From an uncultured Chloroflexota bacterium (lineage in GTDB: Bacteria; Chloroflexota; Anaerolineae; Promineifilales; Promineifilaceae): a DNA stretch of 64,000 nt. The stretch is taken from positions 3,875 to 67,874 of the forward strand of contig CAADGU010000415.1 in assembly GCA_900696625.1 (NCBI GenBank), read 5' to 3'. The position numbers and the translations under genes were made by a program. The notes beneath the pieces were generated by a model. It was not told where the DNA came from, ran no database searches, and worked only from the letters and a program-made list of their open reading frames with translations. How positions within the stretch are numbered: position 1 is the first letter of the stretch; every line of letters begins with the position of its first letter. Of the stretch, positions 1 to 64,000 are shown piece after piece.

Positions 1-548
1 AACAAAGCACCGGGCGCATCATCCATATCCCCAACGGCCTGGTGTTGAAAGAACCGTTAGTCAACACCCACCAGGGCTACCCCTTCATCTGGAACGAAAT
101 TCCGGTGATGGTCACATTTGAAAGCGACTGGGAAAAGGCCAAAGCCATCCTGACCAACATCATCCAGGAGTTGGCGCCCGACATCAGCGAAGGCATCCGC
201 CAGTATGAAAAGCGCCCCGACCGCTTTGTCATTTCCTATGGCAGTTTAGCGCCAATCATTTATACTCGTGTCGCCGACAGCGGCGTGTTATTGACTATGC
301 GCTATCTGGTAGACCCGCGCCGCAAACGGGGCAGCGAAAACGAAATTTGGGAGGCGGTCTTACGCGCCTTCCGGCTGCATGAGGACATTGATTTTGCCTA
401 CCCCACGCAGCGCGAGTTTTTACATTTTCAAGAAGGAAAAAAACCTTACGCGCCCACAACCCAGGAAGAGCCAACCGTTGTTTCCCACAAAGCATGGATG
501 ACATCTGATACCGGTTTCCGGCCCATTCCACCGAAAAAGGACGAGTAA
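1..548 (+). CDS. mechanosensitive ion channel (MscS family), C-terminal part; 5' end lies outside the window
   Basis: The frame is open from nt 3 (..GRIIHIPNGLVLKEPLVN..). This is an MscS-like beta-domain 'IPN' segment followed by a C-terminal domain. Stop at 546-548. Confidence 0.6.
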   Translation, partial: QSTGRIIHIPNGLVLKEPLVNTHQGYPFIWNEIPVMVTFESDWEKAKAILTNIIQELAPDISEGIRQYEKRPDRFVISYGSLAPIIYTRVADSGVLLTMRYLVDPRRKRGSENEIWEAVLRAFRLHEDIDFAYPTQREFLHFQEGKKPYAPTTQEEPTVVSHKAWMTSDTGFRPIPPKKDE

Positions 549-585
549 CGGCCGTAACCCGTAATCCGTAATCGGTAATCGGTGA
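545..585. repeat. short-unit array (GTAAYCS units: gtaacccgtaatccgtaatcggtaatcggtgaacgg)
   Basis: Read directly from the sequence, immediately after the stop of the MscS gene. Belongs to the heptamer-array family seen at other gene ends. Confidence 0.6.
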
Positions 586-620
586 ACGGTATGCTGCCGT
601 GCGTTTTAGGATTGATTGCT

Positions 621-2438
621 ATGATAAAACTGACTTCTGATCAACAAGCCATGCTCGATGGTGAACGCGGCGTGGCCGCGCAAATGGCGATGCGCCTGCT
701 GCTGGATATGGCCGCCGCCGCCAATGCCAGCGAACTGATCCCCATTCAGAGCGCCCACCTCTCCGGCGTCTCGCCGCTGACAGGTGGGCTGGGGCTGCGC
801 CAATTCCTGGCCAAACTGGCCCAAGACCCGCAGGCCAAAGTGGCCGTGCCCACCACGCTCAATGCCGCCGGCTGTGACGAAAACCAGTTTGAGGCCATGC
901 GCATCACCGCCCCCCACTTCCGGGAACACAACCAGGAAATTGTGGCCGCCTACACCCGGCTGGGTGTGCGCCCTACCCAATCCTGCATTCCCTACGAATG
1001 GGAGGGGGTAGTGGTCAACGGCCCAGCGGCCTGGGCGGAATCGAACGCCATCTGTTTTGGCAATTCTTACACCGGGCTGCTCACCAACCGGGAATCGGGG
1101 CTGTCGGCATTGGCCTGCGCCCTGACAGGCTACACCCCCCGCTACGGCCTTCTGGACGAAGCCGCCCGCCGCCCCAACCTGGAAGTGATCGTCACCACGC
1201 CATTGAGCGACCCCACCGACTTTTCTGTTTTGGGCGATTGGATTGGCAAACAGCGCACACCGGCCTGGAAAACGCCCTATGGCCCTATTCCGCTGATTAA
1301 AGGGCTGCCCACCGATTTGAACCACGAGCAAAAGAAGGCGTTGACAGCCGCTGCCGCTAACTATGGCAGCCCGTTACTCTATCTGGACGGGCACGGCCCT
1401 GTCCCGGACGGGGATTTTCAGGCACAGTTGGTTTTTGGCGAGGGAGAATTGAGGGAACGGTATGAAAAGTTACGGCCGTCCCAATCCCCCTCCCTCATCG
1501 CCATTGGCTGCCCCCAGGCGTCGGTTGGGGAACTACGCGCGGTGGCCGAACTGCTCAAAGGGCGACAGTTGCATCCTGATGCGCCGCCGCTGTGGGTCTT
1601 CACCTCCTCGGCCAACAAAGCCATTGCCCAAAAACTGGGCCTGGCCGACATCATTACCAACGCCGGGGCGCTGCTGCTGGAAAACACCTGCCCGGAAGTG
1701 GTGCCCTACGACCCCGCCTGGGTGCAATCCGTCCTCACCAACTCCATGAAAGCGGAGCATTACATCAAGTCCGGGCTGAATGGCGTCCCAACGGCCGTGA
1801 TGCGCCTGGCAGACTGCGTGGCTGTAGCCTTAGGGGAACTAGAGATTGGGAGATTGCCAACCGGAGGTTGGGGAGATTGGGAGATTGGTGATCACCCCCT
1901 CACCTCATCACCCCGCACTGTCCCCAGCGCCCACCCCCTCACCCCCTCACCTGCTCACCACTTACCGCTCACTGCTCACCGCTCACTGCCCACCGGCCCC
2001 TTCACCGCCACCGGTCACGGCTTGCCCTCCCAGCAAGCCTTCACCGTCACCGGCCAGGCGTTTGTGACGGACACGCCCATCACGTTGTTGGGTTTTGTGA
2101 ACCGGGAGACAGGGGTGATTGAAGAGGAAGGGCATCCGGCCAACGGCCGTAGCCTGGCCCACAAGATCGCCATCTTCCCCAAAGGCAGCGGCTCCACCGT
2201 CGCCCCCTACGTGCTGCTGGAACTGTTTTACCGGGGCAATGCCCCCCTGGCCATCGTCAACACCGAAATTGACCAGCAAAGCGCGCCTGCCTGTTCGCTG
2301 GAAGGCATCCCCTACGCCTACGACTTCGACGCTGATGTCATTGCCCACATCAACGACGGCGATACCGTTGAACTCAGCCGCCAGGGAGAGTACGTCACCA
2401 TTCGCGTCCTGGCCCGCCGCGAGATAAAACGTTTGTAG
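621..2438 (+). CDS. aconitase X (AcnX), fused catalytic (DUF521-like) + swivel (DUF126-like) domains, with a repeat-derived linker
   Basis: N-terminus 'MIKLTSDQQAMLDGERGVAAQMAM' and the body look like the AcnX large domain. C-terminus 'GRSLAHKIAIFPKGSGSTVAPYVLLEL..NTEIDQQ' looks like the swivel domain. ATG 621 is preferred over 582. It is one ORF with no stop across 1838-2008. Confidence 0.75.
   Translation: MIKLTSDQQAMLDGERGVAAQMAMRLLLDMAAAANASELIPIQSAHLSGVSPLTGGLGLRQFLAKLAQDPQAKVAVPTTLNAAGCDENQFEAMRITAPHFREHNQEIVAAYTRLGVRPTQSCIPYEWEGVVVNGPAAWAESNAICFGNSYTGLLTNRESGLSALACALTGYTPRYGLLDEAARRPNLEVIVTTPLSDPTDFSVLGDWIGKQRTPAWKTPYGPIPLIKGLPTDLNHEQKKALTAAAANYGSPLLYLDGHGPVPDGDFQAQLVFGEGELRERYEKLRPSQSPSLIAIGCPQASVGELRAVAELLKGRQLHPDAPPLWVFTSSANKAIAQKLGLADIITNAGALLLENTCPEVVPYDPAWVQSVLTNSMKAEHYIKSGLNGVPTAVMRLADCVAVALGELEIGRLPTGGWGDWEIGDHPLTSSPRTVPSAHPLTPSPAHHLPLTAHRSLPTGPFTATGHGLPSQQAFTVTGQAFVTDTPITLLGFVNRETGVIEEEGHPANGRSLAHKIAIFPKGSGSTVAPYVLLELFYRGNAPLAIVNTEIDQQSAPACSLEGIPYAYDFDADVIAHINDGDTVELSRQGEYVTIRVLARREIKRL
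1838..2008. repeat. composite repeat (GGGAGATTG units + CCAACC/GGTTGG hairpin + CTCACC/GCTCAC units), inverted copy of 4106-4266
   Basis: Long exact reverse-complement matches to 4106-4266 (for example gagattgccaaccggaggttggggagattgggagattggtgatcaccc, and ctcactgcccaccggccccttcacc). Lies in-frame inside the AcnX ORF. Confidence 0.85.
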
Positions 2439-2485
2439 TAGGCGATTTATCGCCTGCAAAGGGCGATAAATCGCCTACTACAAAC
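2431..2485. terminator. perfect 24-bp inverted repeat (hairpin) overlapping the AcnX stop codon; no U-tract
   Basis: gtttgtagtaggcgatttatcgcc (2431-2454), loop tgcaaag, ggcgataaatcgcctactacaaac (2462-2485). The TAG stop at 2436-2438 lies in the left arm. Confidence 0.4.
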
Positions 2486-2510
2486 GACAAACCTGTTACA
2501 AGGATACACA

Positions 2511-3731
2511 ATGTCGCATGACTTATTAGATTTATTACTGGCGCTGGTCATCATCGTCATTGCCGCCAAAGCATGTGGCTACCTCAGCATGAGGTTGGGG
2601 CAGCCCTCGGTGTTGGGTGAACTGATGGCCGGCATCATTCTTGGCCCCACCCTGCTCAATATCTTCCACACCATACCCGCCTTTAACGACTCGGAATTGT
2701 TGAGCATCACGGTGGCCGAGTTTGCCGAGTTGGGGGTGCTGGTGCTGATGATGCTCGCCGGGCTGGAACTGCACCTGTCCGATTTGCTCAAATCCGGCAA
2801 AGTATCGGCGATTACGGGGACGATGGGCGTTTTTGTGCCGGTGGTGTTGGGGTATGGCACGGCCGTACTCTTTGGTCTGAGTTCTACAGAAGCCTTGTTT
2901 GTGGGCATCGCCCTCTCCGCCACCAGCGTCAGCATCTCCGCCCAAACACTGATGGAGTTGGGCGTCTTACGCAGCCGGGTGGGCATTGCCTTGTTGGGCG
3001 CGGCCGTGTTTGATGACATCCTGGGCATCCTCCTGCTCTCCGTTGCCTCGGCGCTCTTCATCGGCGCCAGCAGCAGCCGTGACTCCGTCGGCATGGTCGT
3101 CTTCCGCATGGTCGCCTTCCTCGGCGGCGCCGGTATTCTGGGCTACCTGTTCATCCCCCGCCTCACCCGCTGGATTAACAGACTGGAGATTTTCCAGGGA
3201 CTCATCGCCTTCGCCCTGGTGTTGTGCTTTCTCTACGCCTGGGCGTCTGAAGCGATCGGTGGCGTGGCCGGCATCACCGGCGCCTTTATGGTGGGGCTCA
3301 TGTTGGGGCTGACCCCCTATCGCTCAGAAATCATCAACGGCCTTTCCGCCATTGCCTATGGCCTGTTTGTGCCCGTCTTCTTTGTGAACATTGGCCTGAA
3401 CGTGGACTTGTTGAGCATTAGCGGTTCGGCCTGGATTTTTGCCATCACGCTCACCACAGTCGCCATCCTCAGCAAGGTTGTTGGCTGTGGGTTGGGCGGG
3501 CGTCTGAGCGGCTTCACCAACCGGGAATCGCTGCAATTGGGCATCGGCATGGTTTCGCGCGGTGAAGTTGGCCTGATTGTGGCCGCCTTCGCCATTTCTC
3601 AGGGCGTATTAAGCCAAAACACATTCTCCATTATCGTGTTTATGGTCATCATCGCCACCTTAGTCACACCGCCTATGCTGCGCAATGCTTTCAGAGGACA
3701 GGCGCAAAAACAACCGGCAAAAGGAGTTTAG
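2511..3731 (+). CDS. cation:proton antiporter (CPA2 / Kef-type Na+/H+ exchanger family)
   Basis: 406 aa and polytopic. Typical CPA N-terminus 'LLLALVIIVIAAKACGYLSMRLGQPSVLGELMAGIILGP'. SD aagga upstream of the ATG. Confidence 0.85.
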   Translation: MSHDLLDLLLALVIIVIAAKACGYLSMRLGQPSVLGELMAGIILGPTLLNIFHTIPAFNDSELLSITVAEFAELGVLVLMMLAGLELHLSDLLKSGKVSAITGTMGVFVPVVLGYGTAVLFGLSSTEALFVGIALSATSVSISAQTLMELGVLRSRVGIALLGAAVFDDILGILLLSVASALFIGASSSRDSVGMVVFRMVAFLGGAGILGYLFIPRLTRWINRLEIFQGLIAFALVLCFLYAWASEAIGGVAGITGAFMVGLMLGLTPYRSEIINGLSAIAYGLFVPVFFVNIGLNVDLLSISGSAWIFAITLTTVAILSKVVGCGLGGRLSGFTNRESLQLGIGMVSRGEVGLIVAAFAISQGVLSQNTFSIIVFMVIIATLVTPPMLRNAFRGQAQKQPAKGV

Positions 3732-3733
3732 CA

Positions 3734-4111
3734 ATGTACCATATGGTTCTTCTCATTTTGAATGATCTGGATGACTGCACACCCGTCCTGGACGCCTGGG
3801 AAGCATTGGGTGTTGGCGGCATCACCATCCTGGAAAGCACCGGTCTAGGCCATGCCCGCAAATCAGGCATCCGCGAAAACATGCCCACCATGCCCTCGCT
3901 GGCCGACTTCTTCCGCCGTTCCGAACACCGCCACCGTACCATTTTCACCGTTGTAGACAGTGAGGAAATGGCCGATAAGCTCATTGAGGTCACGGAACAA
4001 ACCCTCGGCAATTTAGAAAGCGCCGACAATGGCGTCTTGTTTGTGCTGCCGGTTTCCAAAGCCAAAGGCATTCGCGGCGGCCAAAAACGGGCGCAGGAGC
4101 GGCGGGGGTGA
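3734..4111 (+). CDS. PII-like (GlnB-fold) small signalling protein
   Basis: 125 aa. 'MVLLILNDLDDCTPVLDAWEALGVGGITILESTGLG' aligns by eye with the beta1-alpha1-beta2 of PII proteins. SD aaggag. Starts 2 nt after the antiporter stop. Confidence 0.5.
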   Translation: MYHMVLLILNDLDDCTPVLDAWEALGVGGITILESTGLGHARKSGIRENMPTMPSLADFFRRSEHRHRTIFTVVDSEEMADKLIEVTEQTLGNLESADNGVLFVLPVSKAKGIRGGQKRAQERRG

Positions 4112-4266
4112 TGGGGTGAGCAGGTGAAGGGGCCGGTGGGCAGTGAGAGGTGAGCGGTGAGCAGGTGAGGGGGTGATGGGGTGATGGGGTGATGAGGTGA
4201 GGGGGTGATCACCAATCTCCCAATCTCCCCAACCTCCGGTTGGCAATCTCCCAATCTCCCGATTAC
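4106..4266. repeat. composite repeat, inverted copy of 1838-2008
   Basis: ggtgaaggggccggtgggcagtgag and gggtgatcaccaatctcccaatctccccaacctccggttggcaatctc are exact reverse complements of segments in 1838-2008. Overlaps the last codons of the PII-like gene. Confidence 0.85.
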
Positions 4267-4316
4267 TGTGGCCGATCTCCAGACATAGCCACATAGGGAT
4301 ATACGGCCGTACCTAC

Positions 4317-5276
4317 TCACTCACCAACCACACGTTCAATAAACGCCCGGCTTTCGGCAGCGATCACGTCGGGGGCATAGTTGTGCAGATAATGGGGCAC
4401 ATCCAGCGCCAGAGATTCTCCCCCGGCGGCGGCCGCGTAAGCGATCAAAATGTCAGGCCAGTTGTCCAGCGCCACATCGGAAGCGTTGGAGACAAAAAAG
4501 AAGAGGGGAACGTCGGGGATACCTGTAGCGGCTACCAGTTGCGGATTGCCTGTGGCCTTTATTTCGGCCAGCATGTTGGGCGTCAGGGTGCGCCGGTAAA
4601 AGAGGGAGCAGAAGACGGCCGTTTCTTCGGCCGTTAAATGCCCTTCGCTAACAGCGGCAAACTCGTGACACACGGATGCTCCTGACCGGATCACCCCCGT
4701 GCGCGCCGCAAACGTGATGACGGAAAGCATCAATTGCGGCGGCGGCGGCATGACTTCATAAATTTCAGGCAAGGCCGGGTCCAGCCCCACAATGGCCGCC
4801 ACCTCATCGGGATAGAGGTTGGCCCAATAAAGCGCCTCCAACCCGGCCATCGAGTGCGGAAACAACACGTAGGGCGGACTTTCCCCCGCCAGTTGCAGCG
4901 CCAGGCGTGTTTCGGCCAGGACGGTGTCAATGTCGCGGGGCGTGTCGCCTATTTCGCTCCAGCCATAACCGGCCCGCTCCACAACGGCAATACGGTATTC
5001 GTCTGAGAGGCGGCTGTAGAGCGCCTTGAAATCCAATGTGGGGGCGCTGGTGCCGCTGCCCGACAGAAAAACCAGCGTCAATGGCCCCTCCCCTGATCCC
5101 TCCCCTTCGCTGTAAACGTGCAACTTATGGTCCCCCACGGCGACCATTTGGCCCGGCGGCGGATAGAGTGTTTCTTCTTGCACCGAACGAATCGTGTGAT
5201 TGACAAAACTACCCCCAATCAACAGCACCAGTAAAATAACAATTCCCAGGGTAATCCATTTGAGTACTCGTTTCAC
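4317..5276 (-). CDS. alpha/beta hydrolase with N-terminal membrane anchor
   Basis: 319 aa. N-terminal TM segment, nucleophile elbow 'HSMAG', and the typical 'LVFLSGSG' segment. Confidence 0.75.
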   Translation of the reverse strand: MKRVLKWITLGIVILLVLLIGGSFVNHTIRSVQEETLYPPPGQMVAVGDHKLHVYSEGEGSGEGPLTLVFLSGSGTSAPTLDFKALYSRLSDEYRIAVVERAGYGWSEIGDTPRDIDTVLAETRLALQLAGESPPYVLFPHSMAGLEALYWANLYPDEVAAIVGLDPALPEIYEVMPPPPQLMLSVITFAARTGVIRSGASVCHEFAAVSEGHLTAEETAVFCSLFYRRTLTPNMLAEIKATGNPQLVAATGIPDVPLFFFVSNASDVALDNWPDILIAYAAAAGGESLALDVPHYLHNYAPDVIAAESRAFIERVVGE

Positions 5277-5346
5277 TATGACCTCACTTCATTAAAAAAA
5301 GTTCATCTTTTCCCAAAAGTTGAACTTTTGGGAACCTGGTTGAAAG

Positions 5347-7218
5347 CTAGTCCAGATGCGCTTTCACCGCTTCGGCCACTTCCACGGGGATGCCGGGCAC
5401 GGTGGCGATCTCCTCGACGGTGGCCTGGCGAATGCCGTCTAGCGAGCCGAAGCGATCGAGCAGCAGTTTGCGCCGCTTGGGGCCAACACCGGGGATGCCG
5501 TCCAAAATGGAAGCCGTGCCCACCTTTGACCGCTGCTTGCGGTGCCCCTCGTTGGCAAAACGGTGCGCCTCGTCCCGTACCCGCTGCACCAGATACAACC
5601 CCTGCGACCGCCGATCCAACAGAATGGAGCGGGGGTTGCCGGGCACAAATAACTCTTCCTCTTGTTTGGCCAGACCGGCCAGCGGCACTTCCCCTTCCAG
5701 CCCAAATTCGCGCAGCACATGCACAGCCATACTCAACTGCCCCTTGCCGCCGTCCACAATGAGCAGGTCGGGCAAGATGGCCCAGGCCGTATCTTTTTGC
5801 TTGCCGATCTGGCTGGCATCATGCAGTTCACCGTCCAGCGATTCCTGGTAACGTTGGAAGCGGCGGGTAAGTGTCTCTTTCATCGCGCCAAAGTCGTCAT
5901 TGGTGACGGTGCGGATGTTAAAGCGGCGGTAGTCGCTCTTTTTGGGCGCGCCCTGCACAAACACGACCATGGAGGCAACGGTGTTGGTACCCTGTGTGTG
6001 GCTGATGTCGTAACATTCGATGCGAGCGGGCGGTGTGGGCAGATTAAGCGCCTCTTGCAGTTCGGCCAGGGCCTGTACGTGTTTGGAGCGGTCGGCTTCC
6101 CACTGCTGGCGGATGGTGTTCAGGGTGTCCTGGGCGTTGGTGGCGGCCATTTGCACCAGCTCTTTTTTCTTGCCCTTTTGGGGCACGGTGATGGTGACTT
6201 TGGTGCTGCGTTTCTGGCGCAGCCACTCTTCGATGACCATGGCTTCGGAGACTTCGCTGGGCAGCAGCACTTCTTTGGGGATGTGGGCGGCTTCGTCGTA
6301 GAAGCGGGTGAGGAAGTCGCTGAGGATGGTTTCGTCGCTTTCGCCTTCGGCATTGTCTAGCATGAAGTATTCACGGCCGATCAATTTGCCGTAGCGGATG
6401 AAAAAGACCTGAACGCAGGCGTCGCCCTGGTCGCGGGCAAAGGCGATGACGTCCTGGTCGGCGTTGGCGGCGGAGATGACTTTTTGTTTGGCGGTGACTT
6501 TGGTCACGGCCGTTAACTGATCCCGATACTCTGCCGCCTTCTCAAATTGCAAATTTTCCGCTGCCCGCGCCATCTTTTGCTCTATCTCTTTGGCAATGTG
6601 TTCCGACTTGCCATTCAGAAAATCCATCAGGTTTTGAATCATAGCCCGGTACTGTTCCCGGTTCACCGCGCCAATGCAGGGGCCGTTGCACAGCTTGATG
6701 TCATAGTACAGGCAGGCGCGTTCGTCTTGCCCATTGATGATGCGGTCACACGTCAGGTAGGGGAAAATTTTGCGCAGCATGTCCAGCGTCTGATGCACGG
6801 CCCAGACAGAGGTGTAGGGGCCAAAGTAACGCGCCCCGTCCCGCTCCATGCGCCGGGTGACGGTCACTTTGGGGAAATCATCCTGCCAATGCACCTTGAT
6901 GTAGGGGTAGCGTTTATCGTCTTTGAGGCGGATGTTGTATTTGGGCTTGTGCTTTTTGATGAGGGTGTTTTCCAGCAGCAGCGCTTCCAGTTCGCTTTCG
7001 GTGGTGATAATTTCCAGGTCGAAGATTTCGCGGCGCAGGCGGGACGTTTTGATGGAGTCTACATTTTCGTGGAAGTAGGAACGGACGCGGCTGCGCAGGT
7101 TAATCGCTTTGCCCACGTAAATGATCGTGCCGTACTTATCTTTATGTAAATAAACGCCTGGTTTGGCGGGCAGTTTTTTCAGGATTTCCTGGATGCTTTC
7201 GGGGGGAAGGTAACTCAT
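5347..7218 (-). CDS. uvrC: excinuclease ABC subunit C
   Basis: 623 aa. GIY-YIG N-terminus 'PGVYLHKDKYGTIIYVGKAINLRSRV', UvrBC domain, and C-terminal (HhH)2 'IPGVGPKRRKLLLDRFGSLDGI'. Confidence 0.95.
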   Translation of the reverse strand: MSYLPPESIQEILKKLPAKPGVYLHKDKYGTIIYVGKAINLRSRVRSYFHENVDSIKTSRLRREIFDLEIITTESELEALLLENTLIKKHKPKYNIRLKDDKRYPYIKVHWQDDFPKVTVTRRMERDGARYFGPYTSVWAVHQTLDMLRKIFPYLTCDRIINGQDERACLYYDIKLCNGPCIGAVNREQYRAMIQNLMDFLNGKSEHIAKEIEQKMARAAENLQFEKAAEYRDQLTAVTKVTAKQKVISAANADQDVIAFARDQGDACVQVFFIRYGKLIGREYFMLDNAEGESDETILSDFLTRFYDEAAHIPKEVLLPSEVSEAMVIEEWLRQKRSTKVTITVPQKGKKKELVQMAATNAQDTLNTIRQQWEADRSKHVQALAELQEALNLPTPPARIECYDISHTQGTNTVASMVVFVQGAPKKSDYRRFNIRTVTNDDFGAMKETLTRRFQRYQESLDGELHDASQIGKQKDTAWAILPDLLIVDGGKGQLSMAVHVLREFGLEGEVPLAGLAKQEEELFVPGNPRSILLDRRSQGLYLVQRVRDEAHRFANEGHRKQRSKVGTASILDGIPGVGPKRRKLLLDRFGSLDGIRQATVEEIATVPGIPVEVAEAVKAHLD

Positions 7219-7238
7219 GGGTTAAGTCTCAAATTGTT

Positions 7239-7303
7239 GGAGATCAGGAGATTGGGGGATTGGGAGATTGAAAAGCATAATCTCTCAGCCTCCTAATCTC
7301 ATT
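7239..7303. repeat. heptamer array GGAGATY x4 followed by inverted AATCTC units
   Basis: ggagatcaggagattgggggattgggagattg aaaagcat aatctctcagcctcctaatctcatt. Lies between the vapC stop and the uvrC start. Confidence 0.7.
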
Positions 7304-7304
7304 C

Positions 7305-7727
7305 TTAATGCATCGGCCAGAGTTGAAACCCGGCCTGGACAAAATGGTGGTCAAAAGTAAATGCCTGATACAGTCCCAATTGGCGCATCAAGACAAAGCT
7401 GGTGCAATCGGTAAAGGCCCATGTCTTATCACTATAAGTCTGGAACATTTGCCAGGCTGCCCCCCATACGGCTTCATCCACGCGCACAAGTTCAACATTG
7501 CCGGCATTTAGTAACCAACGGCCAAATTGAACGGCCGCTGCGTGGTATGTGCGCGTAAGCAAGAAAGTAATCGCTTCATCAAAAACATAATCTGAAGTAA
7601 TCAGGCGCAGATGATAACTGCGCAACGATCTTAATGCCGCCGTCGCCACCGCATGATATTGATCTTGCCCATCGTAAAGGGCGATCCAACCACTGCTGTC
7701 CACGAACAACTCAATTTCATGTGTCAT
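7305..7727 (-). CDS. vapC: type II toxin, PIN-domain ribonuclease (VapC family)
   Basis: 140 aa. PIN acidic positions 'LFVDSSGWIAL', 'DEAITF', 'FTDCTSF', 'FDHHF'. Overlaps the upstream RHH gene. Confidence 0.85.
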   Translation of the reverse strand: MTHEIELFVDSSGWIALYDGQDQYHAVATAALRSLRSYHLRLITSDYVFDEAITFLLTRTYHAAAVQFGRWLLNAGNVELVRVDEAVWGAAWQMFQTYSDKTWAFTDCTSFVLMRQLGLYQAFTFDHHFVQAGFQLWPMH

Positions 7728-8007
7728 GCTCTACAGGATCCCAGTCTCGCGCATAGATGTATTTGTCATGATTAACAGAACCATCATTGACGCCACTTTT
7801 GATCATCCCAATTATTTCCCATATGGGGTCATCGTCCGTGAGGATGGGCGCCTGTGCCCTGGCTTCACCAGTGGCTACAACGTATTCCACCAGGGCTTCC
7901 CGAATCTGGTCAGCCATGGTGATGCCCTCCCGTTCGGCGCGGGCTTTGATCTGGTCGTAGATGTCTCGCGGCAGGTAAACCTGGGTACGTACCATATTTT
8001 CCGCCAT
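7717..8007 (-). CDS. vapB: type II antitoxin, ribbon-helix-helix (CopG/VapB-like)
   Basis: 'VRTQVYLPRDIYDQIKARAEREGITMADQIREAL' is an RHH pattern. ATG 8007 is preceded by GGAGG. 11-nt overlap with vapC. Confidence 0.8.
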   Translation of the reverse strand: MAENMVRTQVYLPRDIYDQIKARAEREGITMADQIREALVEYVVATGEARAQAPILTDDDPIWEIIGMIKSGVNDGSVNHDKYIYARDWDPVEHDT

Positions 8008-8220
8008 ATTTGCCTCCAACTGCCATTAGATGTATGGAGTATACATCTACGAATGATTGAGGGCAATTTCTTGACAAGTAGTGCCAGGCAAGGGGCTGTA
8101 TGGCCTTGGTCAATCAACATGGTTCTGCCCTTTGCCTGGTACTGCCTGGCGTATCAACAAAAAATTCGCGCACATACACACGGCCGTACCCGCTTTATGC
8201 TAGAATTGGCGGCAGAAATA

Positions 8221-8273
8221 GGGAGATTGGAGATTGGAGATGGACACATCTCTAGTCTCCAATCTCTAATCTC
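8221..8273. repeat. palindromic heptamer array (GGAGATT)n ... (AATCTCY)n
   Basis: gggagattggagattggagatggacacatctctagtctccaatctctaatctc, directly upstream of pcm. Confidence 0.7.
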
Positions 8274-8282
8274 AGATAACTT

Positions 8283-8951
8283 TTGAGTGAAAATTTGAGT
8301 ACCAACAATTTTACTACCAAACGTGAACGCATGGTACGGGAACAGATTATGGGGCGGGGTATTGAGGACACGGCCGTACTCCGCGCCATGCGCACTGTGC
8401 CCCGTGAACAATTTGTGTTGGACGAGTACCGCGACTACGCCTACGATGACAGCCCGCTGCCCATCCCTGCCCACCAGACCATCTCTCAACCGTATGTGGT
8501 CGCCTATATGCTGGAAGCGATGGATTTGCAGCCGCGGGATCGGGTGCTGGAAATTGGCGCGGGTTCGGGGTATGTGGCGGCGCTGCTCAGTCATATTGTG
8601 GCCGAAGTGCATACGGTGGAACGGCACGAGCGGCTGGTGTGGTATGCCCGTGAACGGCTGGCGGCGTTGGGCTATGACAATGTGTGGGTACATCATGGGG
8701 ATGGTTCACTCGGTTGGCCGCCGGCGGCGCCGTATGATGGCATTGTGGTAGCGGCGGGCGGGCCGATTGTGCCGCCCACACTCAAGCAGCAGATGAAAGT
8801 TCACGGCCGTCTGGTGATGCCGGTGGGTAAACGCGGCAGCCAAACCCTGGTGCGGCTGGTGCGCCTCAGCGACGACGACTACCAACACCTCAACCTCGGC
8901 CCTGTCAAGTTTGTGCCCCTGGTGGGGGAAGAGGGGTGGGGGAAAGAGTGA
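8283..8951 (+). CDS. pcm: protein-L-isoaspartate O-methyltransferase
   Basis: 'VLRAMRTVPREQFV', 'ISQPYVVAYMLE', SAM motif 'VLEIGAGSGY', 'PYDGIVVAAG'. The start may be TTG 8283 or ATG 8331. Confidence 0.9.
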   Translation: MSENLSTNNFTTKRERMVREQIMGRGIEDTAVLRAMRTVPREQFVLDEYRDYAYDDSPLPIPAHQTISQPYVVAYMLEAMDLQPRDRVLEIGAGSGYVAALLSHIVAEVHTVERHERLVWYARERLAALGYDNVWVHHGDGSLGWPPAAPYDGIVVAAGGPIVPPTLKQQMKVHGRLVMPVGKRGSQTLVRLVRLSDDDYQHLNLGPVKFVPLVGEEGWGKE

Positions 8952-9105
8952 GCGGTGGGCAGTGAGCGGTGAGCAGTGAGCAGTGAGCGGTGGGCAGTGA
9001 GCGGTGGGCAGTGAGCAGGTGAAAGGGTGACAAGGTGAGCTTTCAATCTCCCAATCTCTAATCTCCAGTCTCCCAATTACCAAATTACTCAATTACTCAA
9101 TTACC
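8947..9105. repeat. long short-unit array: (GTGAGCR/GTGGGCA)n, then (AATCTCY)n, then (AATTACY)n
   Basis: Read directly: gtgagcggtgggcagtgagcggtgagcagtgagcag... caatctcccaatctctaatctccagtctccc aattaccaaattactcaattactcaattac. Lies between the convergent pcm gene and the 9110 gene. Confidence 0.8.
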
Positions 9106-9109
9106 CTCC

Positions 9110-9775
9110 TCAAAACGGCCACAGCGATAAAATTAGAATGGCGGCGGCGGTGATGGTGAGGTTGTCCAGGCCCCAGATGGAGACGGCTTCGATGAGGGTG
9201 GTGACGACGGTGACGGTAAGGGCGGGGGCGATGGCTTGCAGGGGGGTGATGACCGGCGAGCCGGGAATCATCCACAAGGCCAGCCAGGTAAAGATCAAAC
9301 AGGCCACAAAAAAGCCCAGTGAGCCTTCGTAGGTGCGGGTGTGGGAAGCGACAATGTAGTGACGACGGCCGTAAGCCTTACCCACCACCGGCGCCATGCC
9401 ATCCCCCCACGTCAACGGCATCAAGGCGGCTACCATCAGCGGTGGTTGATCCCAGAACACCAGCGCCACCACCCCGGCTGCCAACGGAAAGTAGACCGTG
9501 CCCAGGTTAGAGCGGTCGCTGCTGGCCATGGCCGCAAAAAAGCCGTAGCGCCAATCCAGCAGGTTGATGATCATAAAAGCGACACAGGCAGCCACAAACG
9601 GCCAGGGATTATCAAAGAGGAAATGTAAAAACCAGCTCATCATGCCCACGCCAATGTGGATGACCTTGCGCGTAAAGCCGCTGCCATAGCCGCGCCAACG
9701 ACGCAGCCCTTCGGCCAGACCGATGATGGCAAAGACGTAGGTGAGACAGATGATGAAGCCGAGGAAATTGTTCAT
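9110..9775 (-). CDS. CTP-dependent polyprenol/phytol/diacylglycerol kinase-like membrane protein (CDP-alcohol / DolK-like family)
   Basis: 221 aa and polytopic. 'FTRKVIHIGVG' and 'GDGMAPVVGKAYGRR' motifs are typical of this family. Confidence 0.6.
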   Translation of the reverse strand: MNNFLGFIICLTYVFAIIGLAEGLRRWRGYGSGFTRKVIHIGVGMMSWFLHFLFDNPWPFVAACVAFMIINLLDWRYGFFAAMASSDRSNLGTVYFPLAAGVVALVFWDQPPLMVAALMPLTWGDGMAPVVGKAYGRRHYIVASHTRTYEGSLGFFVACLIFTWLALWMIPGSPVITPLQAIAPALTVTVVTTLIEAVSIWGLDNLTITAAAILILSLWPF

Positions 9776-9780
9776 GGGTG

Positions 9781-9827
9781 TCAGGTGTTCAGGGGTTCAG
9801 GTATTCACGTAAACACTTGAATACCTG
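9781..9827. repeat. GTTCAGG-type units plus a 10-bp-stem hairpin downstream of the PfkB kinase gene
   Basis: tcaggtgttcaggggttcagg, then caggtattca (9798-9807) / tgaatacctg (9818-9827). Confidence 0.5.
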
Positions 9828-9834
9828 GACACGA

Positions 9835-10764
9835 TTACACGATGAGATGTTCATACAGCATATCCAGGCTGAGGTCGGGGACGACGGTTTCGTTGGTTTG
9901 CAGCGTCAGGCTGGCGGCAGCCGCGCCCAGGCGAATGGCTTCGCGGGGCGGCAGGTCGTTGAGCAGGCCAAAGATGATGGCCGCGGTAACGGCGTCGCCG
10001 GTGCCGGTGCTGTCTACCATTTCCGAGTAGGAAGGGGGCACATAGCCCGTTTCATCAGAGGTGGCATAAACCAGGCCAAAGTCAGAGAGGGTGACGACAC
10101 TGTTTTTCACGCCCATGCGCAGCAGGCGTCGCGCTAAATCCAGGCTGGCGTCGGGATCATACCCTTCATAATCACATTGACATAATTCGGCGGCTTCGGC
10201 TTCATTGGGTACAACCAGGTGGAGATTGGGCAGGTACGGCCGTAACTTATAAGCCAATCGCGCCGAGGACGGGTCCGCACAGAGGGGGACGTTGTATTTT
10301 TCACATAGAGTTACGGCCGTTTTCATGGCATCCGGCGTCAGGCTGCCATCCACCATCACCAGGGCCGCTTCCTTGAACAGGCGGCGGTGGTAATAGAGGT
10401 AGACGGCCGTGATATGCTGCATCACTCGCACATCATCCAGCGCCACCGCCAGCGAACCATCCTCTTCCAGCACCGCCATATACGTGCCGGTACGCTCGCC
10501 GGCGACAACCTGCACATTGGTCACGTCCACGCCCGCCTCGGCCGTTTGCTCCACCAATTGATTACCGATCAGGTCATCCCCGATAGCGGAGAGCAGCACC
10601 ACTTCCGCCCCCAGACGGCCCAGATTTTCGGCCACATTGCGGGCGGTGCCGCCGCGCGTCACCCGGATCACCGCCGGATTAGACGTATAGGGTTCCAGGC
10701 CGGCTTCTGGTTTGCCTTTGGTATCCAACAGGGTGGCCCCCACCACAAGCACATGATCGCCCAT
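9835..10764 (-). CDS. PfkB-family carbohydrate/nucleoside kinase (ribokinase-like)
   Basis: 'VLVVGATLLD', 'GGTARNVAENL', and C-terminal 'DSTGTGDAVTAAIIFGL'. ATG 10764 is preceded by GGAGGAG (the ORF opens at GTG 10776). Confidence 0.8.
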   Translation of the reverse strand: MGDHVLVVGATLLDTKGKPEAGLEPYTSNPAVIRVTRGGTARNVAENLGRLGAEVVLLSAIGDDLIGNQLVEQTAEAGVDVTNVQVVAGERTGTYMAVLEEDGSLAVALDDVRVMQHITAVYLYYHRRLFKEAALVMVDGSLTPDAMKTAVTLCEKYNVPLCADPSSARLAYKLRPYLPNLHLVVPNEAEAAELCQCDYEGYDPDASLDLARRLLRMGVKNSVVTLSDFGLVYATSDETGYVPPSYSEMVDSTGTGDAVTAAIIFGLLNDLPPREAIRLGAAAASLTLQTNETVVPDLSLDMLYEHLIV

Positions 10765-10806
10765 CGTCTCCTCCACAGCTTCTTGAGGGGACTGACCCTT
10801 TACCGA

Positions 10807-11931
10807 TCAGTCCACCATCTGCTTTGCCGGCCGCCACAGGCCAACCACAATGCCAATAATCTTCTCTAAATCTACCACATCTTCCCGACCTTCGGGAGTG
10901 AGGAAAATTTCTCCCGTTTCCGGGTTGCGCTTAAACGACCAGCCTTCGCCGCGCGACTCCCGCAGGTAAATGCGATAACCTTGTGTTACCTGCTCAGAGG
11001 GATGCGGTCGCAAATGTATTGTACTCCCACTACCAGATTGGCACACAATGACAATGGGTTGTTCTTCGGTATGAGCTAAATCACTTTGATCCGGCTGCAT
11101 AAAAACCAGCAGCCAATCTTGTGAATGAATTTGGGGAATAAAACCATCTGTTTGCCGGCGTTCCACCAGATACCAGCGGTAACGGCCGTCTACCTTCACA
11201 TGACCATCAATCGGCAGCGGATCATCAGACAAATTGGTACGCGGCGGCGGCGGCTCATAGCTCTCGTCGGAATCTTGCGGGGCCTCAGCCGCCGTCGTTG
11301 CTTCATCGGCTGGGCCGGGCTGGCTCTCTGCCTCAGGTGCAGGTTCCACCTGGCCCGGTTCCACTTCTGCCGGTGGGCGCTGGCGCATTTTCGCGCTGAA
11401 AAATTCTTGCGCTTCGCGCAGGCATGGCTGTATGCGGGCATAGAAGTTCATCTGCACGCTGGTTGGCTGTGACATGCGCTCCAAATAACGCCGGGCTTTG
11501 CCAAAACTGACCATAGCCGCTTCGTCATGATCCCCCAATCCCTGGGCAAAGCCGCGACCCAGCAAAGAAAGGCTCATGTCCGCCACCTGCCCATGATCCA
11601 TTGACCAATGCCGCCAGGCCATCTCAAACTGTTTTTCGGCCGCGTAACACTCACCCCAATAGAGATAAATGAGGCCAACGTGGAACTCATTCAAACCACT
11701 TTGCCGATAATCGCCCAGCGCGCGATTGATGCGCTGCGATTGTTCAATGTCCCGAATAGCTGCCAGGTTCATGTTTTCATGTAATTTATACCGGTATTGC
11801 AGCGAATTCAGGGTAAAAATATCCGGCGTGGGGTCTGGGTGCAGGATTTCCAGCAGCTCTTGCAAACAATGGACAGCCACACGGGTTTGGGGGTTGTTGT
11901 TGTAGGATTTGGATGATCCCGCGCTGCTCAT
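10807..11931 (-). CDS. hypothetical protein: helical/TPR-like N-domain, acidic Pro-rich linker, C-terminal beta-barrel (LexA/S24-fold-like by eye)
   Basis: 374 aa. The start ATG overlaps the upstream stop (ATGA at 11928-11931). No catalytic motif recognised. Confidence 0.6.
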   Translation of the reverse strand: MSSAGSSKSYNNNPQTRVAVHCLQELLEILHPDPTPDIFTLNSLQYRYKLHENMNLAAIRDIEQSQRINRALGDYRQSGLNEFHVGLIYLYWGECYAAEKQFEMAWRHWSMDHGQVADMSLSLLGRGFAQGLGDHDEAAMVSFGKARRYLERMSQPTSVQMNFYARIQPCLREAQEFFSAKMRQRPPAEVEPGQVEPAPEAESQPGPADEATTAAEAPQDSDESYEPPPPRTNLSDDPLPIDGHVKVDGRYRWYLVERRQTDGFIPQIHSQDWLLVFMQPDQSDLAHTEEQPIVIVCQSGSGSTIHLRPHPSEQVTQGYRIYLRESRGEGWSFKRNPETGEIFLTPEGREDVVDLEKIIGIVVGLWRPAKQMVD

Positions 11932-13262
11932 GGGGGGCTGCCTTCTTCAGGGTTTTCAGGCAATAAGGGGTTAGCGGCCAACGCTCTGGCAGCCAGATCG
12001 CTGCGCAGTTCATCCAACTCGGCCAGCAGGGTGAGGGCATCCGGTTTTTGGCGCGATTGTTCGGCCATGCGCTCCAGCCCTTCGATCAGGCGTAGGGCGA
12101 CGATTTCACTGGTGCGGGTAGTGGCGCCGCTGCGCCGGGCGCGCTGGATGCCTTCCAAAATGGCCTGAATCATGGCCACTTCGGCTTCGGCGCGGGCGAT
12201 TTCAATCTCTTCTACGGCCGTTGCCTCGCCATCCGCCTTACTCAACCGCACTCTTTCTTGCCAGTGGGTGCGCCAAAAAGCAATGTACTGCGCTTCCACA
12301 TCCGGCGGCGGCTGTATCCGGTCAATATGCACCGAAAGCAGATCAATGCCCGCGTTAGCCAGTTCCGCGCGGGCCGCGCGCCACACCCCGCGCTGCAAAG
12401 TGCGGTACGGCTCATCGGTGCGGCCCGGCGGGTGCATCAGTTCATCCAGCCGGAGCCGCTCCACCGCCGCCGCCAGTCTGGCACGGGTGGTACCGGCCGG
12501 TCGGCTGTCCCAGGTGGCAGCAGCTCCGGTCGCCAGCACCGTTTGGGCATACGCCGCCGCTCTCACGGCCGCTTCGTCATAGGGATACGGTTTCGTTTTG
12601 CTGGGCTGTTCATCCCCCGTGCGAATGCGGTAGACGATGCTGAAGGTGACGGTCAGGTCAATGTTGTCCCTGGTACGCACCACCGCATCGGCAACTACCC
12701 GTTCCTGAGGGCGCAAATCGAGTACGGTGTGGACGTATTCAAAGGGGCGAAGCTGGTAACTGCCGGCAGAGATTATGCGGGCAAAACGGCCGTTATCCTC
12801 CGTCACCGCCGCCATATAAGGTTCCACCTTCACTTTACCCGGCCCACCCACCCGCAGCAGCACCGAGTTCGGCCGTTCAATTTCCAGGGTGTGGGGCAGA
12901 AGCGGCGCTGCTTTTTCGCCGGAGTATTCAGGTGAACGTAGACGGCTGAGAAAAAGGGCGGCCTCATCCCTGGTAGGCAAATCATACAAACGCTGGATCA
13001 TGCCCACCGTGGCGCTGTAGGCAAACCACCAGCCGACTGCGATGGGCAAGAAGTGGCGCAAAATAACCACAAACAGGGTAATAAATTCCCAGATAAGGGC
13101 GGTGGGTGGCAGCAGCAAGACCTCCGCCAGCCACGCCCGTAAATTGATGCCTTCCAAAAGCCACACGATGACAAAATAGGCAGCGAGCAAGCCATAGAGG
13201 CCCAGCGTAAACCAGCGCTGGCCGTGGGAAACGCGGGGCGGGGGCGCGGGACGGTTGGTCAC
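11928..13262 (-). CDS. membrane protein with SPFH/band-7-like domain and C-terminal coiled coil
   Basis: 444 aa with N-terminal TM helices. '..GPGKVKVEPYMAAV..LDLRPQERVV..TRDNIDLTVTFSIVYRI' is an SPFH-like pattern. GTGA overlap with the upstream paralogue. Confidence 0.6.
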   Translation of the reverse strand: MTNRPAPPPRVSHGQRWFTLGLYGLLAAYFVIVWLLEGINLRAWLAEVLLLPPTALIWEFITLFVVILRHFLPIAVGWWFAYSATVGMIQRLYDLPTRDEAALFLSRLRSPEYSGEKAAPLLPHTLEIERPNSVLLRVGGPGKVKVEPYMAAVTEDNGRFARIISAGSYQLRPFEYVHTVLDLRPQERVVADAVVRTRDNIDLTVTFSIVYRIRTGDEQPSKTKPYPYDEAAVRAAAYAQTVLATGAAATWDSRPAGTTRARLAAAVERLRLDELMHPPGRTDEPYRTLQRGVWRAARAELANAGIDLLSVHIDRIQPPPDVEAQYIAFWRTHWQERVRLSKADGEATAVEEIEIARAEAEVAMIQAILEGIQRARRSGATTRTSEIVALRLIEGLERMAEQSRQKPDALTLLAELDELRSDLAARALAANPLLPENPEEGSPP

Positions 13263-14545
13263 GGCCGTGGGCCTCCCCCACCCTGCCCCGATGGCAGCAG
13301 CGGATCATCCAGCCGCGCCTGCATCTGCGCCGACGCATCGGCCAGCAGCCCGGCCATAATCCGGTGCGGCACCAGGGCGCGCGGCGAATCGGCAGCAACG
13401 GCCTCTTCCAGGGCATCAATCAGCCGCAGGATGATTACCTGGTTCAGTTCAGATTCCCCTTCCTGGCGCATCGCTTCCAAATTTTGGATGATGGTTTCAA
13501 TGATCTCAATTTGGGCGCGGGCGCGCGCCTGTTTCTTGCGGCGGATCACTTCGGCGTCAACGGTCGCTTTTTCGATCTCGATTCTGCGCTGCCACTCGGC
13601 CTGCCAGGTGGCGATGTTTTGCTTTCGGATTTCTTCAGGTAATTCGAGGGGGCCGACTCGGGCCGCCATGATCTGGATGCCTGACAGCGCCGGATCGCCC
13701 TGGATGGTTTGCAGGATGTGCTGTTCAATCTCTTGCAGGGGGGATACGGCCGTAGATGGATAATGAATGAGTGCATCCAGATTATACTGCGCCAGTTCCC
13801 GCACCAACTCGGCCGCCGCCCGTGGCGTCAGTTGCTCCGTCCACCCATATGATGTCCCTTCCATATTCACCGATTGCAGGTAACTGATCAGGAAAATGGC
13901 CTCTTTGTCAAATGGAAATAACAAATGGGCCTGCGACCGATCCGCTGCGTCTTGTTTCACCTGAAAAATCACCGTCACCGAAGTTTCCAGCGGAATACCA
14001 TCGCGGGTGCTGGCATGAACAGGCTGCTGGCGCAGTTGCACCCGCAAATCTATCACCTGGCGAATCTCTTCCTTGGCAAACAGGTCCACAAAACCTGGCC
14101 CGGCAGCGCGGATAAAACTATTGCCTTTGGTAATGGCCAACACCTGGTAGCTGCGTACAATCCCGGCGCGCATGGTAAACAGACTGATGGGAATATCGGC
14201 CCGCGGCACAACGGCGGCCGATGGCTGCCGTTTTTTATCATCAGGGCGCGGTTGGCGCACAAACTGAGTGGTCAGACCGGTGTAATGGCGCATGATCAGC
14301 CGCACCCCCTCCCACCAGCCCAGCCGGCTGCGCAAAGGGGCGGCAAACTGGGCAAAAAAAAGCACACCGAGGGTAAAGGTGACGCCGGTCACATACAACC
14401 AGATAAGCGACAAAGTAGCGCCAAAGGGATGGCCGCGCCTGTCAGCTAAAAAATAGGCCATCACCGCCAACCCAAAAGCCGCCAGGATAAAACCCAGCAA
14501 GCCCAATTCCGGTCGTTGACGCTTATTTTTCTTCTTCTTGCTCAA
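13259..14545 (-). CDS. membrane protein with SPFH/band-7-like domain (paralogue of 11928-13262)
   Basis: 428 aa. 'AAGPGFVDLFAKEEIRQVIDLRVQ..STRDGIPLETSVTVIFQV', and the same TM + SPFH + coiled-coil layout as its neighbour. Confidence 0.6.
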   Translation of the reverse strand: MSKKKKNKRQRPELGLLGFILAAFGLAVMAYFLADRRGHPFGATLSLIWLYVTGVTFTLGVLFFAQFAAPLRSRLGWWEGVRLIMRHYTGLTTQFVRQPRPDDKKRQPSAAVVPRADIPISLFTMRAGIVRSYQVLAITKGNSFIRAAGPGFVDLFAKEEIRQVIDLRVQLRQQPVHASTRDGIPLETSVTVIFQVKQDAADRSQAHLLFPFDKEAIFLISYLQSVNMEGTSYGWTEQLTPRAAAELVRELAQYNLDALIHYPSTAVSPLQEIEQHILQTIQGDPALSGIQIMAARVGPLELPEEIRKQNIATWQAEWQRRIEIEKATVDAEVIRRKKQARARAQIEIIETIIQNLEAMRQEGESELNQVIILRLIDALEEAVAADSPRALVPHRIMAGLLADASAQMQARLDDPLLPSGQGGGGPRP

Positions 14546-14692
14546 GGGTCACCCTATTTCCCCGGAAGTATTCAGTTTCCGGGGAAATCATAATGCAACT
14601 ATACCATAGCCCCGTTTTGGGCGGCAACCAACATTATGTCATTTTTTTGACGGCGATTGAAAGGGGGATATAATGTTGCCCGCTTCAAAAAA

Positions 14693-14766
<74 letters not shown>

Positions 14767-14826
14767 CCTGGCAGCAAAAACTGCCTCGTTCCTGCTAACT
14801 GTATTCAGTTGGTAAGGTGCGGACAA

Positions 14827-14868
14827 AAAACGCGCTGCCCTTGTCTCGTAAACTCGGCAGCGCGTTTT
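14827..14868. terminator. bidirectional-looking intrinsic terminator (downstream of xis on the minus strand)
   Basis: aaaacgcgctgcc (14827-14839) / ggcagcgcgtttt (14856-14868), flanked by A-runs and T-runs. Confidence 0.55.
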
Positions 14869-14872
14869 GTTT

Positions 14873-15082
14873 TTATTCAGATTTTTTAGTGCTGGCCAGC
14901 CGCTGCTGTTCAAAGGCTTCAATGTCCGACAAGGGGATGATGTAGGGGCTGGTTTTTGCTAACGGCCGTGACTTGTAAGCATTTGGGAATTCTCCGGCGC
15001 GGATCATGCGCCGGATTGTCATAGCAGATACACCCAATCGCTTTGCTGCATCAACCGCAGATATTGAATCTTGGTTCATCAT
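14873..15082 (-). CDS. excisionase-family helix-turn-helix DNA-binding protein
   Basis: 69 aa. 'ISAVDAAKRLGVSAMTIRRMIRAGEFP..YIIPLSDIEAF' matches the Xis/AlpA-type HTH pattern. Adjacent to attL. Confidence 0.7.
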   Translation of the reverse strand: MMNQDSISAVDAAKRLGVSAMTIRRMIRAGEFPNAYKSRPLAKTSPYIIPLSDIEAFEQQRLASTKKSE

Positions 15083-15197
15083 GACCGTTGCGTCTCCGTT
15101 CCTGTTGTGCTAGATGTTCAAACTATAGATGCATATTTTCATTTCGTCAATAGCAAAGATTTATTTAATTGCCAATATAAGGAGGAACAAAAATCAA

Positions 15198-16028
15198 ATG
15201 CGCAAACAACTTCTAGTTATTCTTCTTATTGCCCTTGTGGCAACTATTTTTGCCTGCTCGCCGGAACCTGAGACCGTGGAAGTGGAGGTGGAGGCCACAC
15301 GTGAGGTCACACGCGAGGTGGTGGTTACCGTAGAAGTCACGCGCCTGGTTGAAGTAACACCAGTAGCACCAACATCACTACCTGCGGCCTCTTTTGGCTC
15401 GGTAGAATGTGACGACTATACCGCCGCAGTGCGAGACTTGTCTCAACAGTGGTCAGACGCCTTCGACCTCGCATCGAGTACAGCACGTGTCTCTCTTGGG
15501 GACAGGGTGGCCGAGATGCAAGAGATCCGGCGCGAGATGTCAAGGCTAACCGAACCGGGGTGCGCCAGTCAGATAGAAGTCCAAGATCGGCTGGTTGAGA
15601 TGATGGATGCCGGAATCGAATTCTTCACTGAGTTCATGGCTCAAAACGACATTTCTGCGGAAAGTGCCCAATATGCCATAGCTGTTCACCTAACCCTTGA
15701 TGCTTTAGAGGCTCTCTATAATCATTCCACTAAACTGCCCAATCGAATCCATTACTACGCCCTGGGAACCACTGGGTTTTCCCTACGGTACGCAGATGAA
15801 AATGGGGAACTGATCACGCCGGAGGCAGGTCCCACAGAGCGATTCGGCTTTGATGATATGCCGGTCGTGTTTACCGCTCTTTTGCCCGAAGGGGAGACGG
15901 CTAAAGTAACCTTGTTTAACCCAACCAGCACAAGCGGGGATTTGACCTGTTTTATCCTGCTCAATGGAGAGGCCGTCGCAACCGAGACTCAAACAGCACA
16001 GACAACATGTGAGTTTGAAATCCCCTAG
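15198..16028 (+). CDS. lipoprotein of unknown function (moron-like, lower-GC island)
   Basis: 'MRKQLLVILLIALVATIFAC' is a signal peptide with a lipobox Cys. SD aaggagga lies 8-9 nt upstream of ATG 15198. Composition is visibly AT-richer. Confidence 0.6.
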   Translation: MRKQLLVILLIALVATIFACSPEPETVEVEVEATREVTREVVVTVEVTRLVEVTPVAPTSLPAASFGSVECDDYTAAVRDLSQQWSDAFDLASSTARVSLGDRVAEMQEIRREMSRLTEPGCASQIEVQDRLVEMMDAGIEFFTEFMAQNDISAESAQYAIAVHLTLDALEALYNHSTKLPNRIHYYALGTTGFSLRYADENGELITPEAGPTERFGFDDMPVVFTALLPEGETAKVTLFNPTSTSGDLTCFILLNGEAVATETQTAQTTCEFEIP

Positions 16029-16035
16029 ACAAACT

Positions 16036-16128
16036 ATGAAAAAAGTCATCTGGCCCATCGTCTGGCTGCTCACCGGCTTTGTGGCCGGGCTGCTGGTGGT
16101 GGCCCTGGTTTACTGGATTTTTTGGTAG
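16036..16128 (+). CDS. possible 30-aa single-TM peptide (MKKVIWPIVWLLTGFVAGLLVVALVYWIFW)
   Basis: Translated by hand. No clear SD. Lies directly after the lipoprotein gene. Confidence 0.25.
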   Translation: MKKVIWPIVWLLTGFVAGLLVVALVYWIFW

Positions 16129-16163
16129 TGGGGGTGGGTGGACGGCCGTGTTTGGAGGTGGCT

Positions 16164-16457
16164 ATGGCTCAACTGAATGAGAGGCAAAAGGATTTCTTGC
16201 GCTGGTGGGTGGGGGAAGAGACGGCCGGAAATGTGCCACGTGGCTTTGTTTCTGGCGCACGCACTTTGAAGGATGGTCTTCGCCTAGCTGTGCCTGGCCG
16301 GAAAGGGAGAGCGATAATGCCGGAGATTGGCGCGGCCGAGGTGGACGATCTGGTAGCCCGAAAGCTGCTGGCAATTCCTCTGGGACAAACGGATGTCTGG
16401 CAATTGACGCCTGCCGGTCGGCGGGCGGTAGCTGATGACTTCAAGCAGACGGACTAA
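16164..16457 (+). CDS. hypothetical protein
   Basis: ORF with an internal ATG at 16164 (MAQLNERQKDFLRWW..). No motif recognised. Confidence 0.45.
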   Translation: MAQLNERQKDFLRWWVGEETAGNVPRGFVSGARTLKDGLRLAVPGRKGRAIMPEIGAAEVDDLVARKLLAIPLGQTDVWQLTPAGRRAVADDFKQTD

Positions 16458-16761
16458 CGGCCGTCTGCGTTTCCGGCGCCGTCTCGGCGAACAACATCCA
16501 GCCCACGACCATCTCCCGTTGCAGGCGCACTTGCTGCACTCGCGTATCGGCTTTTTCCTCATAACGTCGGAGCAGGGCGCTGATGAGGAAGTTTAATGCC
16601 AACTGCAAGGGCGGCGGCGTTTCTGGCCCGGCTTGCGATTTCATAGCCACCTCGCCTGCGGCAAGTAGGGCATAGGCAGCTTCTTGCAGGGTGACGAAGT
16701 CGCCCGCGGCGATTTCGTCCAGATAAGTAGTGGAGATAGTTTTCGCGCTCATGCTCAGCAT
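16441..16761 (-). CDS. hypothetical protein
   Basis: 106-aa ORF convergent with, and overlapping by 17 nt, the 16164-16457 ORF. No SD seen. Confidence 0.4.
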   Translation of the reverse strand: MLSMSAKTISTTYLDEIAAGDFVTLQEAAYALLAAGEVAMKSQAGPETPPPLQLALNFLISALLRRYEEKADTRVQQVRLQREMVVGWMLFAETAPETQTAVSPSA

Positions 16762-16880
16762 GGTAACACGGCCGTATGCCCGTGTTCAATAGGCCAAAGA
16801 TACGGCCGTGTGTGGGCGTTGGCGCCGCGGCGATTGGTGACAAACCGGCGCGCCAGGCGCACGGCCGTGTCACCACCGTC

Positions 16881-16956
16881 ATTGATTCAATGATTCATTG
16901 ATGATGAATGATGACAATGAACATTGATCATTGATCATTGATCATCATCATCAATG
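16881..16956. other. AT-rich block built from ATGA/TCAT/TGATCAT units (three TGATCA sites)
   Basis: attgattcaatgattcattgatgatgaatgatgacaatgaacattgatcattgatcattgatcatcatcatcaatg. Strongly atypical for this GC-rich DNA. Non-coding. Confidence 0.8.
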
Positions 16957-16960
16957 CCCC

Positions 16961-17130
16961 GGATCAAATGATCCGCCACCTCTACCTCTGGTAAATGGCA
17001 TTTAGAGGCGGATCAAATGATCCGCCTCTACCCCCGGATCAAATGATCCGCCACCAGTGCCGGATCAAATGATCCGCCACCAGTGCCGGATCAAATGATC
17101 CGCCACCAGTGCCGGATCAAATGATCCGCC
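16961..17130. repeat. six iteron-like palindromic sites GGATCAAATGATCCGCC
   Basis: Copies start at 16961, 17010, 17036, 17062, 17088 and 17114, and the last four are spaced exactly 26 bp. Arms are CGGATCA/TGATCCG with a 2-bp spacer. Copy 2 has perfect 12-bp arms (agaggcggatca aa tgatccgcctct). Confidence 0.85.
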
Positions 17131-17320
17131 ACTGTCGCACAGTATTGTGCGCCACACAGTATAGGAAAAACGGTCGTTTGGCGGGGCAACGGCCGATGGG
17201 TGGGAAGCTGCTGGCGTGAGCAAAAAACCCCTCGGCCGTCTCATTCAACGGCCGTAAACGGCCGTGTAAGCTGTGGGCAACGGGTTATGAGAATCACACT
17301 TTGCAAAGTTGGGAGATGTT

Positions 17321-18343
17321 ATGAACGAATCAGAAAGTGAATCAGTGGCGCGGCCGACGGCCGTGTTGCCGACGGTCGTTGCCCAACCGGTGGATCAACG
17401 GCCGTCGGCCGTGTACCTGGCCGGGCTGTCGGCCGGCAGCCGGCGGACAATGGCGCAGTCGTTGGGCGCCATCGCCGCCATTATCAGCCCTTCGGCCCCT
17501 TCGGCCCCTTCGGCCCCTTCGGCAGGCTCAGGGGCCGGCACAGGGGACGGCTCAGGGGCCGGGGCCAGCCATCTGGAGATTCCCTGGCACCTGCTGCGCT
17601 TTCAGCACACGGCCGCGCTGCGCAGCCACCTGGCCGAGCATTATGCCCACAGCACGGCCAACAAGATGCTGAGCGCCTTGCGCGGTGTGTTGAAGGCGGC
17701 CTGGCGGTTGGGCTTAATGTCGGCCGAGGATTACCACGCGGCCGCGTCGGTGGCCAACGTGAAGGGGGAGCGGGTACCGGCCGGGCGGGCGCTGGCGGTG
17801 AGCGAGGTGCAGCTGCTGTTGGCGGCTTGCGCTTCGGCAAGCTCAGCGCAAGCTGCCCAGGGGCGGCGGGATGCGGCCGTTATTGCTACCCTGTATGCCT
17901 GTGGCCTGCGGCGGGGGGAGCTGGTGGGGCTGGACCTGGCCGATTACGATGGCCAGGCGCTGCGAGTGCGCCGGGGCAAGGGCAATAAGGAGCGGTTGGT
18001 GCCGGTGGCGGCCGCGGCGGCCGCGTACCTGGCGGCCTGGCTGGATGTGCGCGGCCACCGGCCGGGGCCGCTCTTCCATGCCCTGGACGGCCGTCACAAT
18101 GGCGGCCGCCTCAGCACGCAGACGATCTATGACATTTTGCAGGTGCGGGCACAGGCGGCCGGGATACGGCCGTTGTCGCCTCACGACTTCCGGCGCACCT
18201 TCGTCTCGCTGCTGCTGGACGCCGGCGAGGACATTGTGACGGTGCAGCGGCTGGCCGGGCACGCCAGCGTGGAGACGACGGCCCGTTACGACCGGCGGGG
18301 GGAGGATGTGAAGCGGCGGGCGGTGGAGAGGCTGCAATGGTAA
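17321..18343 (+). CDS. tyrosine recombinase (phage integrase / XerC-D-like), internal to the prophage
   Basis: 'ACGLRRGELVGL', 'GKGNKERLVPV', 'SPHDFRRTFVSLLLDAGEDIVTVQRLAGHASVETTARY' contain R..HxxR..Y catalytic residues. ATG 17321 follows gggaga. The N-terminus carries a SAPSAPSAP low-complexity insert. Confidence 0.85.
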   Translation: MNESESESVARPTAVLPTVVAQPVDQRPSAVYLAGLSAGSRRTMAQSLGAIAAIISPSAPSAPSAPSAGSGAGTGDGSGAGASHLEIPWHLLRFQHTAALRSHLAEHYAHSTANKMLSALRGVLKAAWRLGLMSAEDYHAAASVANVKGERVPAGRALAVSEVQLLLAACASASSAQAAQGRRDAAVIATLYACGLRRGELVGLDLADYDGQALRVRRGKGNKERLVPVAAAAAAYLAAWLDVRGHRPGPLFHALDGRHNGGRLSTQTIYDILQVRAQAAGIRPLSPHDFRRTFVSLLLDAGEDIVTVQRLAGHASVETTARYDRRGEDVKRRAVERLQW

Positions 18344-18406
18344 TTAGGAATGGAGATTGGTGTCACCGGCGCTGGCGCTGCGGCGCCAGGCTGTCACCAA
18401 CAGGAT

Positions 18407-18476
18407 GCCGGCAACAGCATGCCGGCAACAGCATGCCGGCAACAGCATGCCGGCAACAGCATGCCGGCAACAGCAT
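18407..18476. repeat. 14-bp tandem repeat GCCGGCAACAGCAT x5
   Basis: Five perfect head-to-tail copies at 18407, 18421, 18435, 18449 and 18463, beginning 64 nt after the recombinase stop. Confidence 0.9.
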
Positions 18477-18661
18477 ATCAGCGATGCTATACGGCCGTTG
18501 CCCTGGTAGGCTGTTGTGGGGCTTGCTGTGAAAGGGGAAGGAGCTAATGACTATGTGAAACGCTATGGGAGATCATACACACGGCCGGGGGCGGCGCCAC
18601 TTTGCCACAACAAGATAGACGCATCATCTCCAGGAAGATTATACGCACGATCTGACGGCCG

Positions 18662-18868
18662 TTAACGGCCGTTGCGACAGTAGGGGCGGGTGCGGCCGGG
18701 GCACCGCTGGCCGGGTTCGATGTGGCGCCAGAAGTGGCTGACACGGCCGTCCATGCGCCGGCGCTGGCGCAGGGCAACGGCCGCGCCACAATGGGGGCAG
18801 CGGGCGCGGCCGGGCGCGGCCGCTGCGGCGGTGATGGCTGAGCCATCGGGGAGATGGGCCTGTTTCAC
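18662..18868 (-). CDS. possible small Cys-containing (CPHCG..CPG) protein
   Basis: 68-aa ORF with a GTG start and no SD. Coding status is uncertain. Confidence 0.3.
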   Translation of the reverse strand: MKQAHLPDGSAITAAAAAPGRARCPHCGAAVALRQRRRMDGRVSHFWRHIEPGQRCPGRTRPYCRNGR

Positions 18869-18965
18869 AATCAGGAATTATGAATTAGGAATTAGGAATG
18901 GGCTAGAGGGGGCGGCCGCTGTGTGGCGGCCTGGTCTCGATTGTACGGCCGTGCGGCCGGGTCGC

Positions 18966-19175
18966 CTAGTGAGGAATGTCATCCGAGGCCGCTGCCCAAT
19001 ACCCGGTTGGGCCTTCAATGGCCTGGCCGCGCATGGCCAGCAGCACCAGGCGGCTGGTGGCTTGCAGGATGGTGACGCCGGCGGCGTGGGCGATGGTGGC
19101 CACCGGCGTGGGGGTGGCGGTGAGCAGGCGGCCGATGAGCGCCTGTTGTTGCTCGTAGGGGGTGGGGTTGGTCAT
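18966..19175 (-). CDS. hypothetical small protein co-transcribed with the repressor
   Basis: 69 aa. The ATG overlaps the stop of the upstream XRE gene (ATGA at 19172-19175). Confidence 0.5.
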   Translation of the reverse strand: MTNPTPYEQQQALIGRLLTATPTPVATIAHAAGVTILQATSRLVLLAMRGQAIEGPTGYWAAASDDIPH

Positions 19176-19396
19176 GTGGTCTCGTCCTCATCAGCCACAT
19201 AGACAAAGATGTCACCGGGCTGCACCTCCAGCAACTGGCAGATCCGGGCCAGGGTGTCCAGGTCTATACGCTTGCTGCTGCCATGATACAAGGCGTGGGC
19301 AGTGTTGTAGGCGATATTTGCACCTTCAGCCAGGGCACTGATGTGCATACGCCTGGCACCCAAGATTTCAGAGAGTTGGTTCTTGATGTATCCCAT
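19172..19396 (-). CDS. XRE/Cro-CI family HTH repressor (short form, no peptidase domain)
   Basis: 'IKNQLSEILGARRMHISALAEGANIAYNTAHALYHG..IDLDTLARICQLLEVQPGDIF' is an HTH_XRE pattern. ATG 19396 is preceded by GGAGGC. Divergent from the early rightward genes. Confidence 0.75.
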   Translation of the reverse strand: MGYIKNQLSEILGARRMHISALAEGANIAYNTAHALYHGSSKRIDLDTLARICQLLEVQPGDIFVYVADEDETT

Positions 19397-19417
19397 AATT
19401 GTTTGCCTCCGCACTCT

Positions 19418-19505
19418 AGGGTACTCGACGGCCGCCAGATTGTCAAGGAAGTTGCACAAAATATGCAACTTGTTATTGACAATAGTATGCAACTTGTTGT
19501 ATAAT
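19418..19505. promoter_or_regulatory. divergent promoter/operator region (genetic switch)
   Basis: Plus strand: TTGACA 19476-19481, 18-bp spacer, TATAAT 19500-19505. Minus strand: TTGACA 19446-19441, 17-bp spacer, TACCCT 19423-19418. Direct repeats ATGCAACTTGTT at 19463 and 19487. Nested inverted repeats ATTGTCAA/TTGACAAT and GTTGCA/TGCAAC. Confidence 0.6.
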
Positions 19506-19544
19506 TTCCTTAGTTAGTTGATACGACCTAAGGAGATACAGACA

Positions 19545-19748
19545 ATGAAAACCAACCAATTCACCCACCTGAGCGACGCCGAACTGAACGAAGCCCTCTT
19601 CGGCATTAGTGAGCAACCCATCTACCGCCCGACCGTCACCGCGACCACCACCGAGCAACCCCGCCCCTACTGGAACAACCCAACCGCGCGCAGCAAGGAC
19701 TGGCGCGAACTGAGCGACGCCGAACTCAACGACGCGCTCTTTGGCTAG
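19545..19748 (+). CDS. hypothetical early protein with duplicated LSDAELNxALFG motif
   Basis: 67 aa. SD aaggaga lies 8 nt upstream of ATG 19545. First gene downstream of the consensus promoter. Confidence 0.55.
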   Translation: MKTNQFTHLSDAELNEALFGISEQPIYRPTVTATTTEQPRPYWNNPTARSKDWRELSDAELNDALFG

Positions 19749-19808
19749 ACCAACCACACCCCTGGCCGCCCCCACCGGCGGCCAGGGCATACCCCGGAGG
19801 AACCTGAG

Positions 19809-20330
19809 ATGAAACCCACCCTGACCCAATTAACCCACCTGTCCACCGGCGATTACTTCGCCACCTGGCTGCGCAGCGGTACGACCGTCGAGTCCCTGCA
19901 CGGCAGCGACGGCCGTTGCCTGGCCTCTTCCCTGGGGGCGAAGCTGCCCCGCCTGACAAAGGCAGAGATGGCGGCCGCCCACGCGGAGCGCCACCCGGCC
20001 TACGACCTGGCTGCCCAGGGCACGGCCGCCCGGCCAGAACTGGCGCGGCGGATGCAGGCAGCGGCCGACCTGGTCGCCGGTGGCCTGGTGACGCTGTACG
20101 AAGACGGCGCGGGCATTGTGGCCAGCCGCAGCCATGCCTGCGCCCACCAGGTGGACGACCACCACTGCGACTGCCAGGACTTTCAGTTTCGCGGTAGCTG
20201 GTGCGCCCATCGTATCGCCCGGCGCATGGCGCTGGCCTTGGGGCAGCCGGAACTGGTACGGCCGTTTGTGGCCCCGGCCGCCTTTCCCCAACCCCGTTTA
20301 TCCATTAGCGCGCCGTCACCGGCTGGCTAA
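19809..20330 (+). CDS. SWIM zinc-finger domain protein
   Basis: 'HHCDCQDFQFRGSWCAHRIA' fits the CxC..CxH SWIM signature. SD ggagga upstream. Confidence 0.7.
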   Translation: MKPTLTQLTHLSTGDYFATWLRSGTTVESLHGSDGRCLASSLGAKLPRLTKAEMAAAHAERHPAYDLAAQGTAARPELARRMQAAADLVAGGLVTLYEDGAGIVASRSHACAHQVDDHHCDCQDFQFRGSWCAHRIARRMALALGQPELVRPFVAPAAFPQPRLSISAPSPAG

Positions 20331-20393
20331 AAAAAAGGCCAGGCGATGCCTCACAATCGCCTGGCCAACACCCCCACGAGGAGATGTAAAACC

Positions 20394-20672
20394 ATGCACA
20401 ATTCTACTGAAAACCAGGACACAATCAACCAGGACACGGCCGATGATGCGCCTGATGGCGTGGCCGTCGCCGATGGCCCGGCCAGCCCACCCACCCCTCG
20501 GCACGGCCGTAACGCCGCCCAGGATGGCTGGACACGGGCGTACCGTCTGGCGGACCCCAACCACCCGGAGAACCGCCGCCGGCGCAACTTCTGGCGGGCG
20601 GCCAGTGACCCCAAGACACAGGCACGAGTGCGCAAGTTGGCCCTGTCTCGGCCGAATCCCCTGAATTTTTAA
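20394..20672 (+). CDS. hypothetical protein
   Basis: ATG 20394 is preceded by gaggag. No motif recognised. Confidence 0.5.
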   Translation: MHNSTENQDTINQDTADDAPDGVAVADGPASPPTPRHGRNAAQDGWTRAYRLADPNHPENRRRRNFWRAASDPKTQARVRKLALSRPNPLNF

Positions 20673-20703
20673 TCGTAATCCGTGAACCGTTAAGGAGAGC
20701 ATC

Positions 20704-20946
20704 ATGTTTGAGATTGACCAGGTATTAGAAGCGTTATTCACCTTCTCGCGGGATGCACGGCCGGAGGACTTCCAGGCCATCTTCGGCGCCCACGTGGGCC
20801 GCCATCTCTTCGAGAAATTTGCCGACCAGTATCAATTTGACCTGTTGGCTCTGTGGGGCAGCCTGGACACAGAAAGCCGGGCGCGGCTGGCCAGCCACCT
20901 GGTGGCGGCCGGGGCTGCCGGGAGGGTAGAGCCATGCAGCAAGTAA
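20704..20946 (+). CDS. hypothetical protein
   Basis: SD aaggagag upstream of the ATG. 80 aa. Confidence 0.55.
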   Translation: MFEIDQVLEALFTFSRDARPEDFQAIFGAHVGRHLFEKFADQYQFDLLALWGSLDTESRARLASHLVAAGAAGRVEPCSK

Positions 20947-21143
20947 AAGGCAATACCATTGACCTGCGCCACCCGACAAAGGATGTGCCGGCAACGGCCG
21001 TCATCCTGGACTTCTGGCGGCGCAACGGCCGGAATGCCGGCCTGAAGCTGGAATTCCCCGGCGGGCACACCTGCTGCCTGACCTATGCGGAGATTGCCGA
21101 CCTGCAAACAAACGAGGAGACAAACCATGACAGCCCCCAATAA
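20934..21143 (+). CDS. hypothetical protein
   Basis: Internal ATG 20934 (MQQVKGNTIDL..), overlapping the previous gene by 13 nt. Confidence 0.45.
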   Translation: MQQVKGNTIDLRHPTKDVPATAVILDFWRRNGRNAGLKLEFPGGHTCCLTYAEIADLQTNEETNHDSPQ

Positions 21144-21498
21144 CACCCCCCCAAGAAGTGTATCCGAACTATTCCCCAGCCCGTGGCTGCACGCCGATGA
21201 CCTGAACGGCCGCACGGTGACTGTGACCATCCGGCAGGTGACGGTGGAGAGCATCCGTAATCCCCAAACGCGCAAGAGCGAGTGGAAAGCGGTGCTGGAC
21301 TTCGGCCGCAGCAAGCGACTCATTGTCAACAAGACCCAATCGCTGGCCCTGGCCGACATCGCCAACAACGAAGAGTTTGCGGCCTGGTCTGGCCTAACCA
21401 TCAGCCTGAGTCCGGCCGTAGCCCATAACGGCAAGCCCACCATCGCCATTCAACGGCCAGCGCGCCCGGCCCTGGGCGAAGAAATAGACCATGATTAA
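21127..21498 (+). CDS. hypothetical protein
   Basis: ATG 21127 is preceded by gaggaga. 123 aa. Confidence 0.55.
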   Translation: MTAPNNTPPRSVSELFPSPWLHADDLNGRTVTVTIRQVTVESIRNPQTRKSEWKAVLDFGRSKRLIVNKTQSLALADIANNEEFAAWSGLTISLSPAVAHNGKPTIAIQRPARPALGEEIDHD

Positions 21499-21532
21499 AC
21501 CATAAATGGCCTATTACCAGACCTGCCAGCAG

Positions 21533-21569
21533 CGGCCGTCCACTTTTGTGGACGGCCGTTTTTTGTTTT
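21533..21569 (+). terminator. intrinsic terminator between the early rightward genes and the terminase genes
   Basis: cggccgtccac (21533-21543), loop tttt, gtggacggccg (21548-21558), then ttttttgtttt. Confidence 0.7.
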
Positions 21570-21669
21570 CCCAAGTGCGCTTTTTTAGCCCCGTTACCCT
21601 ATTCCAGTTCGGCCAAAACTGTGTAGATTTTCAGTGAGTACCACATAATGAACGTGGGCGAGGAGCTGC

Positions 21670-22263
21670 ATGGCCATCACCAAAAAATCGCCGCTGACGG
21701 GCAAACAGCTGGCGTTTATTGACTACTACTTCATTTGCGACTTCAACGGCACAGAGGCGGCCCGGCGCGCCGGGTACAAGGGCGACGATGCTACGTTGGC
21801 AGCCATCGCCTACGAAAACCTCAGAAAGCCTCATATTGCTGCCGAGATTCGCCGCCGCACCAAAACACGAGGGATGGATGCGGACGAAGTCATCGGCCGC
21901 CTGAGCGACCAGGCACGGGGTACGATGGGGCATTTCCTGAACTTCGAGGGCGGCCGCCAGGTGGAGATTGACCTGAACCAGGCGCGGGAATTGGGGGCGC
22001 TGGGCCTCATCAAGAAAATAAAAATGGTGGAGACCGTCTCCCCCAGTGGAGATGAGGAAATTGTACTCACCCGCCGCACCGAGATTGAGCTATACCCCTC
22101 CCAGCAAGCATTGGCCCACCTGGCGCGTATCCTGGGGCTGATGGGCGCCAAGGGGACTGAGGAAGACCCGCTGCACGTGGAGATTCCGGGCCTGAACGCC
22201 GCCCTCACCCGCATCTACGGCCGTGACCATGACAACGACGCCAACGCCAACGGCCGAACTTGA
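21670..22263 (+). CDS. terS: terminase small subunit
   Basis: 'LTGKQLAFIDYYFICDFNGTEAARRAGYKGDDATLAAIAYENLRKPHIAAEI' is the typical Terminase_2/P27-type N-terminal HTH. Sits immediately upstream of terL. Confidence 0.8.
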   Translation: MAITKKSPLTGKQLAFIDYYFICDFNGTEAARRAGYKGDDATLAAIAYENLRKPHIAAEIRRRTKTRGMDADEVIGRLSDQARGTMGHFLNFEGGRQVEIDLNQARELGALGLIKKIKMVETVSPSGDEEIVLTRRTEIELYPSQQALAHLARILGLMGAKGTEEDPLHVEIPGLNAALTRIYGRDHDNDANANGRT

Positions 22264-23635
22264 TCGCCTCCTGTTGGCGGCAAAAACGGCCGGGGTGCAG
22301 CGGGAGCAAATCGCCCGCTTCGTCCGCGCCGGGTATGTGGCTCAGCCTAAGCAACTGGAATTCCACGCTGCCTGCCGCCTGGCCGACCGGCCGGGTGGCC
22401 CGGTCCTGATTGGCTACGGCGGCGCACGCGGACCAGGTAAGTCTCACGCCAGCATTGTGCAGGCGGCCGTTGACGATTGCCAGCGGGTACCCGGCCTCAA
22501 GGTGCTGTTCCTGCGCAAGGTGGGTAAGGCGGCCCGCGAATCATTCAACGACCTGCGGCAACGGACGCTGCGCTACCTGCCCCACGCTTACAACGCCGGC
22601 AGCGGCGCCCTGTCCTTCCCCAACGGCTCCCTTATCGTTATTGGCAACTTCTACACTGAGAAGGACATTGACAAATATCTGGGCATCGAATACGACCTGA
22701 TCATCATCGAGGAAGCCACCCAACTAAGTGAAGAAAAGTTTAAGATGCTGCGGGGCAGCCTGCGCACCAGTAAACCCAACTGGCGGCCGCGCATGTACCT
22801 GACCACCAACCCCGGCGGCATCGGCCACCAGTGGTTCAAGCGGATGTTCGTGCTGCCCTGGCGCAGCGGCCGCCAGACCGAGACACGCTTCATCCAGGGC
22901 ACCTATCGAGACAACAGTTTTCTGAATCAGGAGTATCGAGAGTATCTGGAGGGGCTGACGGGTGTATTAGGCCGCATGTGGCGCGATGGCGATTGGGACA
23001 TTGGCGCCGGCACCTTTTTTGTCAATTGGGACTACGACCAGCATGTTGTGGCCCCATTCCGTGTGCCCGATCACTGGCCGGTCTGGGCCAGCCTGGATTA
23101 TGGTTTCGGCCATCCTACGGCCGTCTACCTGCACACACGAAATGATGGCACGGTCTGGACGATTGCCGAGCACGTACAGGCGCGGTGGCTGGCGCCGCAG
23201 CACGCGGCCGCCATTCACGAGATGGCGCGGCGCTGCGGCCGGCGGGTGGAAGATTTCGAGTCGTTTGTGGCCGGGCATGATGTCTTCGCCGAGCGGGGCA
23301 ACAGCGACGGCATGACGATTGCTGAGCAATACGCAGCCGAAGGCATCAAGCTGACCCCGGCCAACATCGGCCGTATCTCCGGCGCGGCCGAAATGCTGCG
23401 GCGCATGGGCGACCCGGCGGCCGGCATCGCCCCCACCTGGCGCATTTTCGACACCTGTGTGCAGTTGATCGAATGCCTACCCAATTTACAGACGGATCCC
23501 AACCGGTCAGAGGACGTGCTGAAGGTGGACGCCAACGAGGAGGGGTTGGGTGGCGACGATCCCTATGACAGCGCCCGCTATGGTTTGATGGAGGCGCGGC
23601 CGCCGTTTGCCGGTATGTTTGTGGTGCGGCGGTAG
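22223..23635 (+). CDS. terL: terminase large subunit
   Basis: Walker A 'GGARGPGKSHA', Walker B 'DLIIIEEATQL', and a C-terminal nuclease-like half. 470 aa. Starts at GTG 22223 or ATG 22229. Confidence 0.9.
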   Translation: MTMTTTPTPTAELDRLLLAAKTAGVQREQIARFVRAGYVAQPKQLEFHAACRLADRPGGPVLIGYGGARGPGKSHASIVQAAVDDCQRVPGLKVLFLRKVGKAARESFNDLRQRTLRYLPHAYNAGSGALSFPNGSLIVIGNFYTEKDIDKYLGIEYDLIIIEEATQLSEEKFKMLRGSLRTSKPNWRPRMYLTTNPGGIGHQWFKRMFVLPWRSGRQTETRFIQGTYRDNSFLNQEYREYLEGLTGVLGRMWRDGDWDIGAGTFFVNWDYDQHVVAPFRVPDHWPVWASLDYGFGHPTAVYLHTRNDGTVWTIAEHVQARWLAPQHAAAIHEMARRCGRRVEDFESFVAGHDVFAERGNSDGMTIAEQYAAEGIKLTPANIGRISGAAEMLRRMGDPAAGIAPTWRIFDTCVQLIECLPNLQTDPNRSEDVLKVDANEEGLGGDDPYDSARYGLMEARPPFAGMFVVRR

Positions 23636-23736
23636 ACGGCTGTGCCAAACGGCCGTGTAGCCGCTCTTGCAAACACGGCCGTCTTTCTGCTAAACTGTGG
23701 CCACAGCCACCTGGCTGCCTCCCCAACTGGCACAGG

Positions 23737-23780
23737 AAACGGCCGCGTGAACCACTGCATCACGCGGCCGTTTCGGTTTT
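23737..23780 (+). terminator. hairpin terminator downstream of terL
   Basis: aaacggccgcgtga (23737-23750) / tcacgcggccgttt (23760-23773), followed by cggtttt. Confidence 0.55.
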
Positions 23781-23880
23781 GGTGCCACCGGCGCACCCAC
23801 GTCGCCGTGCGGGTGTCACCATTTTCCTATTTCCCCACGCCCCGGCCGGGATACAATACACACATCATTTCTTTCTCGCA

Positions 23881-23955
23881 GAGCGCACCGACGCCTCCGG
23901 GCCAGCGACCGCCAGACGGCGCCCAGGTTGGTTTGGAGGCGTTTTGTGTTTGTTT
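23881..23955 (+). promoter_or_regulatory. box + hairpin + U-tract element, copy C (diverged)
   Basis: gagcgcaccgacgcc box; stem cgcctcc (23892-23898) / ggaggcg (23935-23941); the loop contains ccgccagacggc; tail gttttgtgtttgttt. The 3' arm supplies GGAGG for the methylase start. Confidence 0.6.
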
Positions 23956-24800
23956 ATCGAATTCAGCGAGCAGATTGCCTGACAGCGGCGGCCGATTACC
24001 CAGACGGCCACTTCCAGCTGCTGCTTACCTCTACCCCCTACCCTGGACAACGATCCTTTGATCTGAGCGTTCCGGCCTACTTTGATTGGTGGCGGCCGCG
24101 CCTGGAGGCATTGGCACCGCTGCTGCACCCCGTCACCGGCGTCCTGGTGCAGGTCATCAAGTTCCGGCGCGCCGGCGGCTGGTTCGACCGCCGCATCTTT
24201 GAGCTATTTGACCTGTACACGGCCGTTGGCCTGCACCCCATTGACCTCTACATCTGGGACAAACTGAATAGCCCCCCCTCCGGCAACCACGGGCGGCACG
24301 ACCGAGATGAATACGAATTTTGCTTTGCCTTGGCCAAGGGCGAGGGCTACACCAAAAACCAGGCCAGACGGCCGTACAGCCCTAAATCTATCACCGGCGA
24401 CCGCGCCAAAACGCGGCAGCCGGATGTGGCCGGCAGCCACGCCAACGGCCACCGGCGGCTGCACCCAGCCGGGGCGCTGCAAGGCAACGTCATCCGCGCC
24501 AGCAGCAGCGGCGACCAGAACCGGCCGCGTGTCAGAGGTGGCTCATTCCCGCGGCGGCTGGCCGCACGTTTCATCGAGACGTTCAGCAATCCCGGCGACT
24601 GGGTGCTGGATCCGTGCTGTGGCGCGGGTACCACGCTGGTGGAAGCCATCCGCCTGGGCCGTCCGGCCGTGGGCATGGATATTGATGGCACGGCCGTCAG
24701 CACGGCCGCCGATTGGGCACAGGCAGCAACGGCAGCGCGTTTTGGGGTGTGGCAGGACTATAGTACGGCCGCGCCTGGCACCGTGTCAGAAGCGGCGTAA
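23946..24800 (+). CDS. DNA methyltransferase (N6-adenine/N4-cytosine, beta-class motif order)
   Basis: 'ADCLTAAADYPDGHFQLLLTSTPYP' ((D/S)PPY-like motif IV) precedes 'VLDPCCGAGTTLVEAIRLGR' (motif I). GTG 23946 lies 6 nt after GGAGG (the ORF opens at TTG 23928). Confidence 0.85.
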   Translation: MFVYRIQRADCLTAAADYPDGHFQLLLTSTPYPGQRSFDLSVPAYFDWWRPRLEALAPLLHPVTGVLVQVIKFRRAGGWFDRRIFELFDLYTAVGLHPIDLYIWDKLNSPPSGNHGRHDRDEYEFCFALAKGEGYTKNQARRPYSPKSITGDRAKTRQPDVAGSHANGHRRLHPAGALQGNVIRASSSGDQNRPRVRGGSFPRRLAARFIETFSNPGDWVLDPCCGAGTTLVEAIRLGRPAVGMDIDGTAVSTAADWAQAATAARFGVWQDYSTAAPGTVSEAA

Positions 24801-24875
24801 GCAAAAAGAGGGACTATTGACCCCTAGAACCAGCCTCCGGGAGCCGTAACATAGACCCGGAAGAACTAAATAGCC

Positions 24876-24950
24876 TGAGCGCATTGACGCCTCACCGGTG
24901 CCTGCGAGCCGCCAGACGGCCGTACCGCCACCAGTGAGGCGTTTTTTGTT
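24876..24950 (+). promoter_or_regulatory. box + hairpin + U-tract element, copy A (also an intrinsic terminator after the methylase)
   Basis: tgagcgcattgacgcc box (24876-24891); stem cgcctcaccggtg / caccagtgaggcg; the loop contains gagccgccagacggccgt; tail ttttttgttt runs into ATG 24952. Confidence 0.65.
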
Positions 24951-24951
24951 T

Positions 24952-25335
24952 ATGAATCAGACACAAGCCCAACCTATCGCGGATCCGCCAGTCGCCCACA
25001 CGGAGCTGGTTGACGCCCTGGCCGCGACCGCGCTGAGCCTGTACCGGGCGGCAATGGTAGCCAATGCCGGGGAGTTCGTTTCGTCGCTGCGCCACGACCT
25101 GCTGCACCCACGGCCCGGTGACATTGTGCTGGATGTGCATGATTGGTGGCGGCCGGCGGATGAGCGCCTGGGGGTACTGGAACATATCATGCGCCAGGCC
25201 GACGGCGGCGGCTGCGTAGCTTTTGTGCGCCGGTTAAACGGCCGTTACGAGACCTGGAAACACGCCCACCTGGTCAAGGTCAACACGCAGCCATTTAATC
25301 TCCCCACCACCCAGACCCAGGAGCGCGTAGCATGA
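24952..25335 (+). CDS. hypothetical protein
   Basis: ATG 24952 directly follows element A. 127 aa. First of four coupled small genes that precede the portal gene. Confidence 0.5.
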   Translation: MNQTQAQPIADPPVAHTELVDALAATALSLYRAAMVANAGEFVSSLRHDLLHPRPGDIVLDVHDWWRPADERLGVLEHIMRQADGGGCVAFVRRLNGRYETWKHAHLVKVNTQPFNLPTTQTQERVA

Positions 25336-25658
25336 TGCCAGACCACCAGGTCACACTCGCCTTGCGGCCGGATGAACAGCCACACCTGTACCGGCAGCGG
25401 CCGTCGCTGCCCACCGATGGCTCGCTCTACGCCTTAATGCTGCGCAGCACGCCAGCGTTCCCTGGCCAGGTCGCGGGCGGCCAGTCCGCCGGCGATAGTC
25501 GCAGCCTCCTCCTGATTTGCGCCCATTACGGCCGGCACGGATGGGCATGGATTACCCTGGAAGCGAACACCCGGCAGCTTCTGGAGAACACGATGCGCCA
25601 GCAACGGGCGGTAATAGACCGCTGGTATTACATGGAGCTAGTACGAGGTATTCAATGA
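25332..25658 (+). CDS. hypothetical protein
   Basis: ATGA overlap with the previous gene. 108 aa. Confidence 0.5.
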   Translation: MMPDHQVTLALRPDEQPHLYRQRPSLPTDGSLYALMLRSTPAFPGQVAGGQSAGDSRSLLLICAHYGRHGWAWITLEANTRQLLENTMRQQRAVIDRWYYMELVRGIQ

Positions 25659-25939
25659 ACGTCATTCCCACTATCCATCACCTGATCGCTCTCAAGTTGT
25701 GGCTCAAGAAACTCCAGGAAGGGCAAAGCGGCCGTGCCGCCCGGCGCTTGCTTATTGTGCGCGGCCAGCGGCAGGATGACCTCGGCCGACCCATTACCCT
25801 GGTTGCCAGTCCCTACGCCCACAATTTCTACCACCCACGGCCGCACGCGCCGCGACCGCGCAAACCGGCGCCAGCATTCCATGCCAATCTGGTGGCGCGG
25901 CAGAAGAAGGCGCGGCCGTATCCCGGAGACACCGTATGA
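25655..25939 (+). CDS. hypothetical protein
   Basis: ATG 25655 overlaps the previous stop (ATGA). 'MNVIPTIHHLIALKLWLKKL..'. Confidence 0.5.
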   Translation: MNVIPTIHHLIALKLWLKKLQEGQSGRAARRLLIVRGQRQDDLGRPITLVASPYAHNFYHPRPHAPRPRKPAPAFHANLVARQKKARPYPGDTV

Positions 25940-26187
25940 CACCCGTCAGTTTCCACCCCCAAGAGCAGTTGTTCACCTCGACAGACCCCAACGTCGGCGA
26001 CCTGCCCACCATCCGGGTCAAGTATGCCGACGGCCGCCGGGGCATCGTCTCTTGCTGGCGGCCGTCGTTCAGGGAACGGGTACGCATACTGACGGGACGG
26101 CCGGTTTACCTTTGCGTCCTGGGTTGGCTGCATCCGCCGGTGCTGCTGTCTACCGACGCTCACGAAGTGGGGGACAAGCCATCATGA
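25936..26187 (+). CDS. hypothetical protein
   Basis: ATGA overlap on both sides. 83 aa. Confidence 0.5.
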   Translation: MTPVSFHPQEQLFTSTDPNVGDLPTIRVKYADGRRGIVSCWRPSFRERVRILTGRPVYLCVLGWLHPPVLLSTDAHEVGDKPS

Positions 26188-27686
26188 TCCTACCTGACCA
26201 GGTAAACCTGGCTGAGATTGCCTATTTGCAGCATCGGGCCGAAGAGGAGAAAGAAATCCAGGCCCGTATCGTCCGGGCGCGGGAGCTGGATGAGGGTGAC
26301 TTCGACGACACGCTGGCGACGCAGACTGCCAAATATCTTGTCGGGGGCACGGCCGATGAGTTAGAGGGTGTGAACTTGATGTCCATCGTGTTGCGCACCG
26401 TGCTGCGTCGCATTGATGTAAAGGGTATTGCCACCACCGACAACGCCCTGACCATCTGGCTGGAACATATCTGGGACGCCAACAGCATGGCCATCAAGCA
26501 GTCAACTGTCCATCGCCTGGCGGAGCGGGATGGTGAGGCGTTTGTGATTGTGGACTATGACATGGGCACGGAACGGCCGTGGCAACCAGATGGCCCGCGG
26601 GGAATGCCCACTATTTACATTCATCAACGGTACACGGACCCAGAGGTAGGCGGTGACGGCGATGGCTGCCGGGCATTTTATCGCAACGACGACCCCAACC
26701 AGCCCCTGGAAATGGTCTCGAAACGATGGACGGAGACTATCTGGGAAAACAAAAAGGCCACCACCCGCCAGCGCATGACACTATACATTGCCAGACAAAA
26801 AAACGTGGCCGCGCGCATTGAGAAGTATGTCTGGGGCATCTCTGGGGCCTGGGAGCCATACACAGAGACCACCATCAACCAGGCGGGGGCGCTGGTAGAG
26901 GAAACATGGCCGATCTGGTGGACAGATGACCGCACGGCCAACGGCCGTTCGCTGCCGCTCGCCGTTATTCACTTCCGCAACGAGGAAATGGAGCCACTGA
27001 CTCGCCGCCTCTGGGGGCTGCAAAATGGCATGGATCATGCCTGGTCTGCCTTGTTGGGTGGGCTAACACAAACGGCATTTCGCACACTGTTTGTATTGGG
27101 ATTCTTCCCCACCCTCGATGGCAAAGCGCCGGCGGCCGATGGCTCCAACCTGATCCCGGTCGCACCGGGCACCATCATCGGCTCGGCCGAAAAGGGCGCC
27201 GACAAGGCGTCTGTCACCGTTATCGAACCGGCCGATCTCTCCTCCGTGTTGTCCACCATGGATAAGATGGCCATCTATTGTGCGTTCGTGGCGGGGCTGC
27301 CCATCGGAAATTTCATGGTCTCCCATCAGGTGATGGCGGCCGGGACATTGCAGCAGGGCGAAAGCGACCTGCTGGCCCACGTCAACGCCCTGGTGCGGCT
27401 GTGGGGCGCGTCCTGGAACCAGTCACTCAGCGTGGCGCGGCGGTTGGACAATCTGTACGGCCGGGCCAGCCACAATGAAGCGGTCAAAATTGAAACGATA
27501 TTTGCACCCGCCGAAGTGGCCGATATTTCCAGCCGTAATGAGGAGGCCAAAGCGCAGGCGGAGACAGGGGTACCGGACGAGGTCATCTGGCGCACGGTTT
27601 GGGGGTTCAGCGAGGAACAGGTGCAGGAGATGAAGCGTATTGTGGCTAATGTCAATGTCCCGGTTGCCTCACCGGGCCAGGAATAG
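26184..27686 (+). CDS. portal protein (SPP1 gp6-like, assigned by size and position)
   Basis: 500 aa, sitting between the terminase and the scaffold/capsid genes. ATG 26184 overlaps the upstream stop. The longer ORF from 25734 overlaps two coupled genes and was not used. Confidence 0.6.
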   Translation: MILPDQVNLAEIAYLQHRAEEEKEIQARIVRARELDEGDFDDTLATQTAKYLVGGTADELEGVNLMSIVLRTVLRRIDVKGIATTDNALTIWLEHIWDANSMAIKQSTVHRLAERDGEAFVIVDYDMGTERPWQPDGPRGMPTIYIHQRYTDPEVGGDGDGCRAFYRNDDPNQPLEMVSKRWTETIWENKKATTRQRMTLYIARQKNVAARIEKYVWGISGAWEPYTETTINQAGALVEETWPIWWTDDRTANGRSLPLAVIHFRNEEMEPLTRRLWGLQNGMDHAWSALLGGLTQTAFRTLFVLGFFPTLDGKAPAADGSNLIPVAPGTIIGSAEKGADKASVTVIEPADLSSVLSTMDKMAIYCAFVAGLPIGNFMVSHQVMAAGTLQQGESDLLAHVNALVRLWGASWNQSLSVARRLDNLYGRASHNEAVKIETIFAPAEVADISSRNEEAKAQAETGVPDEVIWRTVWGFSEEQVQEMKRIVANVNVPVASPGQE

Positions 27687-27691
27687 GAGCT

Positions 27692-27898
27692 ATGGCATAC
27701 AAGGAGATCAGGGCAAGGGGTAACGGCCGTTTACTGGGCGAGTTCGACCCAGACCGCGACCTGTTTCGGATAAAGGTCAAGGGCGAGTTTTACGTCATTG
27801 ACCTGGAAGAGGAGCGCGGCAGCGTCAGGAATCCGGTTGGCACACCCGGCCAGACCGGAATACTGCCATCGCTGCATGAGGTTCCGTCAGAAAATTAG
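27692..27898 (+). CDS. hypothetical small protein
   Basis: 68 aa. Starts 5 nt after the portal stop, with ggag upstream. Confidence 0.5.
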   Translation: MAYKEIRARGNGRLLGEFDPDRDLFRIKVKGEFYVIDLEEERGSVRNPVGTPGQTGILPSLHEVPSEN

Positions 27899-27957
27899 CA
27901 CCAGGTAGCTATTCCAGCGGCCGGCAACGGCCGCTACCATGTCACCAACCGAATAAT

Positions 27958-28023
27958 TGAGCGCATTGACGCCCTGGGCACAGAGCCGCCAGACGGCCGT
28001 GTGTCGAGGGCGTTTATTTGTTT
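27958..28023 (+). promoter_or_regulatory. box + hairpin + U-tract element, copy B
   Basis: tgagcgcattgacgcc (27958-27973) is identical to copy A. Stem cgccct..agggcg. The loop contains the same gagccgccagacggccgt. Tail tttatttgttt. Confidence 0.65.
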
Positions 28024-28149
28024 AGGGTCGAGCAGCCTGGTAACGGGCGAAATCAGGGCCGGAAACAACGAAAACAGCGAAGGGCTGGATGAGGGCCGCA
28101 AACACCTGTATCGCTGACCACGAGCAAATTCACAAGGAGATTAGCCGCG

Positions 28150-28746
28150 ATGGCTGGAACAACCACAACCACAGAACAAAACCCGCAGGGGGATCCTGCT
28201 GCCAGCCCAACCGTGACGGATGGGCAGCAAACGACTGAGCAGACAACCGAACAGGCAACCACCCAAACGGCCGATGAAGTGCAGGCCGAATTGGAACGCA
28301 CCCGCGAGGCGCTGAAAAAGGCCAACGCGGAAGCGGCCGAACGCCGACACAAGCTCAAGGAGCTAGAGGATGCGCAGCGAGCGGCCGAACGGGCAGGTAT
28401 GGATGAAAGTGCGCGCCTGGCGGCCGAATTGGAAGACCTGAAGAAGGCAACGGCCGACCGGGAGACATTGGCACAAGAAGCAGAGGCGCTGCGCACGGCC
28501 GTAGCCACGCAGGTGGACGCGCTGCTGAAGGAACTCAATGTGCCCAAGCACATTTTGCCCCTGATGGAGTCCATGTCCCCGGCGCAAAAGCTCACCTACC
28601 TGACGGAAAACCGGGCGCACTTCGCCCGGCCGGCAACCACACCGGCCGACATTGACGCCGCAAACCGGGGGCGCAACACCCAAACCGAGACCGATGAGCA
28701 AAAGGAGGCGCGGCTAAAAAAGCGCTTCCCCAGCCTCAGCCGGTAA
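28150..28746 (+). CDS. capsid scaffolding protein
   Basis: 198 aa. Highly charged coiled coil (ELERTREALKKANAEAAERRHKLKELEDAQRAAE..), located just upstream of the capsid genes. Confidence 0.6.
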   Translation: MAGTTTTTEQNPQGDPAASPTVTDGQQTTEQTTEQATTQTADEVQAELERTREALKKANAEAAERRHKLKELEDAQRAAERAGMDESARLAAELEDLKKATADRETLAQEAEALRTAVATQVDALLKELNVPKHILPLMESMSPAQKLTYLTENRAHFARPATTPADIDAANRGRNTQTETDEQKEARLKKRFPSLSR

Positions 28747-28778
28747 GCCGGTTTTTATAGTTTTGAGGAGGAATTCTT

Positions 28779-29204
28779 ATGGCAGACATTACCATAACTG
28801 CTGTTGATGTAGACGCTTCCGCGATGGCCGTCATCGAGCGTGGCACACTTGGTGAAGCGGCCGCCGCTGGCGACCTGCTGTATCTGGACGGGGCCAATGG
28901 CTGGAAAAAGGCCGACGCCGACGCCCTGGCCAGCGCCCAGGCCCGCGCCGTCCTGTTGGGATCCGGCGTGTTGGGCACCACGTACCCCAGCGGGGCGCAA
29001 GTTGACCTGGTCTTCTTCGGCCTTATGACCTGGGGCGCGGGCATGACACCCGGCGGCCGGGTCTATGTGTCCACGACGGCCGGCAAGGGCGACCAGACGG
29101 CGCCCGCAGCGGCCGGTGACTATCCGTTTATTGTCGGCTGGGCCTATTCGGCCACCGAACTGTTTGTTGATCCACAATCGGCCGTGCCGGTGGTGAACAG
29201 CTAA
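28779..29204 (+). CDS. head decoration / capsid cement-like protein (DUF2190-like by eye)
   Basis: 141 aa and Gly/Ala-rich, between the scaffold and the major capsid gene. Strong SD gaggagg. Confidence 0.45.
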   Translation: MADITITAVDVDASAMAVIERGTLGEAAAAGDLLYLDGANGWKKADADALASAQARAVLLGSGVLGTTYPSGAQVDLVFFGLMTWGAGMTPGGRVYVSTTAGKGDQTAPAAAGDYPFIVGWAYSATELFVDPQSAVPVVNS

Positions 29205-29233
29205 TTCCGGTAATTCCGGGAGGGGATTGAACG

Positions 29234-30343
29234 ATGCCACAACAAACATTAAACCTGAAACATGTTTCCCTGCCCTCCGCCTGGGACGCGGCCGAATTAA
29301 CCCGGCTGCGCCTGGCTGATGGCACGACCTACCAGCAAATGGTGGCCGATATTGACGGCGCGTTAGAGATAGCGGCCAACATGCTGCTGAACAGCTATTA
29401 CGGCCGGCTCATCAGCGTCACCGATGAAGTGGCGGTTGAGTACGATTCCGGCAACGTGCGCGGCTTCGAGCGTGTCACCGAACGCGGCCGGGGCCAGGGC
29501 CGCCGGGGCGATACCAGCGGCCACATGCTGCCCCTGATGGACTTCGACTACAACCTGTACTGGACGCACCTGTGGCTGCGGGATGCCCGCCGGGCGCAGA
29601 TTGACCGCCAGATCAACGGCCTGATCGCCAATGTGGAAAATCTCTTCCAGAAAGAGGCGCTGACCCGCCTGTTCAAAATGGAGGAAGAGACGGGCCATTA
29701 TTACGGCCTGGGCAGCGGCGGTGTGTCTGTGCCCTTCTGTGATGGCGGTGGGGGCACGATTGCCTACACCCCCACCCCCCGGCCGGAGCGCGGCGGCACC
29801 TTCGCCAGTACGCACGATCACTACCTGCGGCTGAATGGCATCACCCAGGCCAACCTGGAGACGGCCGTCCGGCATCTGTGGGAGCACGGCATTGATGGGC
29901 CCTATGACCTGGTGATCTCGCTGGCCGATATTGCCTCCTGGACCAATACGACCAACGTCACCGGGTATGTGGAAAAGCCAGATCCGTCCGTTGTTTACGG
30001 CGCCAACTCCGAACTGGCGCGGGTGGATGACATCTACATCGGCGGCGTGAAAACCGAGTATGGGTTCTGCCGTATGTGGGCCAGCGGCCGTATCCCCACG
30101 ACCTACTGGGGCGTGACCAAAGTGTATGGGCAGAACGACATGCGCAATCCGCTGAAGGCGCGTGTGCCCGCCGGCCAGCAAGCAATCTCGGCCGAACTGA
30201 TCGTGGAGAATGTGGGCAGCTACCCGTTGCAGGGCGCTATCCCGTTCATCCGCTTCGGCGTAGGCGTGGCTGAGATGCGTGAAGCGGCCGTACTGGTGGA
30301 AAACGACTCCAGCGGCGATTACGCCAGCCCCGCCATCAGCTAA
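29234..30343 (+). CDS. major capsid protein
   Basis: 369 aa. Position follows scaffold and decoration genes. SD gggagg. Followed by a strong hairpin. Confidence 0.65.
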   Translation: MPQQTLNLKHVSLPSAWDAAELTRLRLADGTTYQQMVADIDGALEIAANMLLNSYYGRLISVTDEVAVEYDSGNVRGFERVTERGRGQGRRGDTSGHMLPLMDFDYNLYWTHLWLRDARRAQIDRQINGLIANVENLFQKEALTRLFKMEEETGHYYGLGSGGVSVPFCDGGGGTIAYTPTPRPERGGTFASTHDHYLRLNGITQANLETAVRHLWEHGIDGPYDLVISLADIASWTNTTNVTGYVEKPDPSVVYGANSELARVDDIYIGGVKTEYGFCRMWASGRIPTTYWGVTKVYGQNDMRNPLKARVPAGQQAISAELIVENVGSYPLQGAIPFIRFGVGVAEMREAAVLVENDSSGDYASPAIS

Positions 30344-30351
30344 TTGACCTA

Positions 30352-30381
30352 GAGGACACGGCCGTATACGGCCGTGTCCTC
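30352..30381 (+). terminator. hairpin after the major capsid gene (attenuator-like, weak U-tract)
   Basis: gaggacacggccgt (30352-30365) / acggccgtgtcctc (30368-30381). Confidence 0.45.
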
Positions 30382-30395
30382 TTGTGGAGAATCTT

Positions 30396-30917
30396 ATGGA
30401 CGAATTACGACCCGGCCAGGCCATCACCACGCCTATGGGCAGCATGATTGTCACGGCCGTGGGCCTGCCCAACAGCTGCACCGGCTGTGGCCAGCCACAG
30501 ATTGGCTTCTGGCTGGCCCGCCACCAGGACGAAGCCCGCAGCGGCGGCGGCCGTTGCCCCACGTGCGCCGGATTGGTGACAGAAACAGCTTCCCAGGAAG
30601 AGACGGCTGACACCAATGACACGGCCGATGACCCCACCGGCAATGGCGACGGCTCAAACGAAGAGCCGGAAATGGTGACAGCCGGCGCAAGCCAGGCTGA
30701 GGGCGCTGACACCAATGATGACACGGCCGTGCCTAACGATCTGACCATCATCAAGGGTATTGGTCCGGCGCGCCGGGACGAGTTGGCCCAACTGGGCATC
30801 ACCACGTTCACGGCGCTGGCTGCGGCCGATATAGCGTTCCTGGACACGGCCCTTGAGGTCAACCGGGCGCAGATCGCCGACTGGATAAGCCAGGCGGCGC
30901 AACTGGCGGCGCAATAA
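30396..30917 (+). CDS. hypothetical protein: N-terminal zinc-ribbon (CTGCG..CPTC), acidic linker, C-terminal helix-hairpin-helix
   Basis: 'IIKGIGPARRDELAQLGITTFTALAAAD' is an HhH-like pattern. ATG 30396 follows ggaga. Confidence 0.55.
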   Translation: MDELRPGQAITTPMGSMIVTAVGLPNSCTGCGQPQIGFWLARHQDEARSGGGRCPTCAGLVTETASQEETADTNDTADDPTGNGDGSNEEPEMVTAGASQAEGADTNDDTAVPNDLTIIKGIGPARRDELAQLGITTFTALAAADIAFLDTALEVNRAQIADWISQAAQLAAQ

Positions 30918-31294
30918 TGGCTTTCACCTACGACCTCTCGGCCGACGGCGATGTGCTGGTCATCAGCAAAATACGGCTGCAAATTGGCGATACCAAAGAG
31001 GGCAGCGGCCCCCGGCCGGATGGCAGCAATTTTAGCGATGAGGAGCTGCTGGAATTGCACAGTGATGAAGGCGCGCACGTGAAGCGGGCGGCGGCCGCAG
31101 CGCTAGAGGTTCTGGCTAACGAGTGGTCGGCCCACGCCGGTAATCACAAGCTGGGACCGGAGAGTGAGACATTCTTGCAAGCGGCCGAATATCGCCTGCA
31201 AGCCCAGAGGCTGCGTGACCGTTACGGTCACGGCGACGGCCAGGCAACGGCCGTCGCCTTCAGTATTGCTGTGAAACCGGCCGGGAAAACATGA
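30917..31294 (+). CDS. head-tail connector / head completion protein (assigned by position)
   Basis: 125 aa. TAATG overlap with the previous gene. First of a coupled head-tail gene string. Confidence 0.45.
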   Translation: MAFTYDLSADGDVLVISKIRLQIGDTKEGSGPRPDGSNFSDEELLELHSDEGAHVKRAAAAALEVLANEWSAHAGNHKLGPESETFLQAAEYRLQAQRLRDRYGHGDGQATAVAFSIAVKPAGKT

Positions 31295-31650
31295 TGGACA
31301 GACAGAACGATCAGACCGGACAAATGGGGCAAAACGCGCCGGACGTGGTGCGCATTGGCTTTCTGGATTACACGGTGCAGCGCGTGGCCGGGCTGTTCGC
31401 CGCCGATGCTGACGGCCGCTACGCCCGCTATCACGGCCGCGTTCACTTCGGTGAGCAACTCATCGAAATTGAGCGCGACGCCTCACCAGAACGCCAATGG
31501 GCAACGTTGTGGCATGAGATTACCCACGTGCTGCTGGAGCAAGCCGGCATCGAAGAGCAGGCGGGGCAAGAGCAGATTGTGACCGTCCTGGGCTATGGCA
31601 TTCCGGCCGTGCTGCAAGCCAACCCCTGGCTCGGAGCGCCGTCACGATGA
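31291..31650 (+). CDS. small HExxH-motif protein (putative zinc metallopeptidase-like)
   Basis: 'QWATLWHEITHVLLEQAG' contains HEITH. 119 aa. ATGA overlaps on both sides. Confidence 0.5.
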   Translation: MMDRQNDQTGQMGQNAPDVVRIGFLDYTVQRVAGLFAADADGRYARYHGRVHFGEQLIEIERDASPERQWATLWHEITHVLLEQAGIEEQAGQEQIVTVLGYGIPAVLQANPWLGAPSR

Positions 31651-31985
31651 CCACCAAACCGAGCCGCCGCCGCCGCTATCACAACATGGCAACCATCACC
31701 CGCATCCCGGCCGGGAATGACCCAGAGGCGCGGGAGGTGGTGGTGGCCAATGTGCCCTGCACGGCCGTGCATGAGCTTGACCAGGAACAAAAGGAGCGGG
31801 CCGGGATGGGCACGGTCAAGGTCGGGCGACTGGTTTTCTGCCCGTCTCCAGGTGTGACCATCGAAAAGCGGATGCGCTTTACGTTGGTCGGCAGCCAGAA
31901 GGAATACGCCATTCACCGGGTGGCCGGGCATCCGGCCGACGCGCCGGCATTCCTGGCATTGTACCTGGAGGATGAATCGCCGTGA
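31647..31985 (+). CDS. head closure / head-tail adaptor protein (assigned by position)
   Basis: 112 aa, coupled to neighbours (ATGA and GTGA overlaps). Confidence 0.45.
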   Translation: MTTKPSRRRRYHNMATITRIPAGNDPEAREVVVANVPCTAVHELDQEQKERAGMGTVKVGRLVFCPSPGVTIEKRMRFTLVGSQKEYAIHRVAGHPADAPAFLALYLEDESP

Positions 31986-32395
31986 TTAGTGTGCAGGTTG
32001 ACCCCAAAAGCATGGCCGCCCTCTGGGATTTGCAGCAGCGCAACACGCAGGCGCTGAAGGCGATTACCCCCGGCGAGAGTGGCTATGATGACCTGATTGC
32101 CGACGCCACACTGAAGCTGCGGGATGCGGCCGTCCAGGAAGCGCCACGTCTGACAGGGTCACTGAAAAGCGCCCACCGGGGCATTCTGGCGGCGGCCGGG
32201 ACGGGGCAGGTTTTCGTAGATCCGGCCGTGCGCAACCCAATATACGGCGGGCAGCCATCGGTCTACGGGCAGATTGTGCATCAGCGCAAACCCTGGCTGG
32301 CGCGAACGCTGCACCTGCACGGTACGCGCATCCTGAGTGAAGTGGGCGTCAAGCTGTTCAGGCGGCTCGACGATATTTACAAGGGGGCAGTGTGA
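31982..32395 (+). CDS. HK97 gp10-like head-tail protein
   Basis: 'AVQEAPRLTGSLKSAHR' resembles the gp10-family motif. 137 aa. Confidence 0.5.
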   Translation: MISVQVDPKSMAALWDLQQRNTQALKAITPGESGYDDLIADATLKLRDAAVQEAPRLTGSLKSAHRGILAAAGTGQVFVDPAVRNPIYGGQPSVYGQIVHQRKPWLARTLHLHGTRILSEVGVKLFRRLDDIYKGAV

Positions 32396-32811
32396 CGGCG
32401 ACGATTAACCAATGTCTGAACCAACTGGCGGCCGATTTAACGACCGCTCTGACCCCAGACACGGCCGATAAGGTGTATGGCTTCCGGGTGCTGCCCAACA
32501 AGCTGCAAACGGCCGTGTCCCTGACCTACATTGGTGGACTGCCCCAGGCGGCCGTGACCGGCGGGCATGGGGCGCATTACGATTTTGCGGCCGTGTTGGT
32601 GGCTCAGCATGACAATACGGAGGCCGGGCTGCTGGCGGCCGAGGAAACGCTGAATGCGGTGGAAAACATTCTCTTTCACACCCTGGCCGGCAGCCGCAAC
32701 ACGCTATGGCGTAAGGTGGAATTTCTGCGGCCGAGTGTGCGGCCGCCAACGCCGGAAGAACTGATCGGCGCCCGGTATGGCGAGGTGTACTTCCGGCTGC
32801 ACTTGAAGTGA
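32392..32811 (+). CDS. head-tail module protein (possible tail terminator)
   Basis: 139 aa. GTGA overlap with the previous gene. Confidence 0.45.
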   Translation: MTATINQCLNQLAADLTTALTPDTADKVYGFRVLPNKLQTAVSLTYIGGLPQAAVTGGHGAHYDFAAVLVAQHDNTEAGLLAAEETLNAVENILFHTLAGSRNTLWRKVEFLRPSVRPPTPEELIGARYGEVYFRLHLK

Positions 32812-32818
32812 GGTAACG

Positions 32819-33148
32819 ATGGCCACATTGGCAATCCAGACAATTAGCAAGGCAGGTATTGTGCCCTCGTTGGGCGCGGCCGCCGGTGGCGGCGATGAGT
32901 TCGCCAACGATGGCGAAACGTTCCTGTGGGTCAACAATGGCGGCGGTGGCAACATCACCGTCACGCTGGTAACACAGGCCACTGTGGACGGCCTGGCTGT
33001 GGCCGACCGCACGGTCACAGTTAATGCCGGGCAGCAAAAATTTATCGGCGACCTGGAGAAGGCTATTTACAACGACACCAACGGCCGGGTACAGGTGACG
33101 TATTCTGGCGTGACCAGCGTCACCGTAGGCGCGTTCCGCGCCAGTTAG
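32819..33148 (+). CDS. hypothetical structural-module protein
   Basis: 109 aa. SD gtgaggt upstream. Confidence 0.5.
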   Translation: MATLAIQTISKAGIVPSLGAAAGGGDEFANDGETFLWVNNGGGGNITVTLVTQATVDGLAVADRTVTVNAGQQKFIGDLEKAIYNDTNGRVQVTYSGVTSVTVGAFRAS

Positions 33149-33159
33149 TGAGGTGACTG

Positions 33160-33504
33160 ATGGCCAAAACCAAAATCCTGCCCCTACAAGAGCAGCTGCA
33201 CCGCATAATGCGGCCGATTAGCTACGGCAACCCGGCCAGCCCGCATTACGAACAGATTGTGACGCCGGCCGACGGCCTCTTCCTGGATTTCCCCCACCTG
33301 GACGACACAGACATTCTGCTGCTGCGCCGAATGAAGGCGATCTGCCCAGCAACGGAGGCGGAAATCGAACAGTCGGAGGCAGATCGGGCCGCGGCCGCGG
33401 CTATGGCTGAAGCGGAAACAGAAACGGCCGCCAACGGCCGGGCCGCCCAGAAGAGAGCCGCAAATCAAAAAATAGAGGTGAATCATGGCAAAAACAGAAA
33501 ATAG
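33160..33504 (+). CDS. hypothetical structural-module protein
   Basis: 114 aa. SD gtgaggtg upstream. Confidence 0.5.
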   Translation: MAKTKILPLQEQLHRIMRPISYGNPASPHYEQIVTPADGLFLDFPHLDDTDILLLRRMKAICPATEAEIEQSEADRAAAAAMAEAETETAANGRAAQKRAANQKIEVNHGKNRK

Positions 33505-34009
33505 CTACGTGTCAGACCTGGGTGAGGTAAAAGTCACCATTTCAGCGGCCAACGTGACCGCGGTTCCAGCCTTCGCCACGGCCGAAACCATCACGATTGA
33601 TGGCGCCGTGCGCTCTTTTCGGCGCACCAACAACCCGCAGCGGTCGGTAGCCAACACCCGCGTCACCGGCGACCTGAACCCCATTGTGACTCGCGGAAAT
33701 AGCAAGGTTGAGGGCGAAACCTGGGAGCTGGTGCTGGTGGATGATTACTACAAGGGCGCCGCCGGCGAATGGGGCACAGATGACCTGTCGGCCGTGGAAA
33801 TCTTTGTGGAATTGGACAAGGCCAACCAGGACCCAGGTGGCCTCAAATGCACCCCGGCCGGGGGCGCGGCCGGTGAGATTGAAATCACGCTGGTGAACCC
33901 GAAATTGCTTGGGGTGAGCGCGCCAGAAATTAACGCCGACGCCACCACGCCGAACGAAGTGACGGTGTTCCTGGCGGCCGACAGCCATACAGAAGCTGTC
34001 CACGCATAA
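33485..34009 (+). CDS. major tail protein (assigned by position)
   Basis: 174 aa, directly upstream of the G/GT chaperone pair and the tape measure. Followed by a 21-bp-stem hairpin. Confidence 0.55.
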   Translation: MAKTENSYVSDLGEVKVTISAANVTAVPAFATAETITIDGAVRSFRRTNNPQRSVANTRVTGDLNPIVTRGNSKVEGETWELVLVDDYYKGAAGEWGTDDLSAVEIFVELDKANQDPGGLKCTPAGGAAGEIEITLVNPKLLGVSAPEINADATTPNEVTVFLAADSHTEAVHA

Positions 34010-34010
34010 A

Positions 34011-34061
34011 CAACAAATTGGCGCGACAGGCATCCAATCGGCCTGTCGCGCCAATTTGTTG
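34011..34061 (+). terminator. strong hairpin after the major tail gene (no U-tract)
   Basis: caacaaattggcgcgacaggc (34011-34031) / gcctgtcgcgccaatttgttg (34041-34061). Confidence 0.5.
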
Positions 34062-34075
34062 CCCAATCAATCACT

Positions 34076-34477
34076 ATGGCGACAAAAAAACCAAATTTCG
34101 AGATTGTTCACGGACAGCAGGCGATGCGCATTGCCTCGCCGCTGGTGAATTGGCCGGGGCACATTTACATGCCGCGCAGCCTGAGCGCCGAGCAGTACGG
34201 CCATTGGTGGGAGAAATACCAGACCAATGGCGGCGACAAACGGCCGGAGCTCCCCCACGCGGCGGCCATCGAGCGCATGTACAAGGAGCGCTGCCACATC
34301 GTTCTGGAGTCGGGCATTGAGGGGATCGTCTTCGACGAGGCTATGCCCTACCTGGCGCTGATGAACCTGGTGGTGGCCGCCACGCAGCCGCTGATTGTGG
34401 AGGCGCGTTTCCTCCCAAACTTGCCCGGCTGGTGGAGCAGCACTGCGACTGGCGAAGCGGCGGGCGAAACGGCGTAG
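34076..34477 (+). CDS. tail assembly chaperone (gpG-like)
   Basis: 133 aa, between the major tail protein and the tape measure. Contains the slippery heptamer C CCA AAC in phase at 34414-34420. Confidence 0.65.
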   Translation: MATKKPNFEIVHGQQAMRIASPLVNWPGHIYMPRSLSAEQYGHWWEKYQTNGGDKRPELPHAAAIERMYKERCHIVLESGIEGIVFDEAMPYLALMNLVVAATQPLIVEARFLPNLPGWWSSTATGEAAGETA

Positions 34478-34752
34478 AGCCGCCGCTGCCCTGGGCCTGG
34501 CACATGGCCCAGTGGTGTTACGACCCGACAGCCAGCGCCCTCACCGGCCGTATCCAACTCCGCCTGCCCTATCCGCAGCCGAACTGGCGGGAGGAGCGGG
34601 TCTGGAATGCGTTTTTACTGCACGCCATGCACCATACACTGACGGCCGAGGCCGTCTTTAGCCGGCCGCCGGACCAATGGAGCACGGCCGACAAGCAGTT
34701 TGTCAAGGACATGATTCGGGGATTGGGCAGCCACCATGACGACGAGATATGA
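34414..34752 (+). CDS. gpT-like extension reached by -1 programmed frameshift (a GT fusion would be 34076-34420 joined to 34420-34752)
   Basis: The -1 frame is open from before 34414 through 34752 and overlaps the tape-measure start. Frame arithmetic: 34076 mod 3 = 2 and 34432 mod 3 = 1. Confidence 0.55.
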   Translation, partial: PKLARLVEQHCDWRSGGRNGVEPPLPWAWHMAQWCYDPTASALTGRIQLRLPYPQPNWREERVWNAFLLHAMHHTLTAEAVFSRPPDQWSTADKQFVKDMIRGLGSHHDDEI

Positions 34753-37396
34753 CCTGGAAATCCTCATCCGCACCAAAAAAGAGGGAGATGGCATCCCCAA
34801 GGTGGAGAATGAGGTCAAGGGCCTGGGCGACACCCTGGGCAAGCTGGCGAAATTCGGCCTGGTGGCCGGCGCCGGTAAATTCCTGCTAGACATCGGCCGG
34901 GACGCCATCACGACTGCATCTGACATCCAGGAGATGCAGTCTATGTTTGACCAGGTCTTTGGCCCTCATGCCGGCAGTGTCACCAACCAACTGAAAGAAT
35001 TTGGCGATACGGCCAATCGCTCGATTTACGACCTGCAGGGGTTTGCGGCCGGATTTCAGGATACATTTGTGCCTCTGGGGTTCGCCCGCGAGCGGGCGGC
35101 CGAGCTATCAGTCGAACTCACCAAACTGACCGAAGACCTGGCCAGCTTCAAAAACATAGACGCAGGCGAAGCGGCCGAAAAGCTCAGCAGTGGGTTGGTG
35201 GGCAACCACGAGGCGCTGCGGTCATTTGGCATCGTCATCACGGAGACGGTGCTGAAGGCGGAGCTGGCCGCCAATGGGTGGGACAAGCTCTCCGGAGCAG
35301 CGCTGGAACAGGCAAAGGTGCAGGCCAGGCTGAACATTATCATGCGCTCCACCACGGACGCGCAGGGAGACGCCATCCGCACGGCCGACAGCTACGCCAA
35401 CCAGGTGCGCGGCCTGGAGGCAGCCCAAAAAGAACTGTATGCCACGATAGGCACGCTGCTGCTGCCGGTGGCTACGGATGTGGTTTCGGTCATGGCCGAG
35501 GGGGCGCGGGTAATCGCCAATGACATGACGCCCTCGGTGCAGGCGCTGACCGGCGAATATGGCACGGCCGTTGAGCAGATGATCCAGTCCAACCTGGAAC
35601 TGGCCACATCACAAGAGGAAGTGGTTGCGCAGACGCTGAAGATGGCGAATTCGCTAGAGATAGCCAGTCACGGTTGGGGATTGCTCACCGGCACGGCCGA
35701 TGACATCGAGGCCTCATTGCAGCAGGTTGTGGCTGGCTTTGTAGACACATCCAGGGCCGGGAACACCGTGGCCAGCCAGAACCGGGCCGTCTTTGAATCG
35801 CTGCAAGCAGTCTATGGCGAAGCGGTCACAATGGAGCGAGGTTACATCAAGCTGAATGGTGTAACAGTTGACTATGCTGGCAATCTGTTCGACCTTGCGC
35901 TGCAACTGCAACTTGAAGCTGATGCAGCCGAAGCTGCCAGCTTTGACAATCATCAAATGAACCGGACGATGGAGCAGTCGGCCGAAGCAGCCAAACAAGC
36001 CGTAGCGGCCATACGGCCGTACCACCAGGCGATGGCCGAAGCCCGCGGGCCGAACGAAGACCTGGCGGACAAACAAGCCCAACTGGCCAACCGCATCACC
36101 GAAACAGAAGCGGCTATCCGCGCCGCTAATGCCGCCAACCAGGCGTTCGTGGAGGGATTGCGCGCACAGGAGGAAGCGGCGATAGCCGCCAACGCTGCCC
36201 TGGTGGGCGCCTTCCAGCACAAGGACACGGCCGATGCCATTCAATCGCTGCTGGCGGGCCAGGACGCGCTGGCCGCCTCTCAAGGTGAATGGGTGACGGC
36301 CGTGCGTGACAGCAGCGGCCAGGTAGCGGACATCAACAGCCAACTGGCGGCCGACCTCTCCAGCGAGCAAAAACGGGCGTATGAGGACATCCTGAACACA
36401 GTGGCCGAGGGGTCGGCCGAGTGGCTGGCCGCGTACCAGGCATTGCAGGGCGACCTGACCGACAGCCAGCGGGCGGAACTGGTGGCGCAGCGGGCGGAGT
36501 TGGAAGCGGCCGGGGAGCAGATTGTCAACGTCTACACCGGGGACGCGGCTGCGGCCAAAGAAGCCCAGGAGCAAATCGAGGCCGCCAACGCCGCCCTAAT
36601 TGAATCGTATCGCAACCTGGCTGTGGAGGGGTCGCTGGCCCTGGCCGAATTGTCACCTGACCCGACGGCCGTACAACGCACCTTAGATTACGCGGTGGCC
36701 ATTGGCGCCATGACCCAGGCGGAGGCAGATATGCGCCTGGAAGCCGCCAACACCCGTCTGGCAATCGAAGACCTGAATGCGATGGTGGTGCAAAACGGCC
36801 TGGACGCGGCCATCGCCGGCGAGGCATTCCGGCTGTTGACAGAGGGGGAGGCGCGCACGGCCGAGGAGGCTGTGGTGGCGGCCGAGCAGCTGGTGAAAAT
36901 GAATGAGGAACTGGACCGTATTCCTGGCAGCTATGAGGCGGAGATTGCGGCTGATACCGATGACGCTATGGCCAAGCTGGATTCGGCCAAGAATGCACTC
37001 GACGAGATCAACGGCCGTACTGTCCGCGCCTACGTGGAAATCGAGGAGCGCATTCAATCAAGCCAACAAGACCAATCCGTTGTCGGCAGCGGCGGAAATG
37101 GCGGCGGCGGCCGGGCAGGGGGCGGGCCGGTATCGGCCGGGCGGACTTACCGCGTGGGTGAGGGCAACCGGCCGGAGTTGCTGTCTACGGACAATGGCCT
37201 CTTCATGATCCCCGGCGACAACGGCCGTGTCTTCAGCAACCAGGAGTCGCAGTCATTGCTCGGCAACAACGCGGCCGGACCGACAAATTTATCTATCACT
37301 GTCAATGTAGAGACCGTTGGTGACCCAGATCGGGTCGGCAACCTGGTGGCGCGCGGCGTCATGGATGCGGCGCGGCAATTGGGATTGGCAACATGA
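34736..37396 (+). CDS. tail tape measure protein
   Basis: 886 aa, Ala/Glu/Gln-rich and largely helical, in the canonical position after G/GT. Confidence 0.85.
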   Translation: MTTRYDLEILIRTKKEGDGIPKVENEVKGLGDTLGKLAKFGLVAGAGKFLLDIGRDAITTASDIQEMQSMFDQVFGPHAGSVTNQLKEFGDTANRSIYDLQGFAAGFQDTFVPLGFARERAAELSVELTKLTEDLASFKNIDAGEAAEKLSSGLVGNHEALRSFGIVITETVLKAELAANGWDKLSGAALEQAKVQARLNIIMRSTTDAQGDAIRTADSYANQVRGLEAAQKELYATIGTLLLPVATDVVSVMAEGARVIANDMTPSVQALTGEYGTAVEQMIQSNLELATSQEEVVAQTLKMANSLEIASHGWGLLTGTADDIEASLQQVVAGFVDTSRAGNTVASQNRAVFESLQAVYGEAVTMERGYIKLNGVTVDYAGNLFDLALQLQLEADAAEAASFDNHQMNRTMEQSAEAAKQAVAAIRPYHQAMAEARGPNEDLADKQAQLANRITETEAAIRAANAANQAFVEGLRAQEEAAIAANAALVGAFQHKDTADAIQSLLAGQDALAASQGEWVTAVRDSSGQVADINSQLAADLSSEQKRAYEDILNTVAEGSAEWLAAYQALQGDLTDSQRAELVAQRAELEAAGEQIVNVYTGDAAAAKEAQEQIEAANAALIESYRNLAVEGSLALAELSPDPTAVQRTLDYAVAIGAMTQAEADMRLEAANTRLAIEDLNAMVVQNGLDAAIAGEAFRLLTEGEARTAEEAVVAAEQLVKMNEELDRIPGSYEAEIAADTDDAMAKLDSAKNALDEINGRTVRAYVEIEERIQSSQQDQSVVGSGGNGGGGRAGGGPVSAGRTYRVGEGNRPELLSTDNGLFMIPGDNGRVFSNQESQSLLGNNAAGPTNLSITVNVETVGDPDRVGNLVARGVMDAARQLGLAT

Positions 37397-37818
37397 GCAG
37401 CATTATCTATCCCTCTTCTTTTGCCAGTTCCCCTGCCCTGACGTTGCACAATGGCACCACGCATAAGGCAGCGGCTATTGTGCCCCGTTCGGCCGTGGCC
37501 CAACTGGATTACATCGTGCTGCCCAATAAGGTGCTCTACGACCCTAACGGCAGCGGCCAGGCAGCACGGCTGCCCGACGTGGTTGTGGCGCGGGTGGTGG
37601 TGCAACTTACTACTAAAGCGGCCGTTGTCGCCGAATTTGAGGCGATGTGTAATCAGGTGGGGGTGAAAGCCACCCTCACGGCGACAAAGATAAGCGGAGG
37701 CACAGTCACCTGCGCCGCCCGGCTGGAGCAGGTGGAAAACGTGTCGCCATTTTTGTTGGAGATAGACCGGCAAATGGAAGTGCAATTAACCTTCCGGCCG
37801 CTAACCAATTGGGCGTAG
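37393..37818 (+). CDS. tail component (possible distal tail protein)
   Basis: 141 aa. ATGA overlap with the tape-measure stop. Confidence 0.45.
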   Translation: MSSIIYPSSFASSPALTLHNGTTHKAAAIVPRSAVAQLDYIVLPNKVLYDPNGSGQAARLPDVVVARVVVQLTTKAAVVAEFEAMCNQVGVKATLTATKISGGTVTCAARLEQVENVSPFLLEIDRQMEVQLTFRPLTNWA

Positions 37819-37827
37819 GGGCTTAAA

Positions 37828-40800
37828 ATGAGCATATTCAATGGCATTTCCGTAGACATCTACGACCAAAACCTGATGCTCGTTGGAGCAGTGGAAAACG
37901 TGCTATCGGCTGCGGCCACACGGCCGTTAGACAAAATCGGCAGCGGCAGCTACACCATACCAATACCAACACCCGGGGCCGGATATTCAAGCCGTGACCT
38001 CATTGCGCACATGTACACCTACAACACACTGCTGGCGGCCAACCAGACAATTGGGGTTTTCCTGATTAAGTCCATTGTGCGGCGCGACCCGCCCAACGGC
38101 GGCCAGGCGGTTTTTGACATCAGTGGCCCCGACTTGCTGCACGAATTGACCTATCGCAGCATCGGCCAGAACGTCATTGCTACCAGTGTCTACACCAATC
38201 TGGCGGCCACGGCCACCGGGCGGCAGACCACGCTCACCGTGCAGGCCAACGCAGGAAATACCACGATCACCATTGACGATACATTCGGGTGGGCGACGGG
38301 CAACCTGGTGGATGTAAAACTCAACAGCGGCAGTTGGCACACGGCCACAATCACCAGCGTGGCCGGTAACGTCATCGGTCTGTCGGCAGCTATCCCGGTC
38401 GGCGGTACGGCCGACATAGGCAACATAGTCCGTACTCGCATTTTGAAATTGAGCGTAGACGACACCACCGGATTCACAGACGGGGCGGTGGTCACAGTTG
38501 GGCTGTATCCGGCCAGCATATCACATACGACCACCATTACTAATATCAGCGGTAACAGCATCACGCTGGCGGACGCTATCCCAGAGGCACGGACGGCCAG
38601 CATCGGCAACCCGGTGTCCCACCCCGGCGCTATCACGGTGCTGACCAGCCCGGCCGAGGCAGGCAATACTACCATCAGTGTGGCTGACGTGGCCGGGGCC
38701 AGCATCAGCGACCCGATTACTGTCCGGTTGGACCCGCCGCCCCTGACCCACAGCGCGGTCATTGTCGGCACACCGTCCGGCGGCATTATCACCATGTCAG
38801 CGCCACTGCCCTGGGGCCTGGCGGCACCCTACCAGTACGTGGTGCGCAGCAAAAGGCCGGCCGATAACGACATCGAGCAGATCATGAACTATGCACCGTC
38901 CACGTGGACGAATCCGGGCGGAGGCACACCAAACGGCTCGTACATCGTCGGCGCAGGAGAGACGGTCTACCAGGCGCTTGAGCAGGCGCGACAGCAGGGG
39001 GGCGGACATTTCCGCATCGCCTACACAGGCGGTATTGCGCGGCAGCTGCAATGGCGCACGACGCCGGATTCCAGCGGGATCGAGTTGACCTTGCCCGCAT
39101 CGGCCACCCACGCCGACATGACCAACACCAACAAGGGGGTTATCCTGAGCCTGGAGCAAGACTTTTCGGAGGGGCAGAAGGAGCCGCTTACCAGAATTTA
39201 CGCCCGCAACGCCAATAATGAGACGTTCACGGCCGCCGAAGGTCTTGTCACGCCCGCCGGTGGGGTTACGGTAAACTGGGCGGCAGGGCTGATCACCAAC
39301 ACCACCGCCGAGGCCGGCGGGGCAACTCGCATAGAGCGGCATATACGCTATGACAACATACGACCGGAGGATGAGACCGAGACAGCAACACTGCAAGCAG
39401 CTATCTCGCTCTACAAGACGGCCGAGGCGCAATTGCTGGCCGCCCAGACATTGCCGAAGTTTTTTAATATCGTCTGTATAACCCACAGCGCGGTGGGCAT
39501 CAAACCCTACAACACGGTGTTGGTGAATTACAACGGGAACGGCGTCGTCCTAAACAATATCACGCTGACGGTGCTAGAGGTGCGATACCAGATGGGCCAG
39601 GATGGGGTGTTGTACACACACCTCACCGCCACCGACCTGGCCGACGCGGATACGCAACCTCTGGCCGATCCTGACTACCTGGCCAAGACGATCCAGAAGC
39701 ACGATACAGCTTTGCGCCACCTGTCCAGCGGCAGCAGCAGCAGCAGCGGGGGAACAGGCGGGACTGTGCAGCAGCACCATGATTTATTGGGGCTCGAGGA
39801 TGACGATCATCCGCTGTACTTGCGGGAGGATGGGACACGGCCGTTAAGCGGCAATCTGGCCGTCAATAGTGGCATCACCATTGACGGTGTGGACATCTCG
39901 GCCCACGCAGCGAATCCGGCCGCGCACCACGCGCCGGTGACGGCCGGGGATGGTATCGCCGTCAGTGGGCAGCAGGTGGCCGTTGACCTGGCGTCACCGT
40001 CCGGGCTGGAATTCAGCGGCGGCGATCTGCGCCTGGCTGACAGCGTGGCCGGGAATGGGCTGAGCATCGCCAGCAAAATCATGGCTATCAATCTGGCATC
40101 CCCGTCCGGGTTGGAGATTGCCAGCGACGCGCTGCGCATCAATGACACAGTGGCCGGGGCGGGGCTGACCATCAGTAGTAAAATTTTGGCGGTGGGGGCA
40201 GGTAACGGCATCACCGTCAACGCGGACGACGTGGCGCTGACGACACCGGGCACGTTGTCGGTGTCATCAACCAACAACCCGGCCGGCAACCACACCCACG
40301 CCGTGACTGCCTCAGATAATCCCGGTGCGGCTACACAACTACTGAAATCCAGCGCGGCGGGCCATTTGCAATTGATCCGGTTGGGGTTGCAGGTTGCACC
40401 GGCCGTGCCGCTGCACGTGGCCGGGGCGACGGAGCAATTACGGATTGAGTACGATGGCAGCAACTACGCCTCTTTTACTGAGCAGGCCAGTGGCACATTG
40501 CAGATAGTGACGCAGAATAATATCAATCTCTATCCGGGTGGGGATATTGTCTTTAATCCGGGGGGCAAAGACTTGTTACCACTCAATAACTACGATCTCA
40601 ATATCGGCCTTATCAACAAAAAATACTTGACGTTACATGCTGCGGAGTTGTGGGTAGAAACGCTGGTGGCCCAAAATACCATCGCCACTATTGGCGGCCG
40701 TATCCTGGTCGGCCCTACTACGCAGTTTACCAGAGATGCCTCTAATGCACAGACATACCTGTTCTTGAAGCATAATCAGCCCCATATCGGCGATGTAATG

Positions 40801-42303
40801 TATGCAGAAGCGGCCGGATTTGTCGAGTTTTTCCGGGTTCAAGGAGAACTATTAGTAGGTGTTACTGCTGGCACCGAAGGCCAATTCCACTTACAGGGGG
40901 ATTGGGTGGCATTTTTTATCCCTGGACAAACTTTACGTATCGAGGATGACAAGCAAGGGTATAACGGAACATACACCATTGTTTCTGTGGGATATGATTC
41001 AGGAGACGACGAAACAGATATTAAGGTTACAGCCACCCTTCCAGCCGGAACACCCGATGGATACATTACCGTAGCACAGCAAACAGCAACGGAATTTTGT
41101 TATCTGGTTGTTACCAGGAATTTGGATGGATCAGGAGCGAACACCTGGTACGCTGGCGACGCCCTATTCAACACTGGCGTTGTTGATGACGGATTCATTG
41201 ACCTCTACTCCCTAAATGGCGTGAGTTCCGGAGCAGGCCCCACAATCGTCGGCAATGTGCGGACAGGCACAACGTACAACCAGTGGGTTGAGCATTGGGC
41301 TATCGGTAACCTTAACGGCATCTATGGTTACGGCTCGGATACCTACGGGGCGGCAGTGGGGAAATACTCGACCACCACCAGTTACTTGACGGCCGATGCA
41401 ACTGCTGGGATTCGCATGATGCGCGGCAGCACGCAGCTGGCGCGGTGGTTTGCTAATGGCGACATTTTGATCGGGCAGCAGGCGGCCAGCCAGAACAATG
41501 TGCTCATTTCCAGCGGTGTTTTATCGGTGCGCAACAACACCACCGAGCGGATCGGCATGACGGCCGCCGGGATACTGACCATCAAGGACAGCAGCGGAAA
41601 CGCAGTGTTTACGTTTAATTCGTCGTCAGGCGCGGAATTCACTCTGCCCCTCACACTGGCATCTGGCGGAGGTATCTATCAAGGGACAGGTACATTTGCA
41701 TCCCCAACTACAGGATTGAAACTGTGGAATGATTCAGGGATTGGCAGAATGGCCGGGTACAACTCTGGCACATTGCAGGTTGGCTTCGGAACTGACGGCC
41801 GTCTTACTGCTGGAGCCGGAAACATCAGGTTATCCGCAATTGGCGTTGAGCTAATCGCCAATACATCCTACGGCTTTGATACCACGAGAGGCATTTCATT
41901 CGTCCAATCACTCGGCTCCACTGTTTATGGTGGGTTATTCACGGTACGCGACACAAGTGCCAATATCACCAGTGCTCGACTGTTAGCCTTGAGCCCAAAC
42001 GGCTCAAACACTAACGAACTGTTTGTTTCGGCCGATAACAGCAATAACTTGCGCGTACAAAGTTCTCATTCAACCGCTGTTTTTGGCAACATCTTGCTCG
42101 GTGAACGTGGTAGCTCCTATATCAATTCTGTGGATTTGGGTGTGTCGTTAACTCCTACTACCACACCCTCACTAGGCTGCAATATCTATGTGAAATCAAG
42201 TAAATTGATTGTTCGGATGGTGGATGGCCTAACCGTCCGCTATAAATATCTCGACCTTACAGGCACAGGTGTGACATGGGTACACACCACCACCGCGCCG
42301 TAA
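37828..42303 (+). CDS. large tail fibre / host-specificity protein
   Basis: 1491 aa. Poly-Ser/Gly hinge, then 'HHDLLGLEDDDHPLYL', a motif common in phage fibre proteins. Internal 'LASPSGLE..' repeats. Compositionally distinct C-terminal third. Confidence 0.8.
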   Translation: MSIFNGISVDIYDQNLMLVGAVENVLSAAATRPLDKIGSGSYTIPIPTPGAGYSSRDLIAHMYTYNTLLAANQTIGVFLIKSIVRRDPPNGGQAVFDISGPDLLHELTYRSIGQNVIATSVYTNLAATATGRQTTLTVQANAGNTTITIDDTFGWATGNLVDVKLNSGSWHTATITSVAGNVIGLSAAIPVGGTADIGNIVRTRILKLSVDDTTGFTDGAVVTVGLYPASISHTTTITNISGNSITLADAIPEARTASIGNPVSHPGAITVLTSPAEAGNTTISVADVAGASISDPITVRLDPPPLTHSAVIVGTPSGGIITMSAPLPWGLAAPYQYVVRSKRPADNDIEQIMNYAPSTWTNPGGGTPNGSYIVGAGETVYQALEQARQQGGGHFRIAYTGGIARQLQWRTTPDSSGIELTLPASATHADMTNTNKGVILSLEQDFSEGQKEPLTRIYARNANNETFTAAEGLVTPAGGVTVNWAAGLITNTTAEAGGATRIERHIRYDNIRPEDETETATLQAAISLYKTAEAQLLAAQTLPKFFNIVCITHSAVGIKPYNTVLVNYNGNGVVLNNITLTVLEVRYQMGQDGVLYTHLTATDLADADTQPLADPDYLAKTIQKHDTALRHLSSGSSSSSGGTGGTVQQHHDLLGLEDDDHPLYLREDGTRPLSGNLAVNSGITIDGVDISAHAANPAAHHAPVTAGDGIAVSGQQVAVDLASPSGLEFSGGDLRLADSVAGNGLSIASKIMAINLASPSGLEIASDALRINDTVAGAGLTISSKILAVGAGNGITVNADDVALTTPGTLSVSSTNNPAGNHTHAVTASDNPGAATQLLKSSAAGHLQLIRLGLQVAPAVPLHVAGATEQLRIEYDGSNYASFTEQASGTLQIVTQNNINLYPGGDIVFNPGGKDLLPLNNYDLNIGLINKKYLTLHAAELWVETLVAQNTIATIGGRILVGPTTQFTRDASNAQTYLFLKHNQPHIGDVMYAEAAGFVEFFRVQGELLVGVTAGTEGQFHLQGDWVAFFIPGQTLRIEDDKQGYNGTYTIVSVGYDSGDDETDIKVTATLPAGTPDGYITVAQQTATEFCYLVVTRNLDGSGANTWYAGDALFNTGVVDDGFIDLYSLNGVSSGAGPTIVGNVRTGTTYNQWVEHWAIGNLNGIYGYGSDTYGAAVGKYSTTTSYLTADATAGIRMMRGSTQLARWFANGDILIGQQAASQNNVLISSGVLSVRNNTTERIGMTAAGILTIKDSSGNAVFTFNSSSGAEFTLPLTLASGGGIYQGTGTFASPTTGLKLWNDSGIGRMAGYNSGTLQVGFGTDGRLTAGAGNIRLSAIGVELIANTSYGFDTTRGISFVQSLGSTVYGGLFTVRDTSANITSARLLALSPNGSNTNELFVSADNSNNLRVQSSHSTAVFGNILLGERGSSYINSVDLGVSLTPTTTPSLGCNIYVKSSKLIVRMVDGLTVRYKYLDLTGTGVTWVHTTTAP

Positions 42304-42319
42304 TAAAGGGGAATCAATC

Positions 42320-42601
42320 ATGGCAAACCAGACACAAAAAGCAATCATTCTAGCAATGGAAACCAGCGACGCCTGTAAGCAACTACTAGACGCGCTGGAC
42401 AAACTGGCGGCGCTGGAGCAGCGGCGGGCTAAATCATTCCTCGATCTGAATGATTTTGACGCCGATTTTGAGGCATACGACCAGACTGCACACCTGACCG
42501 GCAATACACTCATCAACGTGCTGGCCAACAGCACCGCGGCCGTGCGTAGCTTCATAGCCGCCAACAACCACGAGGATAACTTCCAACTGGCGAGGAGATA
42601 A
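42320..42601 (+). CDS. hypothetical protein (possible fibre assembly factor)
   Basis: 93 aa, immediately after the fibre gene. Confidence 0.5.
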   Translation: MANQTQKAIILAMETSDACKQLLDALDKLAALEQRRAKSFLDLNDFDADFEAYDQTAHLTGNTLINVLANSTAAVRSFIAANNHEDNFQLARR

Positions 42602-42603
42602 TC

Positions 42604-42807
42604 ATGATGACAATCGAGCAATTGGAAAACGACCGCAAGGATTTACAGCGGCAGTTGGAGCAGGCCATCCGGGCTGAGGAGCAGGCGCGGCAGCAGCGAG
42701 CTATGCTGCAAGGGGCCTTGCAGTATATTGAGATTCAGATGCAGCGGTACCAGGGCGCCGGGCCGGAGATGGGCGAGGGAGCGAGGGGCGAGGGAGCAGC
42801 CGAATAG
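42604..42807 (+). CDS. hypothetical coiled-coil protein
   Basis: 67 aa. SD gaggaga upstream. Confidence 0.5.
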   Translation: MMTIEQLENDRKDLQRQLEQAIRAEEQARQQRAMLQGALQYIEIQMQRYQGAGPEMGEGARGEGAAE

Positions 42808-42809
42808 AA

Positions 42810-44228
42810 ATGGCACTGGTAATCACGCAGCGAATTAGCGCCAACACAGGTCAAACATCACAGGGCAGTTATACAACTGCCTCATTCACACCTGCGGCTA
42901 ATTCGCTGTGTTTTGTTTTCTGTATAGGACAACGAGACAACCATTCATCGGCGCGGAGCTGGACAGTCAGCGGCGGGGGATACACCTGGACCAAATTGAA
43001 TGAGTCCACCCTGTACCCCTGGGAGAACCTTGACATATACTCACTGAATGCAGTTTGCTGGTACACCGCCGTAGGCGCGTCTCCGGCAGCAATGACTGTC
43101 ACCGTTGACGCCAGCGCAAATAACGAAGTTTACAGTGTGGTCATTTTTGATGTCACCGGTCACGACGCTGCTACGCCATTTCCGCAATCCAGCGTGCACA
43201 ATGGCGCGACGTTTAACCCGGCCACCAACAGCGGCACCGGCACATTGACCTTGGGCAGTAATCCACTCAGCAGCCATATGGTGATCGGTATGTTTGGCGC
43301 AGGCGCTGATGGCGGCGGGGGCCTGGCCACACCCGCCGGATACACTGCTTTAATCAATCAGAATACATCGTACACGCAGTCGGCCGTTTTCTACCGAACC
43401 GGGACTACATCCCCGGCCATTACCTGTGACGACCTTGGCCAGGCGGTCGGGAACTGGGCTGGGATCGCCTTCGCAATCGCCGCGGCGTCTGACGCAGCTG
43501 TGGTACCGGCCGCAACCGCAACGCTCAGCCTGGTCGGGCAGACGGCCGTTATTGTGCCCGGCGGCATGGCCATTACGGCCGATCTCGCCCTCATTGGGCT
43601 GGATGGACAGACGGCCGTTATTGTGCCCGGCGGCATGGCCATTACGGCCGATCTCGCCCTCATTGGGCTGGATGGGCAGACGGCCGTTATTGTGCCCGGC
43701 GGCATGGCCATTACGGCCGATCTCGCCCTCATTGGGCTGGATGGGCAGACGGCGATTGTCGCGCCCGGCGGCGTCAATATCGAGACGGCCGCCGGCACAT
43801 TAACCATCACCGGCGAAAGCGTTCTGGTACTCTCTGGCGGCTCATTGATTCAGGCAACGCCCGGTCTGCTTAATTTAGCCGGGCAAACGGCCGTGGTTTT
43901 ACCGGGGAGCATCAGCCTGGGGCTGGCGGTCGCAGAATTGGCGTTGGCCGGGCAAACGGCCGTGGTATTGCCCGGCACTGTGAGCATCCAGGCGGCCGCA
44001 GGTGAGCTGGCGATTTCCGGGCAGACGGCCGCGCTGCTGCCCGGCGCGGTGGCAGTGGCGGTGGCGGCCGGTGTGCTGAGCGTAACCGGGCTGTCGCTGG
44101 AAAGTATTGGCGAGGCGGCGTTTGTGGCCCTGGGGCGGCCGTTTGCGGCCGAAGAGATCGCCCGCTTTTTTGCCCAGGGCGTGATGACCTTTGATAACAA
44201 GGGCATCGTGTCATTTACCGTAATCTGA
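42810..44228 (+). CDS. fibre-like structural protein with tandem 23-aa repeats
   Basis: 472 aa. N-terminal globular half, then about 10 units of the '(L)xGQTAVxxPGxxxIxxxxxxLxL' type, of which three are nearly identical at the DNA level. Confidence 0.6.
   Translation: MALVITQRISANTGQTSQGSYTTASFTPAANSLCFVFCIGQRDNHSSARSWTVSGGGYTWTKLNESTLYPWENLDIYSLNAVCWYTAVGASPAAMTVTVDASANNEVYSVVIFDVTGHDAATPFPQSSVHNGATFNPATNSGTGTLTLGSNPLSSHMVIGMFGAGADGGGGLATPAGYTALINQNTSYTQSAVFYRTGTTSPAITCDDLGQAVGNWAGIAFAIAAASDAAVVPAATATLSLVGQTAVIVPGGMAITADLALIGLDGQTAVIVPGGMAITADLALIGLDGQTAVIVPGGMAITADLALIGLDGQTAIVAPGGVNIETAAGTLTITGESVLVLSGGSLIQATPGLLNLAGQTAVVLPGSISLGLAVAELALAGQTAVVLPGTVSIQAAAGELAISGQTAALLPGAVAVAVAAGVLSVTGLSLESIGEAAFVALGRPFAAEEIARFFAQGVMTFDNKGIVSFTVI
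43539..43745. repeat. 69-bp tandem repeat x3 inside the CDS
   Basis: Copies at 43539, 43608 and 43677. Copies 2 and 3 are identical, and copy 1 differs at one base (last position). Confidence 0.9.
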
Positions 44229-44244
44229 CAAAGGGAGCTAGACC

Positions 44245-44634
44245 ATGCAGCTAACAACGGAGCAATTTTTTACAGCAATCACCATTGGTTTGGGGGTCTT
44301 ATCGGCCGTGGGTGGCGCCATCGCCTATCTCTTCAATCGGCCGGGAGAAACAGCCAACACAAACAAAACGCTGTCAGAAACGGTGCAGATGCTCTCTACC
44401 CGGCTGAGCCAATTGGAGGCGGAGCGAGAGGCAGACCACCAGCGCATCCTGAAGCTGGAGGCGGAAAATCATGCCCAACGGCAGCAGGCGCAGGTTTTTG
44501 AGCGCCTACTCTCCCTGTGCGTGATTGGCTTGCAGGCTCTATCCAACCAACTCATGCGTGCGGAGATCAACCCGGAGTGGACGCCACCAGCCGAACTTGA
44601 CCGGTGGATGACGGACTATTTGAAAAAGCACTAA
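44245..44634 (+). CDS. membrane-anchored coiled-coil protein (lysis-region; possible holin/spanin-like)
   Basis: 129 aa. One N-terminal TM segment (ITIGLGVLSAVGGAIAYLF), then a coiled coil. Confidence 0.45.
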   Translation: MQLTTEQFFTAITIGLGVLSAVGGAIAYLFNRPGETANTNKTLSETVQMLSTRLSQLEAEREADHQRILKLEAENHAQRQQAQVFERLLSLCVIGLQALSNQLMRAEINPEWTPPAELDRWMTDYLKKH

Positions 44635-44689
44635 TGGCGACACGGCCGCGCCGAGCGGCGCGGCCGTGTCACCAAACAAGGAGCCTCAC

Positions 44690-44989
44690 ATGAGAATTCA
44701 ACCACCCGTATTTGCTTCCAAAAAAGCGAGCATGGCCGCGTTTGGCGCGGCCGTTATCACCTTTGTGATGACCGTCCTGCCCATCCTGATGCCCACAGTG
44801 CCGGATGAGGTATGGAAGAGTCTGGCTAATCTATTGGCGCAGTTGTTCAGCCTGTACCTGATCGGGCAAAGCAGCGTGGATGTGGTGGAGAGCTTTCGGG
44901 GCGGGCGCGTGACGCTGGATGCCTCAAAAATCGCCCTAGAGACGGCCGGAGCGCAAAATGAATCAGACAGTGCAAATCCTGCGCCTTAA
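44690..44989 (+). CDS. putative holin (two TM segments)
   Basis: ATG 44690 follows aaggag. 'MAAFGAAVITFVMTVLPILM' and 'LANLLAQLFSLYLIG' are hydrophobic segments. Confidence 0.4.
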   Translation: MRIQPPVFASKKASMAAFGAAVITFVMTVLPILMPTVPDEVWKSLANLLAQLFSLYLIGQSSVDVVESFRGGRVTLDASKIALETAGAQNESDSANPAP

Positions 44990-45239
44990 GCACCAGGGCG
45001 AGAAATTCGGGTCGATACAAACCGTTTTGGCCGTTGGCCGGGCTGCCCGCGACACGGCCGGGCTGTCGGCAGACGAACTGGCGCAGCTGGCGGCCGATGT
45101 CTGGACGTTACCCCAGCCGCAAATGCGGCCGGGTGAGGGTGCGAATCTGCTGCGACTACTTTTGAAGTTGGGCAATGAGCAATTTGGGCGGCCGTTTGTG
45201 GGGGCAGTGGCCCGCAAGCTGGCTCCAAGGAAAGAGTGA
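44958..45239 (+). CDS. hypothetical protein
   Basis: 93-aa ORF overlapping the previous gene by 32 nt. Confidence 0.4.
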   Translation: MNQTVQILRLKHQGEKFGSIQTVLAVGRAARDTAGLSADELAQLAADVWTLPQPQMRPGEGANLLRLLLKLGNEQFGRPFVGAVARKLAPRKE

Positions 45240-45242
45240 TAG

Positions 45243-45467
45243 ATGAGCGAAACCATTATTGTGTTGGACGATATGGGACGGCTACAACTGGCCGATGCGG
45301 TAATCGCCTATCTGGAAACCTGCGAGGATCCACGTGCGCCAGAGGCACTGGCCCACTACCGCGCTCAACGAGAAGAGTTAGCTGTCCGGATGCGGGCGGC
45401 CAACGAAGGCAAACAAACAGTTATTGAATGTCAGCCAGGCCGGATGGGTGTGGCTGAAGGAAGGTGA
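45243..45467 (+). CDS. hypothetical protein
   Basis: 74 aa. Confidence 0.45.
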   Translation: MSETIIVLDDMGRLQLADAVIAYLETCEDPRAPEALAHYRAQREELAVRMRAANEGKQTVIECQPGRMGVAEGR

Positions 45468-45470
45468 AAG

Positions 45471-45914
45471 ATGGCTCAGGGGGATATTACAGTTTACAAC
45501 GACTTTAAGGAGCAAATCCTGAAGAAGGTGCATGACCTGGTGAATGACACCATCAAGGTCACGCTGCACACGGGTTACACGCCCAACATTGACAGCCACC
45601 AGGTGTGGGCAGATGTGAGCAGCACAGAGTATGGCAGCGGCAGTGGCTACACGGCCGGTGGTCAGGCGTTGGCCGGCAAGTCGGTGGCCCAGGACAACAC
45701 CAATGACCGGGCCTCGTTTGACGCCAACGACCTCACCTGGCCCTCTCTGGGGCCACTGTCACCGGCCACACCATCACACGCCGTTGTGTGGAACGATACA
45801 CCCGCATCACCGGCCGACCCGCTCATCTGCTACCTTGAGCTGGGCAGCACAGCCACAAACGGCGGCGACTATACGCTGCAATGGCACGCCAACGGCATCT
45901 TGCTGGTGAACTAG
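45471..45914 (+). CDS. hypothetical protein
   Basis: 147 aa. SD ggaaggtg upstream. Confidence 0.5.
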   Translation: MAQGDITVYNDFKEQILKKVHDLVNDTIKVTLHTGYTPNIDSHQVWADVSSTEYGSGSGYTAGGQALAGKSVAQDNTNDRASFDANDLTWPSLGPLSPATPSHAVVWNDTPASPADPLICYLELGSTATNGGDYTLQWHANGILLVN

Positions 45915-45928
45915 GGAGAAAAATCATC

Positions 45929-46396
45929 ATGCGCCAATTTACACGTATTTTGGCGGTGGCCATCTGTCTGGGGCTGGTACTCCTTTGCGTTTTGTGCCTG
46001 GCCGGGCGGCCGCAGCCCGCGCCAGCACCTACACCCACATCCACCATGCCGATGACGGCCGCGCCCACGCTAACGGCTACACCTACGGCCGAGTCTCGCA
46101 CACCAACACCTTCAGCAACGGCCGTATTACCCACAACCACAATAACGGCCGTGCCCACCATGGCCCCATCAGCAACATTGACACCTACGGCCTCACCGAC
46201 CGCGATACCGTACCCCTGCCCCACGTCACACACGGTGCAGCGCGGCCAGCACCTGTGGCTGATCGCCGAGATGTACTATGGCAACGGCCGTCACAATTTG
46301 CGCATTTGCGCCGCCAATCGGCCGTTGATCCGCGACTGCAACCTGATCTTCACCGGTTGGGTATTGGCGCTGCCAGAGGTGTGTACAAATGAATGA
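45929..46396 (+). CDS. signal-anchored PT-rich protein with C-terminal LysM peptidoglycan-binding domain
   Basis: 'HTVQRGQHLWLIAEMYYGNG..ANRPLIRDCNLIFTGWVLALP' is a LysM pattern. N-terminal TM segment 'ILAVAICLGLVLLCVLCLA'. No catalytic domain seen. Confidence 0.65.
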   Translation: MRQFTRILAVAICLGLVLLCVLCLAGRPQPAPAPTPTSTMPMTAAPTLTATPTAESRTPTPSATAVLPTTTITAVPTMAPSATLTPTASPTAIPYPCPTSHTVQRGQHLWLIAEMYYGNGRHNLRICAANRPLIRDCNLIFTGWVLALPEVCTNE

Positions 46397-46718
46397 ACTG
46401 TTTTTGGGGGAAACGGTGCAGGCGCCGGGTGATAATGTGCGGGTAGCGTATCCGGTTGATCTATCCCGGCTGGCTGAAGATGCGGCGGTCACGGCCGTGA
46501 CTGTGAAGGATGTGACACGGCCGTCGGCCATCGAGGACGTGAGCGGCCAAACCATCACCGGCAGCGCCCAGGGTGCGGGGGCGACGTACCAGACGCCGCT
46601 GATCTACAACCTGTCCCTGGGGCATACCTACCACGTGGTTTTGCTGACCTCGGCCGGCGGCAACACGCCGGCCGTGTACTTTCGGATCAAGTGTGTGCGG
46701 GAAGGGACGGCCGTGTGA
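46389..46718 (+). CDS. hypothetical protein (last rightward gene)
   Basis: 109 aa, overlapping the previous stop. Confidence 0.5.
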   Translation: MNELFLGETVQAPGDNVRVAYPVDLSRLAEDAAVTAVTVKDVTRPSAIEDVSGQTITGSAQGAGATYQTPLIYNLSLGHTYHVVLLTSAGGNTPAVYFRIKCVREGTAV

Positions 46719-46790
46719 CCCCCTTCCCCAACGGCCGTGCCCCTCGTGATTGGTGACAGCGAGCGGGCACGGCCGTGCCCATATCGGCCG

Positions 46791-47360
46791 TTATTTGTCA
46801 CCAATTTGGCGGCCGTTCATCACGGCTTTATAGCCAATGTCGAACGCCATCAGCAGCTTGTTCTGCCCCACCCTCCGCATATCGTCACCGATCAGGGTCC
46901 AGTTCATATCCCCGGCCACCATAGCCCCCTGCTCGCTGCGACTAATGTTAATCCTGGCCGCGTTCTGACGGCCGTCTGTGGTCAGGCCGGTCACCGAAAC
47001 GATCTCTTGCCGGTCTGGGTGTTCGGAATAGTCACCAATTACCTTTTCCTGGCTGATCACCATCCAGGCCTCGAAGATGCCGAACACGGCCGCCAGCCGT
47101 TCACCATCGGCCAGCCTGGCGGCAAAATCCGCGCCCAGATCGAATAGGAGTCCGTATTTGTTTTGGGCATTGAAGTCCATAGCCAGCGCTATCAACGTCG
47201 CTTGCGGCCGGTTTTGCTCATCCAGGGTAACGGCCACCAGGTGAGGCATTAGCTCCTCGCAGTCACCAGGTTCCAGCCAGGCAAGCGCAAAGCTGACAGC
47301 CTGCTCCAGTTGTTTGTTGAAATCCTGATCCGTAAAGAAAATCGGGGTTGTTGTGTCCAC
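46791..47360 (-). CDS. hypothetical protein (last gene of the leftward operon)
   Basis: 189 aa. GTG start preceded by aggaga. Confidence 0.55.
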   Translation of the reverse strand: MDTTTPIFFTDQDFNKQLEQAVSFALAWLEPGDCEELMPHLVAVTLDEQNRPQATLIALAMDFNAQNKYGLLFDLGADFAARLADGERLAAVFGIFEAWMVISQEKVIGDYSEHPDRQEIVSVTGLTTDGRQNAARINISRSEQGAMVAGDMNWTLIGDDMRRVGQNKLLMAFDIGYKAVMNGRQIGDK

Positions 47361-47455
47361 ATTTATCTCCTGAGAACTGTACGTCTCTTGTTCTTTGTGT
47401 TGGCCGTAAAAATTGCGGGGGCGGGTGTGCGGTTAACGGCCGTCAGCGACGGCCG

Positions 47456-47941
47456 TCAGTCGTAGCTCAGATCATACACCAGGCAAACACCCTCATAGAC
47501 CTCGCCGGGGTGCAGCTGGCGGTGAAGGATTGACCTCCCCTTCAGGAAGGCGATTTTGGCAGGCCCCTCAACCCTTTGCGGTTGGGAGGTCTTCAGGCGG
47601 CGATTTAATTCCTTCATGGCCACATCGGCCGTGACCCGCGGGTACGTCTTCGGTTCGTAGGGACTGCCCAGGTAACGCCCGGTGATGATACAGCTCAGCG
47701 TGGGCACATCCAGCGTTTTGGCCTGCTCACGGCCGATGGCTGCCAGAGCCTCTTTCTCGCGCCGGCAATACTCCTGGTAACACCGCTCCAGCGCCTGGCT
47801 CAGCGGGTAAGTCCACTCTTTCTCTGGGAAATACTCGCGCCCCTGCCAGCGATAGCCAATCCTGAATCTGCCCTGGGCATGGATTTCTATAAGCAGCACC
47901 GTGTCCGGAGCGAATTGCCCGAACATTTCTTGCGTGTTCAC
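47456..47941 (-). CDS. hypothetical protein
   Basis: GTG 47941 lies 7 nt after aggaga and overlaps the upstream stop (GTGA). The ORF also has in-frame ATGs at 47962 and 47926. Confidence 0.5.
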   Translation of the reverse strand: MNTQEMFGQFAPDTVLLIEIHAQGRFRIGYRWQGREYFPEKEWTYPLSQALERCYQEYCRREKEALAAIGREQAKTLDVPTLSCIITGRYLGSPYEPKTYPRVTADVAMKELNRRLKTSQPQRVEGPAKIAFLKGRSILHRQLHPGEVYEGVCLVYDLSYD

Positions 47942-48174
47942 GGCCGTTTCTCCTTGCCCCATATCTCGCGGCGATGCTGCTGTAACTGCCAAATGATTTC
48001 GTCCAACGTGCCTGGCCCCTTGAACCTGAGGACAAAGGTCACGTGCGCAGGCGACGCCGAGAGCATTACATGAAGCTGACTCGGTTTCTCTTCGTCCTCG
48101 GCCGTCCACTGCCAAAACTCAATGGCGTCTAAGTTGATGGGCACAATGTATTGATTAAACTGCGGTTCGTTCAT
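47938..48174 (-). CDS. hypothetical small protein
   Basis: 78 aa. SD ggagag upstream. Confidence 0.55.
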   Translation of the reverse strand: MNEPQFNQYIVPINLDAIEFWQWTAEDEEKPSQLHVMLSASPAHVTFVLRFKGPGTLDEIIWQLQQHRREIWGKEKRP

Positions 48175-48182
48175 TATCTCTC

Positions 48183-48653
48183 CTACAACAGATTGGGCTG
48201 GCTCATCGTGGGCGCCGGATGGACAAACGCCAGGTCATGCGCCGCCAGTTGGTCTACGGCCGCCAGCCAACTGCGGGCAACATGGTACTGGAGCGGCTCT
48301 AACGCAAACAGGTGCGCCATGCTGACACTCTGCCACCGGTACACGGCACACAGACGGCCGCTCACTGTTGACCGGTACCCATCCCTGGTGGGATACACCG
48401 TGACGACGTGGCCGCCACCACGACTGGCGTTGCGCAGCGCCAGCAGTAGTGAAGCCAGCGCCCGCTCTTCCTGTGGCCGGGTTGGTTCCCTGCCGTCGCT
48501 GCGGCCGACCAACAAAACGTGATCGGCGTCGTTGTGGGGCGCGGGCGTGTAGTGCAGCGCCAGGCCATCGGCCGTTGCCTGCCCACCCTGCTTGATCAGC
48601 AGTTCACCAATGGCCGTGCTGATGACCTTGTTTGGTTTGGGACTGGCTGCCAT
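48183..48653 (-). CDS. hypothetical protein
   Basis: 156 aa. SD ggggagggg upstream. Confidence 0.55.
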   Translation of the reverse strand: MAASPKPNKVISTAIGELLIKQGGQATADGLALHYTPAPHNDADHVLLVGRSDGREPTRPQEERALASLLLALRNASRGGGHVVTVYPTRDGYRSTVSGRLCAVYRWQSVSMAHLFALEPLQYHVARSWLAAVDQLAAHDLAFVHPAPTMSQPNLL

Positions 48654-48665
48654 TTCACCCCTCCC

Positions 48666-49097
48666 CTACCAGTACTCGATGCCGGGTTCACGGCCGTCAC
48701 CGGTGGGAAAACGCACCAACATAATCGTCTCATGCGGTGGCTCTATCAAGAGGCGCTCCTGTGAAGCGTCCCACAGCCCTATCTCAGCAAACGCCCATCG
48801 CAGTTCGGCATAGCCCGCCCCACGCAACTGCCAGATACCTTCAGCCCCGGCCGCGTCCAACAAATCGGCTGCCCGGTCTACCAGCCAGCGCCGCGCCAGT
48901 TGCCTGGCCTCTTCCAGTGTATCGGCGTGACCGATGGTTTCTTCGTTGCCGTCGTTTTGTTCTACGAAGAATTTGCCATTCTCCAGGTACAGAATGTCAA
49001 TGGCGAACAATCCAGCTTCTAGCCGGTCGTACTCAAGCGATTCACTGTCGTCTGGGTCGTCTTCAAACGGTTCTAAAACAACGTGTTGCCACTCCAT
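48666..49097 (-). CDS. hypothetical strongly acidic protein
   Basis: 143 aa. By my count about 33 D/E versus about 11 K/R. SD aaggag. Confidence 0.55.
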   Translation of the reverse strand: MEWQHVVLEPFEDDPDDSESLEYDRLEAGLFAIDILYLENGKFFVEQNDGNEETIGHADTLEEARQLARRWLVDRAADLLDAAGAEGIWQLRGAGYAELRWAFAEIGLWDASQERLLIEPPHETIMLVRFPTGDGREPGIEYW

Positions 49098-49133
49098 GGT
49101 TATTCTCCTTACGGCCCAACGGCCGTGTAACGT

Positions 49134-49481
49134 CTAAATAGCCAGCCTCAATTGGCCGCTATCCCACTCTGGTACATACTCCGGCTCTAGCTCCAATTCG
49201 AGTTCCTCAAAGTGGTTCGGGGATAGTTGGAAACAAACGTCCTTCACGCCGGTCAATCCAGTAAACACCATGAACTCTGGCTGGTTGGTCAGCCGTTGAT
49301 TGATGGCTTCCCTGGTGAAGCGGCTGGCGCGAGATTTGGGCACCGCCAGCCAGCGCTCCGGATAACAAAACTCCTCGGTCTCGCACCAAAACTGAACCTG
49401 TAAATAACTTTCCCTGTCATCAAATGGGTAATGACCTTTGATGACCAGGGCATAACAGGGGTTGTCATTGTCGTTCATCAT
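49134..49481 (-). CDS. hypothetical acidic protein
   Basis: ATG 49481 overlaps the stop of the upstream small ORF (TGATG). 'MMNDNDNPCYALVIKGHYPFDD..'. Confidence 0.55.
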   Translation of the reverse strand: MMNDNDNPCYALVIKGHYPFDDRESYLQVQFWCETEEFCYPERWLAVPKSRASRFTREAINQRLTNQPEFMVFTGLTGVKDVCFQLSPNHFEELELELEPEYVPEWDSGQLRLAI

Positions 49482-49621
49482 CACCCCCACGGTTTTTCTC
49501 TTTTGGCTTCACCGCCCTCGCTGGTTAGCCAATCGCCGATAGCGCGCCGCAGCGATTTGTTGCTGATGGCCGCTAAAAAAACCAGGGCGGACAGCCCACA
49601 CAATAAAAATATAGCATTCAC
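49481..49621 (-). CDS. possible 46-aa single-TM peptide (VNAIFLLCGLSALVFLAAISNKSLRRAIGDWLTSEGGEAKREKPWG)
   Basis: Translated by hand. GTG start. The stop is coupled to the next gene. Below the 60-aa ORF-track cut-off. Confidence 0.3.
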   Translation of the reverse strand: MNAIFLLCGLSALVFLAAISNKSLRRAIGDWLTSEGGEAKREKPWG

Positions 49622-49678
49622 TCGATCACCTTTCCTTTCGGCCGTTGCCCCGCCAGGAGCAACGGCCGTCTCTCATGG

Positions 49679-49789
49679 CTATCGCGCGAAAAGCGCGAAT
49701 AAGCCGACAATAACAGCAATCCAAACGAGGGCGAAGGCACAACCAACGTTGAACGCTTCGCCGGGTGTCAGTTCTGGGCCATGTGGCAT
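49679..49789 (-). CDS. possible 36-aa hydrophobic peptide (MPHGPELTPGEAFNVGCAFALVWIAVIVGLFALFAR)
   Basis: Translated by hand. Strong SD taaggagg lies 5 nt upstream of the ATG (it contains the stop of the upstream gene). A hairpin cggccgttgc/gcaacggccg follows at 49640-49668. Confidence 0.4.
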   Translation of the reverse strand: MPHGPELTPGEAFNVGCAFALVWIAVIVGLFALFAR

Positions 49790-49799
49790 GATCGCCTCC

Positions 49800-50258
49800 T
49801 TACAGGTTGATTGATCCCAACCAATCCACGATCCCGGCACGTGTCCAGTGATTCACGTCTACCAGGTGCGTCATTTCGGTGGCAACGTCCTGATGTCGGC
49901 CTGTTGGTCCAAAAACCTTGACTGCGCCAATGTTGTAGCCAACCAACTGGCTCAGCCGCCAGACTGCCATGCTGTAGGAGAAATCCGGCCGTTGGATGGT
50001 TTCCGCGCCAAACGCGCCGGCATAGGCAGCAGCGACCGCGCACGTGTGCCAGACCGTGCGGCGTTCATAATGGTAGTAACCGGTGGTCACGGCCGTTACA
50101 AACGATTGCCGCCGCGCCAACGGGTGCAGCGCCCGCCCCGCTTCCAGAAAGTGGGAGAGGCGCGGCCGGGCTAGTTTGGGATTCGGCCGTAGTAGGCAGG
50201 GTGTCAAGACGATATGTTGCGCCTGGGTAAATTGGGTCGTTTGGGTCAACATGATCAT
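49800..50258 (-). CDS. hypothetical protein
   Basis: 152 aa. ATGA overlap with the upstream gene. Confidence 0.55.
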   Translation of the reverse strand: MIMLTQTTQFTQAQHIVLTPCLLRPNPKLARPRLSHFLEAGRALHPLARRQSFVTAVTTGYYHYERRTVWHTCAVAAAYAGAFGAETIQRPDFSYSMAVWRLSQLVGYNIGAVKVFGPTGRHQDVATEMTHLVDVNHWTRAGIVDWLGSINL

Positions 50259-50641
50259 TTACCCCCCTGCTCTGCTGCGATCCGGATGAGATCGGCGCGG
50301 ATGGTCTGACAGATGGCCGTTAGCGGTTGATTCATTTGGATAGCGTTTATGCAAGGTGCAGCAGCTTCTCCATAAATCAAAAATACATCTTGCAAACTGT
50401 GGGCCTGGGCTGGTGTTGGCACGGCCGTCCACGTGGCCGGTGGTGAGATGATTACCAAATCAGGCACGGCCGTGTTCACAGGCGCCAGTTGAGTGGGCAC
50501 TGCCGTAAGGGGTACGGCACCTGCTGGCACGGCCGTCGCCTGCCCTCCCCCACCAGGCTGAGGCCGCCAGCCCACTTTATCGGCAACCAGCAGGGCAATG
50601 ATCAGCAAAAAAAACACAATCAAAGGGTCACTCCTTTTCAT
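50255..50641 (-). CDS. signal-anchored hypothetical protein
   Basis: ATG 50641 (MKRSDPLIVFFLLIIALLVADK..) overlaps the stop of the upstream small ORF (ATGA). Confidence 0.55.
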   Translation of the reverse strand: MKRSDPLIVFFLLIIALLVADKVGWRPQPGGGGQATAVPAGAVPLTAVPTQLAPVNTAVPDLVIISPPATWTAVPTPAQAHSLQDVFLIYGEAAAPCINAIQMNQPLTAICQTIRADLIRIAAEQGGK

Positions 50642-50754
50642 CGCACACGCTCCCATCGGGCACGGCCGTCGTCCCAAATCAGGCCGTATCCGGTCAGCCG
50701 CTCAACGGCGGCAAGAATCCAATCGGTCAATCGTAAATCCATAATGGTGTTCAT
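50638..50754 (-). CDS. possible 38-aa peptide (MNTIMDLRLTDWILAAVERLTGYGLIWDDGRARWERVR)
   Basis: Translated by hand. SD aaggag lies 6 nt upstream. The stop is coupled to the next gene. Confidence 0.4.
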   Translation of the reverse strand: MNTIMDLRLTDWILAAVERLTGYGLIWDDGRARWERVR

Positions 50755-50803
50755 GGTTTGCTCCTTGACCTGACAGGTTAGGGAAACCTGTCAGGTCTAA
50801 ACA

Positions 50804-51088
50804 TTAAAACTCTGTATACCCTTCTTCCCACGGTGCCACCGGCGGCGCGGCGGGAAATTTACCCGTGTCCGGGTAGCCGGTTGCTTTCCAATAGACGTGG
50901 GCGCCCATGCTGGCCAGGTAATGCCGGGCTTCGGCCGGTGAACGGAAGCGGGCGGCAAACGCCTGCCAGCCCTTCGAGCCAATGGCGCTGTAATGGGATG
51001 AGCCGTGTTTGCGGTATGTGGCCCGGCCGCCAGCGACCGCGATGCGCCGGCAATGCTCAGCCCGGTCAAATGGTTTCTTTTCGCTCAT
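50804..51088 (-). CDS. hypothetical protein (weak resemblance to KGG stress-repeat proteins)
   Basis: 94 aa. SD aggagg. 'GGRATYRKHGSSHYSAIGSKG' is reminiscent of KGG-repeat motifs. Low certainty on function. Confidence 0.5.
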   Translation of the reverse strand: MSEKKPFDRAEHCRRIAVAGGRATYRKHGSSHYSAIGSKGWQAFAARFRSPAEARHYLASMGAHVYWKATGYPDTGKFPAAPPVAPWEEGYTEF

Positions 51089-51091
51089 GAT

Positions 51092-51886
51092 CTACCTCCT
51101 GGCGCCGTTCTGCGCGGCCTTTTCGGTGGTAACTAGCGCGGTTAGTTGGCGGGCATTTCGCAGCCAGCGCCGGGCAGTTGAATCGCTGACGCTGTATTTC
51201 CTGGCTATTTCCCCAGTGGTGAGGTCGAGCATTCGCACTTTTTCAGCATGGGCAAGTAACCGCCAATCCGACGGCGTTGTGACCGCTTTTTGCCCACCTT
51301 CTGGCTGCCGCTTCGCGGCCGCCTGCGCCTTGAGTTGGCGCGCCAACTCGCGGTCTTTCTCGGCCTGTTCGCGCTCCCAGACAGCCCGATCGCGTTCCTG
51401 CTCTTGGCGCGCCTGCTCAGCCTGGCGCGCCTGGGACTGGCGTATGCCATCGTCGTCTACCAGGCCTAGGAGCAGGTACACCGCGCCGGCAATCAGGAAC
51501 ATGACGGTGCCGGTGATTTTGGCGTCCCGGCTGGTGGATTCCAGCAGCCAGATACCGGCGATGCCCACAACCAGGTAGAAAACGGCTATACCGCCGGCAA
51601 CAAGCGCCTTACCCCGCTCGCCACTGCTTTGCAGGCGGACGGCGATGTGTGCAGAGAGGATGCCGACGGATTCCAGGCCGGCGGCGGCGACCAGGCCAAC
51701 GATCAGGCCAACGGCCGTACTGCTGGCCATGGCCAGCACGGCCACATAGACGGCGTGGCCGAAGAAGAAGGCAGGCGCGGCCGGGACGCTGAATGGTGCC
51801 AGGCGGCGAATGAAAGAGAGTGCGATGTTGCCGCCGGTCTCGAAGAGCGCATCAAAGAATGTTTCGATTTTTTTTAGGCGTGTCAT
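51092..51886 (-). CDS. polytopic membrane protein with coiled coil and C-terminal HTH-like tail
   Basis: ATG 51886 follows aaggag. About 4 TM segments, then 'QARQAEQARQEQERDRAVWEREQAEKDRELARQL', then 'TTGEIARKYSVSDSTARRWLRNA'. Confidence 0.55.
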   Translation of the reverse strand: MTRLKKIETFFDALFETGGNIALSFIRRLAPFSVPAAPAFFFGHAVYVAVLAMASSTAVGLIVGLVAAAGLESVGILSAHIAVRLQSSGERGKALVAGGIAVFYLVVGIAGIWLLESTSRDAKITGTVMFLIAGAVYLLLGLVDDDGIRQSQARQAEQARQEQERDRAVWEREQAEKDRELARQLKAQAAAKRQPEGGQKAVTTPSDWRLLAHAEKVRMLDLTTGEIARKYSVSDSTARRWLRNARQLTALVTTEKAAQNGARR

Positions 51887-51897
51887 GGATAGCTCCT

Positions 51898-52128
51898 TCA
51901 CCGCAGAAAGATAATAAAGCAGGCTAACGCCGCAAAAAACGTGAACAGGAAAACCAGGCCATAGAACGCCACATTCAGGCGTTCGGCGCGGCGGCGGGCG
52001 GCCACTTTTCTCCTGAACGCTTCCCTCATCGCGGCCTTTTCCGCCTCCCAGGCTGCCAGATCGTCCGACAGTTCCGGTTCGTGCCCGATGCGCTCGTATT
52101 TCAACTCATCTGTCCAGGGTGACATCAT
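51898..52128 (-). CDS. small membrane protein
   Basis: 76 aa. SD aaggagg. C-terminal TM segment 'VAFYGLVFLFTFFAALACFIIFL'. Confidence 0.55.
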   Translation of the reverse strand: MMSPWTDELKYERIGHEPELSDDLAAWEAEKAAMREAFRRKVAARRRAERLNVAFYGLVFLFTFFAALACFIIFLR

Positions 52129-52451
52129 GCGCCTCCTTTGCTGATGTAAAGCAGCGACCCGCCGACGAATGCGCCGGAGATGAGGATGAAGATGCCGACG
52201 GCGGCGGTTGTCGCGCCGGAGAATCGCGCCGGGGGGTCTGGTGTGGGGGGCTGGATGGCGGCCGTTACCTGGTTATTACGGCCGTTAATGGCAATGGCGA
52301 CACCGCCGTCGCCGCGCACCTCGGCGCTCGTTTCTGGCGAGAAGAGGCGCGTGTCCAGCGTGATGTCGCGGGGGATGACCATGGCCATCAACACGGCGCC
52401 TACAACCAGGCCGAAGATCAGGGTGGAAAAAGAAAAGGTAGATTGTTTCAT
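52125..52451 (-). CDS. small membrane protein
   Basis: ATG 52451 follows gaggaa and overlaps the upstream stop (ATGA). It has an N-terminal and a C-terminal TM segment. Confidence 0.55.
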   Translation of the reverse strand: MKQSTFSFSTLIFGLVVGAVLMAMVIPRDITLDTRLFSPETSAEVRGDGGVAIAINGRNNQVTAAIQPPTPDPPARFSGATTAAVGIFILISGAFVGGSLLYISKGGA

Positions 52452-53518
52452 GTTGGTTTCCTCGTTTTGCTTGTTGGCAGCGGTGGGATGATTCCCTCTC
52501 CCCTGCCCCATTTAATGGCACGATTCACGATTGCCAGGCGATCAGAGTTTTTGCTGCCGAAATACTCGAAGCAGACCCGGTTCATAGACGGCCGTTCACC
52601 ACGCGCAGACATCTCATTCCACAGAGAGCAGATGCCTTCTAACACGGCCGCGTCAATAACCGGCTCAGTGGGCTGCACACTCACGGTGATGACCCCTGGC
52701 GCGGGCGTTGCACCGGTGTTTTGCACTGGTGCTGCACCGGTTACACCGGTTACACCGGTGTTTCGCACCGGTGCTACTCGACTACGCTGCCATTCATGTA
52801 GTGGGGTGGTGCGCACCGGTGCAGGCAAGGCGCGCACCGGTGCGGCCGGGGCGGTGGGGGAGGCCATCCCCGCCTGCGCGAGGATTGTCAGCAGGTGCAT
52901 TTCCAGCAGCCGGTACAGGCGGCGCAAATGGCTGTCATTCGGCCGGACAACAGCGAATAACAGGCCAACGGCCGCCAGGCCAAAAAGGGCCAATGACAAC
53001 CAGGTCAGGCGTATGGCGGCCGTGCGGGCGGCCTGCCAATCGGCAGCGTAGTCGATCACCTGGTGGGGAGCGGGAGGCGTCCAGGTGGGCGCAGGCGTCC
53101 AGGTAGGCAGGGCCGTCCACGTGGGCGGGGGCGTGTAGGTGGGCGCGGCCGTGTGCGTGGCCATCGGCGTGTAGGTGGGCAACGGTGTGTACGTCGCGGG
53201 TGGCATCCATGTAGATGCAGGAACGGCTCCTACCGTCGCTGGGGCAGCCTCAACCGCCAACGCCGGCAGCCTAGTAACAGTGGGCGCCAGCGTCGGAGTA
53301 TTGGACAGCACAAGCCCGGTGGGGCCATAGATGGCGGTGGCTGTGGTGCTCACAGCCAGACCGGGTTGTTGCCCGGCGTTGACAACGGCTAACACGCCTA
53401 CGATGACCACCGCAACCAGGAAAAAAACAACCAGGTTGGAAATCGTCTCCAGCAGGCAGCCTCCGCCTTTTTCTTGTTCCTTAAGTTTCGTTATATCTTC
53501 TTCCGAGAAGTGCTTCAT
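52448..53518 (-). CDS. two-TM protein with PT-rich exterior segment and repeat-containing cytoplasmic tail
   Basis: 356 aa. SD ggagg. 'PTYTPPPTWTALPTWTPAPTWTPP', and APVR/TGVTG repeats encoded by the CACCGGTG cluster. Confidence 0.6.
   Translation of the reverse strand: MKHFSEEDITKLKEQEKGGGCLLETISNLVVFFLVAVVIVGVLAVVNAGQQPGLAVSTTATAIYGPTGLVLSNTPTLAPTVTRLPALAVEAAPATVGAVPASTWMPPATYTPLPTYTPMATHTAAPTYTPPPTWTALPTWTPAPTWTPPAPHQVIDYAADWQAARTAAIRLTWLSLALFGLAAVGLLFAVVRPNDSHLRRLYRLLEMHLLTILAQAGMASPTAPAAPVRALPAPVRTTPLHEWQRSRVAPVRNTGVTGVTGAAPVQNTGATPAPGVITVSVQPTEPVIDAAVLEGICSLWNEMSARGERPSMNRVCFEYFGSKNSDRLAIVNRAIKWGRGEGIIPPLPTSKTRKPT
52711..52842. repeat. cluster of eight CAC(C/T)GGT(G/T) palindromic octamers inside the CDS
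   Basis: Sites at 52711, 52724, 52735, 52744, 52753, 52766, 52814 and 52835, read directly. Confidence 0.8.
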
Positions 53519-53575
53519 GGAACCTCCGCAGTGGCATGAGGGCGTAACCCGGCCGGGTTACGCCCTTTGTCATTA

Positions 53576-54343
53576 TTAAGAGTTACCAGCGCCATCATCG
53601 GCCGCGCCACCTGCGTCTGTGGCGGCCGTGTCTACGGCCACTTTGAGCCGGATGTACAGGCAGCAGGCTTCGCCGTTGGGCACAGTCTGGAATTCGGCGT
53701 CACGCCCCTCTGTGCGCCACCGGGGGCGCAATGTACCCAGGTAAGAGCGCACCCGTTTGGCAGTTGGCGCATCGGCAAACGTGACCCGGATCCATTCACT
53801 GTAGCCATTCTTGCCGATGGGCACGGCCAGCAGGCGGGTGGCCAGCGGCGCGTATTTGGCTTTGCCCACAACGGGCGGCTGTACGCCGATCTCAAATGCC
53901 TGATACAGTTCGTTTTTTGTGGCGTCTTGAATTGCCATGGTTGGTTGTCCTTCATCCGGCCGGGTACCCGGCGCGGACATTGTGACGGCCGTGTGACCGG
54001 CCGTCGCCAGTTGTTTGTAAACATAATGGGGGGGGGCGAATGCGGGCGGAATGCCGTCGCCGACGGCGCAACCGATACAGAGATCACCGACGGCCAGGTT
54101 GACAGTGGGCGCCCAGGGCACGGCCGCTGCTGCCGCCTCACTCGCCGAGGGGAAGATGTGGATAGTGCAGCACCGGCAGCGGGTGAGGCAGGCGTCACAG
54201 ACGGCCGAATTGGGGCGATTGGGCCGGTCAGGGACGCGGCCGCAATGGAGGCAACGAGGTAGGGCCAGGAATGCCTGGTCTACCAGATCGTCTGTTGTTT
54301 CGGCCAACCAACGGCCGTCTAGCGTATTTGTGATTGCGCTCAT
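53576..54343 (-). CDS. hypothetical Cys-rich protein
   Basis: 255 aa. The N-terminal half has several CxxC pairs (CLHCG, CDAC, CRCC, CIGC). Confidence 0.55.
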   Translation of the reverse strand: MSAITNTLDGRWLAETTDDLVDQAFLALPRCLHCGRVPDRPNRPNSAVCDACLTRCRCCTIHIFPSASEAAAAAVPWAPTVNLAVGDLCIGCAVGDGIPPAFAPPHYVYKQLATAGHTAVTMSAPGTRPDEGQPTMAIQDATKNELYQAFEIGVQPPVVGKAKYAPLATRLLAVPIGKNGYSEWIRVTFADAPTAKRVRSYLGTLRPRWRTEGRDAEFQTVPNGEACCLYIRLKVAVDTAATDAGGAADDGAGNS

Positions 54344-54374
54344 ATCGCACCTTTGTTTGTGTTACAATGGGGGT

Positions 54375-54449
54375 CTGCTCCGAGCTGGCCCAATGGCCTG
54401 CTTGACCGGCCTGGCCGCCACCCCCGTGAACGGCCAGGCCGGTTTTTTT
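54375..54449 (+). ncRNA. candidate small RNA, about 75 nt, antisense to the leftward operon (prediction only)
   Basis: Extended -10 TGTTACAAT at 54360-54368 on the plus strand. Plus-strand-specific intrinsic terminator ccggcctggccg (54406-54417) / cggccaggccgg (54431-54442) followed by 7 T. Confidence 0.3.
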
Positions 54450-54450
54450 G

Positions 54451-55230
54451 TCAATCCATAGACAACTCCTTTGCCGGGGACGGGCTGGGGGAACCACACC
54501 ACCGGCGATTCAATTCACCTATATCTCGTTCCAGGGCAGCCAGCCTGTCGCGGGCTGCATCCAGAATTCGCACACTCTCTTGCCAGGCTTGCCAGTTTTG
54601 CATGGCCGTCAGCACGGCTTCCTGGTCGGCCAGGTTGCCGCCCACATAGGCCCGTAGGCGCTGCGCGGGGTCGGCGTGACGGCCGTGTAGGGGACATTCC
54701 TGCCCGGCCGTGTGGATGGCATATAAGTAGCGGTCGCTGCGCCAGTGTTCGCGGCCGTTGCAGCACGGCCGGGAGCGAGCATTGGCCTCGGCGCGGGTGG
54801 CGTGCTGCACGGCGGCCGATAGCCGGGCCAGCGTCTCGGTGATACTGGCCAGTCGTTCGGCCGTCTGCATGGAAACAAGCTGGTTATCCAGCCGATACTC
54901 GGCGGCCGGATCCGGCCTTTCGCGGGTACTCTTTTGCCGCTCCTGGTCAAGCACATTGGCAATGGCCTGGTACACGTCGCGGGGGCGGTGGCGGGCGGGC
55001 AGGGCGGCCGTGAGCCGGGGCCAATTGGCTGAGCGTTGGCGTAGCTCGTGCATCTTTTCCAGGATGAGCAGCCAGCCGCCTTTATCGTATTGCCGCAACC
55101 AGGCGTAGAGGCCGGCTTCCAGGTCACGCACGGTGGCCAAATTGGTGTCACCGGCGGCGGCGGTCGCGGCGCCTGGTGTCACCAATTCACCCGTCTGATT
55201 GATTGGCTCTGTACCAGGTAAGAATCCCAT
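54451..55230 (-). CDS. hypothetical protein
   Basis: ATG 55230 lies 6 nt after aaggag. 259 aa. Confidence 0.55.
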   Translation of the reverse strand: MGFLPGTEPINQTGELVTPGAATAAAGDTNLATVRDLEAGLYAWLRQYDKGGWLLILEKMHELRQRSANWPRLTAALPARHRPRDVYQAIANVLDQERQKSTRERPDPAAEYRLDNQLVSMQTAERLASITETLARLSAAVQHATRAEANARSRPCCNGREHWRSDRYLYAIHTAGQECPLHGRHADPAQRLRAYVGGNLADQEAVLTAMQNWQAWQESVRILDAARDRLAALERDIGELNRRWCGSPSPSPAKELSMD

Positions 55231-55240
55231 AACCTGCTCC

Positions 55241-55558
55241 TTATACCGGGGCGACATGGCCGTCTTCCGGCTCGGCCGCGCCACGCACCGCCTCACACAA
55301 TAACCCTAGCCACTCTTCAGCTACGGCCGCCTCAGCGCCACTGGTGGCGCAAAGGGCGCGGATGAGCATTCGATGGCTGGGCCGCTCCTGCCGCGGTAGG
55401 GCATCACCGGCCAGCGCCTCGTATTGCAAGGCGGTGACGGCGTTGCCCAGGGCGTGGCGGTTGACGCTGTAAATGTCAGCCGCGGCCGTGACCGTGTCTT
55501 GCCAGTGACGGACCCGGCCGCTTTCAAAAATGACAATGACGTGGCTGATGCTGTCCAT
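55241..55558 (-). CDS. hypothetical protein
   Basis: 105 aa. SD aaggga. Confidence 0.55.
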   Translation of the reverse strand: MDSISHVIVIFESGRVRHWQDTVTAAADIYSVNRHALGNAVTALQYEALAGDALPRQERPSHRMLIRALCATSGAEAAVAEEWLGLLCEAVRGAAEPEDGHVAPV

Positions 55559-55570
55559 AATGCCAATCCC

Positions 55571-56482
55571 TTAGCGTTTGATAGGCAGGTCGGTGCAATC
55601 CAGGCACCGGCCGTTAATCGTGGTTTCGCCTTCATCCAGGATGCGGCCGCATCCAGCACAGACGCCCGTTTGCCCCAATAGCTGCGGCGGGTAGACGCCC
55701 GCCTCCAGCTTGCTGCGCAGGAACCCGGCCGGGTTGCGGATCTGCTTCTCTTTGGCCTTGATTTCGGCCAGCCAGCCAGTGATGACAGATTCCATGTCGT
55801 CGCCAAAGGTCTGCCGCGCCTTATGCACCAGGTAGGAGGCGCTGCGGCGGTCTATGCCCAGGTAGCCCAGGCGGGAGATGAGGGACGGGCTGCCGTTGCC
55901 ATTGCCATTGCTGTGTGTATCGCCATCCCCTTCTTCATCGTCCGGGTAGGCAGGGGTGGGGGCGGCGGCGCGTGATTCGTGGTAGAGGGCGAGCAGCCGC
56001 CGCTTGAGCGATTCGCCAATCTCATAGCCGTTTTCGATGGCGGCCCCAATCTCCTGCAACAGGTTGGCAATCTCGGCCGCACGGGCGCGGCGGGCCTGCT
56101 CTTCTTGCTCGTAGAGGTGCAGAGCGGCGTCCAGCAGGGGGGTGAAGTCGTAGTCGTTTTCGGCCTGCCCACGTTCGTCATATCGCTTGCTGAGAGTAAG
56201 CAGGTCTATCTCTTCCAGGTATGAGATGTACTGGCGCAGCACACGGGGATCTGTCTGCATCCATTCGGCGATCTGCGATTGGGAGGCTTCATCCCCATTC
56301 AGGTAGGTGGAGAAAATCTCCAGCACAAAGACCAGGTGCTGGTGGCGCAGGCCCAACGGCCGGTAATGGTGCAGCAGCGCCAGGGGCACGGGCATCGTCC
56401 AGCGGAACGCCGGGTGAAAGGGCAGGCTAAATTTGAAACGTTCGTCTGGGGCGGGATCGCCGGTGGGCGGGTCATCAATCAT
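55571..56482 (-). CDS. winged-helix DNA-binding protein, possible replication initiator/organiser (first leftward gene)
   Basis: 303 aa. 'SQSQIAEWMQTDPRVLRQYISYLEEIDLL' is wHTH-like. 'IRNPAGFLRSKLEAG' is a motif I associate with DnaD/replication-organiser-type proteins. C-terminal CxxC..CxxC. Confidence 0.4.
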   Translation of the reverse strand: MIDDPPTGDPAPDERFKFSLPFHPAFRWTMPVPLALLHHYRPLGLRHQHLVFVLEIFSTYLNGDEASQSQIAEWMQTDPRVLRQYISYLEEIDLLTLSKRYDERGQAENDYDFTPLLDAALHLYEQEEQARRARAAEIANLLQEIGAAIENGYEIGESLKRRLLALYHESRAAAPTPAYPDDEEGDGDTHSNGNGNGSPSLISRLGYLGIDRRSASYLVHKARQTFGDDMESVITGWLAEIKAKEKQIRNPAGFLRSKLEAGVYPPQLLGQTGVCAGCGRILDEGETTINGRCLDCTDLPIKR

Positions 56483-56575
56483 GTGATTTCTCCATCTGGT
56501 TGCGGGTTGATAAAGCTGGTTGATAAAATCGGCCGTTTGCGGTTCTTACGGCCGTGTGAAATAAGGAGGTGTACA

Positions 56576-57658
56576 TTGTCAGGTGTTTTGAGGCCCAAAC
56601 GCCCCACGCGGGCGGGGCAGAAGGTGGCGGTGTTTTTGGCTGCGGATTATGAAAAGGGCAGCTACTTTGCGGCGTTGCAAAAGTTTCTGGAAAAGCAACA
56701 GGCGCGGGGGCTGTCGGTCTATACGGTGGCCCGACTGTATTACAGTCTGTACCCCATTGGCGTGGCGGCGGAGAATGCGCCGCTGACGGCTTTGTCGCCG
56801 GAGTGGCTGCGGGAATATCTGGACGATCTGTGGCGGACCCACGCGCCGGAGACGCTGCGCACACACACGGCCGATGCCCGCCAGTTCTTTAAGTGGTGCA
56901 AGAAAAAGGGGCATCACCCGTTAAACATCGCCAGAGGTATCCGGCCTGTGCGCTACCGGCCGCAACGGCGGCGGCGGGTCACGGCGGCGCCGGAAGCGGA
57001 TGTACGGCAGGTGATGGCGCATCTGGCGGGGCTGCTGCGGGCGTCTGACCTGGTGTACCGCGACCTGTTCCGCACGCTGCAAGCGGCGGAGACGGGGTGG
57101 ACGGAGGAGACGGTGCGGGCGCTGCGCGACCTGCTGATCCTGGCCTTCTTGTACGAGACCGGGGCGCGGGTGGGGGAGTTGTCCCGATTGGGGTCGGCGG
57201 CGATGGATGAGGCAATACGGCAGCCCCAGAGTGTTTACCAGGTGACGGTGGTGGGCAAGACTAACGACCGCGAGCGGTATTTCACCACGTACACGGCCGA
57301 ATTGTGGCGTCTCTGGCAGCAGGTACGGCCGGCGCCGGCGCGGGAGTTTGCGGTGGTGGGGTGGCGCGGCGGCCGGGAAGCGGATGCGGAGCAGATGCGC
57401 ACCAATGGCGTCAGCCAGATGTTGGAGCGGCGCTGCATTCAGGCCGGGGTACGGCCGTTTCGGGCGCAGTCCTTACGCCACGCCAAAGTGAAGCGCAGCC
57501 GGCAGCAGGTGGGCATGGAGTTGGCGGCGGTGCTGATTGACCACAGCACCATCCGCTCTACCTGGAACTACGTCAACATAGATGACGATGAGATTAGCCA
57601 GGCGGTGGTGGCCACGGGGCTGCAAACCGACCTGTGGGTGGGGCAAGGAGGGGAATAG
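56576..57658 (+). CDS. int: tyrosine integrase adjacent to attR
   Basis: TTG 56576 lies 6 nt after aaggagg. 'GARVGEL', 'RAQSLRHAKVKR', 'LIDHSTIRSTWNYV' contain R..HxxR..H..Y residues. Ends 60 nt before attR. Confidence 0.85.
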   Translation: MSGVLRPKRPTRAGQKVAVFLAADYEKGSYFAALQKFLEKQQARGLSVYTVARLYYSLYPIGVAAENAPLTALSPEWLREYLDDLWRTHAPETLRTHTADARQFFKWCKKKGHHPLNIARGIRPVRYRPQRRRRVTAAPEADVRQVMAHLAGLLRASDLVYRDLFRTLQAAETGWTEETVRALRDLLILAFLYETGARVGELSRLGSAAMDEAIRQPQSVYQVTVVGKTNDRERYFTTYTAELWRLWQQVRPAPAREFAVVGWRGGREADAEQMRTNGVSQMLERRCIQAGVRPFRAQSLRHAKVKRSRQQVGMELAAVLIDHSTIRSTWNYVNIDDDEISQAVVATGLQTDLWVGQGGE

Positions 57659-57717
57659 ACAAAGAAGTTATACTAACAAACGAGCGCAGATTTGCGGACA
57701 GGTGGGGCGTTAGAGGC

Positions 57718-57759
57718 TTGACATCGTAGAGGTCACAAGTTCAAGTCTTGTACCGCCCA
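57718..57759. repeat. attR core (displaced 3' part of tRNA-Val; not a functional tRNA)
   Basis: Identical to 14725-14766. The upstream sequence does not supply the 5' half of a tRNA. Confidence 0.9.
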
Positions 57760-57773
57760 TCGGCAAAGAAAAA

Positions 57774-57799
57774 GCCACCGGTCAACCGGTGGCTTTTTT
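57774..57799 (+). terminator. intrinsic terminator (native tRNA-Val terminator)
   Basis: gccaccgg (57774-57781), loop tcaa, ccggtggc (57786-57793), then tttttt. Confidence 0.75.
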
Positions 57800-57882
57800 G
57801 CTTGAACGCTGCCCCCAGCAGTTAAACACCTCATGCCAGAGGTGGCGCGTTTTTCATACCGTTTGATCCGTTCTGATTCTGG

Positions 57883-59823
57883 CTACCCCGGCAAATTTTC
57901 AATCTCTACCGGCTTCACCGGGTCAGCCAGGGTAAAACCAAACACCCGGCTGTAAAAATAAAGTTCACTATCCAGCGCCCGTTTGATGTTATCGGCGCGG
58001 CGGAAGCCGTGCTGCTCCCCGGCAAAGGGTACATAAGCTACCGGCAGCCCCTTCGCTTTGACCGCCGCAAACATCATCTCCGCCTGGTTGGGTGGCACCA
58101 CCAAATCTTCCAAGCCCTGGAATAAAATGAGGGCGCAGTTGATCCGGTCAATAAAGTGAATGGGCGACCGCTGCACATAAATCTCTTTGCCCTCCGGGTA
58201 AGGGGCGATGAGGGTGTCCAGGTAACGGGATTCAAATTTGTGGGTTTCCACGGCCATCGCTTCCAGGTCGCTGATGCCGTAATGGCTGGCCCCGGCGGTA
58301 AACGTATCGTCAAAGGTGATGGCACAGAGGGTGGTGTAACCGCCGGCGCTGCCGCCACGAATGGCTAAGCGGCGTTCGTCGGCCAATCCTTGCGCCACCA
58401 GATAACGGGCGGCATTGGCGCAATCTTGCACATCCACCACACCCCAGGTTCCGTTCAGGCGCTGGCGGTATGCACGGCCGTAACCCGTGCTGCCTCCATA
58501 ATTCACATCCACCACCGCAAAACCCCGGCTGGTAAAGTATTGAATGCCCAGATTCAGCGTGGCATTGGCGGCGCTGGTAGGGCCGCCGTGGCTCAGCGTC
58601 AGCAGCGGCGGCTTATCGCCAGCGGGCGCGGTGAAATCCCGGTTCTGCGGCGGGTAATAAATGGCGTGCGCCGTCAGGCCGTTGGCGGTGGGGAATTCAA
58701 TGGCTTGTGGCGTAGACAGATACGCGGCGTCTACGGTCAACTGGGTAGATTGCTTGAGTACCTGCCACTGCCCGGTATGCAAGTCTAACCGGATGATGGA
58801 CGACGGCCGTGTGGCCGCCCCACCGGAAAAGGCGACAAATCCCGGCCCCACCTGCACCGAGCCAATGGAAGTAAAGGGCAAGTCAAAATCTGTCAGTTGG
58901 CCGCTGTTCACATCCAGCCGCGCCAGCCGCCACACCCCATTTTGGGTATAGGCGCAAATGATGGTGTGGGCGTCGGCAAACCCATAGGTGGACATGCGGA
59001 AAACCCACTGCGGCAGGCCAAATTCGGCATCCATGGGGCAAATGGCTTCCACCTGCCCCCCGCGCCAGCGGTACAAATTCCACCAATTGCTGCGGTCAGA
59101 CACAAAGTACAATGTGCCATCCGGCGACCAGCGAGGCTGGAAGACGGATTCATCTGGGCCACCGGCAATCAGGGCGAGATTGTGTACGGCCGTGCCTGTT
59201 TCATCCAGTTCCGCCAGCCATAGTTCCGTGCCATCCCAGGGCATGTTAGGGTGCCGCCACGTCAGCCAGGCCAGTTGACGGCCGTCGGGGCTGAGGCTGG
59301 GCGACGCATAAAAATCATTGCCCGCCGCCAGCGTCTCGCCAATTTCATTACTGCCATCCAGGTTCAGGCTCACCAACGAATTAACCGCTTCCTCGCCCTG
59401 CGTCAGGTGCGCCTCGCGGATGCAGACCATGCGCCCGCGGCGGGCGTCTACCACGCCATCAGCAAAACAGAGCTTTTCATTGGCCGTCAACGGTTCTGGT
59501 TCGGCGTAGGGATATTGCACATACACGCGCTGGTCCACAAAATTGCTGAAGTAAACGGCCTCATCATGGATGGTAAATGAGCCGCCGCCATATTCGTGAA
59601 CACGGGTGCGCACGTTAAAACCGGCGGCGCTCATCTCTTCAATGCCGCCGGTTGGCGTCCACTTCACCAGGGCGTTACGGCCGTTTTCTGAGGGCCGCAT
59701 TTCCAGCCAATAAATCGCTTCACCATCTAATTGAATTTCACCCAGTCCAATCGAACCAGCCACGATTAAACTAGAGGTAATCGGAGATTTCCACGAACCA
59801 TAAGGAGCAATTTCACCATTCAT
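57883..59823 (-). CDS. S9-family serine peptidase (prolyl oligopeptidase / acylaminoacyl-peptidase type)
   Basis: Beta-propeller N-domain, 'IRGGSAGGYTT' nucleophile motif, and a C-terminal Asp/His region. ATG 59823 (MNGEIAPYGSWKSP) is preferred over 59946. Confidence 0.85.
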   Translation of the reverse strand: MNGEIAPYGSWKSPITSSLIVAGSIGLGEIQLDGEAIYWLEMRPSENGRNALVKWTPTGGIEEMSAAGFNVRTRVHEYGGGSFTIHDEAVYFSNFVDQRVYVQYPYAEPEPLTANEKLCFADGVVDARRGRMVCIREAHLTQGEEAVNSLVSLNLDGSNEIGETLAAGNDFYASPSLSPDGRQLAWLTWRHPNMPWDGTELWLAELDETGTAVHNLALIAGGPDESVFQPRWSPDGTLYFVSDRSNWWNLYRWRGGQVEAICPMDAEFGLPQWVFRMSTYGFADAHTIICAYTQNGVWRLARLDVNSGQLTDFDLPFTSIGSVQVGPGFVAFSGGAATRPSSIIRLDLHTGQWQVLKQSTQLTVDAAYLSTPQAIEFPTANGLTAHAIYYPPQNRDFTAPAGDKPPLLTLSHGGPTSAANATLNLGIQYFTSRGFAVVDVNYGGSTGYGRAYRQRLNGTWGVVDVQDCANAARYLVAQGLADERRLAIRGGSAGGYTTLCAITFDDTFTAGASHYGISDLEAMAVETHKFESRYLDTLIAPYPEGKEIYVQRSPIHFIDRINCALILFQGLEDLVVPPNQAEMMFAAVKAKGLPVAYVPFAGEQHGFRRADNIKRALDSELYFYSRVFGFTLADPVKPVEIENLPG

Positions 59824-59997
59824 AGGTCTAAATGATAATCGGCATTGGGCATTTCGCCAACAGTAGGGCAAGGCAAGTGGGCATAATCTTGTCTGGCGAG
59901 ACAAATCTACCTTTACCCTTACAATCGTGATACCTGTCACTTGCACACTTGCCTACTTTATCTTTATACTCCTGTAACGTCGTCACAGGAGGAATGG

Positions 59998-60672
59998 ATG
60001 AACGACTTCACTTTAAGCCCCCCACCGATGCCAACACCGGGCAGCGCCGCCTATGTGGTGGTAGAGCGGGGACCAGCACCAGACACACGATATGACATCA
60101 CGGCCGTTACCAACACCATCGGCCGTTCTCCCCAAAACGAGATTGTGATCAATGACCCGGAGATGTCACGGCGGCACGCCCAGATTGTGCAGCAGGGCGA
60201 CCATTTTGTCGTGTCTGACCTGGGCAGCACCAACGGCACCTTTGTCAACGGCCAACGCTGCACCGGGGCTACCTCCTTGCGTCATGGCGACCGGATCGAG
60301 TTTGGTGATACCGTCAGTCTGCTTTTTTACCAGACGGCCGTGCCCTACCAGACCATGCCCTCCCCCCCGGTTCACCTGGAAGACGAAGACACGGCCGATC
60401 TGCCGCCGGTGAAACCACCACCCCGGCCCCCCGTCGCCGTCCCTTATGCCCAAGACCAGTATCTGCCCGCCGACGCGGAACAACCGGCCGGCCGCAGCAA
60501 CCGGCTGGCGCTAGGTTGTGTGCTGGCGCTGGTGCTGCTCACCTGCTGCTGCGGCATCATGCTCGTGGTGTTAGACAGTTACCAACAGGGGCAATACCTG
60601 TACTGTGGCGGTTTACGGCCGTTGTGGGAATTGGTGTTAGGGCCTCTGGGGTTTAATCCGTTGTGCCCGTAA
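59998..60672 (+). CDS. FHA-domain protein with C-terminal TM segment
   Basis: 'TIGRSPQNEIVINDPEMSRRHAQIV..VSDLGSTNGTFVNG' is an FHA pattern. ATG 59998 follows caggagga. Confidence 0.8.
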   Translation: MNDFTLSPPPMPTPGSAAYVVVERGPAPDTRYDITAVTNTIGRSPQNEIVINDPEMSRRHAQIVQQGDHFVVSDLGSTNGTFVNGQRCTGATSLRHGDRIEFGDTVSLLFYQTAVPYQTMPSPPVHLEDEDTADLPPVKPPPRPPVAVPYAQDQYLPADAEQPAGRSNRLALGCVLALVLLTCCCGIMLVVLDSYQQGQYLYCGGLRPLWELVLGPLGFNPLCP

Positions 60673-60748
60673 GCCGTGATCGGCTTACGGCTTTCGGCTT
60701 ACGTCTTGTTTTTTTATCACACCTTTGTTGTGAAAAAGGAGAATAAAA

Positions 60749-62305
60749 ATGGACAGATTTCAAGATTTCCTCGTGGACACACTGGGTAACAGCCTGCTTA
60801 ACTTGTTAGCAGCGTTAGTTATCCTCGTTGTTGGTTATGTGGTGGCGCGGCTGGTGGCAGGGCTGCTGCGCCGCCTGTTGCAGCGCGTTCGGCTCAATGA
60901 ACGGGTTGCCACCCGGTTCAGCAAAGACTTTGGCCTGCCCGAAGTCAATTTAGAAAGCCTGATTGCCACCATTGTCTTTTGGTTACTGCTCATCTTTGTG
61001 TTCGTGGCTGTGGTGGAACGGCTGAACCTGGTCATTGTAGCCCAGGCCATTGGGCCACTGCTGACCAGTATTACCAGTGATTTCCTGCCGGGTCTCGTTT
61101 CGGCGCTGCTGCTGCTCCTGTTAGCCTGGGTACTGGCAGTCATTTTCAAGGCGATTGTGATCAAAGTCTGCGCCGTGGCCAAACTGGATGAGCGCATGAC
61201 CAAACATGGGGCGCTGCGCGAAGGGGAACAGGTCTCCATTAGCGAATCGCTGGGCGTGACCGTCTTCTGGCTCATCATCCTGCTGTTTATCCCGGCGATA
61301 TTGGATTCGTTGGGGATCACGGCCGTGTCGCAACCCTTTCAGCAGGCCACCGCTGCCTTCTTCACCTATTTGCCTAACATCGTCTCCGCCATCGTCATCT
61401 TTGTGGTGGGCTGGCTGCTGGCGCGGGTGCTGCGCCAGCTTGTCACCAGCCTGCTGGCGGCCATCCGCGTGGTAGACAGCCTGGGTGAACGGGTAGGGCT
61501 GCGCGGCGAACAATCACTTTCCCGGCTGCTGGGCACCATCACCTACGCCATCGTCATGCTCATCATCCTCATTGCCGCTCTGGATGCACTCAACATTGCC
61601 GCTATTTCGGTACCAGCTATCTCCATGCTCACCATCATCCTGACGGCCATCCCCTCCTTCATCGGCGCCGTGCTGGTGTTGGTTATTGCCTACTTCATTG
61701 CCCGGCTGGTGATGGGCCTGGTGGTGGATGTACTCAGCGGGATCGGGTTTGACAGATGGCCGGCCTCCCTGGGCATCAACTACACCGGTACACGCACTCC
61801 CTCCCAACTGGTAGGCTACCTGCTGTTGGTGGGCATCATGCTCTTGGCCGCCGTAGCTGCCGCCGATTTACTCAATTCAGCGGCGCTATCGCTCATTTTG
61901 ACCACCATGGTAGATTTCTTCTTCCGGGTGGTGCTGGCGCTGGTGATCATTGCCTTTGGCCTCTATTTTGCCAATCTGGCGCAAAGTGTAGTCGCTGGTG
62001 CAGGTGGGGCCAACGGCCGTGTCTGGGGCATAGCCGCCCGCATTGCCATCCTCATTCTGGCCATCGCCATGGCGTTGCGCCAGCTGGGGCTGGCCGACGA
62101 TATTGTCAATCTGGCCTTTGGCCTGATTCTAGGGGCCATTGCCCTGGCTGCCGCCCTGGCCTTTGGCCTGGGTGGGCGTGAAGTCGCCGGGCGGGAACTC
62201 AACCGTATGGTTGGCCGGATGCGGTCGGAGGAAGTGCAAACAATCCTCACCCCACCCTCTCCCTGGCAGGAAGAAGGCATGGATCCCTCCTCCCTTGAAA
62301 GGTGA
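60749..62305 (+). CDS. polytopic membrane protein with conserved-TM-helix repeats (mechanosensitive-channel-related family)
   Basis: 518 aa. Repeated 'N(L/I)..A(L/I)VI(L/F)VVG(Y/W)..AR(L/V)' units. SD aaaggaga. Confidence 0.6.
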   Translation: MDRFQDFLVDTLGNSLLNLLAALVILVVGYVVARLVAGLLRRLLQRVRLNERVATRFSKDFGLPEVNLESLIATIVFWLLLIFVFVAVVERLNLVIVAQAIGPLLTSITSDFLPGLVSALLLLLLAWVLAVIFKAIVIKVCAVAKLDERMTKHGALREGEQVSISESLGVTVFWLIILLFIPAILDSLGITAVSQPFQQATAAFFTYLPNIVSAIVIFVVGWLLARVLRQLVTSLLAAIRVVDSLGERVGLRGEQSLSRLLGTITYAIVMLIILIAALDALNIAAISVPAISMLTIILTAIPSFIGAVLVLVIAYFIARLVMGLVVDVLSGIGFDRWPASLGINYTGTRTPSQLVGYLLLVGIMLLAAVAAADLLNSAALSLILTTMVDFFFRVVLALVIIAFGLYFANLAQSVVAGAGGANGRVWGIAARIAILILAIAMALRQLGLADDIVNLAFGLILGAIALAAALAFGLGGREVAGRELNRMVGRMRSEEVQTILTPPSPWQEEGMDPSSLER

Positions 62306-62324
62306 GAGGCAGGGTTGGCGTTCA

Positions 62325-63830
62325 TTACTCTCCCGCCAACCACCGGCTGAAAAAGGCAGCCAGCGATTTGCTGGCTGCCGCTTCCATTACCGCGATGAAT
62401 TCTTCATCGCTGGCTGTGCCGTGGGCGTATTGCTGGAAATAGGTTTTCAGACCGGCAAAAAAGGCGTCATCGCCCATTTCCTGGCGTAGTTCATGCACCA
62501 TGAGTGCGCCGCCAATGTAGGTGTAGGCGCTGAATAGTTCGGCGGGTGGTGGGTTGCGTAATGGTTTACCCAATTCGTCGTTGTCTTCCAAAAAGGCGCG
62601 GATGCCTTCCATTTGCAGTTCCAGCCCTTCGGGGTCGTCACGGTTTTCCCACATAAAGGAGATGTAGGTGGCAAAGCCTTCGTTGCGCCACATTTCGCCC
62701 CAGGAATCCAGGCTGACCCAATCGCCAAACCACATATGCGCCAGTTCGTGGACGGCAACGTTCTCATCAAACATGCCCGTAGACAACAGCACCATCGTCT
62801 GCGTCTCTAGCGAGACGCCCGGCGCGTGAACGGAGACGAAGCCAAATTCCTCATATGGGTAGACGCCAAACAGGTCGCTCATCCAGTCAATGGCTTCGCC
62901 GGTAGCCGTCGTAGCCCGCTCAAATGGGGGTTGGCTCATGGGGAAGACATAATCACGCAGGGGGACGCCGGCCGGGGATTGAGAATCCAGCCGCACATAT
63001 TCGCCAACGGCAATGGTCGCCAGGTAGGAAGCCATGGGATAGTTGTGTTCCCAGATGAAGGTGTTGTTTTCTTGGGCAATGAGACGGCCGTTGGCCACGG
63101 CCGTTAACCCCTCTGGCACGGTAATCTCAAAACGGTACGTTGCCTTGTCACGCGGGTGGTCATTGTTGGGGAACCAGTAACGCGCCCCATCTGGCTCCGA
63201 CAGCACGTAAATGGTGTTTTCCCGCGCATAAAACAACCCCAGCCAACTGGCAAAACCAACATAGGGCGAACGCGCCTGCTCGGCTTTACCCTGGTAGCGG
63301 ATGGTCAACTGAAACTGTTCTTCGGAAGCCAACGGTTCGGGCAGCGTGATGACCAATTTGCCCTCTTCGCGGCGAAAATTAGCAGGCTGCCCATTCACCA
63401 GCAGTTCGTCAATCTCAAAGCCGATAAAGTCCAGCGACATCTCCCCCAGATTGTCCAGCGCCGCCACCGCCTCAATGGTGGCGACGCCAGCGAGTTCATA
63501 CGGTTGGGCTGGGTCCAGATTGACCTGAATGGTGTAGTGCAGTACATCATAACCCGTGTTGCCCAGTTCCGGCGCATACGGGTCGCCGATGGTGCGCTCC
63601 CCGGCGACCATATCGGTGGTCACGGCCGTGCCCGGGGACACGCCGGCGCTGAGAGCAGACGAAGTGGCCGTGTGAGTGGGTGCAGCCGTGACTGTCGGCG
63701 TCGCCAGCGTTGCCGGATCAGCTTCTACAATCGTCCTATCCACCAGGCCACAGCCCAGCACCAGTGATAGACCCAGCGCCAACCCTACCAGTTTAATGTT
63801 TGCCATAAGAGCCTCTCTTTTTGCTTGCAT
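62325..63830 (-). CDS. M1-family zinc aminopeptidase (lipoprotein signal)
   Basis: 'HELAHMWFGDWVS..WRNEGFATY' is HExxH-18-E. GAMEN-like region. N-terminal 'LGLSLVLGCG' lipobox. Confidence 0.9.
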   Translation of the reverse strand: MQAKREALMANIKLVGLALGLSLVLGCGLVDRTIVEADPATLATPTVTAAPTHTATSSALSAGVSPGTAVTTDMVAGERTIGDPYAPELGNTGYDVLHYTIQVNLDPAQPYELAGVATIEAVAALDNLGEMSLDFIGFEIDELLVNGQPANFRREEGKLVITLPEPLASEEQFQLTIRYQGKAEQARSPYVGFASWLGLFYARENTIYVLSEPDGARYWFPNNDHPRDKATYRFEITVPEGLTAVANGRLIAQENNTFIWEHNYPMASYLATIAVGEYVRLDSQSPAGVPLRDYVFPMSQPPFERATTATGEAIDWMSDLFGVYPYEEFGFVSVHAPGVSLETQTMVLLSTGMFDENVAVHELAHMWFGDWVSLDSWGEMWRNEGFATYISFMWENRDDPEGLELQMEGIRAFLEDNDELGKPLRNPPPAELFSAYTYIGGALMVHELRQEMGDDAFFAGLKTYFQQYAHGTASDEEFIAVMEAAASKSLAAFFSRWLAGE

Positions 63831-63905
63831 TTTTATTCTCCTCTCGCCATACTCACCCCAGTTTGAACCGTTTTACGCTATTAGACAAATAAAAGATGAG
63901 AGTGG

Positions 63906-63950
63906 GTGAGGCCAATCTCTTAATCTCCTAATCTCTCAATCTCAAATTTC
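63906..63950. repeat. heptamer array (AATCTCY)n
   Basis: ggccaatctcttaatctcctaatctctcaatctcaaat, upstream of the M1 peptidase gene. Confidence 0.7.
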
Positions 63951-64000
63951 CTCGGAGAACAACCCTTGACCGACAATCCCAAACTCCGCCCGCTCGACTA

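Follow-up and report, generated by a model that had tools for sequence, protein, structure and literature searches.

Why does one palindromic octamer, ACGGCCGT, recur throughout 64 kb of DNA from an uncultured Chloroflexota bacterium, in the host chromosome as well as in an integrated prophage? Our analysis of the window (the whole stretch of 64,000 nucleotides) identified 119 copies, which makes ACGGCCGT the top-ranked of all 8-mers. We conclude that it is a genuine highly iterated palindrome (HIP), belonging to a single lineage of uncultured Anaerolineae at family level. HIPs have until now been described only in cyanobacteria, whereas here they occur in a Chloroflexota family and its phages; the searchable literature yielded no description of this motif. 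As the best reading of its origin, to which we assign a probability of about one half, we propose that a methylation-linked process creates and maintains the motif site by site.

Abundance and placement of the octamer in the window

The host belongs to the Chloroflexota, Anaerolineae, Promineifilaceae/"Ardenticatenaceae". Its left flank (1-14766) encodes AcnX, a Na/H exchanger, UvrC, SPFH proteins and tRNA-Val, the right flank (57760-64000) an S9 peptidase, an MscS-like channel and an M1 peptidase (Pfam). The left flank is syntenic with the MAG CFX8 (L002; 91% nucleotide identity) up to 14767, and synteny with both L001 and L002 stops there, in the tRNA-Val(GAC) gene (14693-14768, plus strand; ARAGORN). 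The 3' 42 bases of this gene (14725-14766) constitute attL and are repeated exactly and directly as attR at 57718-57759 (plus strand). The region 14767-57759 is an integrated temperate siphophage-like element of ∼43 kb with att repeats, integrases, TerS, TerL, portal, major head protein and tape measure. A related prophage (86% nucleotide identity) in GCA_014584575.1 likewise adjoins a Band_7 (SPFH) gene.

Copies of the octamer (strandless) start in the left flank (n=20) at 548, 1472, 1791, 2143, 2859, 4303, 4615, 6506, 8180, 8370, 8803, 9365, 10236, 10313, 10403, 11182, 12214, 12786, 13261 and 13746; in the prophage (n=86) at 14962, 16142, 16457, 16768, 16802, 16861, 17248, 17258, 17357, 17398, 18087, 18166, 18491, 18655, 18665, 18743, 18945, 19909, 20258, 20503, 20994, 21552, 22217, 23117, 23649, 23675, 24219, 24368, 24690, 24916, 25238, 26573, 26941, 27723, 27993, 28495, 29861, 30358, 30368, 30453, 30723, 31247, 31761, 32509, 35564, 36013, 36296, 36665, 37011, 37221, 37920, 39837, 41795, 43542, 43611, 43680, 43887, 43956, 46118, 46145, 46284, 46491, 46517, 46707, 46731, 46769, 46968, 47436, 47449, 47940, 48690, 49119, 49662, 50089, 50421, 50466, 50529, 50662, 51711, 52278, 52588, 53985, 54311, 54679, 56548 and 57451; and in the right flank (n=13) at 58474, 58803, 59186, 59278, 59677, 60100, 60334, 60615, 61319, 62013, 63084, 63097 and 63622. 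The regional counts given by the sequence-only reading (12 in 1-10000, 16 in 16100-19000, 13 in 57800-64000) are correct, and the massive over-representation that it claimed survives composition, Markov and codon-shuffle nulls. Dinucleotide shuffles of the window predict 1.8 copies (maximum 7), Markov models 1.6 to 8.5 (orders 1 to 3; 8.5 at order 3), 25 (order 4) and 89 (order 6), the expectation rising at high order because the model absorbs the sub-words of the octamer itself. The codon-aware null that had been suggested together with the claim, a synonymous-codon shuffle within genes, gave 12.3 ± 3.0 copies (maximum 20) versus 84 observed; with a ratio this far from 1, the over-representation stands. 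As had also been noted, coding sites use three reading frames (42 TAV, 25 [NDHY]GR, 16 xRPx) and the motif extends into non-coding DNA, where the 36 sites are 2.5-fold denser than in coding DNA (3.8 vs 1.5/kb). No consensus surrounds the 119 sites outside the eight bases. Their spacing over 64 kb fits a Poisson process (CV 1.00) so that nothing points to selection for regularity.

The further claim of a higher density in the prophage fails for the octamer (2.00 vs 1.57/kb in the host flanks, binomial p = 0.28) but holds for the embedded CGGCCG (8.07 vs 2.43/kb). Octamer density in coding DNA is equal (1.51 in the prophage, 1.58/kb in the flanks), and the nominal surplus is due to a mostly non-coding hot spot at 16100-19000 (n=16, 5.5/kb). 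This hot spot surrounds an integrase gene (17321-18343; 70% GC, CGGCCG 16.6/kb) and contains the close octamer pairs 17248/17258 and 18655/18665 (ACGGCCGTTAACGGCCGT). The 347 CGGCCG copies of the prophage exceed the flank density 3.3-fold, with sharp steps near 16 kb and 58 kb; 25% lie within the octamer, compared to 65% in the host flanks, where other contexts are at expectation. Codon shuffling of the prophage gave 88 ± 8 hexamers versus 274 observed. Between related phages at 72% identity, 36/57 hexamers outside the octamer are conserved versus 12.8 expected; they are therefore actively maintained and no fading imprint. TerL-related phages of other hosts lack the motif. The same DNA strongly avoids the classical restriction targets GGGCCC, CCCGGG and CCGCGG; CGGCCG is therefore no target of restriction there.

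All five hairpins named by the sequence-only reading are real (18655-18672, 21531-21560, 23736-23774, 30349-30384, 49639-49668). The second is part of a terminator-like element at 21531-21570 (plus strand; AGCGGCCGTCCAC-TTTT-GTGGACGGCCGT followed by TTTTTGTTTT) between gene 21127-21498 and terS; the third (plus strand) lies 3' of terL with the arms AACGGCCGCG and CGCGGCCGTT; the fourth (plus strand), directly 3' of the major head protein gene, is a 36-base inverted repeat built from two octamers (17-position stem, one mismatch, 2-base loop); and the fifth reads CGGCCGTTGCCCC...AGCAACGGCCG. Further hairpins occur at 44635-44674 (plus strand; 19-position stem, CGGCCG in both arms) and, formed by an octamer pair between two minus-strand genes, at 47434-47458. 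In total 11 hairpins use the CGGCCG core, all in the prophage and none in the host flanks. An in-frame tandem repeat at 43536-43772 (plus strand; Tandem Repeats Finder: 3.4 copies, 95% matches) has a 69-bp (23-codon) unit with one octamer each, at 43542, 43611 and 43680.

Saturation, conservation and distribution in the clade

Using uvrC (5347-7218, minus strand; Pfam) as phylogenetic anchor, 80 related loci were fetched. ACGGCCGT is the top 8-mer (1-2.7/kb) in ∼23 related MAGs with a GC content of 49-59%; these assemblies are independent and one is a complete chromosome. Zero copies were found in ∼46 other Anaerolineae loci. The CGGCCG core is constant across sublineages, while its flanks vary from hexamer to octamer to the decamer AACGGCCGTT, the outer bases being none, A..T or AA..TT. 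In 393 kb of clade DNA with 577 perfect sites, variants with one core mismatch are depleted (O/E 0.2-0.8), least so the C-to-T product ATGGCCGT (0.8). Between the window and L002, 3/4 losses of ACGGCCGT include a transition at a core cytosine or its paired G.

Positions that can carry the octamer synonymously do so in 29/30 cases (97%) in the host flanks and in 474/535 in relatives. From codon usage a saturation of only ∼17% is predicted for TAV (ACG 0.32 × GCC 0.54), and [NDHY]GR sites require the rare Arg codon CGT (0.12). The peptides themselves are affected: in the octamer clade, TAV exceeds its compositional expectation 5.8-5.9-fold and NGR 4.6-4.9-fold. In other Anaerolineae the ratios are 0.75-0.97 for TAV, a range that also covers hexamer-only relatives, and 1.1 for NGR. 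Other orders of T, A and V show no enrichment. In UvrC of relatives, motif sites coincide with replacements of K/R/M by T (giving TAV) and of K/Q by R (giving NGR). Since enrichment of TAV and NGR is confined to genomes with the motif, the DNA motif drives the peptides and not the reverse, and the alternative raised with the original claim, a few abundant peptides, fails. Where the amino acids are conserved, 27/30, 22/22 and 46/48 sites are nucleotide-identical versus frame-matched expectations of 7.1, 8.1 and 19.2, counts that pool related species pairs and are not independent events. The motif fills host and phage genomes so fully that codon choice and protein sequences are altered. Occurrence throughout the clade in independent MAGs, conservation at synonymous positions and an origin other than abundant peptides support the proposed likeness to HIP1.

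A proposed methylation-linked process and its rivals

The sequence-only reading had recommended a search for a cognate methyltransferase or Vsr gene. The prophage encodes a DNA methyltransferase of the beta-class N6/N4 family at 23928-24800 (plus strand; ATG 24111 is a possible alternative start; PHROG E = 9e-19; Pfam PF01555, 75 bits vs a cut-off of 26.7). Its motif I is DPCCGAGT, and its motif IV, TS(T/P)PYPG with an invariant Ser, recalls Ser-Pro-Pro-Tyr, the signature of N4-cytosine methyltransferases, so that the enzyme is predicted to be of N4-cytosine type. No restriction-enzyme partner was seen. As the gene lies among those for packaging, its expression may be late and lytic, in which case the enzyme would act on phage DNA and not on the host chromosome. 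The related phages that conserve CGGCCG all encode an enzyme of this predicted type. Homologues with 51-95% identity occur in ten loci and on varied phage backbones; in nine of these loci no palindromic hexamer is more over-represented than CGGCCG, which ranks second in L125, a co-occurrence that could also just reflect CGGCCG-rich hosts of all these phages. Neither Vsr nor a C5-methyltransferase was found in the window or in ∼0.5 Mb of relatives' DNA, and neither the host flanks nor the relatives' loci of this extent contain a host methyltransferase, a Vsr or a MutH-like gene.

We propose that a process at the DNA level, not protein selection, makes and preserves the motif. It would act on each potential site separately, converting nearly every place that the proteins tolerate, changing some amino acids for extra sites and holding present sites intact. 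The constant, adenine-free core CGGCCG may be recognised by a cytosine methyltransferase with sequence specificity or by a partner protein, and methylation would bias the choice of strand in the resolution of mismatches or of heteroduplexes from recombination or uptake; gains would thus be fixed and losses reverted, an extension of Elhai's proposal of a methyl-directed repair ratchet for HIP1. HIP1 also sets a precedent in that its influence on transformation is methylation-dependent (10.1101/2024.09.10.611283). In the prophage lineage the octamer signal of the host is joined by a stronger hexamer signal of its own, attributable to the putative phage N4-cytosine-type enzyme. Our inferences concern the target of methylation, a coupling with repair or recombination and a possible benefit to the cell. 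A function content with modest density would account less well than such a site-by-site drive for saturation with random spacing. However, the 10-base specificity of some relatives (AACGGCCGTT) is unusual for a methyltransferase and fits a dimeric DNA-binding protein better, and Elhai's rule, by which a G neighbours the methylated C, agrees with A-CGGCCG-T only if an inner cytosine carries the methyl group. We also know of no repair bias that gives a 70-fold enrichment; Vsr/Dcm of E. coli causes only modest frequency shifts.

The octamer could instead be a self-DNA tag, as USS/DUS and, in a newer view, HIP1: a putative competence or recombination machinery would prefer tagged DNA, biased uptake and homologous recombination would spread the tag ('molecular drive'), and phages would copy it to pass as self, all of which is compatible with methylation. 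The density of 1.5-2/kb and the fold-enrichment lie in the range of USS/DUS and HIP1, the proteome is remodelled (TAV, NGR) as reported for USS, motif pairs form terminator-like hairpins, and the maintained core excess of the phage could be mimicry. But known uptake sequences are non-palindromic and usually depleted in prophages, whereas the palindromic ACGGCCGT is as frequent in the prophage as in the host; the restriction of all core-using hairpins to the prophage is also unfavourable, and a receptor that reads the octamer would leave the phage no gain from extra hexamers. Although HIP1 boosts transformation up to 100-fold when methylated (10.1101/2024.09.10.611283) and its abundance correlates with Type IV secretion system (T4SS) proteins, interpreted in that study as machinery for DNA uptake (10.64898/2026.06.24.733823), we regard a tag as a possible but doubtful explanation.

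Selection on the sites as a set, binding an abundant nucleoid or chromosome-organising protein, is the function that Xu et al. propose for HIP1, which is periodic at a scale of 10-90 kb (PMC5861425). Palindromic sites of 8-10 bases whose outer bases vary by lineage are well suited to a dimeric DNA-binding protein, and site conservation exceeds matched controls; random spacing within 64 kb, 97% saturation with forced amino-acid changes beyond structural need, and the unexplained higher bare-core density kept by phages make this role unlikely. Even less can be said for a functionless by-product of VSP-type repair, in which a C5-methyltransferase and Vsr restore T:G mismatches as Dcm/Vsr does on CCWGG, with altered oligomer frequencies as the precedent. 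The all-G-and-C core with two CpGs and the transitions among the losses agree with it, but every kind of core mismatch is depleted and C-to-T least, the opposite of the prediction; outer A and T are conserved as well, the magnitude is far above the E. coli effect, and the absence of Vsr and C5-methyltransferase genes from the window and the relatives' loci searched adds to a very low probability. Since TAV accounts for 42/83 coding sites, one might suspect that composition, codon usage or a handful of abundant peptides produces the motif as an artefact, or that it belongs to a mobile repeat (REP/MITE), yet this explanation is refuted by the codon shuffle (12 vs 84), by the use of all frames and non-coding DNA, by TAV enrichment confined to motif-bearing genomes with flat permutations, by the missing flanking consensus and by the independent assemblies; its probability is close to nil.

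Comparison with known systems

USS (Pasteurellaceae) and DUS (Neisseriaceae) lie within genes, affect peptide content, form terminators as inverted pairs and are considered to accumulate by molecular drive. They resemble ACGGCCGT in density and enrichment and differ in being non-palindromic and prophage-depleted with known receptors, whereas the prophage studied here is fully loaded. Dcm/Vsr on CCWGG represents the type of mechanism that we favour, a methyltransferase-linked repair bias shifting oligomer frequencies genome-wide; the shift in E. coli is slight and limited to one transition, while for ACGGCCGT all core variants are depleted, the outer A/T matter and its two enzymes were not found in the DNA searched. 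Chi sites (RecBCD/AddAB) are likewise an over-represented 'self' signal that protects DNA; they are asymmetric, strand-skewed and just few-fold enriched, in contrast to the palindromic, ∼70-fold enriched ACGGCCGT.

Cyanobacterial HIP1 (GCGATCGC), besides which alternative HIPs exist (Elhai 2015, PMC4390886; Xu, Lawrence and Durand 2018, PMC5861425), embeds sites of orphan methylases (PMC4390886), and a Chi-like role has been suggested for it (10.1101/2024.09.10.611283). Both motifs are palindromic octamers with ∼1-2 copies per kb, tens- to hundreds-fold over expectation, in all frames and non-coding DNA, and conserved between species beyond codon constraints. They deviate mostly at positions 1 and 8, have lineage-specific extensions that keep the palindrome, and contain an inner 6-base core of a classic methyltransferase-type site that is not enriched outside the octamer in the host. 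One-off variants are common around HIP1, whereas core one-mismatch variants of ACGGCCGT are depleted and its core contains neither GATC nor adenine. Also distinct from HIP1 are the hexamer-to-octamer-to-decamer series within one Chloroflexota family and the resident phages, which carry ACGGCCGT plus a separate, stronger bare-core enrichment. The other phylum and the unrelated sequence point to an origin of ACGGCCGT independent of HIP1.

Abundance and conservation of the octamer

The palindromic octamer ACGGCCGT occurs 119 times in the 64,000 bases of the window (GC 59.3%), corresponding to 1,860 copies per Mb, a count that no other 8-mer reaches. Dinucleotide shuffles led to an expectation of only 1.8 copies (largest 7), which bears out the massive over-representation claimed by the sequence-only reading, and its hand counts for 1-10000 (12 copies), 16100-19000 (16) and 57800-64000 (13) proved to be exact. 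Markov models of order 1, 3, 4 and 6 predict 1.6, 8.5, 25 and 89 copies, respectively; the higher expectations of the high-order models are no counter-evidence, since such models absorb the octamer's own sub-words. As a codon-aware null model, 81 genes were called with a simple codon-usage model and synonymous codons were shuffled gene by gene, which keeps each protein and the per-gene codon usage. Here, 84 observed copies compare to 12.3 +/- 3.0 expected ones (largest 20), so that also under this model the ratio is not near 1. The observed/expected ratio (O/E) amounts to 66-73 for Markov orders 0-1, 14 for order 3, and 6.8 for the codon shuffles.

The octamer had also been described as being read in all three frames and as occurring in non-coding DNA, and both are the case. 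Of the 119 copies, 83 (~70%) are located in genes, as ACG GCC GTn (encoding TAV, 42 sites), xAC GGC CGT ([NDHY]GR, 25) or xxA CGG CCG Txx (16), and 36 are non-coding, the density being 3.8 per kb in non-coding DNA vs 1.5 per kb in genes. No consensus beyond the eight bases was found among the window's octamer sites, and therefore the octamer is not part of a longer repeat. A REP/MITE-type repeat, i.e., a longer and mostly intergenic conserved element, was rejected due to this lack of outer conservation and the high share of copies inside genes. Spacing in the window is indistinguishable from Poisson at the kb scale (CV 1.00), which rejects a regular arrangement; only tight pairs deviate, being slightly in excess (five gaps of 9-14 bases vs 1.3 expected).

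To quantify saturation, we counted the positions in called genes where the protein permits the octamer by synonymous codons, and the share of them carrying it. For TAV, [NHDY]GR and x(A)RP(T), respectively, this share is 15/15, 10/10 and 4/5 in the host flanks, 281/301, 134/153 and 59/81 in 25 loci of relatives, and 27/30, 15/30 and 10/18 in the prophage. Codon usage alone predicts a TAV saturation of ~17% (ACG 0.32 x GCC 0.54), and the [NHDY]GR frame requires the rare Arg codon CGT (0.12). The peptides themselves are enriched as well: in host genes of the clade, TAV is 5.8-fold and NGR 4.9-fold above composition, compared to 0.8-2.0 for five permutations of T, A and V. A recheck on long ORFs, which is independent of gene calls, gave a TAV O/E of 5.9 in the octamer clade, 0.97 in hexamer-only relatives and 0.75 in other Anaerolineae; for NGR the values are 4.6, 2.3 and 1.1. 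At octamer positions in UvrC, some species have TAV in place of KAV, RAV or MAV in sisters and of QAI, NAI or RAV in outgroups, or NGR in place of NGK, TGK or TGQ in others. Since the peptide enrichment tracks the DNA octamer and UvrC shows such replacements, the peptides are a consequence and not the cause.

Octamers are also maintained between species. Between the window and the related locus L003 (80-88% nucleotide identity) all 15 aligned octamers are intact, compared to 31% identity among all aligned 8-mers, and for the loci L001 and L002 11/12 and 15/19 octamers are intact at backgrounds of 39% and 59%. When all species pairs of the clade were pooled and sites with conserved amino acids were compared to frame-matched, likewise conserved controls, 27/30, 22/22 and 46/48 octamers were identical at HSP identities of 70-75%, 75-80% and 80-85%, with 7.1, 8.1 and 19.2 expected; the pooled pairs are phylogenetically related, so that the counts do not stand for independent events, yet the effect is a large one. 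Across 393 kb of DNA from the clade, with 577 perfect copies, one-mismatch variants of the core CGGCCG are at or below expectation (O/E 0.2-0.8), the C-to-T neighbour ATGGCCGT/ACGGCCAT being the least depleted (0.8), and enriched variants are found only at octamer positions 1 and 8. An artefact of composition, of peptides or of a mobile repeat is refuted as cause of the octamer.

Distribution in the host clade and the hexamer of the prophage

Judged by its UvrC relatives, the window belongs to uncultured Chloroflexota of the class Anaerolineae. The related metagenome-assembled genomes (MAGs), the closest with 96-98% UvrC identity, carry the labels Promineifilaceae, Ardenticatenaceae, Ca. Leptovillus and Ca. 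Leptofilum; genomes of relatives that are complete or nearly so include NZ_OZ244997.1 (Ca. Leptofilum), JADIYP01 (Ca. Leptovillus affinis), JAWKPA01 and JACTMP01 (GCA_014584575.1). The genes of the host flanks have ordinary housekeeping functions (AcnX, Na/H exchanger, UvrC, SPFH proteins, peptidases). In ~23 loci from independent MAGs, with UvrC at least 75% identical to that of the window, the ranking of 8-mers is led by ACGGCCGT or by AACGGCCG, which overlaps it, with 1-2.7 octamers per kb at a GC content of 49-59%; the octamer is absent from ~46 loci of other Anaerolineae (UvrC ~60% identical). The hexamer CGGCCG is 2.5-13-fold above first-order expectation in nearly all loci with at least 72% UvrC identity, and its outer bases vary by sublineage in a series of hexamer, octamer and decamer. 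Most clade loci have the octamer, four (L025, L026, L032, L033) have the bare hexamer essentially without octamers, and in L006, L008, L010 and L022 the core is flanked by AA in 67-83% of pooled half-sites, extending towards the decamer AACGGCCGTT. Locus L026 (JBLIMP010000009.1) bears the label Cellvibrionaceae; with a UvrC sharing 72% identity with the Chloroflexota query and CGGCCG at 13.5 times the expected level, it probably is a Chloroflexota contig assigned to the wrong bin.

Some further features of the host flanks were recorded. Intergenic G-rich short tandem repeats are present at 4104-4209 and 8947-9018 (GGTGAGGG-like units; AGTGAGC x10), and a VapBC-like pair of RHH antitoxin and PIN toxin at 7305-8019 adjoins uvrC according to the gene calls of identical public contigs. 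A 57-base hairpin at 2430-2486 with a 25-position stem straddles the 3' end of the AcnX gene (612-2438). ARAGORN predicted a tRNA-Leu(CAG) at 11303-11378 on the plus strand, within a minus-strand ORF (10807-11865/11931) without Pfam match, so one of the two calls must be in error: the tRNA may be a false positive, or the ORF may have been called wrongly.

Synteny between the window and L002 (MAG CFX8), with 91% nucleotide identity, extends as far as position 14767, where a tRNA-Val gene has its 3' end; the final 42 bases of this tRNA recur exactly at 57718-57759. The 43 kb between these att copies encode two integrases, small and large terminase, portal, major head protein and tape measure, and thus represent a temperate tailed phage integrated at tRNA-Val. 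In GCA_014584575.1 a related prophage (86% nucleotide identity) adjoins a Band_7 (SPFH) gene, as does the prophage of the window. The octamer had been considered even denser in the prophage than in the host flanks. This does not hold for the octamer itself (2.00 vs 1.57 per kb, p = 0.28; coding DNA 1.51 vs 1.58 per kb), and the nominal excess stems from non-coding DNA, chiefly a hot spot at 16.1-19.0 kb around an integrase. It does hold for the core, with 8.07 CGGCCG per kb (347 copies) in the prophage vs 2.43 per kb in the host flanks, the density stepping sharply near 16 kb and 58 kb, close to the prophage ends. Only 25% of the prophage hexamers lie inside an octamer, vs 65% in the flanks. 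Compared to codon shuffles, host genes hold 48 hexamers vs 23 +/- 4, 30 of the 48 being octamers, and prophage genes 274 vs 88 +/- 8; outside octamers the host hexamer is at chance level. Accessible positions are saturated with the hexamer to 63-75% in the prophage vs 31-54% in the host.

Compared to a related phage at 72% identity, 36/57 prophage hexamers outside octamers are kept (12.8 expected), and 30/34 (11.1 expected) where the amino acids are conserved. An imprint of a former hexamer-type host is therefore disfavoured as origin of the excess, since the hexamers stay conserved well above background among phages of octamer-type hosts. YGGCCR was rejected as the phage unit, as TGGCCA and CGGCCA/TGGCCG are only ~2-fold above expectation vs 10-fold for CGGCCG. 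TerL-related phages from other hosts served as a negative control and lack the motif (25 of 26 IMG/VR contigs), so that the motif follows the host lineage and not the phage lineage; the TerL comparison yielded no close phage, but the closest relative, the phage contig L081, carries the motif, as does the further contig L111, the only truly motif-rich one of seven contigs found by an IMG/VR scan for motif pairs. In L111, as in the host, most CGGCCG copies are part of an octamer. A purpose-written hairpin search of the window also supported the suggested use of the motif in stems: 11 strong hairpins use the core, all of them in the prophage; one at 21531-21570 resembles a terminator, and another, a 36-base inverted repeat, directly follows the major head protein gene. 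No host-flank hairpin (e.g., 2430-2486, 5297-5329, 57769-57798) has the core in its stem.

The prophage has further peculiarities. Two tyrosine integrases are encoded, one near each end (17321-18343 and 56624-57658). A third att copy splitting the element into two was rejected, only two being present; the element could be composite or tandem, or else a phage possessing two recombinases. At 17009-17132, ~190 bp ahead of the first integrase, a 26-bp unit is repeated 4.8 times (94% matches), each unit forming a TGATCCGCC...GGATCA hairpin; these repeats may be arm-type or iteron-like binding sites. Directly downstream of the same integrase, the 14-bp unit CAACAGCATGCCGG is repeated 5.6 times with 98% identity (18398-18476). 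A gene for a 1491-aa protein (37828-42303) stands out from the adjacent genes by its lower GC content (0.56) and by a CGGCCG density only half of theirs, and the gene at 15276-16028 is free of CGGCCG, with a single hexamer in 14769-16100; both resemble modules that a mosaic phage acquired more recently.

Candidate enzymes and the origin of the motif

A search for a cognate enzyme in the window and the loci of relatives had a divided outcome. By tblastn with E. coli Vsr and Dcm, neither a Vsr nor a C5-methyltransferase was found in the window, in ~0.5 Mb of relatives' loci, in the set of 80 host loci or in the phage loci, but the prophage encodes an N6/N4-family DNA methylase (PF01555, 75 bits) between terminase and portal (23928-24800), with no evident restriction-enzyme partner beside it. 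A regular-expression search of the window's genes for the C5 motif PCQ and for DPPY-type motifs returned only a spurious SPPY match in an alpha/beta hydrolase and passed over the prophage methylase, because its motif is STPY. Members of its family have a motif IV TS(T/P)PYPG with invariant Ser and a motif I DPCCGAGT. Serine at this position of motif IV is a signature of N4-cytosine enzymes, N6-adenine enzymes having Asp or Asn instead. By sequence, the best structural relatives include TTHA0409 and M.MboIIA, and N4-cytosine methyltransferases. Apart from a DnaD-like domain, PHROG and Pfam scans of the early-region prophage genes revealed no nucleic-acid-modifying functions.

A large protein database holds 54 homologues of this methylase, and ten loci encoding family members (51-95% identity) were fetched, which represent four or more phage backbones. 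Among palindromic hexamers, CGGCCG ranks first in over-representation in nine of these loci and second in L125 (22 vs 7.0 expected); it reaches 9-10 per kb in L119-L123, 5.7 per kb in L124 at only 50% GC, and 93 vs 4.7, 22 vs 4.4 and 41 vs 9.8 expected copies in L126, L127 and L128. This co-occurrence is a correlation, and the enzyme family may merely circulate among phages of CGGCCG-rich hosts. A second methyltransferase gene is found near the PF01555 gene in L122 (MethyltransfD12, Dam-like), L124 (a second PF01555) and L125 (PF05869 Dam), directly adjacent in L122 and L124, so that the position appears to be a variable methylase cassette in these phages.

A DNA-level process acts on each potential site and both creates and preserves the palindrome, in one bacterial family and its phages. 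The almost full saturation, the forced changes of amino acids, the higher density in less constrained DNA, random spacing and depleted core variants would fit a directional drive better than a function that is met by a modest density. With a probability of about one half, we regard a strand bias linked to methylation as the most likely engine, acting either in mismatch repair or when heteroduplexes from recombination or uptake are resolved, due to the constant adenine-free core, the parallel to HIP1, the cyanobacterial highly iterated palindrome (HIP), and the cytosine-type methylase of the phage. The octamer would be what a host system reads, and the hexamer signal what the phage methylase writes, on phage DNA only. 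A self-tag for uptake or recombination, a role supported for HIP1 (10.1101/2024.09.10.611283; 10.64898/2026.06.24.733823), is compatible with methylation and possible, but clearly less probable as the main explanation. That the octamer serves as binding site of a nucleoid protein seems unlikely, and still less credible is a pure by-product of Vsr-type repair: the C-to-T neighbour ATGGCCGT shows the weakest depletion of all core variants, the opposite of the trace of such repair, and neither enzyme of this pathway was detected by tblastn in window or clade loci.

Classical restriction targets are strongly avoided in the window (GGGCCC 1 vs 44 expected, CCCGGG 2 vs 31, CCGCGG 18 vs 57, AGGCCT 3 vs 26). 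Loci L001-L031 and L034-L080 were compared as well: the avoidance is common to the relatives (GGGCCC 13 vs 188), and GGCC itself is avoided in other Anaerolineae (2374 vs 3732), which suggests that ApaI-, SmaI-, SacII- and HaeIII-like restriction pressure may act in this class. The avoidance of such targets sets CGGCCG apart in the same DNA.

Comparison with known iterated palindromes

Members of the HIP class are enriched with O/E of 55-228 (Elhai, PMC4390886) or 15-300-fold (Xu, PMC5861425), at densities of roughly 300-2700 copies per Mb, and their sites are conserved between genomes beyond codon and amino-acid prediction (Xu 2018, PMC5861425). ACGGCCGT shares the abundance, the occurrence in all frames and in non-coding DNA, the nature as neither peptide nor RNA motif, the conservation beyond codons, the flank-biased variants and the palindromic extensions around a common inner core, and thus shows all testable features that define the class. 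HIP1 itself is distributed periodically at the 10-90 kb scale (PMC5861425), and the orphan methylase DmtC acts on its core CGATCG (PMC4390886). However, HIP1 is GCGATCGC in cyanobacteria, and ACGGCCGT, a different sequence in a different phylum, is not HIP1. The octamer also differs from uptake sequences, being a perfect palindrome without flanking consensus and fully present in the prophage (2.0 vs 1.57 per kb in the host; equal coding density). Uptake sequences (USS/DUS) are asymmetric 9-12-mers recognised by a competence receptor and are depleted in prophages and recently acquired DNA.

The searchable literature, excluding subscription-only papers, holds no description of ACGGCCGT or of any HIP outside cyanobacteria; literal matches are only primers and constructs, and no relevant paper joins CGGCCG with Chloroflexi or a methyltransferase, or an iterated palindrome with Chloroflexota. 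The newest elements are the phage-specific hexamer signal and the candidate enzyme. As a tentative view, to which we give a good deal less than even odds, ACGGCCGT may be a second, independently evolved HIP outside cyanobacteria, with the drive unit set by the acting methyltransferase: a host enzyme or reader for the octamer (hexamer or decamer in sisters), and the presumably late-expressed N4-cytosine methylase for the phage-only CGGCCG excess of 8-9 per kb. If true, methyltransferase-directed strand bias would be a general engine writing hyper-abundant palindromes into genomes and their viruses, and CGGCCG-rich phages would be a natural experiment on what HIPs are for.

The octamer provides a strong barcode for contig binning and phage-host assignment in activated-sludge metagenomes, and a DNA-level process that can shift tripeptide frequencies about six-fold matters when selection on these proteins is inferred. 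The questions opened by the motif concern the genes that track its type, methylation, periodicity, and the gain of a phage from mimicry. HIP1 is a thirty-year puzzle, and all analyses so far were within one phylum; an independent HIP in Chloroflexota would enable comparative tests with a different sequence, a graded series of hexamer, octamer and decamer among close relatives, complete or near-complete long-read genomes that are already public, and a phage family that carries its own version of the signal beside a candidate methyltransferase.

Follow-up and report, generated by a model that had tools for sequence, protein, structure and literature searches.

A lineage-specific palindrome array beside an A+T-rich block in a Chloroflexota prophage: a candidate replication-origin-type site

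In an uncultured Chloroflexota bacterium, a prophage of 43 kb inserted at tRNA-Val carries a compact non-coding module in which a 76-bp A+T-rich block (16879-16956) is followed by six copies of CGGATCAAATGATCCGCC, with start-to-start distances of 49, 26, 26, 26 and 26 bp. Positions are those of the window, the whole 64,000-nucleotide stretch of DNA that was analysed. The module is present in three related phage lineages, namely that of the window, that of L001 (record JACTMP010000070.1) and that of L004 and L099 (the latter being record Ga0395804_0000759), and all of them keep the block and the 49/26-bp spacing. Samples containing these phages include those of the ERR3169463-74 and SRR352064xx series. 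The module is a selected, lineage-specific, single-copy cis element of the phage. The array looks like a docking platform for a DNA-binding protein, and a replication origin resembling that of lambda is the role that we judge, tentatively, to be the most likely one. A preliminary description had placed the A+T-rich block and six GATC-bearing palindromes upstream of the inner recombinase in a "560-bp non-coding gap", and the sequence is as it said, the gap running over 16762-17320 (559 bp).

Anatomy and uniqueness of the module

The locus and the prophage ends comprise the following features:

14693-14768: tRNA-Val
14725..14766, + strand: attL core, a 42-bp direct repeat over the 3' part of tRNA-Val, with its repeat partner at 57718-57759
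16835..16875, no strand: hairpin/inverted-repeat element of 41 bp, TGGTGACA-N25-TGTCACCA, at the left edge of the module
16879..16956, no strand: A+T-rich block with TCATTGA/CATTGA repeats and three TGATCA, ending in CATTGAT-CATCATC-ATCAATG
16960..16977, + strand: site 1, CGGATCAAATGATCCGCC, 49 bp ahead of site 2
16992..17004, no strand: small palindrome TAAATGGCATTTA, within the 35-bp spacer of sites 1 and 2
17003..17030, + strand: site 2, the longest palindrome (28 bp), TAGAGGCGGATCA-AA-TGATCCGCCTCTA
17035..17130, + strand: sites 3 to 6, four CGGATCAAATGATCCGCC at 17035, 17061, 17087 and 17113
17130..17165, no strand: right flank CACTGTCGCACAGTATTGTGCGCCACACAGTATAGG with two CACAGTAT within, identical in L001 and L096
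17244..17272, + strand: putative recombinase promoter, by its hexamers TTCAAC-17 nt-TAAGCT
17284..17309, + strand: 'rec-box' dyad GTTATGAGAA-TCACAC-TTTGCAAAGT, which accompanies the recombinase family
17321..18343, + strand: inner XerD-like tyrosine recombinase, 340 aa (Pfam Phage_integrase, 2e-29)
57718..57759, + strand: attR core

The six exact GGATCAAATGATCC cores (starts 16961, 17010, 17036, 17062, 17088 and 17114) all have the same orientation. Site 2, with 13-nt arms that are 100% complementary, is perfect apart from its AA centre, and sites 3 to 6 follow it in exact 26-bp phase. The 26-bp phasing had been noticed before but assigned to the last four sites, whereas it extends over five (sites 2 to 6, four 26-bp intervals). 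Treated as a tandem repeat, the phased array has a period of 26, 4.8 copies and 94% matches. Since each phased site is a 24-bp near-palindrome, GTGsCGGA-TCAAATGA-TCCGsCAC, and site 2 extends to 28 bp, the 26-bp units tile with almost no spacer. Like any palindrome, the units fold into hairpins; an RNA element was rejected, as the Rfam search matched the tRNA alone and the orientation of the unit flips between relatives, altering the loop sequence.

The block is built from TCATTGA-type heptads, has about 31% G+C against 59% for the window and ranks within the window's three most A+T-rich 80-bp stretches; it holds weak promoter-like hexamers on both strands and no strong promoter consensus. The 41-bp hairpin element to its left is one of six such elements in the prophage (chance expectation 0) and folds at -29 kcal/mol. 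L001 and L099 have it at the corresponding position, with arms that differ by a compensatory change. In L099 a + strand gene ends immediately before it, the stop codon adjoining the element, which thus acts in the manner of a terminator or boundary element.

Outside the array the window has no further copy of the motif, its 21 kb of host flank included. When up to three mismatches are allowed there are 17 matches, 12 of them inside the array (six cores on both strands), and none of the five outside it has fewer than three mismatches; shuffled sequences give 5.15 matches on average, and 0 of 100 reach 17. Nor are there copies in 116 other loci or elsewhere in about 1 Mb of fetched loci. Each phage has a single locus, and on this coverage a dispersed genomic repeat of REP or MITE kind, which the preliminary description had named as a finding that would count against it, was rejected. 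A CRISPR-like or integron-like cassette array was rejected as well, as there are no spacers and the cargo genes are without flanking site copies; the inner recombinase itself scores far under the integron-integrase cut-off.

The 15 GATC in 250 bp at the array are the maximum of the window (the runner-up stretch has 5), but they trace back to a single repeated unit that has two GATC and a heptad that has one, and are not independent events. The count given earlier was correct, but the weight placed on GATC is reduced, since L004 and L099 have a single GATC in each site (TTACTCC being the right half-site) and yet the same architecture, which means that GATC itself is not the conserved feature, as it would have to be in an element controlled by Dam. 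Cumulative AT skew has its minimum at 16838, where transcription polarity switches; GC skew gives no signal at the array and a detrended minimum near 52 kb. No DnaA boxes were found. The 18-bp repeats at 53075-53191, considered as a rival origin, fall within the long minus-strand reading frame 52448-53518 and have the appearance of a coding repeat.

What is conserved between related phages

The register of 49/26/26/26(/26 or 25) bp is identical in the window, L001 and L004/L099, and so is the contact between the block and site 1, AATG-N-CCCGGATC. The window and L001 have six sites each; L099, in which the site sequence has drifted to CCGGATCAATTACTCC with the spacing retained, has five. The block is kept in L001, and in L004/L099 its CATTGA repeats and (TCA)n-AATG end are kept, while the right flank at 17130..17165 is not present there. 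A register that stays constant in spite of drifted sites is expected for a complex of fixed geometry and for concerted evolution of the binder and its sites. Slippage alone, expanding a functionless tandem repeat, would explain why sites 3 to 6 are nearly identical and why the copies evolve in concert within each lineage, but it would hardly preserve 5-6 sites, the 49/26-bp register and the A+T block in three lineages despite the change of unit, and we regard it as the least probable of the explanations considered here.

The surroundings of the module are far less constant. On the left there is a divergent gene in the window and L001 and a co-directional one in L099; on the right the recombinase gene follows in the window and L001, and two inserted genes (1.3 kb) in L099; the cargo genes differ on both sides across the three lineages. 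As the neighbours change while the module stays, it behaves as a self-contained cassette. Outside the three lineages no instance was found in the sequences searched: there was no array upstream of 80 more distant recombinase-family loci in a genome scan with the recombinase alignment (0/80), none upstream of two family members 65% identical by BLASTP, none analogous at more distant terminase relatives and no further instance in a protein scan of viral contigs. Pattern scans gave six unrelated tandem repeats in viral contigs and one chance match in metagenomes, and GenBank phages no DNA match and one weak partial protein match. In the literature on Chloroflexota phages or cyanobacterial plasmids, we found no described system of this kind.

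What could bind the array then? The immunity repressor and the DnaD-like replication protein both differ between two phages that share identical sites. Operators for the HTH_26 immunity repressor (gene at 19172-19492) were therefore rejected, this gene being absent from L001, and so were the products of the small adjacent genes 16164-16457 and 16441-16761 as binders, which are likewise not conserved in L001. The DnaD_N-like protein (55571-56482) is the only replication-like protein detected and is encoded 3.4 kb from the array on the circular map; homologues of it were not detected beyond its own phage, hence not in the L001 genome either, which counts against it as the binder. Further candidate binders encoded by the phage are the inner recombinase, the small terminase subunit, Xis (14873-15082), a 76-aa product (19518-19748) and a SWIM protein (19809-20330). 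Of the preliminary proposal, the origin-like layout of an A+T tract and dyad repeats stands and gains from the identical spacing in the relatives. Among the scanned reading frames, many of which match no family in the early region, there is no ParA, ParB, Rep or serine recombinase, in agreement with the earlier statement that no Rep or ParB gene lies beside the array.

Origin, recombination locus or operator

For an origin-type role we envisage that a dimeric sequence-specific protein would bind the six 16-18-bp palindromes (core CGGATCA-NN-TGATCCG), that the 49/26/26/26/26-bp register would let the bound dimers assemble into one higher-order complex, and that this complex would form beside an A+T-rich tract that melts or bends readily. 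An origin, used after excision or induction, would then be made up of an unwinding element and of iterons with dyad symmetry centred on A/T. Binding at the sites, melting of the block and a replication start there are what we infer from the layout: iteron or lambda-type origins have at least three repeated sites, for which the six, six and five putative initiator sites of the window, L001 and L099 suffice, and a putative unwinding block touches site 1 in all lineages. Site orientation flips without loss of the module, as expected for binding of a symmetric dimer.

In ori-lambda, four palindromic 18-19-bp iterons with A-rich centres, spaced by about two helical turns, lie inside the initiator gene O and are accompanied by an A+T-rich region. 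The module shares with it the dyad repeats with an A/T-rich centre beside an A+T-rich tract, found once per genome. It differs in that the array is intergenic and 3.4 kb from the only replication-like gene, has six sites at 26 bp (2.5 turns) and goes with no recognisable O-like protein, the DnaD-like protein not being common to the sister phage. Several of these differences also argue against an origin. An origin normally changes together with its initiator, and we see the array neither in or next to an initiator gene nor changing with one; int, attP, xis and cargo separate it from the early-left operon. In favour of an origin, in the free phage genome of L099 the array is about 2.9 kb from a DnaA_N-domain gene heading the leftward early operon, a position taken by the DnaD_N-like gene in the window. 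Against it, the 26-bp step is about 2.5 helical turns, while iterons usually stand at whole numbers of turns; DnaA boxes are missing and GC skew lends no support; and A+T richness is not specific, since the two other most A+T-rich spots of the window are promoter regions.

The array adjoins a recombinase gene in four of four instances (190 bp upstream of it in the window, within 1.4 kb in L099), and segments bounded by its sites are inverted between lineages; these two observations fit recombination as well as, or better than, an origin. The palindromes would in this case be sites of core type, two arms around an 8-bp centre, to which the neighbouring XerD-like recombinase binds. They would be used to resolve multimers or to cyclise the genome, the additional copies playing an accessory part, much as in Tn4430 IRS/TnpI or P1 lox/cre. 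The sites read 8-8-8, and site 2, at 28 bp as long as a dif site, reads 10-8-10. The arms CCGGA/TCCGG (4-5 bp per arm) are constant across lineages and the changes are confined to the 8 bp in the middle (TCAAATGA, TCATTTGA, TCAATTAC), which do not vary within an array but differ between lineages; inverted arms around an identical centre of 6-8 bp are typical of tyrosine-recombinase sites, and strand exchange depends on identity of the centre. The L001 segment from site 2 to site 6 is reversed relative to the window (91% identity in reverse, 70% direct; in the spacers, by hand count, 39/48 against 23/48 matches), and BLAST aligns the two segments in reverse at 90%. The spacer of sites 1 and 2 holds CCTCTACCTCTGGTA, the reverse complement of TACCAGAGGTAGAGG in the L004/L099 spacer (an inverted 15-mer). 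In L001, sites 1 and 6 have the flipped centre TT in place of AA, in site 1 with unchanged flanks, and the extended palindrome of site 2 is retained through changes on both arms (GTGGGGGATCA..TGATCCCCCAC).

The enzyme itself aligns to residues 56-279 of the E. coli XerD chain and scores below the NCBIfam XerC/XerD cut-offs. In favour of a recombination locus, it has all the catalytic residues, the R..K..H..R..H..Y positions being invariant in the family alignment. Full-length homologues are found on many cyanobacterial plasmids and on an 8.4-kb Thermaerobacter plasmid, mostly one per plasmid (a single matching place in all but 2 of 25 listed records), as for resolvase-type enzymes. Loci of similar core-plus-extra-repeat design are integron attI1 and crs/rsd of a Salmonella plasmid. 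Extra recombinase-binding repeats beside a core are established for Tn4430, where the simple tyrosine recombinase TnpI binds the core site and additional repeats of the IRS, which comprises one inverted pair with an ATTA spacer and two direct accessory motifs in 116 bp (PMC2847244). The array is like the IRS in lying upstream of a recombinase gene, in having several copies of one motif and in a palindromic core whose sole asymmetry is a short A/T spacer (ATTA there, AA here), but it has six complete palindromes, and the recombinase family has another dyad and other members that are without the array.

Indeed, the absence of the array from the 80 distant loci and the two 65%-identical members argues against this explanation, as does the family's own dyad: a dyad of the rec-box type stands just 5' of the start codon in 27/89 family loci, against 1.1% of control windows, its arms co-vary, and in the window it occurs once, with a sequence unrelated to the array sites. 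Strong conservation within a site covers 16-18 bp, a length that operators and iterons have, and the outer arms vary between copies. Site sequence does not track the recombinase tree: the L001 allele is 67% identical to that of the window and has identical sites, whereas the L099 allele is 72% identical and its sites are changed (in DNA, the recombinase genes of the three lineages are about 75-77% identical), so the site type does not co-vary with the recombinase. In L099 two genes (1.3 kb) separate array and recombinase gene. Same-phage contigs from two other samples cross sites 1-3 in the window orientation and without a branch, so that there is no sign of frequent switching or orientation polymorphism over these sites, and palindrome-mediated template switching can also give inversions. 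Taken with the absence of a recognisable arm-binding domain, this leaves a recombination locus, in our view, rather improbable. A bolder version, in which all six are complete tandem crossover sites forming a multi-site platform for the XerD-like recombinase, is more doubtful than that. If true, it would be unlike the single-site lox, dif or IRS systems, and recombination among copies or sister genomes would invert and reshuffle the locus, which could then be a spot of cargo-gene exchange, given that cargo differs on both sides of the module.

Accessory arm sites, also put forward initially, are unlikely. Sites of arm type lie within about 150 bp of an att core and are bound by an N-terminal arm-binding domain, whereas the array is 2.1 kb from the att core (attL) of the outer integrase, the other of the two recombinases (about 56564-57658), and the inner one is XerD-like, has no such domain and belongs to a family with a different conserved dyad at its own gene. 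The att core recurs in L099 as an intact attP between int and xis. The reading frame 15129-16028 is a lipoprotein-like cargo gene and not a recombinase. A similarity to hix/gix is found in the 26-bp unit, which reads 12-2-12 with the AA dinucleotide as sole asymmetry, and in the inversions between sites. Yet hix sites are pairs around an invertible gene segment and not a tandem array, and serine-invertase sites of this kind were rejected, no serine recombinase gene having been found in the scanned prophage reading frames.

Another rather unlikely candidate is an array of operator or enhancer-like kind, bound by some phage transcription regulator that is not the immunity repressor. Its task would be to control the divergent cargo and recombinase units, or to silence the prophage at this end. 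The array sits at the polarity switch, with the recombinase gene running rightward and the gene on the other side leftward; the module is preceded by a terminator-like hairpin, and dimeric helix-turn-helix regulators usually have palindromes of 16-18 bp. A stretch of L001, GGGTCATTTGATCC (12140-12153), matches the site at 13 of 14 positions and overlaps the -35 of a strong early-right promoter, TTGACT-17-TATAAT (by a rough estimate, such a match would turn up in 21 kb with a probability of about 0.007), but the window's own early-right promoter has no equivalent single site. Moreover, no array site overlaps a recognisable promoter: the last one ends more than 110 bp upstream of the recombinase promoter at 17244-17272, the hexamers and spacing of which are the same in L001, L004 and L096. 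The flanking genes vary by lineage while the module is constant, there is no candidate regulator beside it (16164-16457, 16441-16761 and 19172-19492 not being conserved in L001), and six exactly spaced sites exceed the needs of known phage operators.

Packaging and partition

P1 pac spans 162 bp with seven TGATCA/G hexamers and an IHF site, and the array resembles it, and clusters of oriR/oriC type, in its dense GATC hexamers or heptamers within 160-250 bp; the TGATCA heptad repeat of the A+T block is reminiscent of the GATC heptamers of P1 oriR. In the present case the host belongs to the Chloroflexota, a related lineage has only one GATC left of the two in each site, and the terminase genes are 4.5 kb away. 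Could the array be a pac site for the small terminase subunit, with clustered hexamers flanking the cut? All 15 GATC lie in KGATCA hexamers (3 TGATCA and 12 GGATCA), and L099 retains 7 KGATCR, although half of its hexamers are lost. The phage has headful-type Terminase_2 and Terminase_3 genes followed by a DNA methylase gene, and L099 an SPP1-type portal. Divergence of the small subunit parallels that of the sites (93% identity to the window in L001 with the same sites, 74% in L099 with changed sites), but any backbone protein gives the same pattern. In known cases the small terminase gene contains the pac site or adjoins it, whereas here this gene (21670-22263) is 4.5 kb downstream of the array with the swappable immunity region between, and upstream of it we see a terminator and a promoter-like stretch and no repeats. 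A packaging site is thus improbable.

A centromere-like partition site of sopC or parS type is very unlikely. F sopC has 12 copies at a 43-bp period beside sopAB, and the array shares its design of tandem direct repeats, each with a 16-bp inverted repeat (dimer-binding in sopC), and occurs once per replicon. The parS-like centromere suggested at first has lost ground in that, unlike in F, no partition genes were found: no partition ATPase or centromere-binding gene of ParA, ParB, ParM or TubZ type is present among the scanned reading frames, many early genes there being without a family. The element also belongs to an integrating prophage, and as the phage integrates at tRNA-Val with int and xis, partition is not needed. 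An origin-type site remains the role that we tentatively prefer.

Taken alone, the element resembles known designs of repeats with an A+T tract and so overturns nothing. To our knowledge, phages of Chloroflexota (Ardenticatenaceae, Promineifilaceae) are almost unstudied. These two families include filamentous bacteria of wastewater sludge. In a prophage most of whose early genes match no known family, a delimited and conserved cis element gives a concrete handle, and the identity of its binder would reveal the phage's initiator, recombination system or regulator. The element could also supply a part, be it an origin, a resolution site or an operator, for genetic tools, of which the phylum has few.

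Anatomy of the array and of the prophage around it

The window carries a prophage of ~43 kb, whose main features, together with the repeat families found inside it and in its host flanks, are the following.

1842-1995, 4104-4260, 7239-7270, 8222-8273, 8947-9106 and 63914-63943: tandem repeats of the host flanks
14725-14766 and 57718-57759: att direct repeat of 42 bp, the first copy in the 3' part of tRNA-Val
adjoining attL: excisionase-like gene (xis), HTH_17
16835-16875, 18358-18399, 23780-23821, 30574-30615, 30673-30714 and 55143-55184: hairpin elements of 41-42 bp
16879-17130: A+T-rich block and palindromic sites
17284-17309: dyad between promoter and start codon of the recombinase gene (rec-box)
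17321-18343 (+): recombinase gene
19172-19492: Cro/CI-type gene
from 21670: terminase genes, small and large
55571-56482: DnaD_N-like gene
adjoining attR: large tyrosine integrase gene

The sequence agrees with the preliminary description in that an A+T-rich block is followed by six palindromic repeats. The block (76 bp) is made of TCATTGA/CATTGA repeats, including three TGATCA, and the sites share an exact GGATCAAATGATCC core, starting at 16961, 17010, 17036, 17062, 17088 and 17114, in a single orientation throughout. Tandem Repeats Finder scores the array as 4.8 copies of a 26-bp unit (94% matches). The phasing described earlier is indeed exactly 26 bp, but it runs through five sites and not four, with site 1 standing 49 bp before site 2. 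Since the phased units are 24-bp near-palindromes (GTGsCGGA-TCAAATGA-TCCGsCAC), they tile the segment nearly without spacers; site 2 is a 28-bp palindrome with the AA centre as its sole imperfection. At up to 3 mismatches the motif has 17 matches in the window, 12 of them within the array (six cores, both strands counted) and 5 outside it, each of the latter with at least 3 mismatches, while shuffled sequence gives a mean of 5.15 matches and none of 100 shuffles reaches 17. The 15 GATC claimed for the array were counted again (15 in 250 bp, the window maximum; the runner-up stretch has 5), but GATC itself is not the conserved trait, since the related phage L099 retains only one GATC per site.

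A variable cargo region lies between xis and the array (15049-16746 in the window, 7268-9292 in the related prophage L001, 1925-2832 in L099). It holds a lipoprotein-like gene and two small genes in the window, an HSDR_N-domain gene and other small genes in L001, and an LTD-domain gene in L099; a 30-aa membrane peptide (window ~16036-16128) is the sole cargo gene common to window and L001. Reading frame 15129-16028 was rejected as a recombinase, its product being lipoprotein-like. Tandem 13-bp units (GCGGGTTGATAAA and GCTGGTTGATAAA, 56502-56527), just upstream of the DnaD_N-like gene and before the integrase gene, may be the operator or promoter of a leftward early operon. A 69-bp tandem repeat (43536-43772, 3.4 copies, 95% matches) falls within a 472-aa reading frame (42810-44228) downstream of a 1491-aa tail-region gene.

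The six hairpin elements (TGGTGNCA-N25/26-TGNCACCA; 0 expected by chance) are all within the prophage, positioned past the 3' ends of genes (recombinase, large terminase, capsid region) and where stretches of mosaic homology with L001 begin or end. The block, the array and the recombinase gene together are bracketed by two of them. L001 and L099 have such elements too, and a role as terminators or boundary sequences is possible. The octamer palindrome ACGGCCGT occurs 119 times in 64 kb against 1.8 expected (next 8-bp palindrome, 24), near the array for example at 16768, 16802, 16861, 17248 and 17258. Its density is 1.4-2.1 per kb in the host flanks and 2.0 per kb in the prophage, and loci from related Ardenticatenaceae, Promineifilaceae and Leptofilum genomes are rich in it as well. 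It seems to be a highly iterated palindrome specific to this lineage, much as HIP1 is in cyanobacteria. The many heptamer/octamer tandem repeats of the host flanks (GGAGATT, CAATCTC, AGTGAGC, GGTGAGGG) are reminiscent of the short tandemly repeated sequences known from filamentous cyanobacteria.

The array in related phages

The array was found in four instances from three lineages. L001 (GCA_014584575.1), a sister prophage, occupies the same tRNA-Val locus in a related host and has the same block with six sites. It is 81% identical to the window in the host flank and 88% in the phage backbone at the DNA level, and at the protein level 97% in the large terminase and only 67% in the recombinase. 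L096, a short contig, begins within the array and encodes a recombinase 79% identical to that of the window. In L004/L099 (recombinase 72%, large terminase 83% identical) the block is followed by five sites of altered sequence, CCGGATCAATTACTCCGG, spaced by 49, 26, 26, 26 (then 25) bp. L099 (JGI 3300037470, Ga0395804_0000759, 44.7 kb) is an unintegrated phage genome whose attP, intact and lying between int and xis, matches the 42-bp core of the window but for one mismatch; it also has a third recombinase gene, XerC/D-like, immediately before the small terminase gene, and a weak D12-class (Dam-like) methylase after an N6_N4 methylase. Further arrays were found neither in viral contigs or a metagenome pattern scan, nor at 80 genome loci whose recombinases are more distantly related, at two recombinase homologues of 65% identity (BLASTP) or among more distant terminase relatives. 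The module is therefore not a dispersed genomic repeat, which the preliminary description had considered, but an element conserved, in single copy, within one small clade of phages.

Between lineages the unit sequence changes in concert, yet the geometry stays exactly the same, and this speaks for a nucleoprotein complex whose shape is fixed. The extended palindrome of site 2 is preserved in L001 via changes in both arms. On the left the neighbour is a divergent gene in two lineages and a co-directional one in the third, and on the right the recombinase gene in two and an inserted gene in the third. Since its neighbours change, the module is autonomous rather than an operator belonging to a particular promoter. 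In L001 the site 2-6 segment stands in reverse-complement orientation relative to the window (91% identity reversed vs 70% direct; BLAST aligns it in reverse at 90%), in L099 a 15-mer from the spacer between sites 1 and 2 is inverted, and sites 1 and 6 have AA centres in the window and TT in L001. From such comparisons the array sites are apparent breakpoints of rearrangements between lineages.

The recombinase and its own dyad

The recombinase gene, 190 bp downstream of the array, encodes a XerD-like simple tyrosine recombinase; all catalytic residues are present (family alignment), and an arm-binding domain was not recognised in it. Anaerolineae, Ardenticatenaceae and Promineifilaceae genomes commonly carry homologues at 45-57% identity, and many cyanobacterial plasmids have full-length ones (42-47% identity), mostly one per plasmid. 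In-frame tandem repeats at 17488-17562 (CCCTTCGGC x4 and GGCCGGCTCAGG x3.5) encode an insert of low complexity, SPSAPSAPSAPSAGSGAGTGDGSGAGAS, within the N-terminal domain. In total length the closest homologues fall short of this protein by 14-26 residues. A second phased array just downstream of the gene (18398-18476; 14-bp unit CAACAGCATGCCGG, 5.6 copies, 98% matches), each unit including the 8-bp palindrome TGCCGGCA, is absent at the equivalent place in L001, L004 and L096.

Does this recombinase act on the array sites, making the array a recombination locus? All instances adjoin a recombinase gene (in L099 with two extra genes between), the sites show a core-like arms-centre-arms layout with constant arms and centres that differ between lineages, and inversion endpoints fall in them. 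However, the array was not found in the other family members searched, its sequence goes with the phage backbone instead of following the recombinase tree, and same-phage contigs from two other samples traverse sites 1-3 in one orientation. Moreover, the family has a dyad of its own, the rec-box, between promoter and start codon in 27 of 89 loci vs 1.1% of control windows. Its window copy, GTTATGAGAA-TCACAC-TTTGCAAAGT, occurs once and shows no sequence relation to the array sites. The two arms of the dyad co-vary (GAGAA/TTCTC, GAAAA/TTTTC, GACAA/TTGT) around a variable centre of 5-6 bp, as in CTAGTTATGAAAA-TAACCA-TTTTCAAAACTAG of the family locus L012, and the family promoter type is TTGACA-17-TATTTT. 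The rec-box could be a recombinase core site, an (autoregulatory) operator or a 5'-leader hairpin. Recombination at the array itself we consider rather unlikely.

Possible functions of the array

An origin is the best apparent anatomical match to the layout. Ori-lambda has dyad-symmetric repeats with A/T centres next to an A+T-rich tract, and the array is alike in its dyad-symmetric repeats, A/T centres and adjacent A+T-rich tract. Against this, no DnaA boxes and no skew signal were found at the array, the phasing corresponds to 2.5 helical turns, and no homologue of the DnaD_N-like protein was detected outside its own phage, yet the sites of L001 are identical. An origin-type assembly site is our first-ranked reading, proposed only tentatively. 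If the array is an origin, its initiator must be among the unassigned proteins common to the phages. Candidate DNA-binding proteins encoded by both the window and L001 comprise Xis, the recombinase, a 76-aa early protein, a SWIM protein and the small terminase subunit. Excluded as binders were the immunity repressor and the products of the small neighbouring genes, which are not conserved in L001 despite the identical sites.

Binding of a regulator is suggested by GGGTCATTTGATCC in L001 (12140-12153), a 13/14 match to an array site which overlaps the -35 of the early-right promoter TTGACT-17-TATAAT, but the window's own early-right promoter is without an equivalent, and we consider a regulator-binding array just as unlikely as recombination. 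A P1-like pac site would fit the KGATCA hexamers and the way in which the small terminase subunit diverges, but not the distance of 4.5 kb from the terminase genes, and we regard it as more unlikely still. A centromere, for which partition genes were not found among the reading frames scanned, is very unlikely, and so is an array with no function; what probability remains is left to readings beyond these. The array is a real, selected cis element. It appears to belong to a known kind in which phased protein-binding repeats adjoin an A+T-rich tract, here in a phage group that is almost unexplored.
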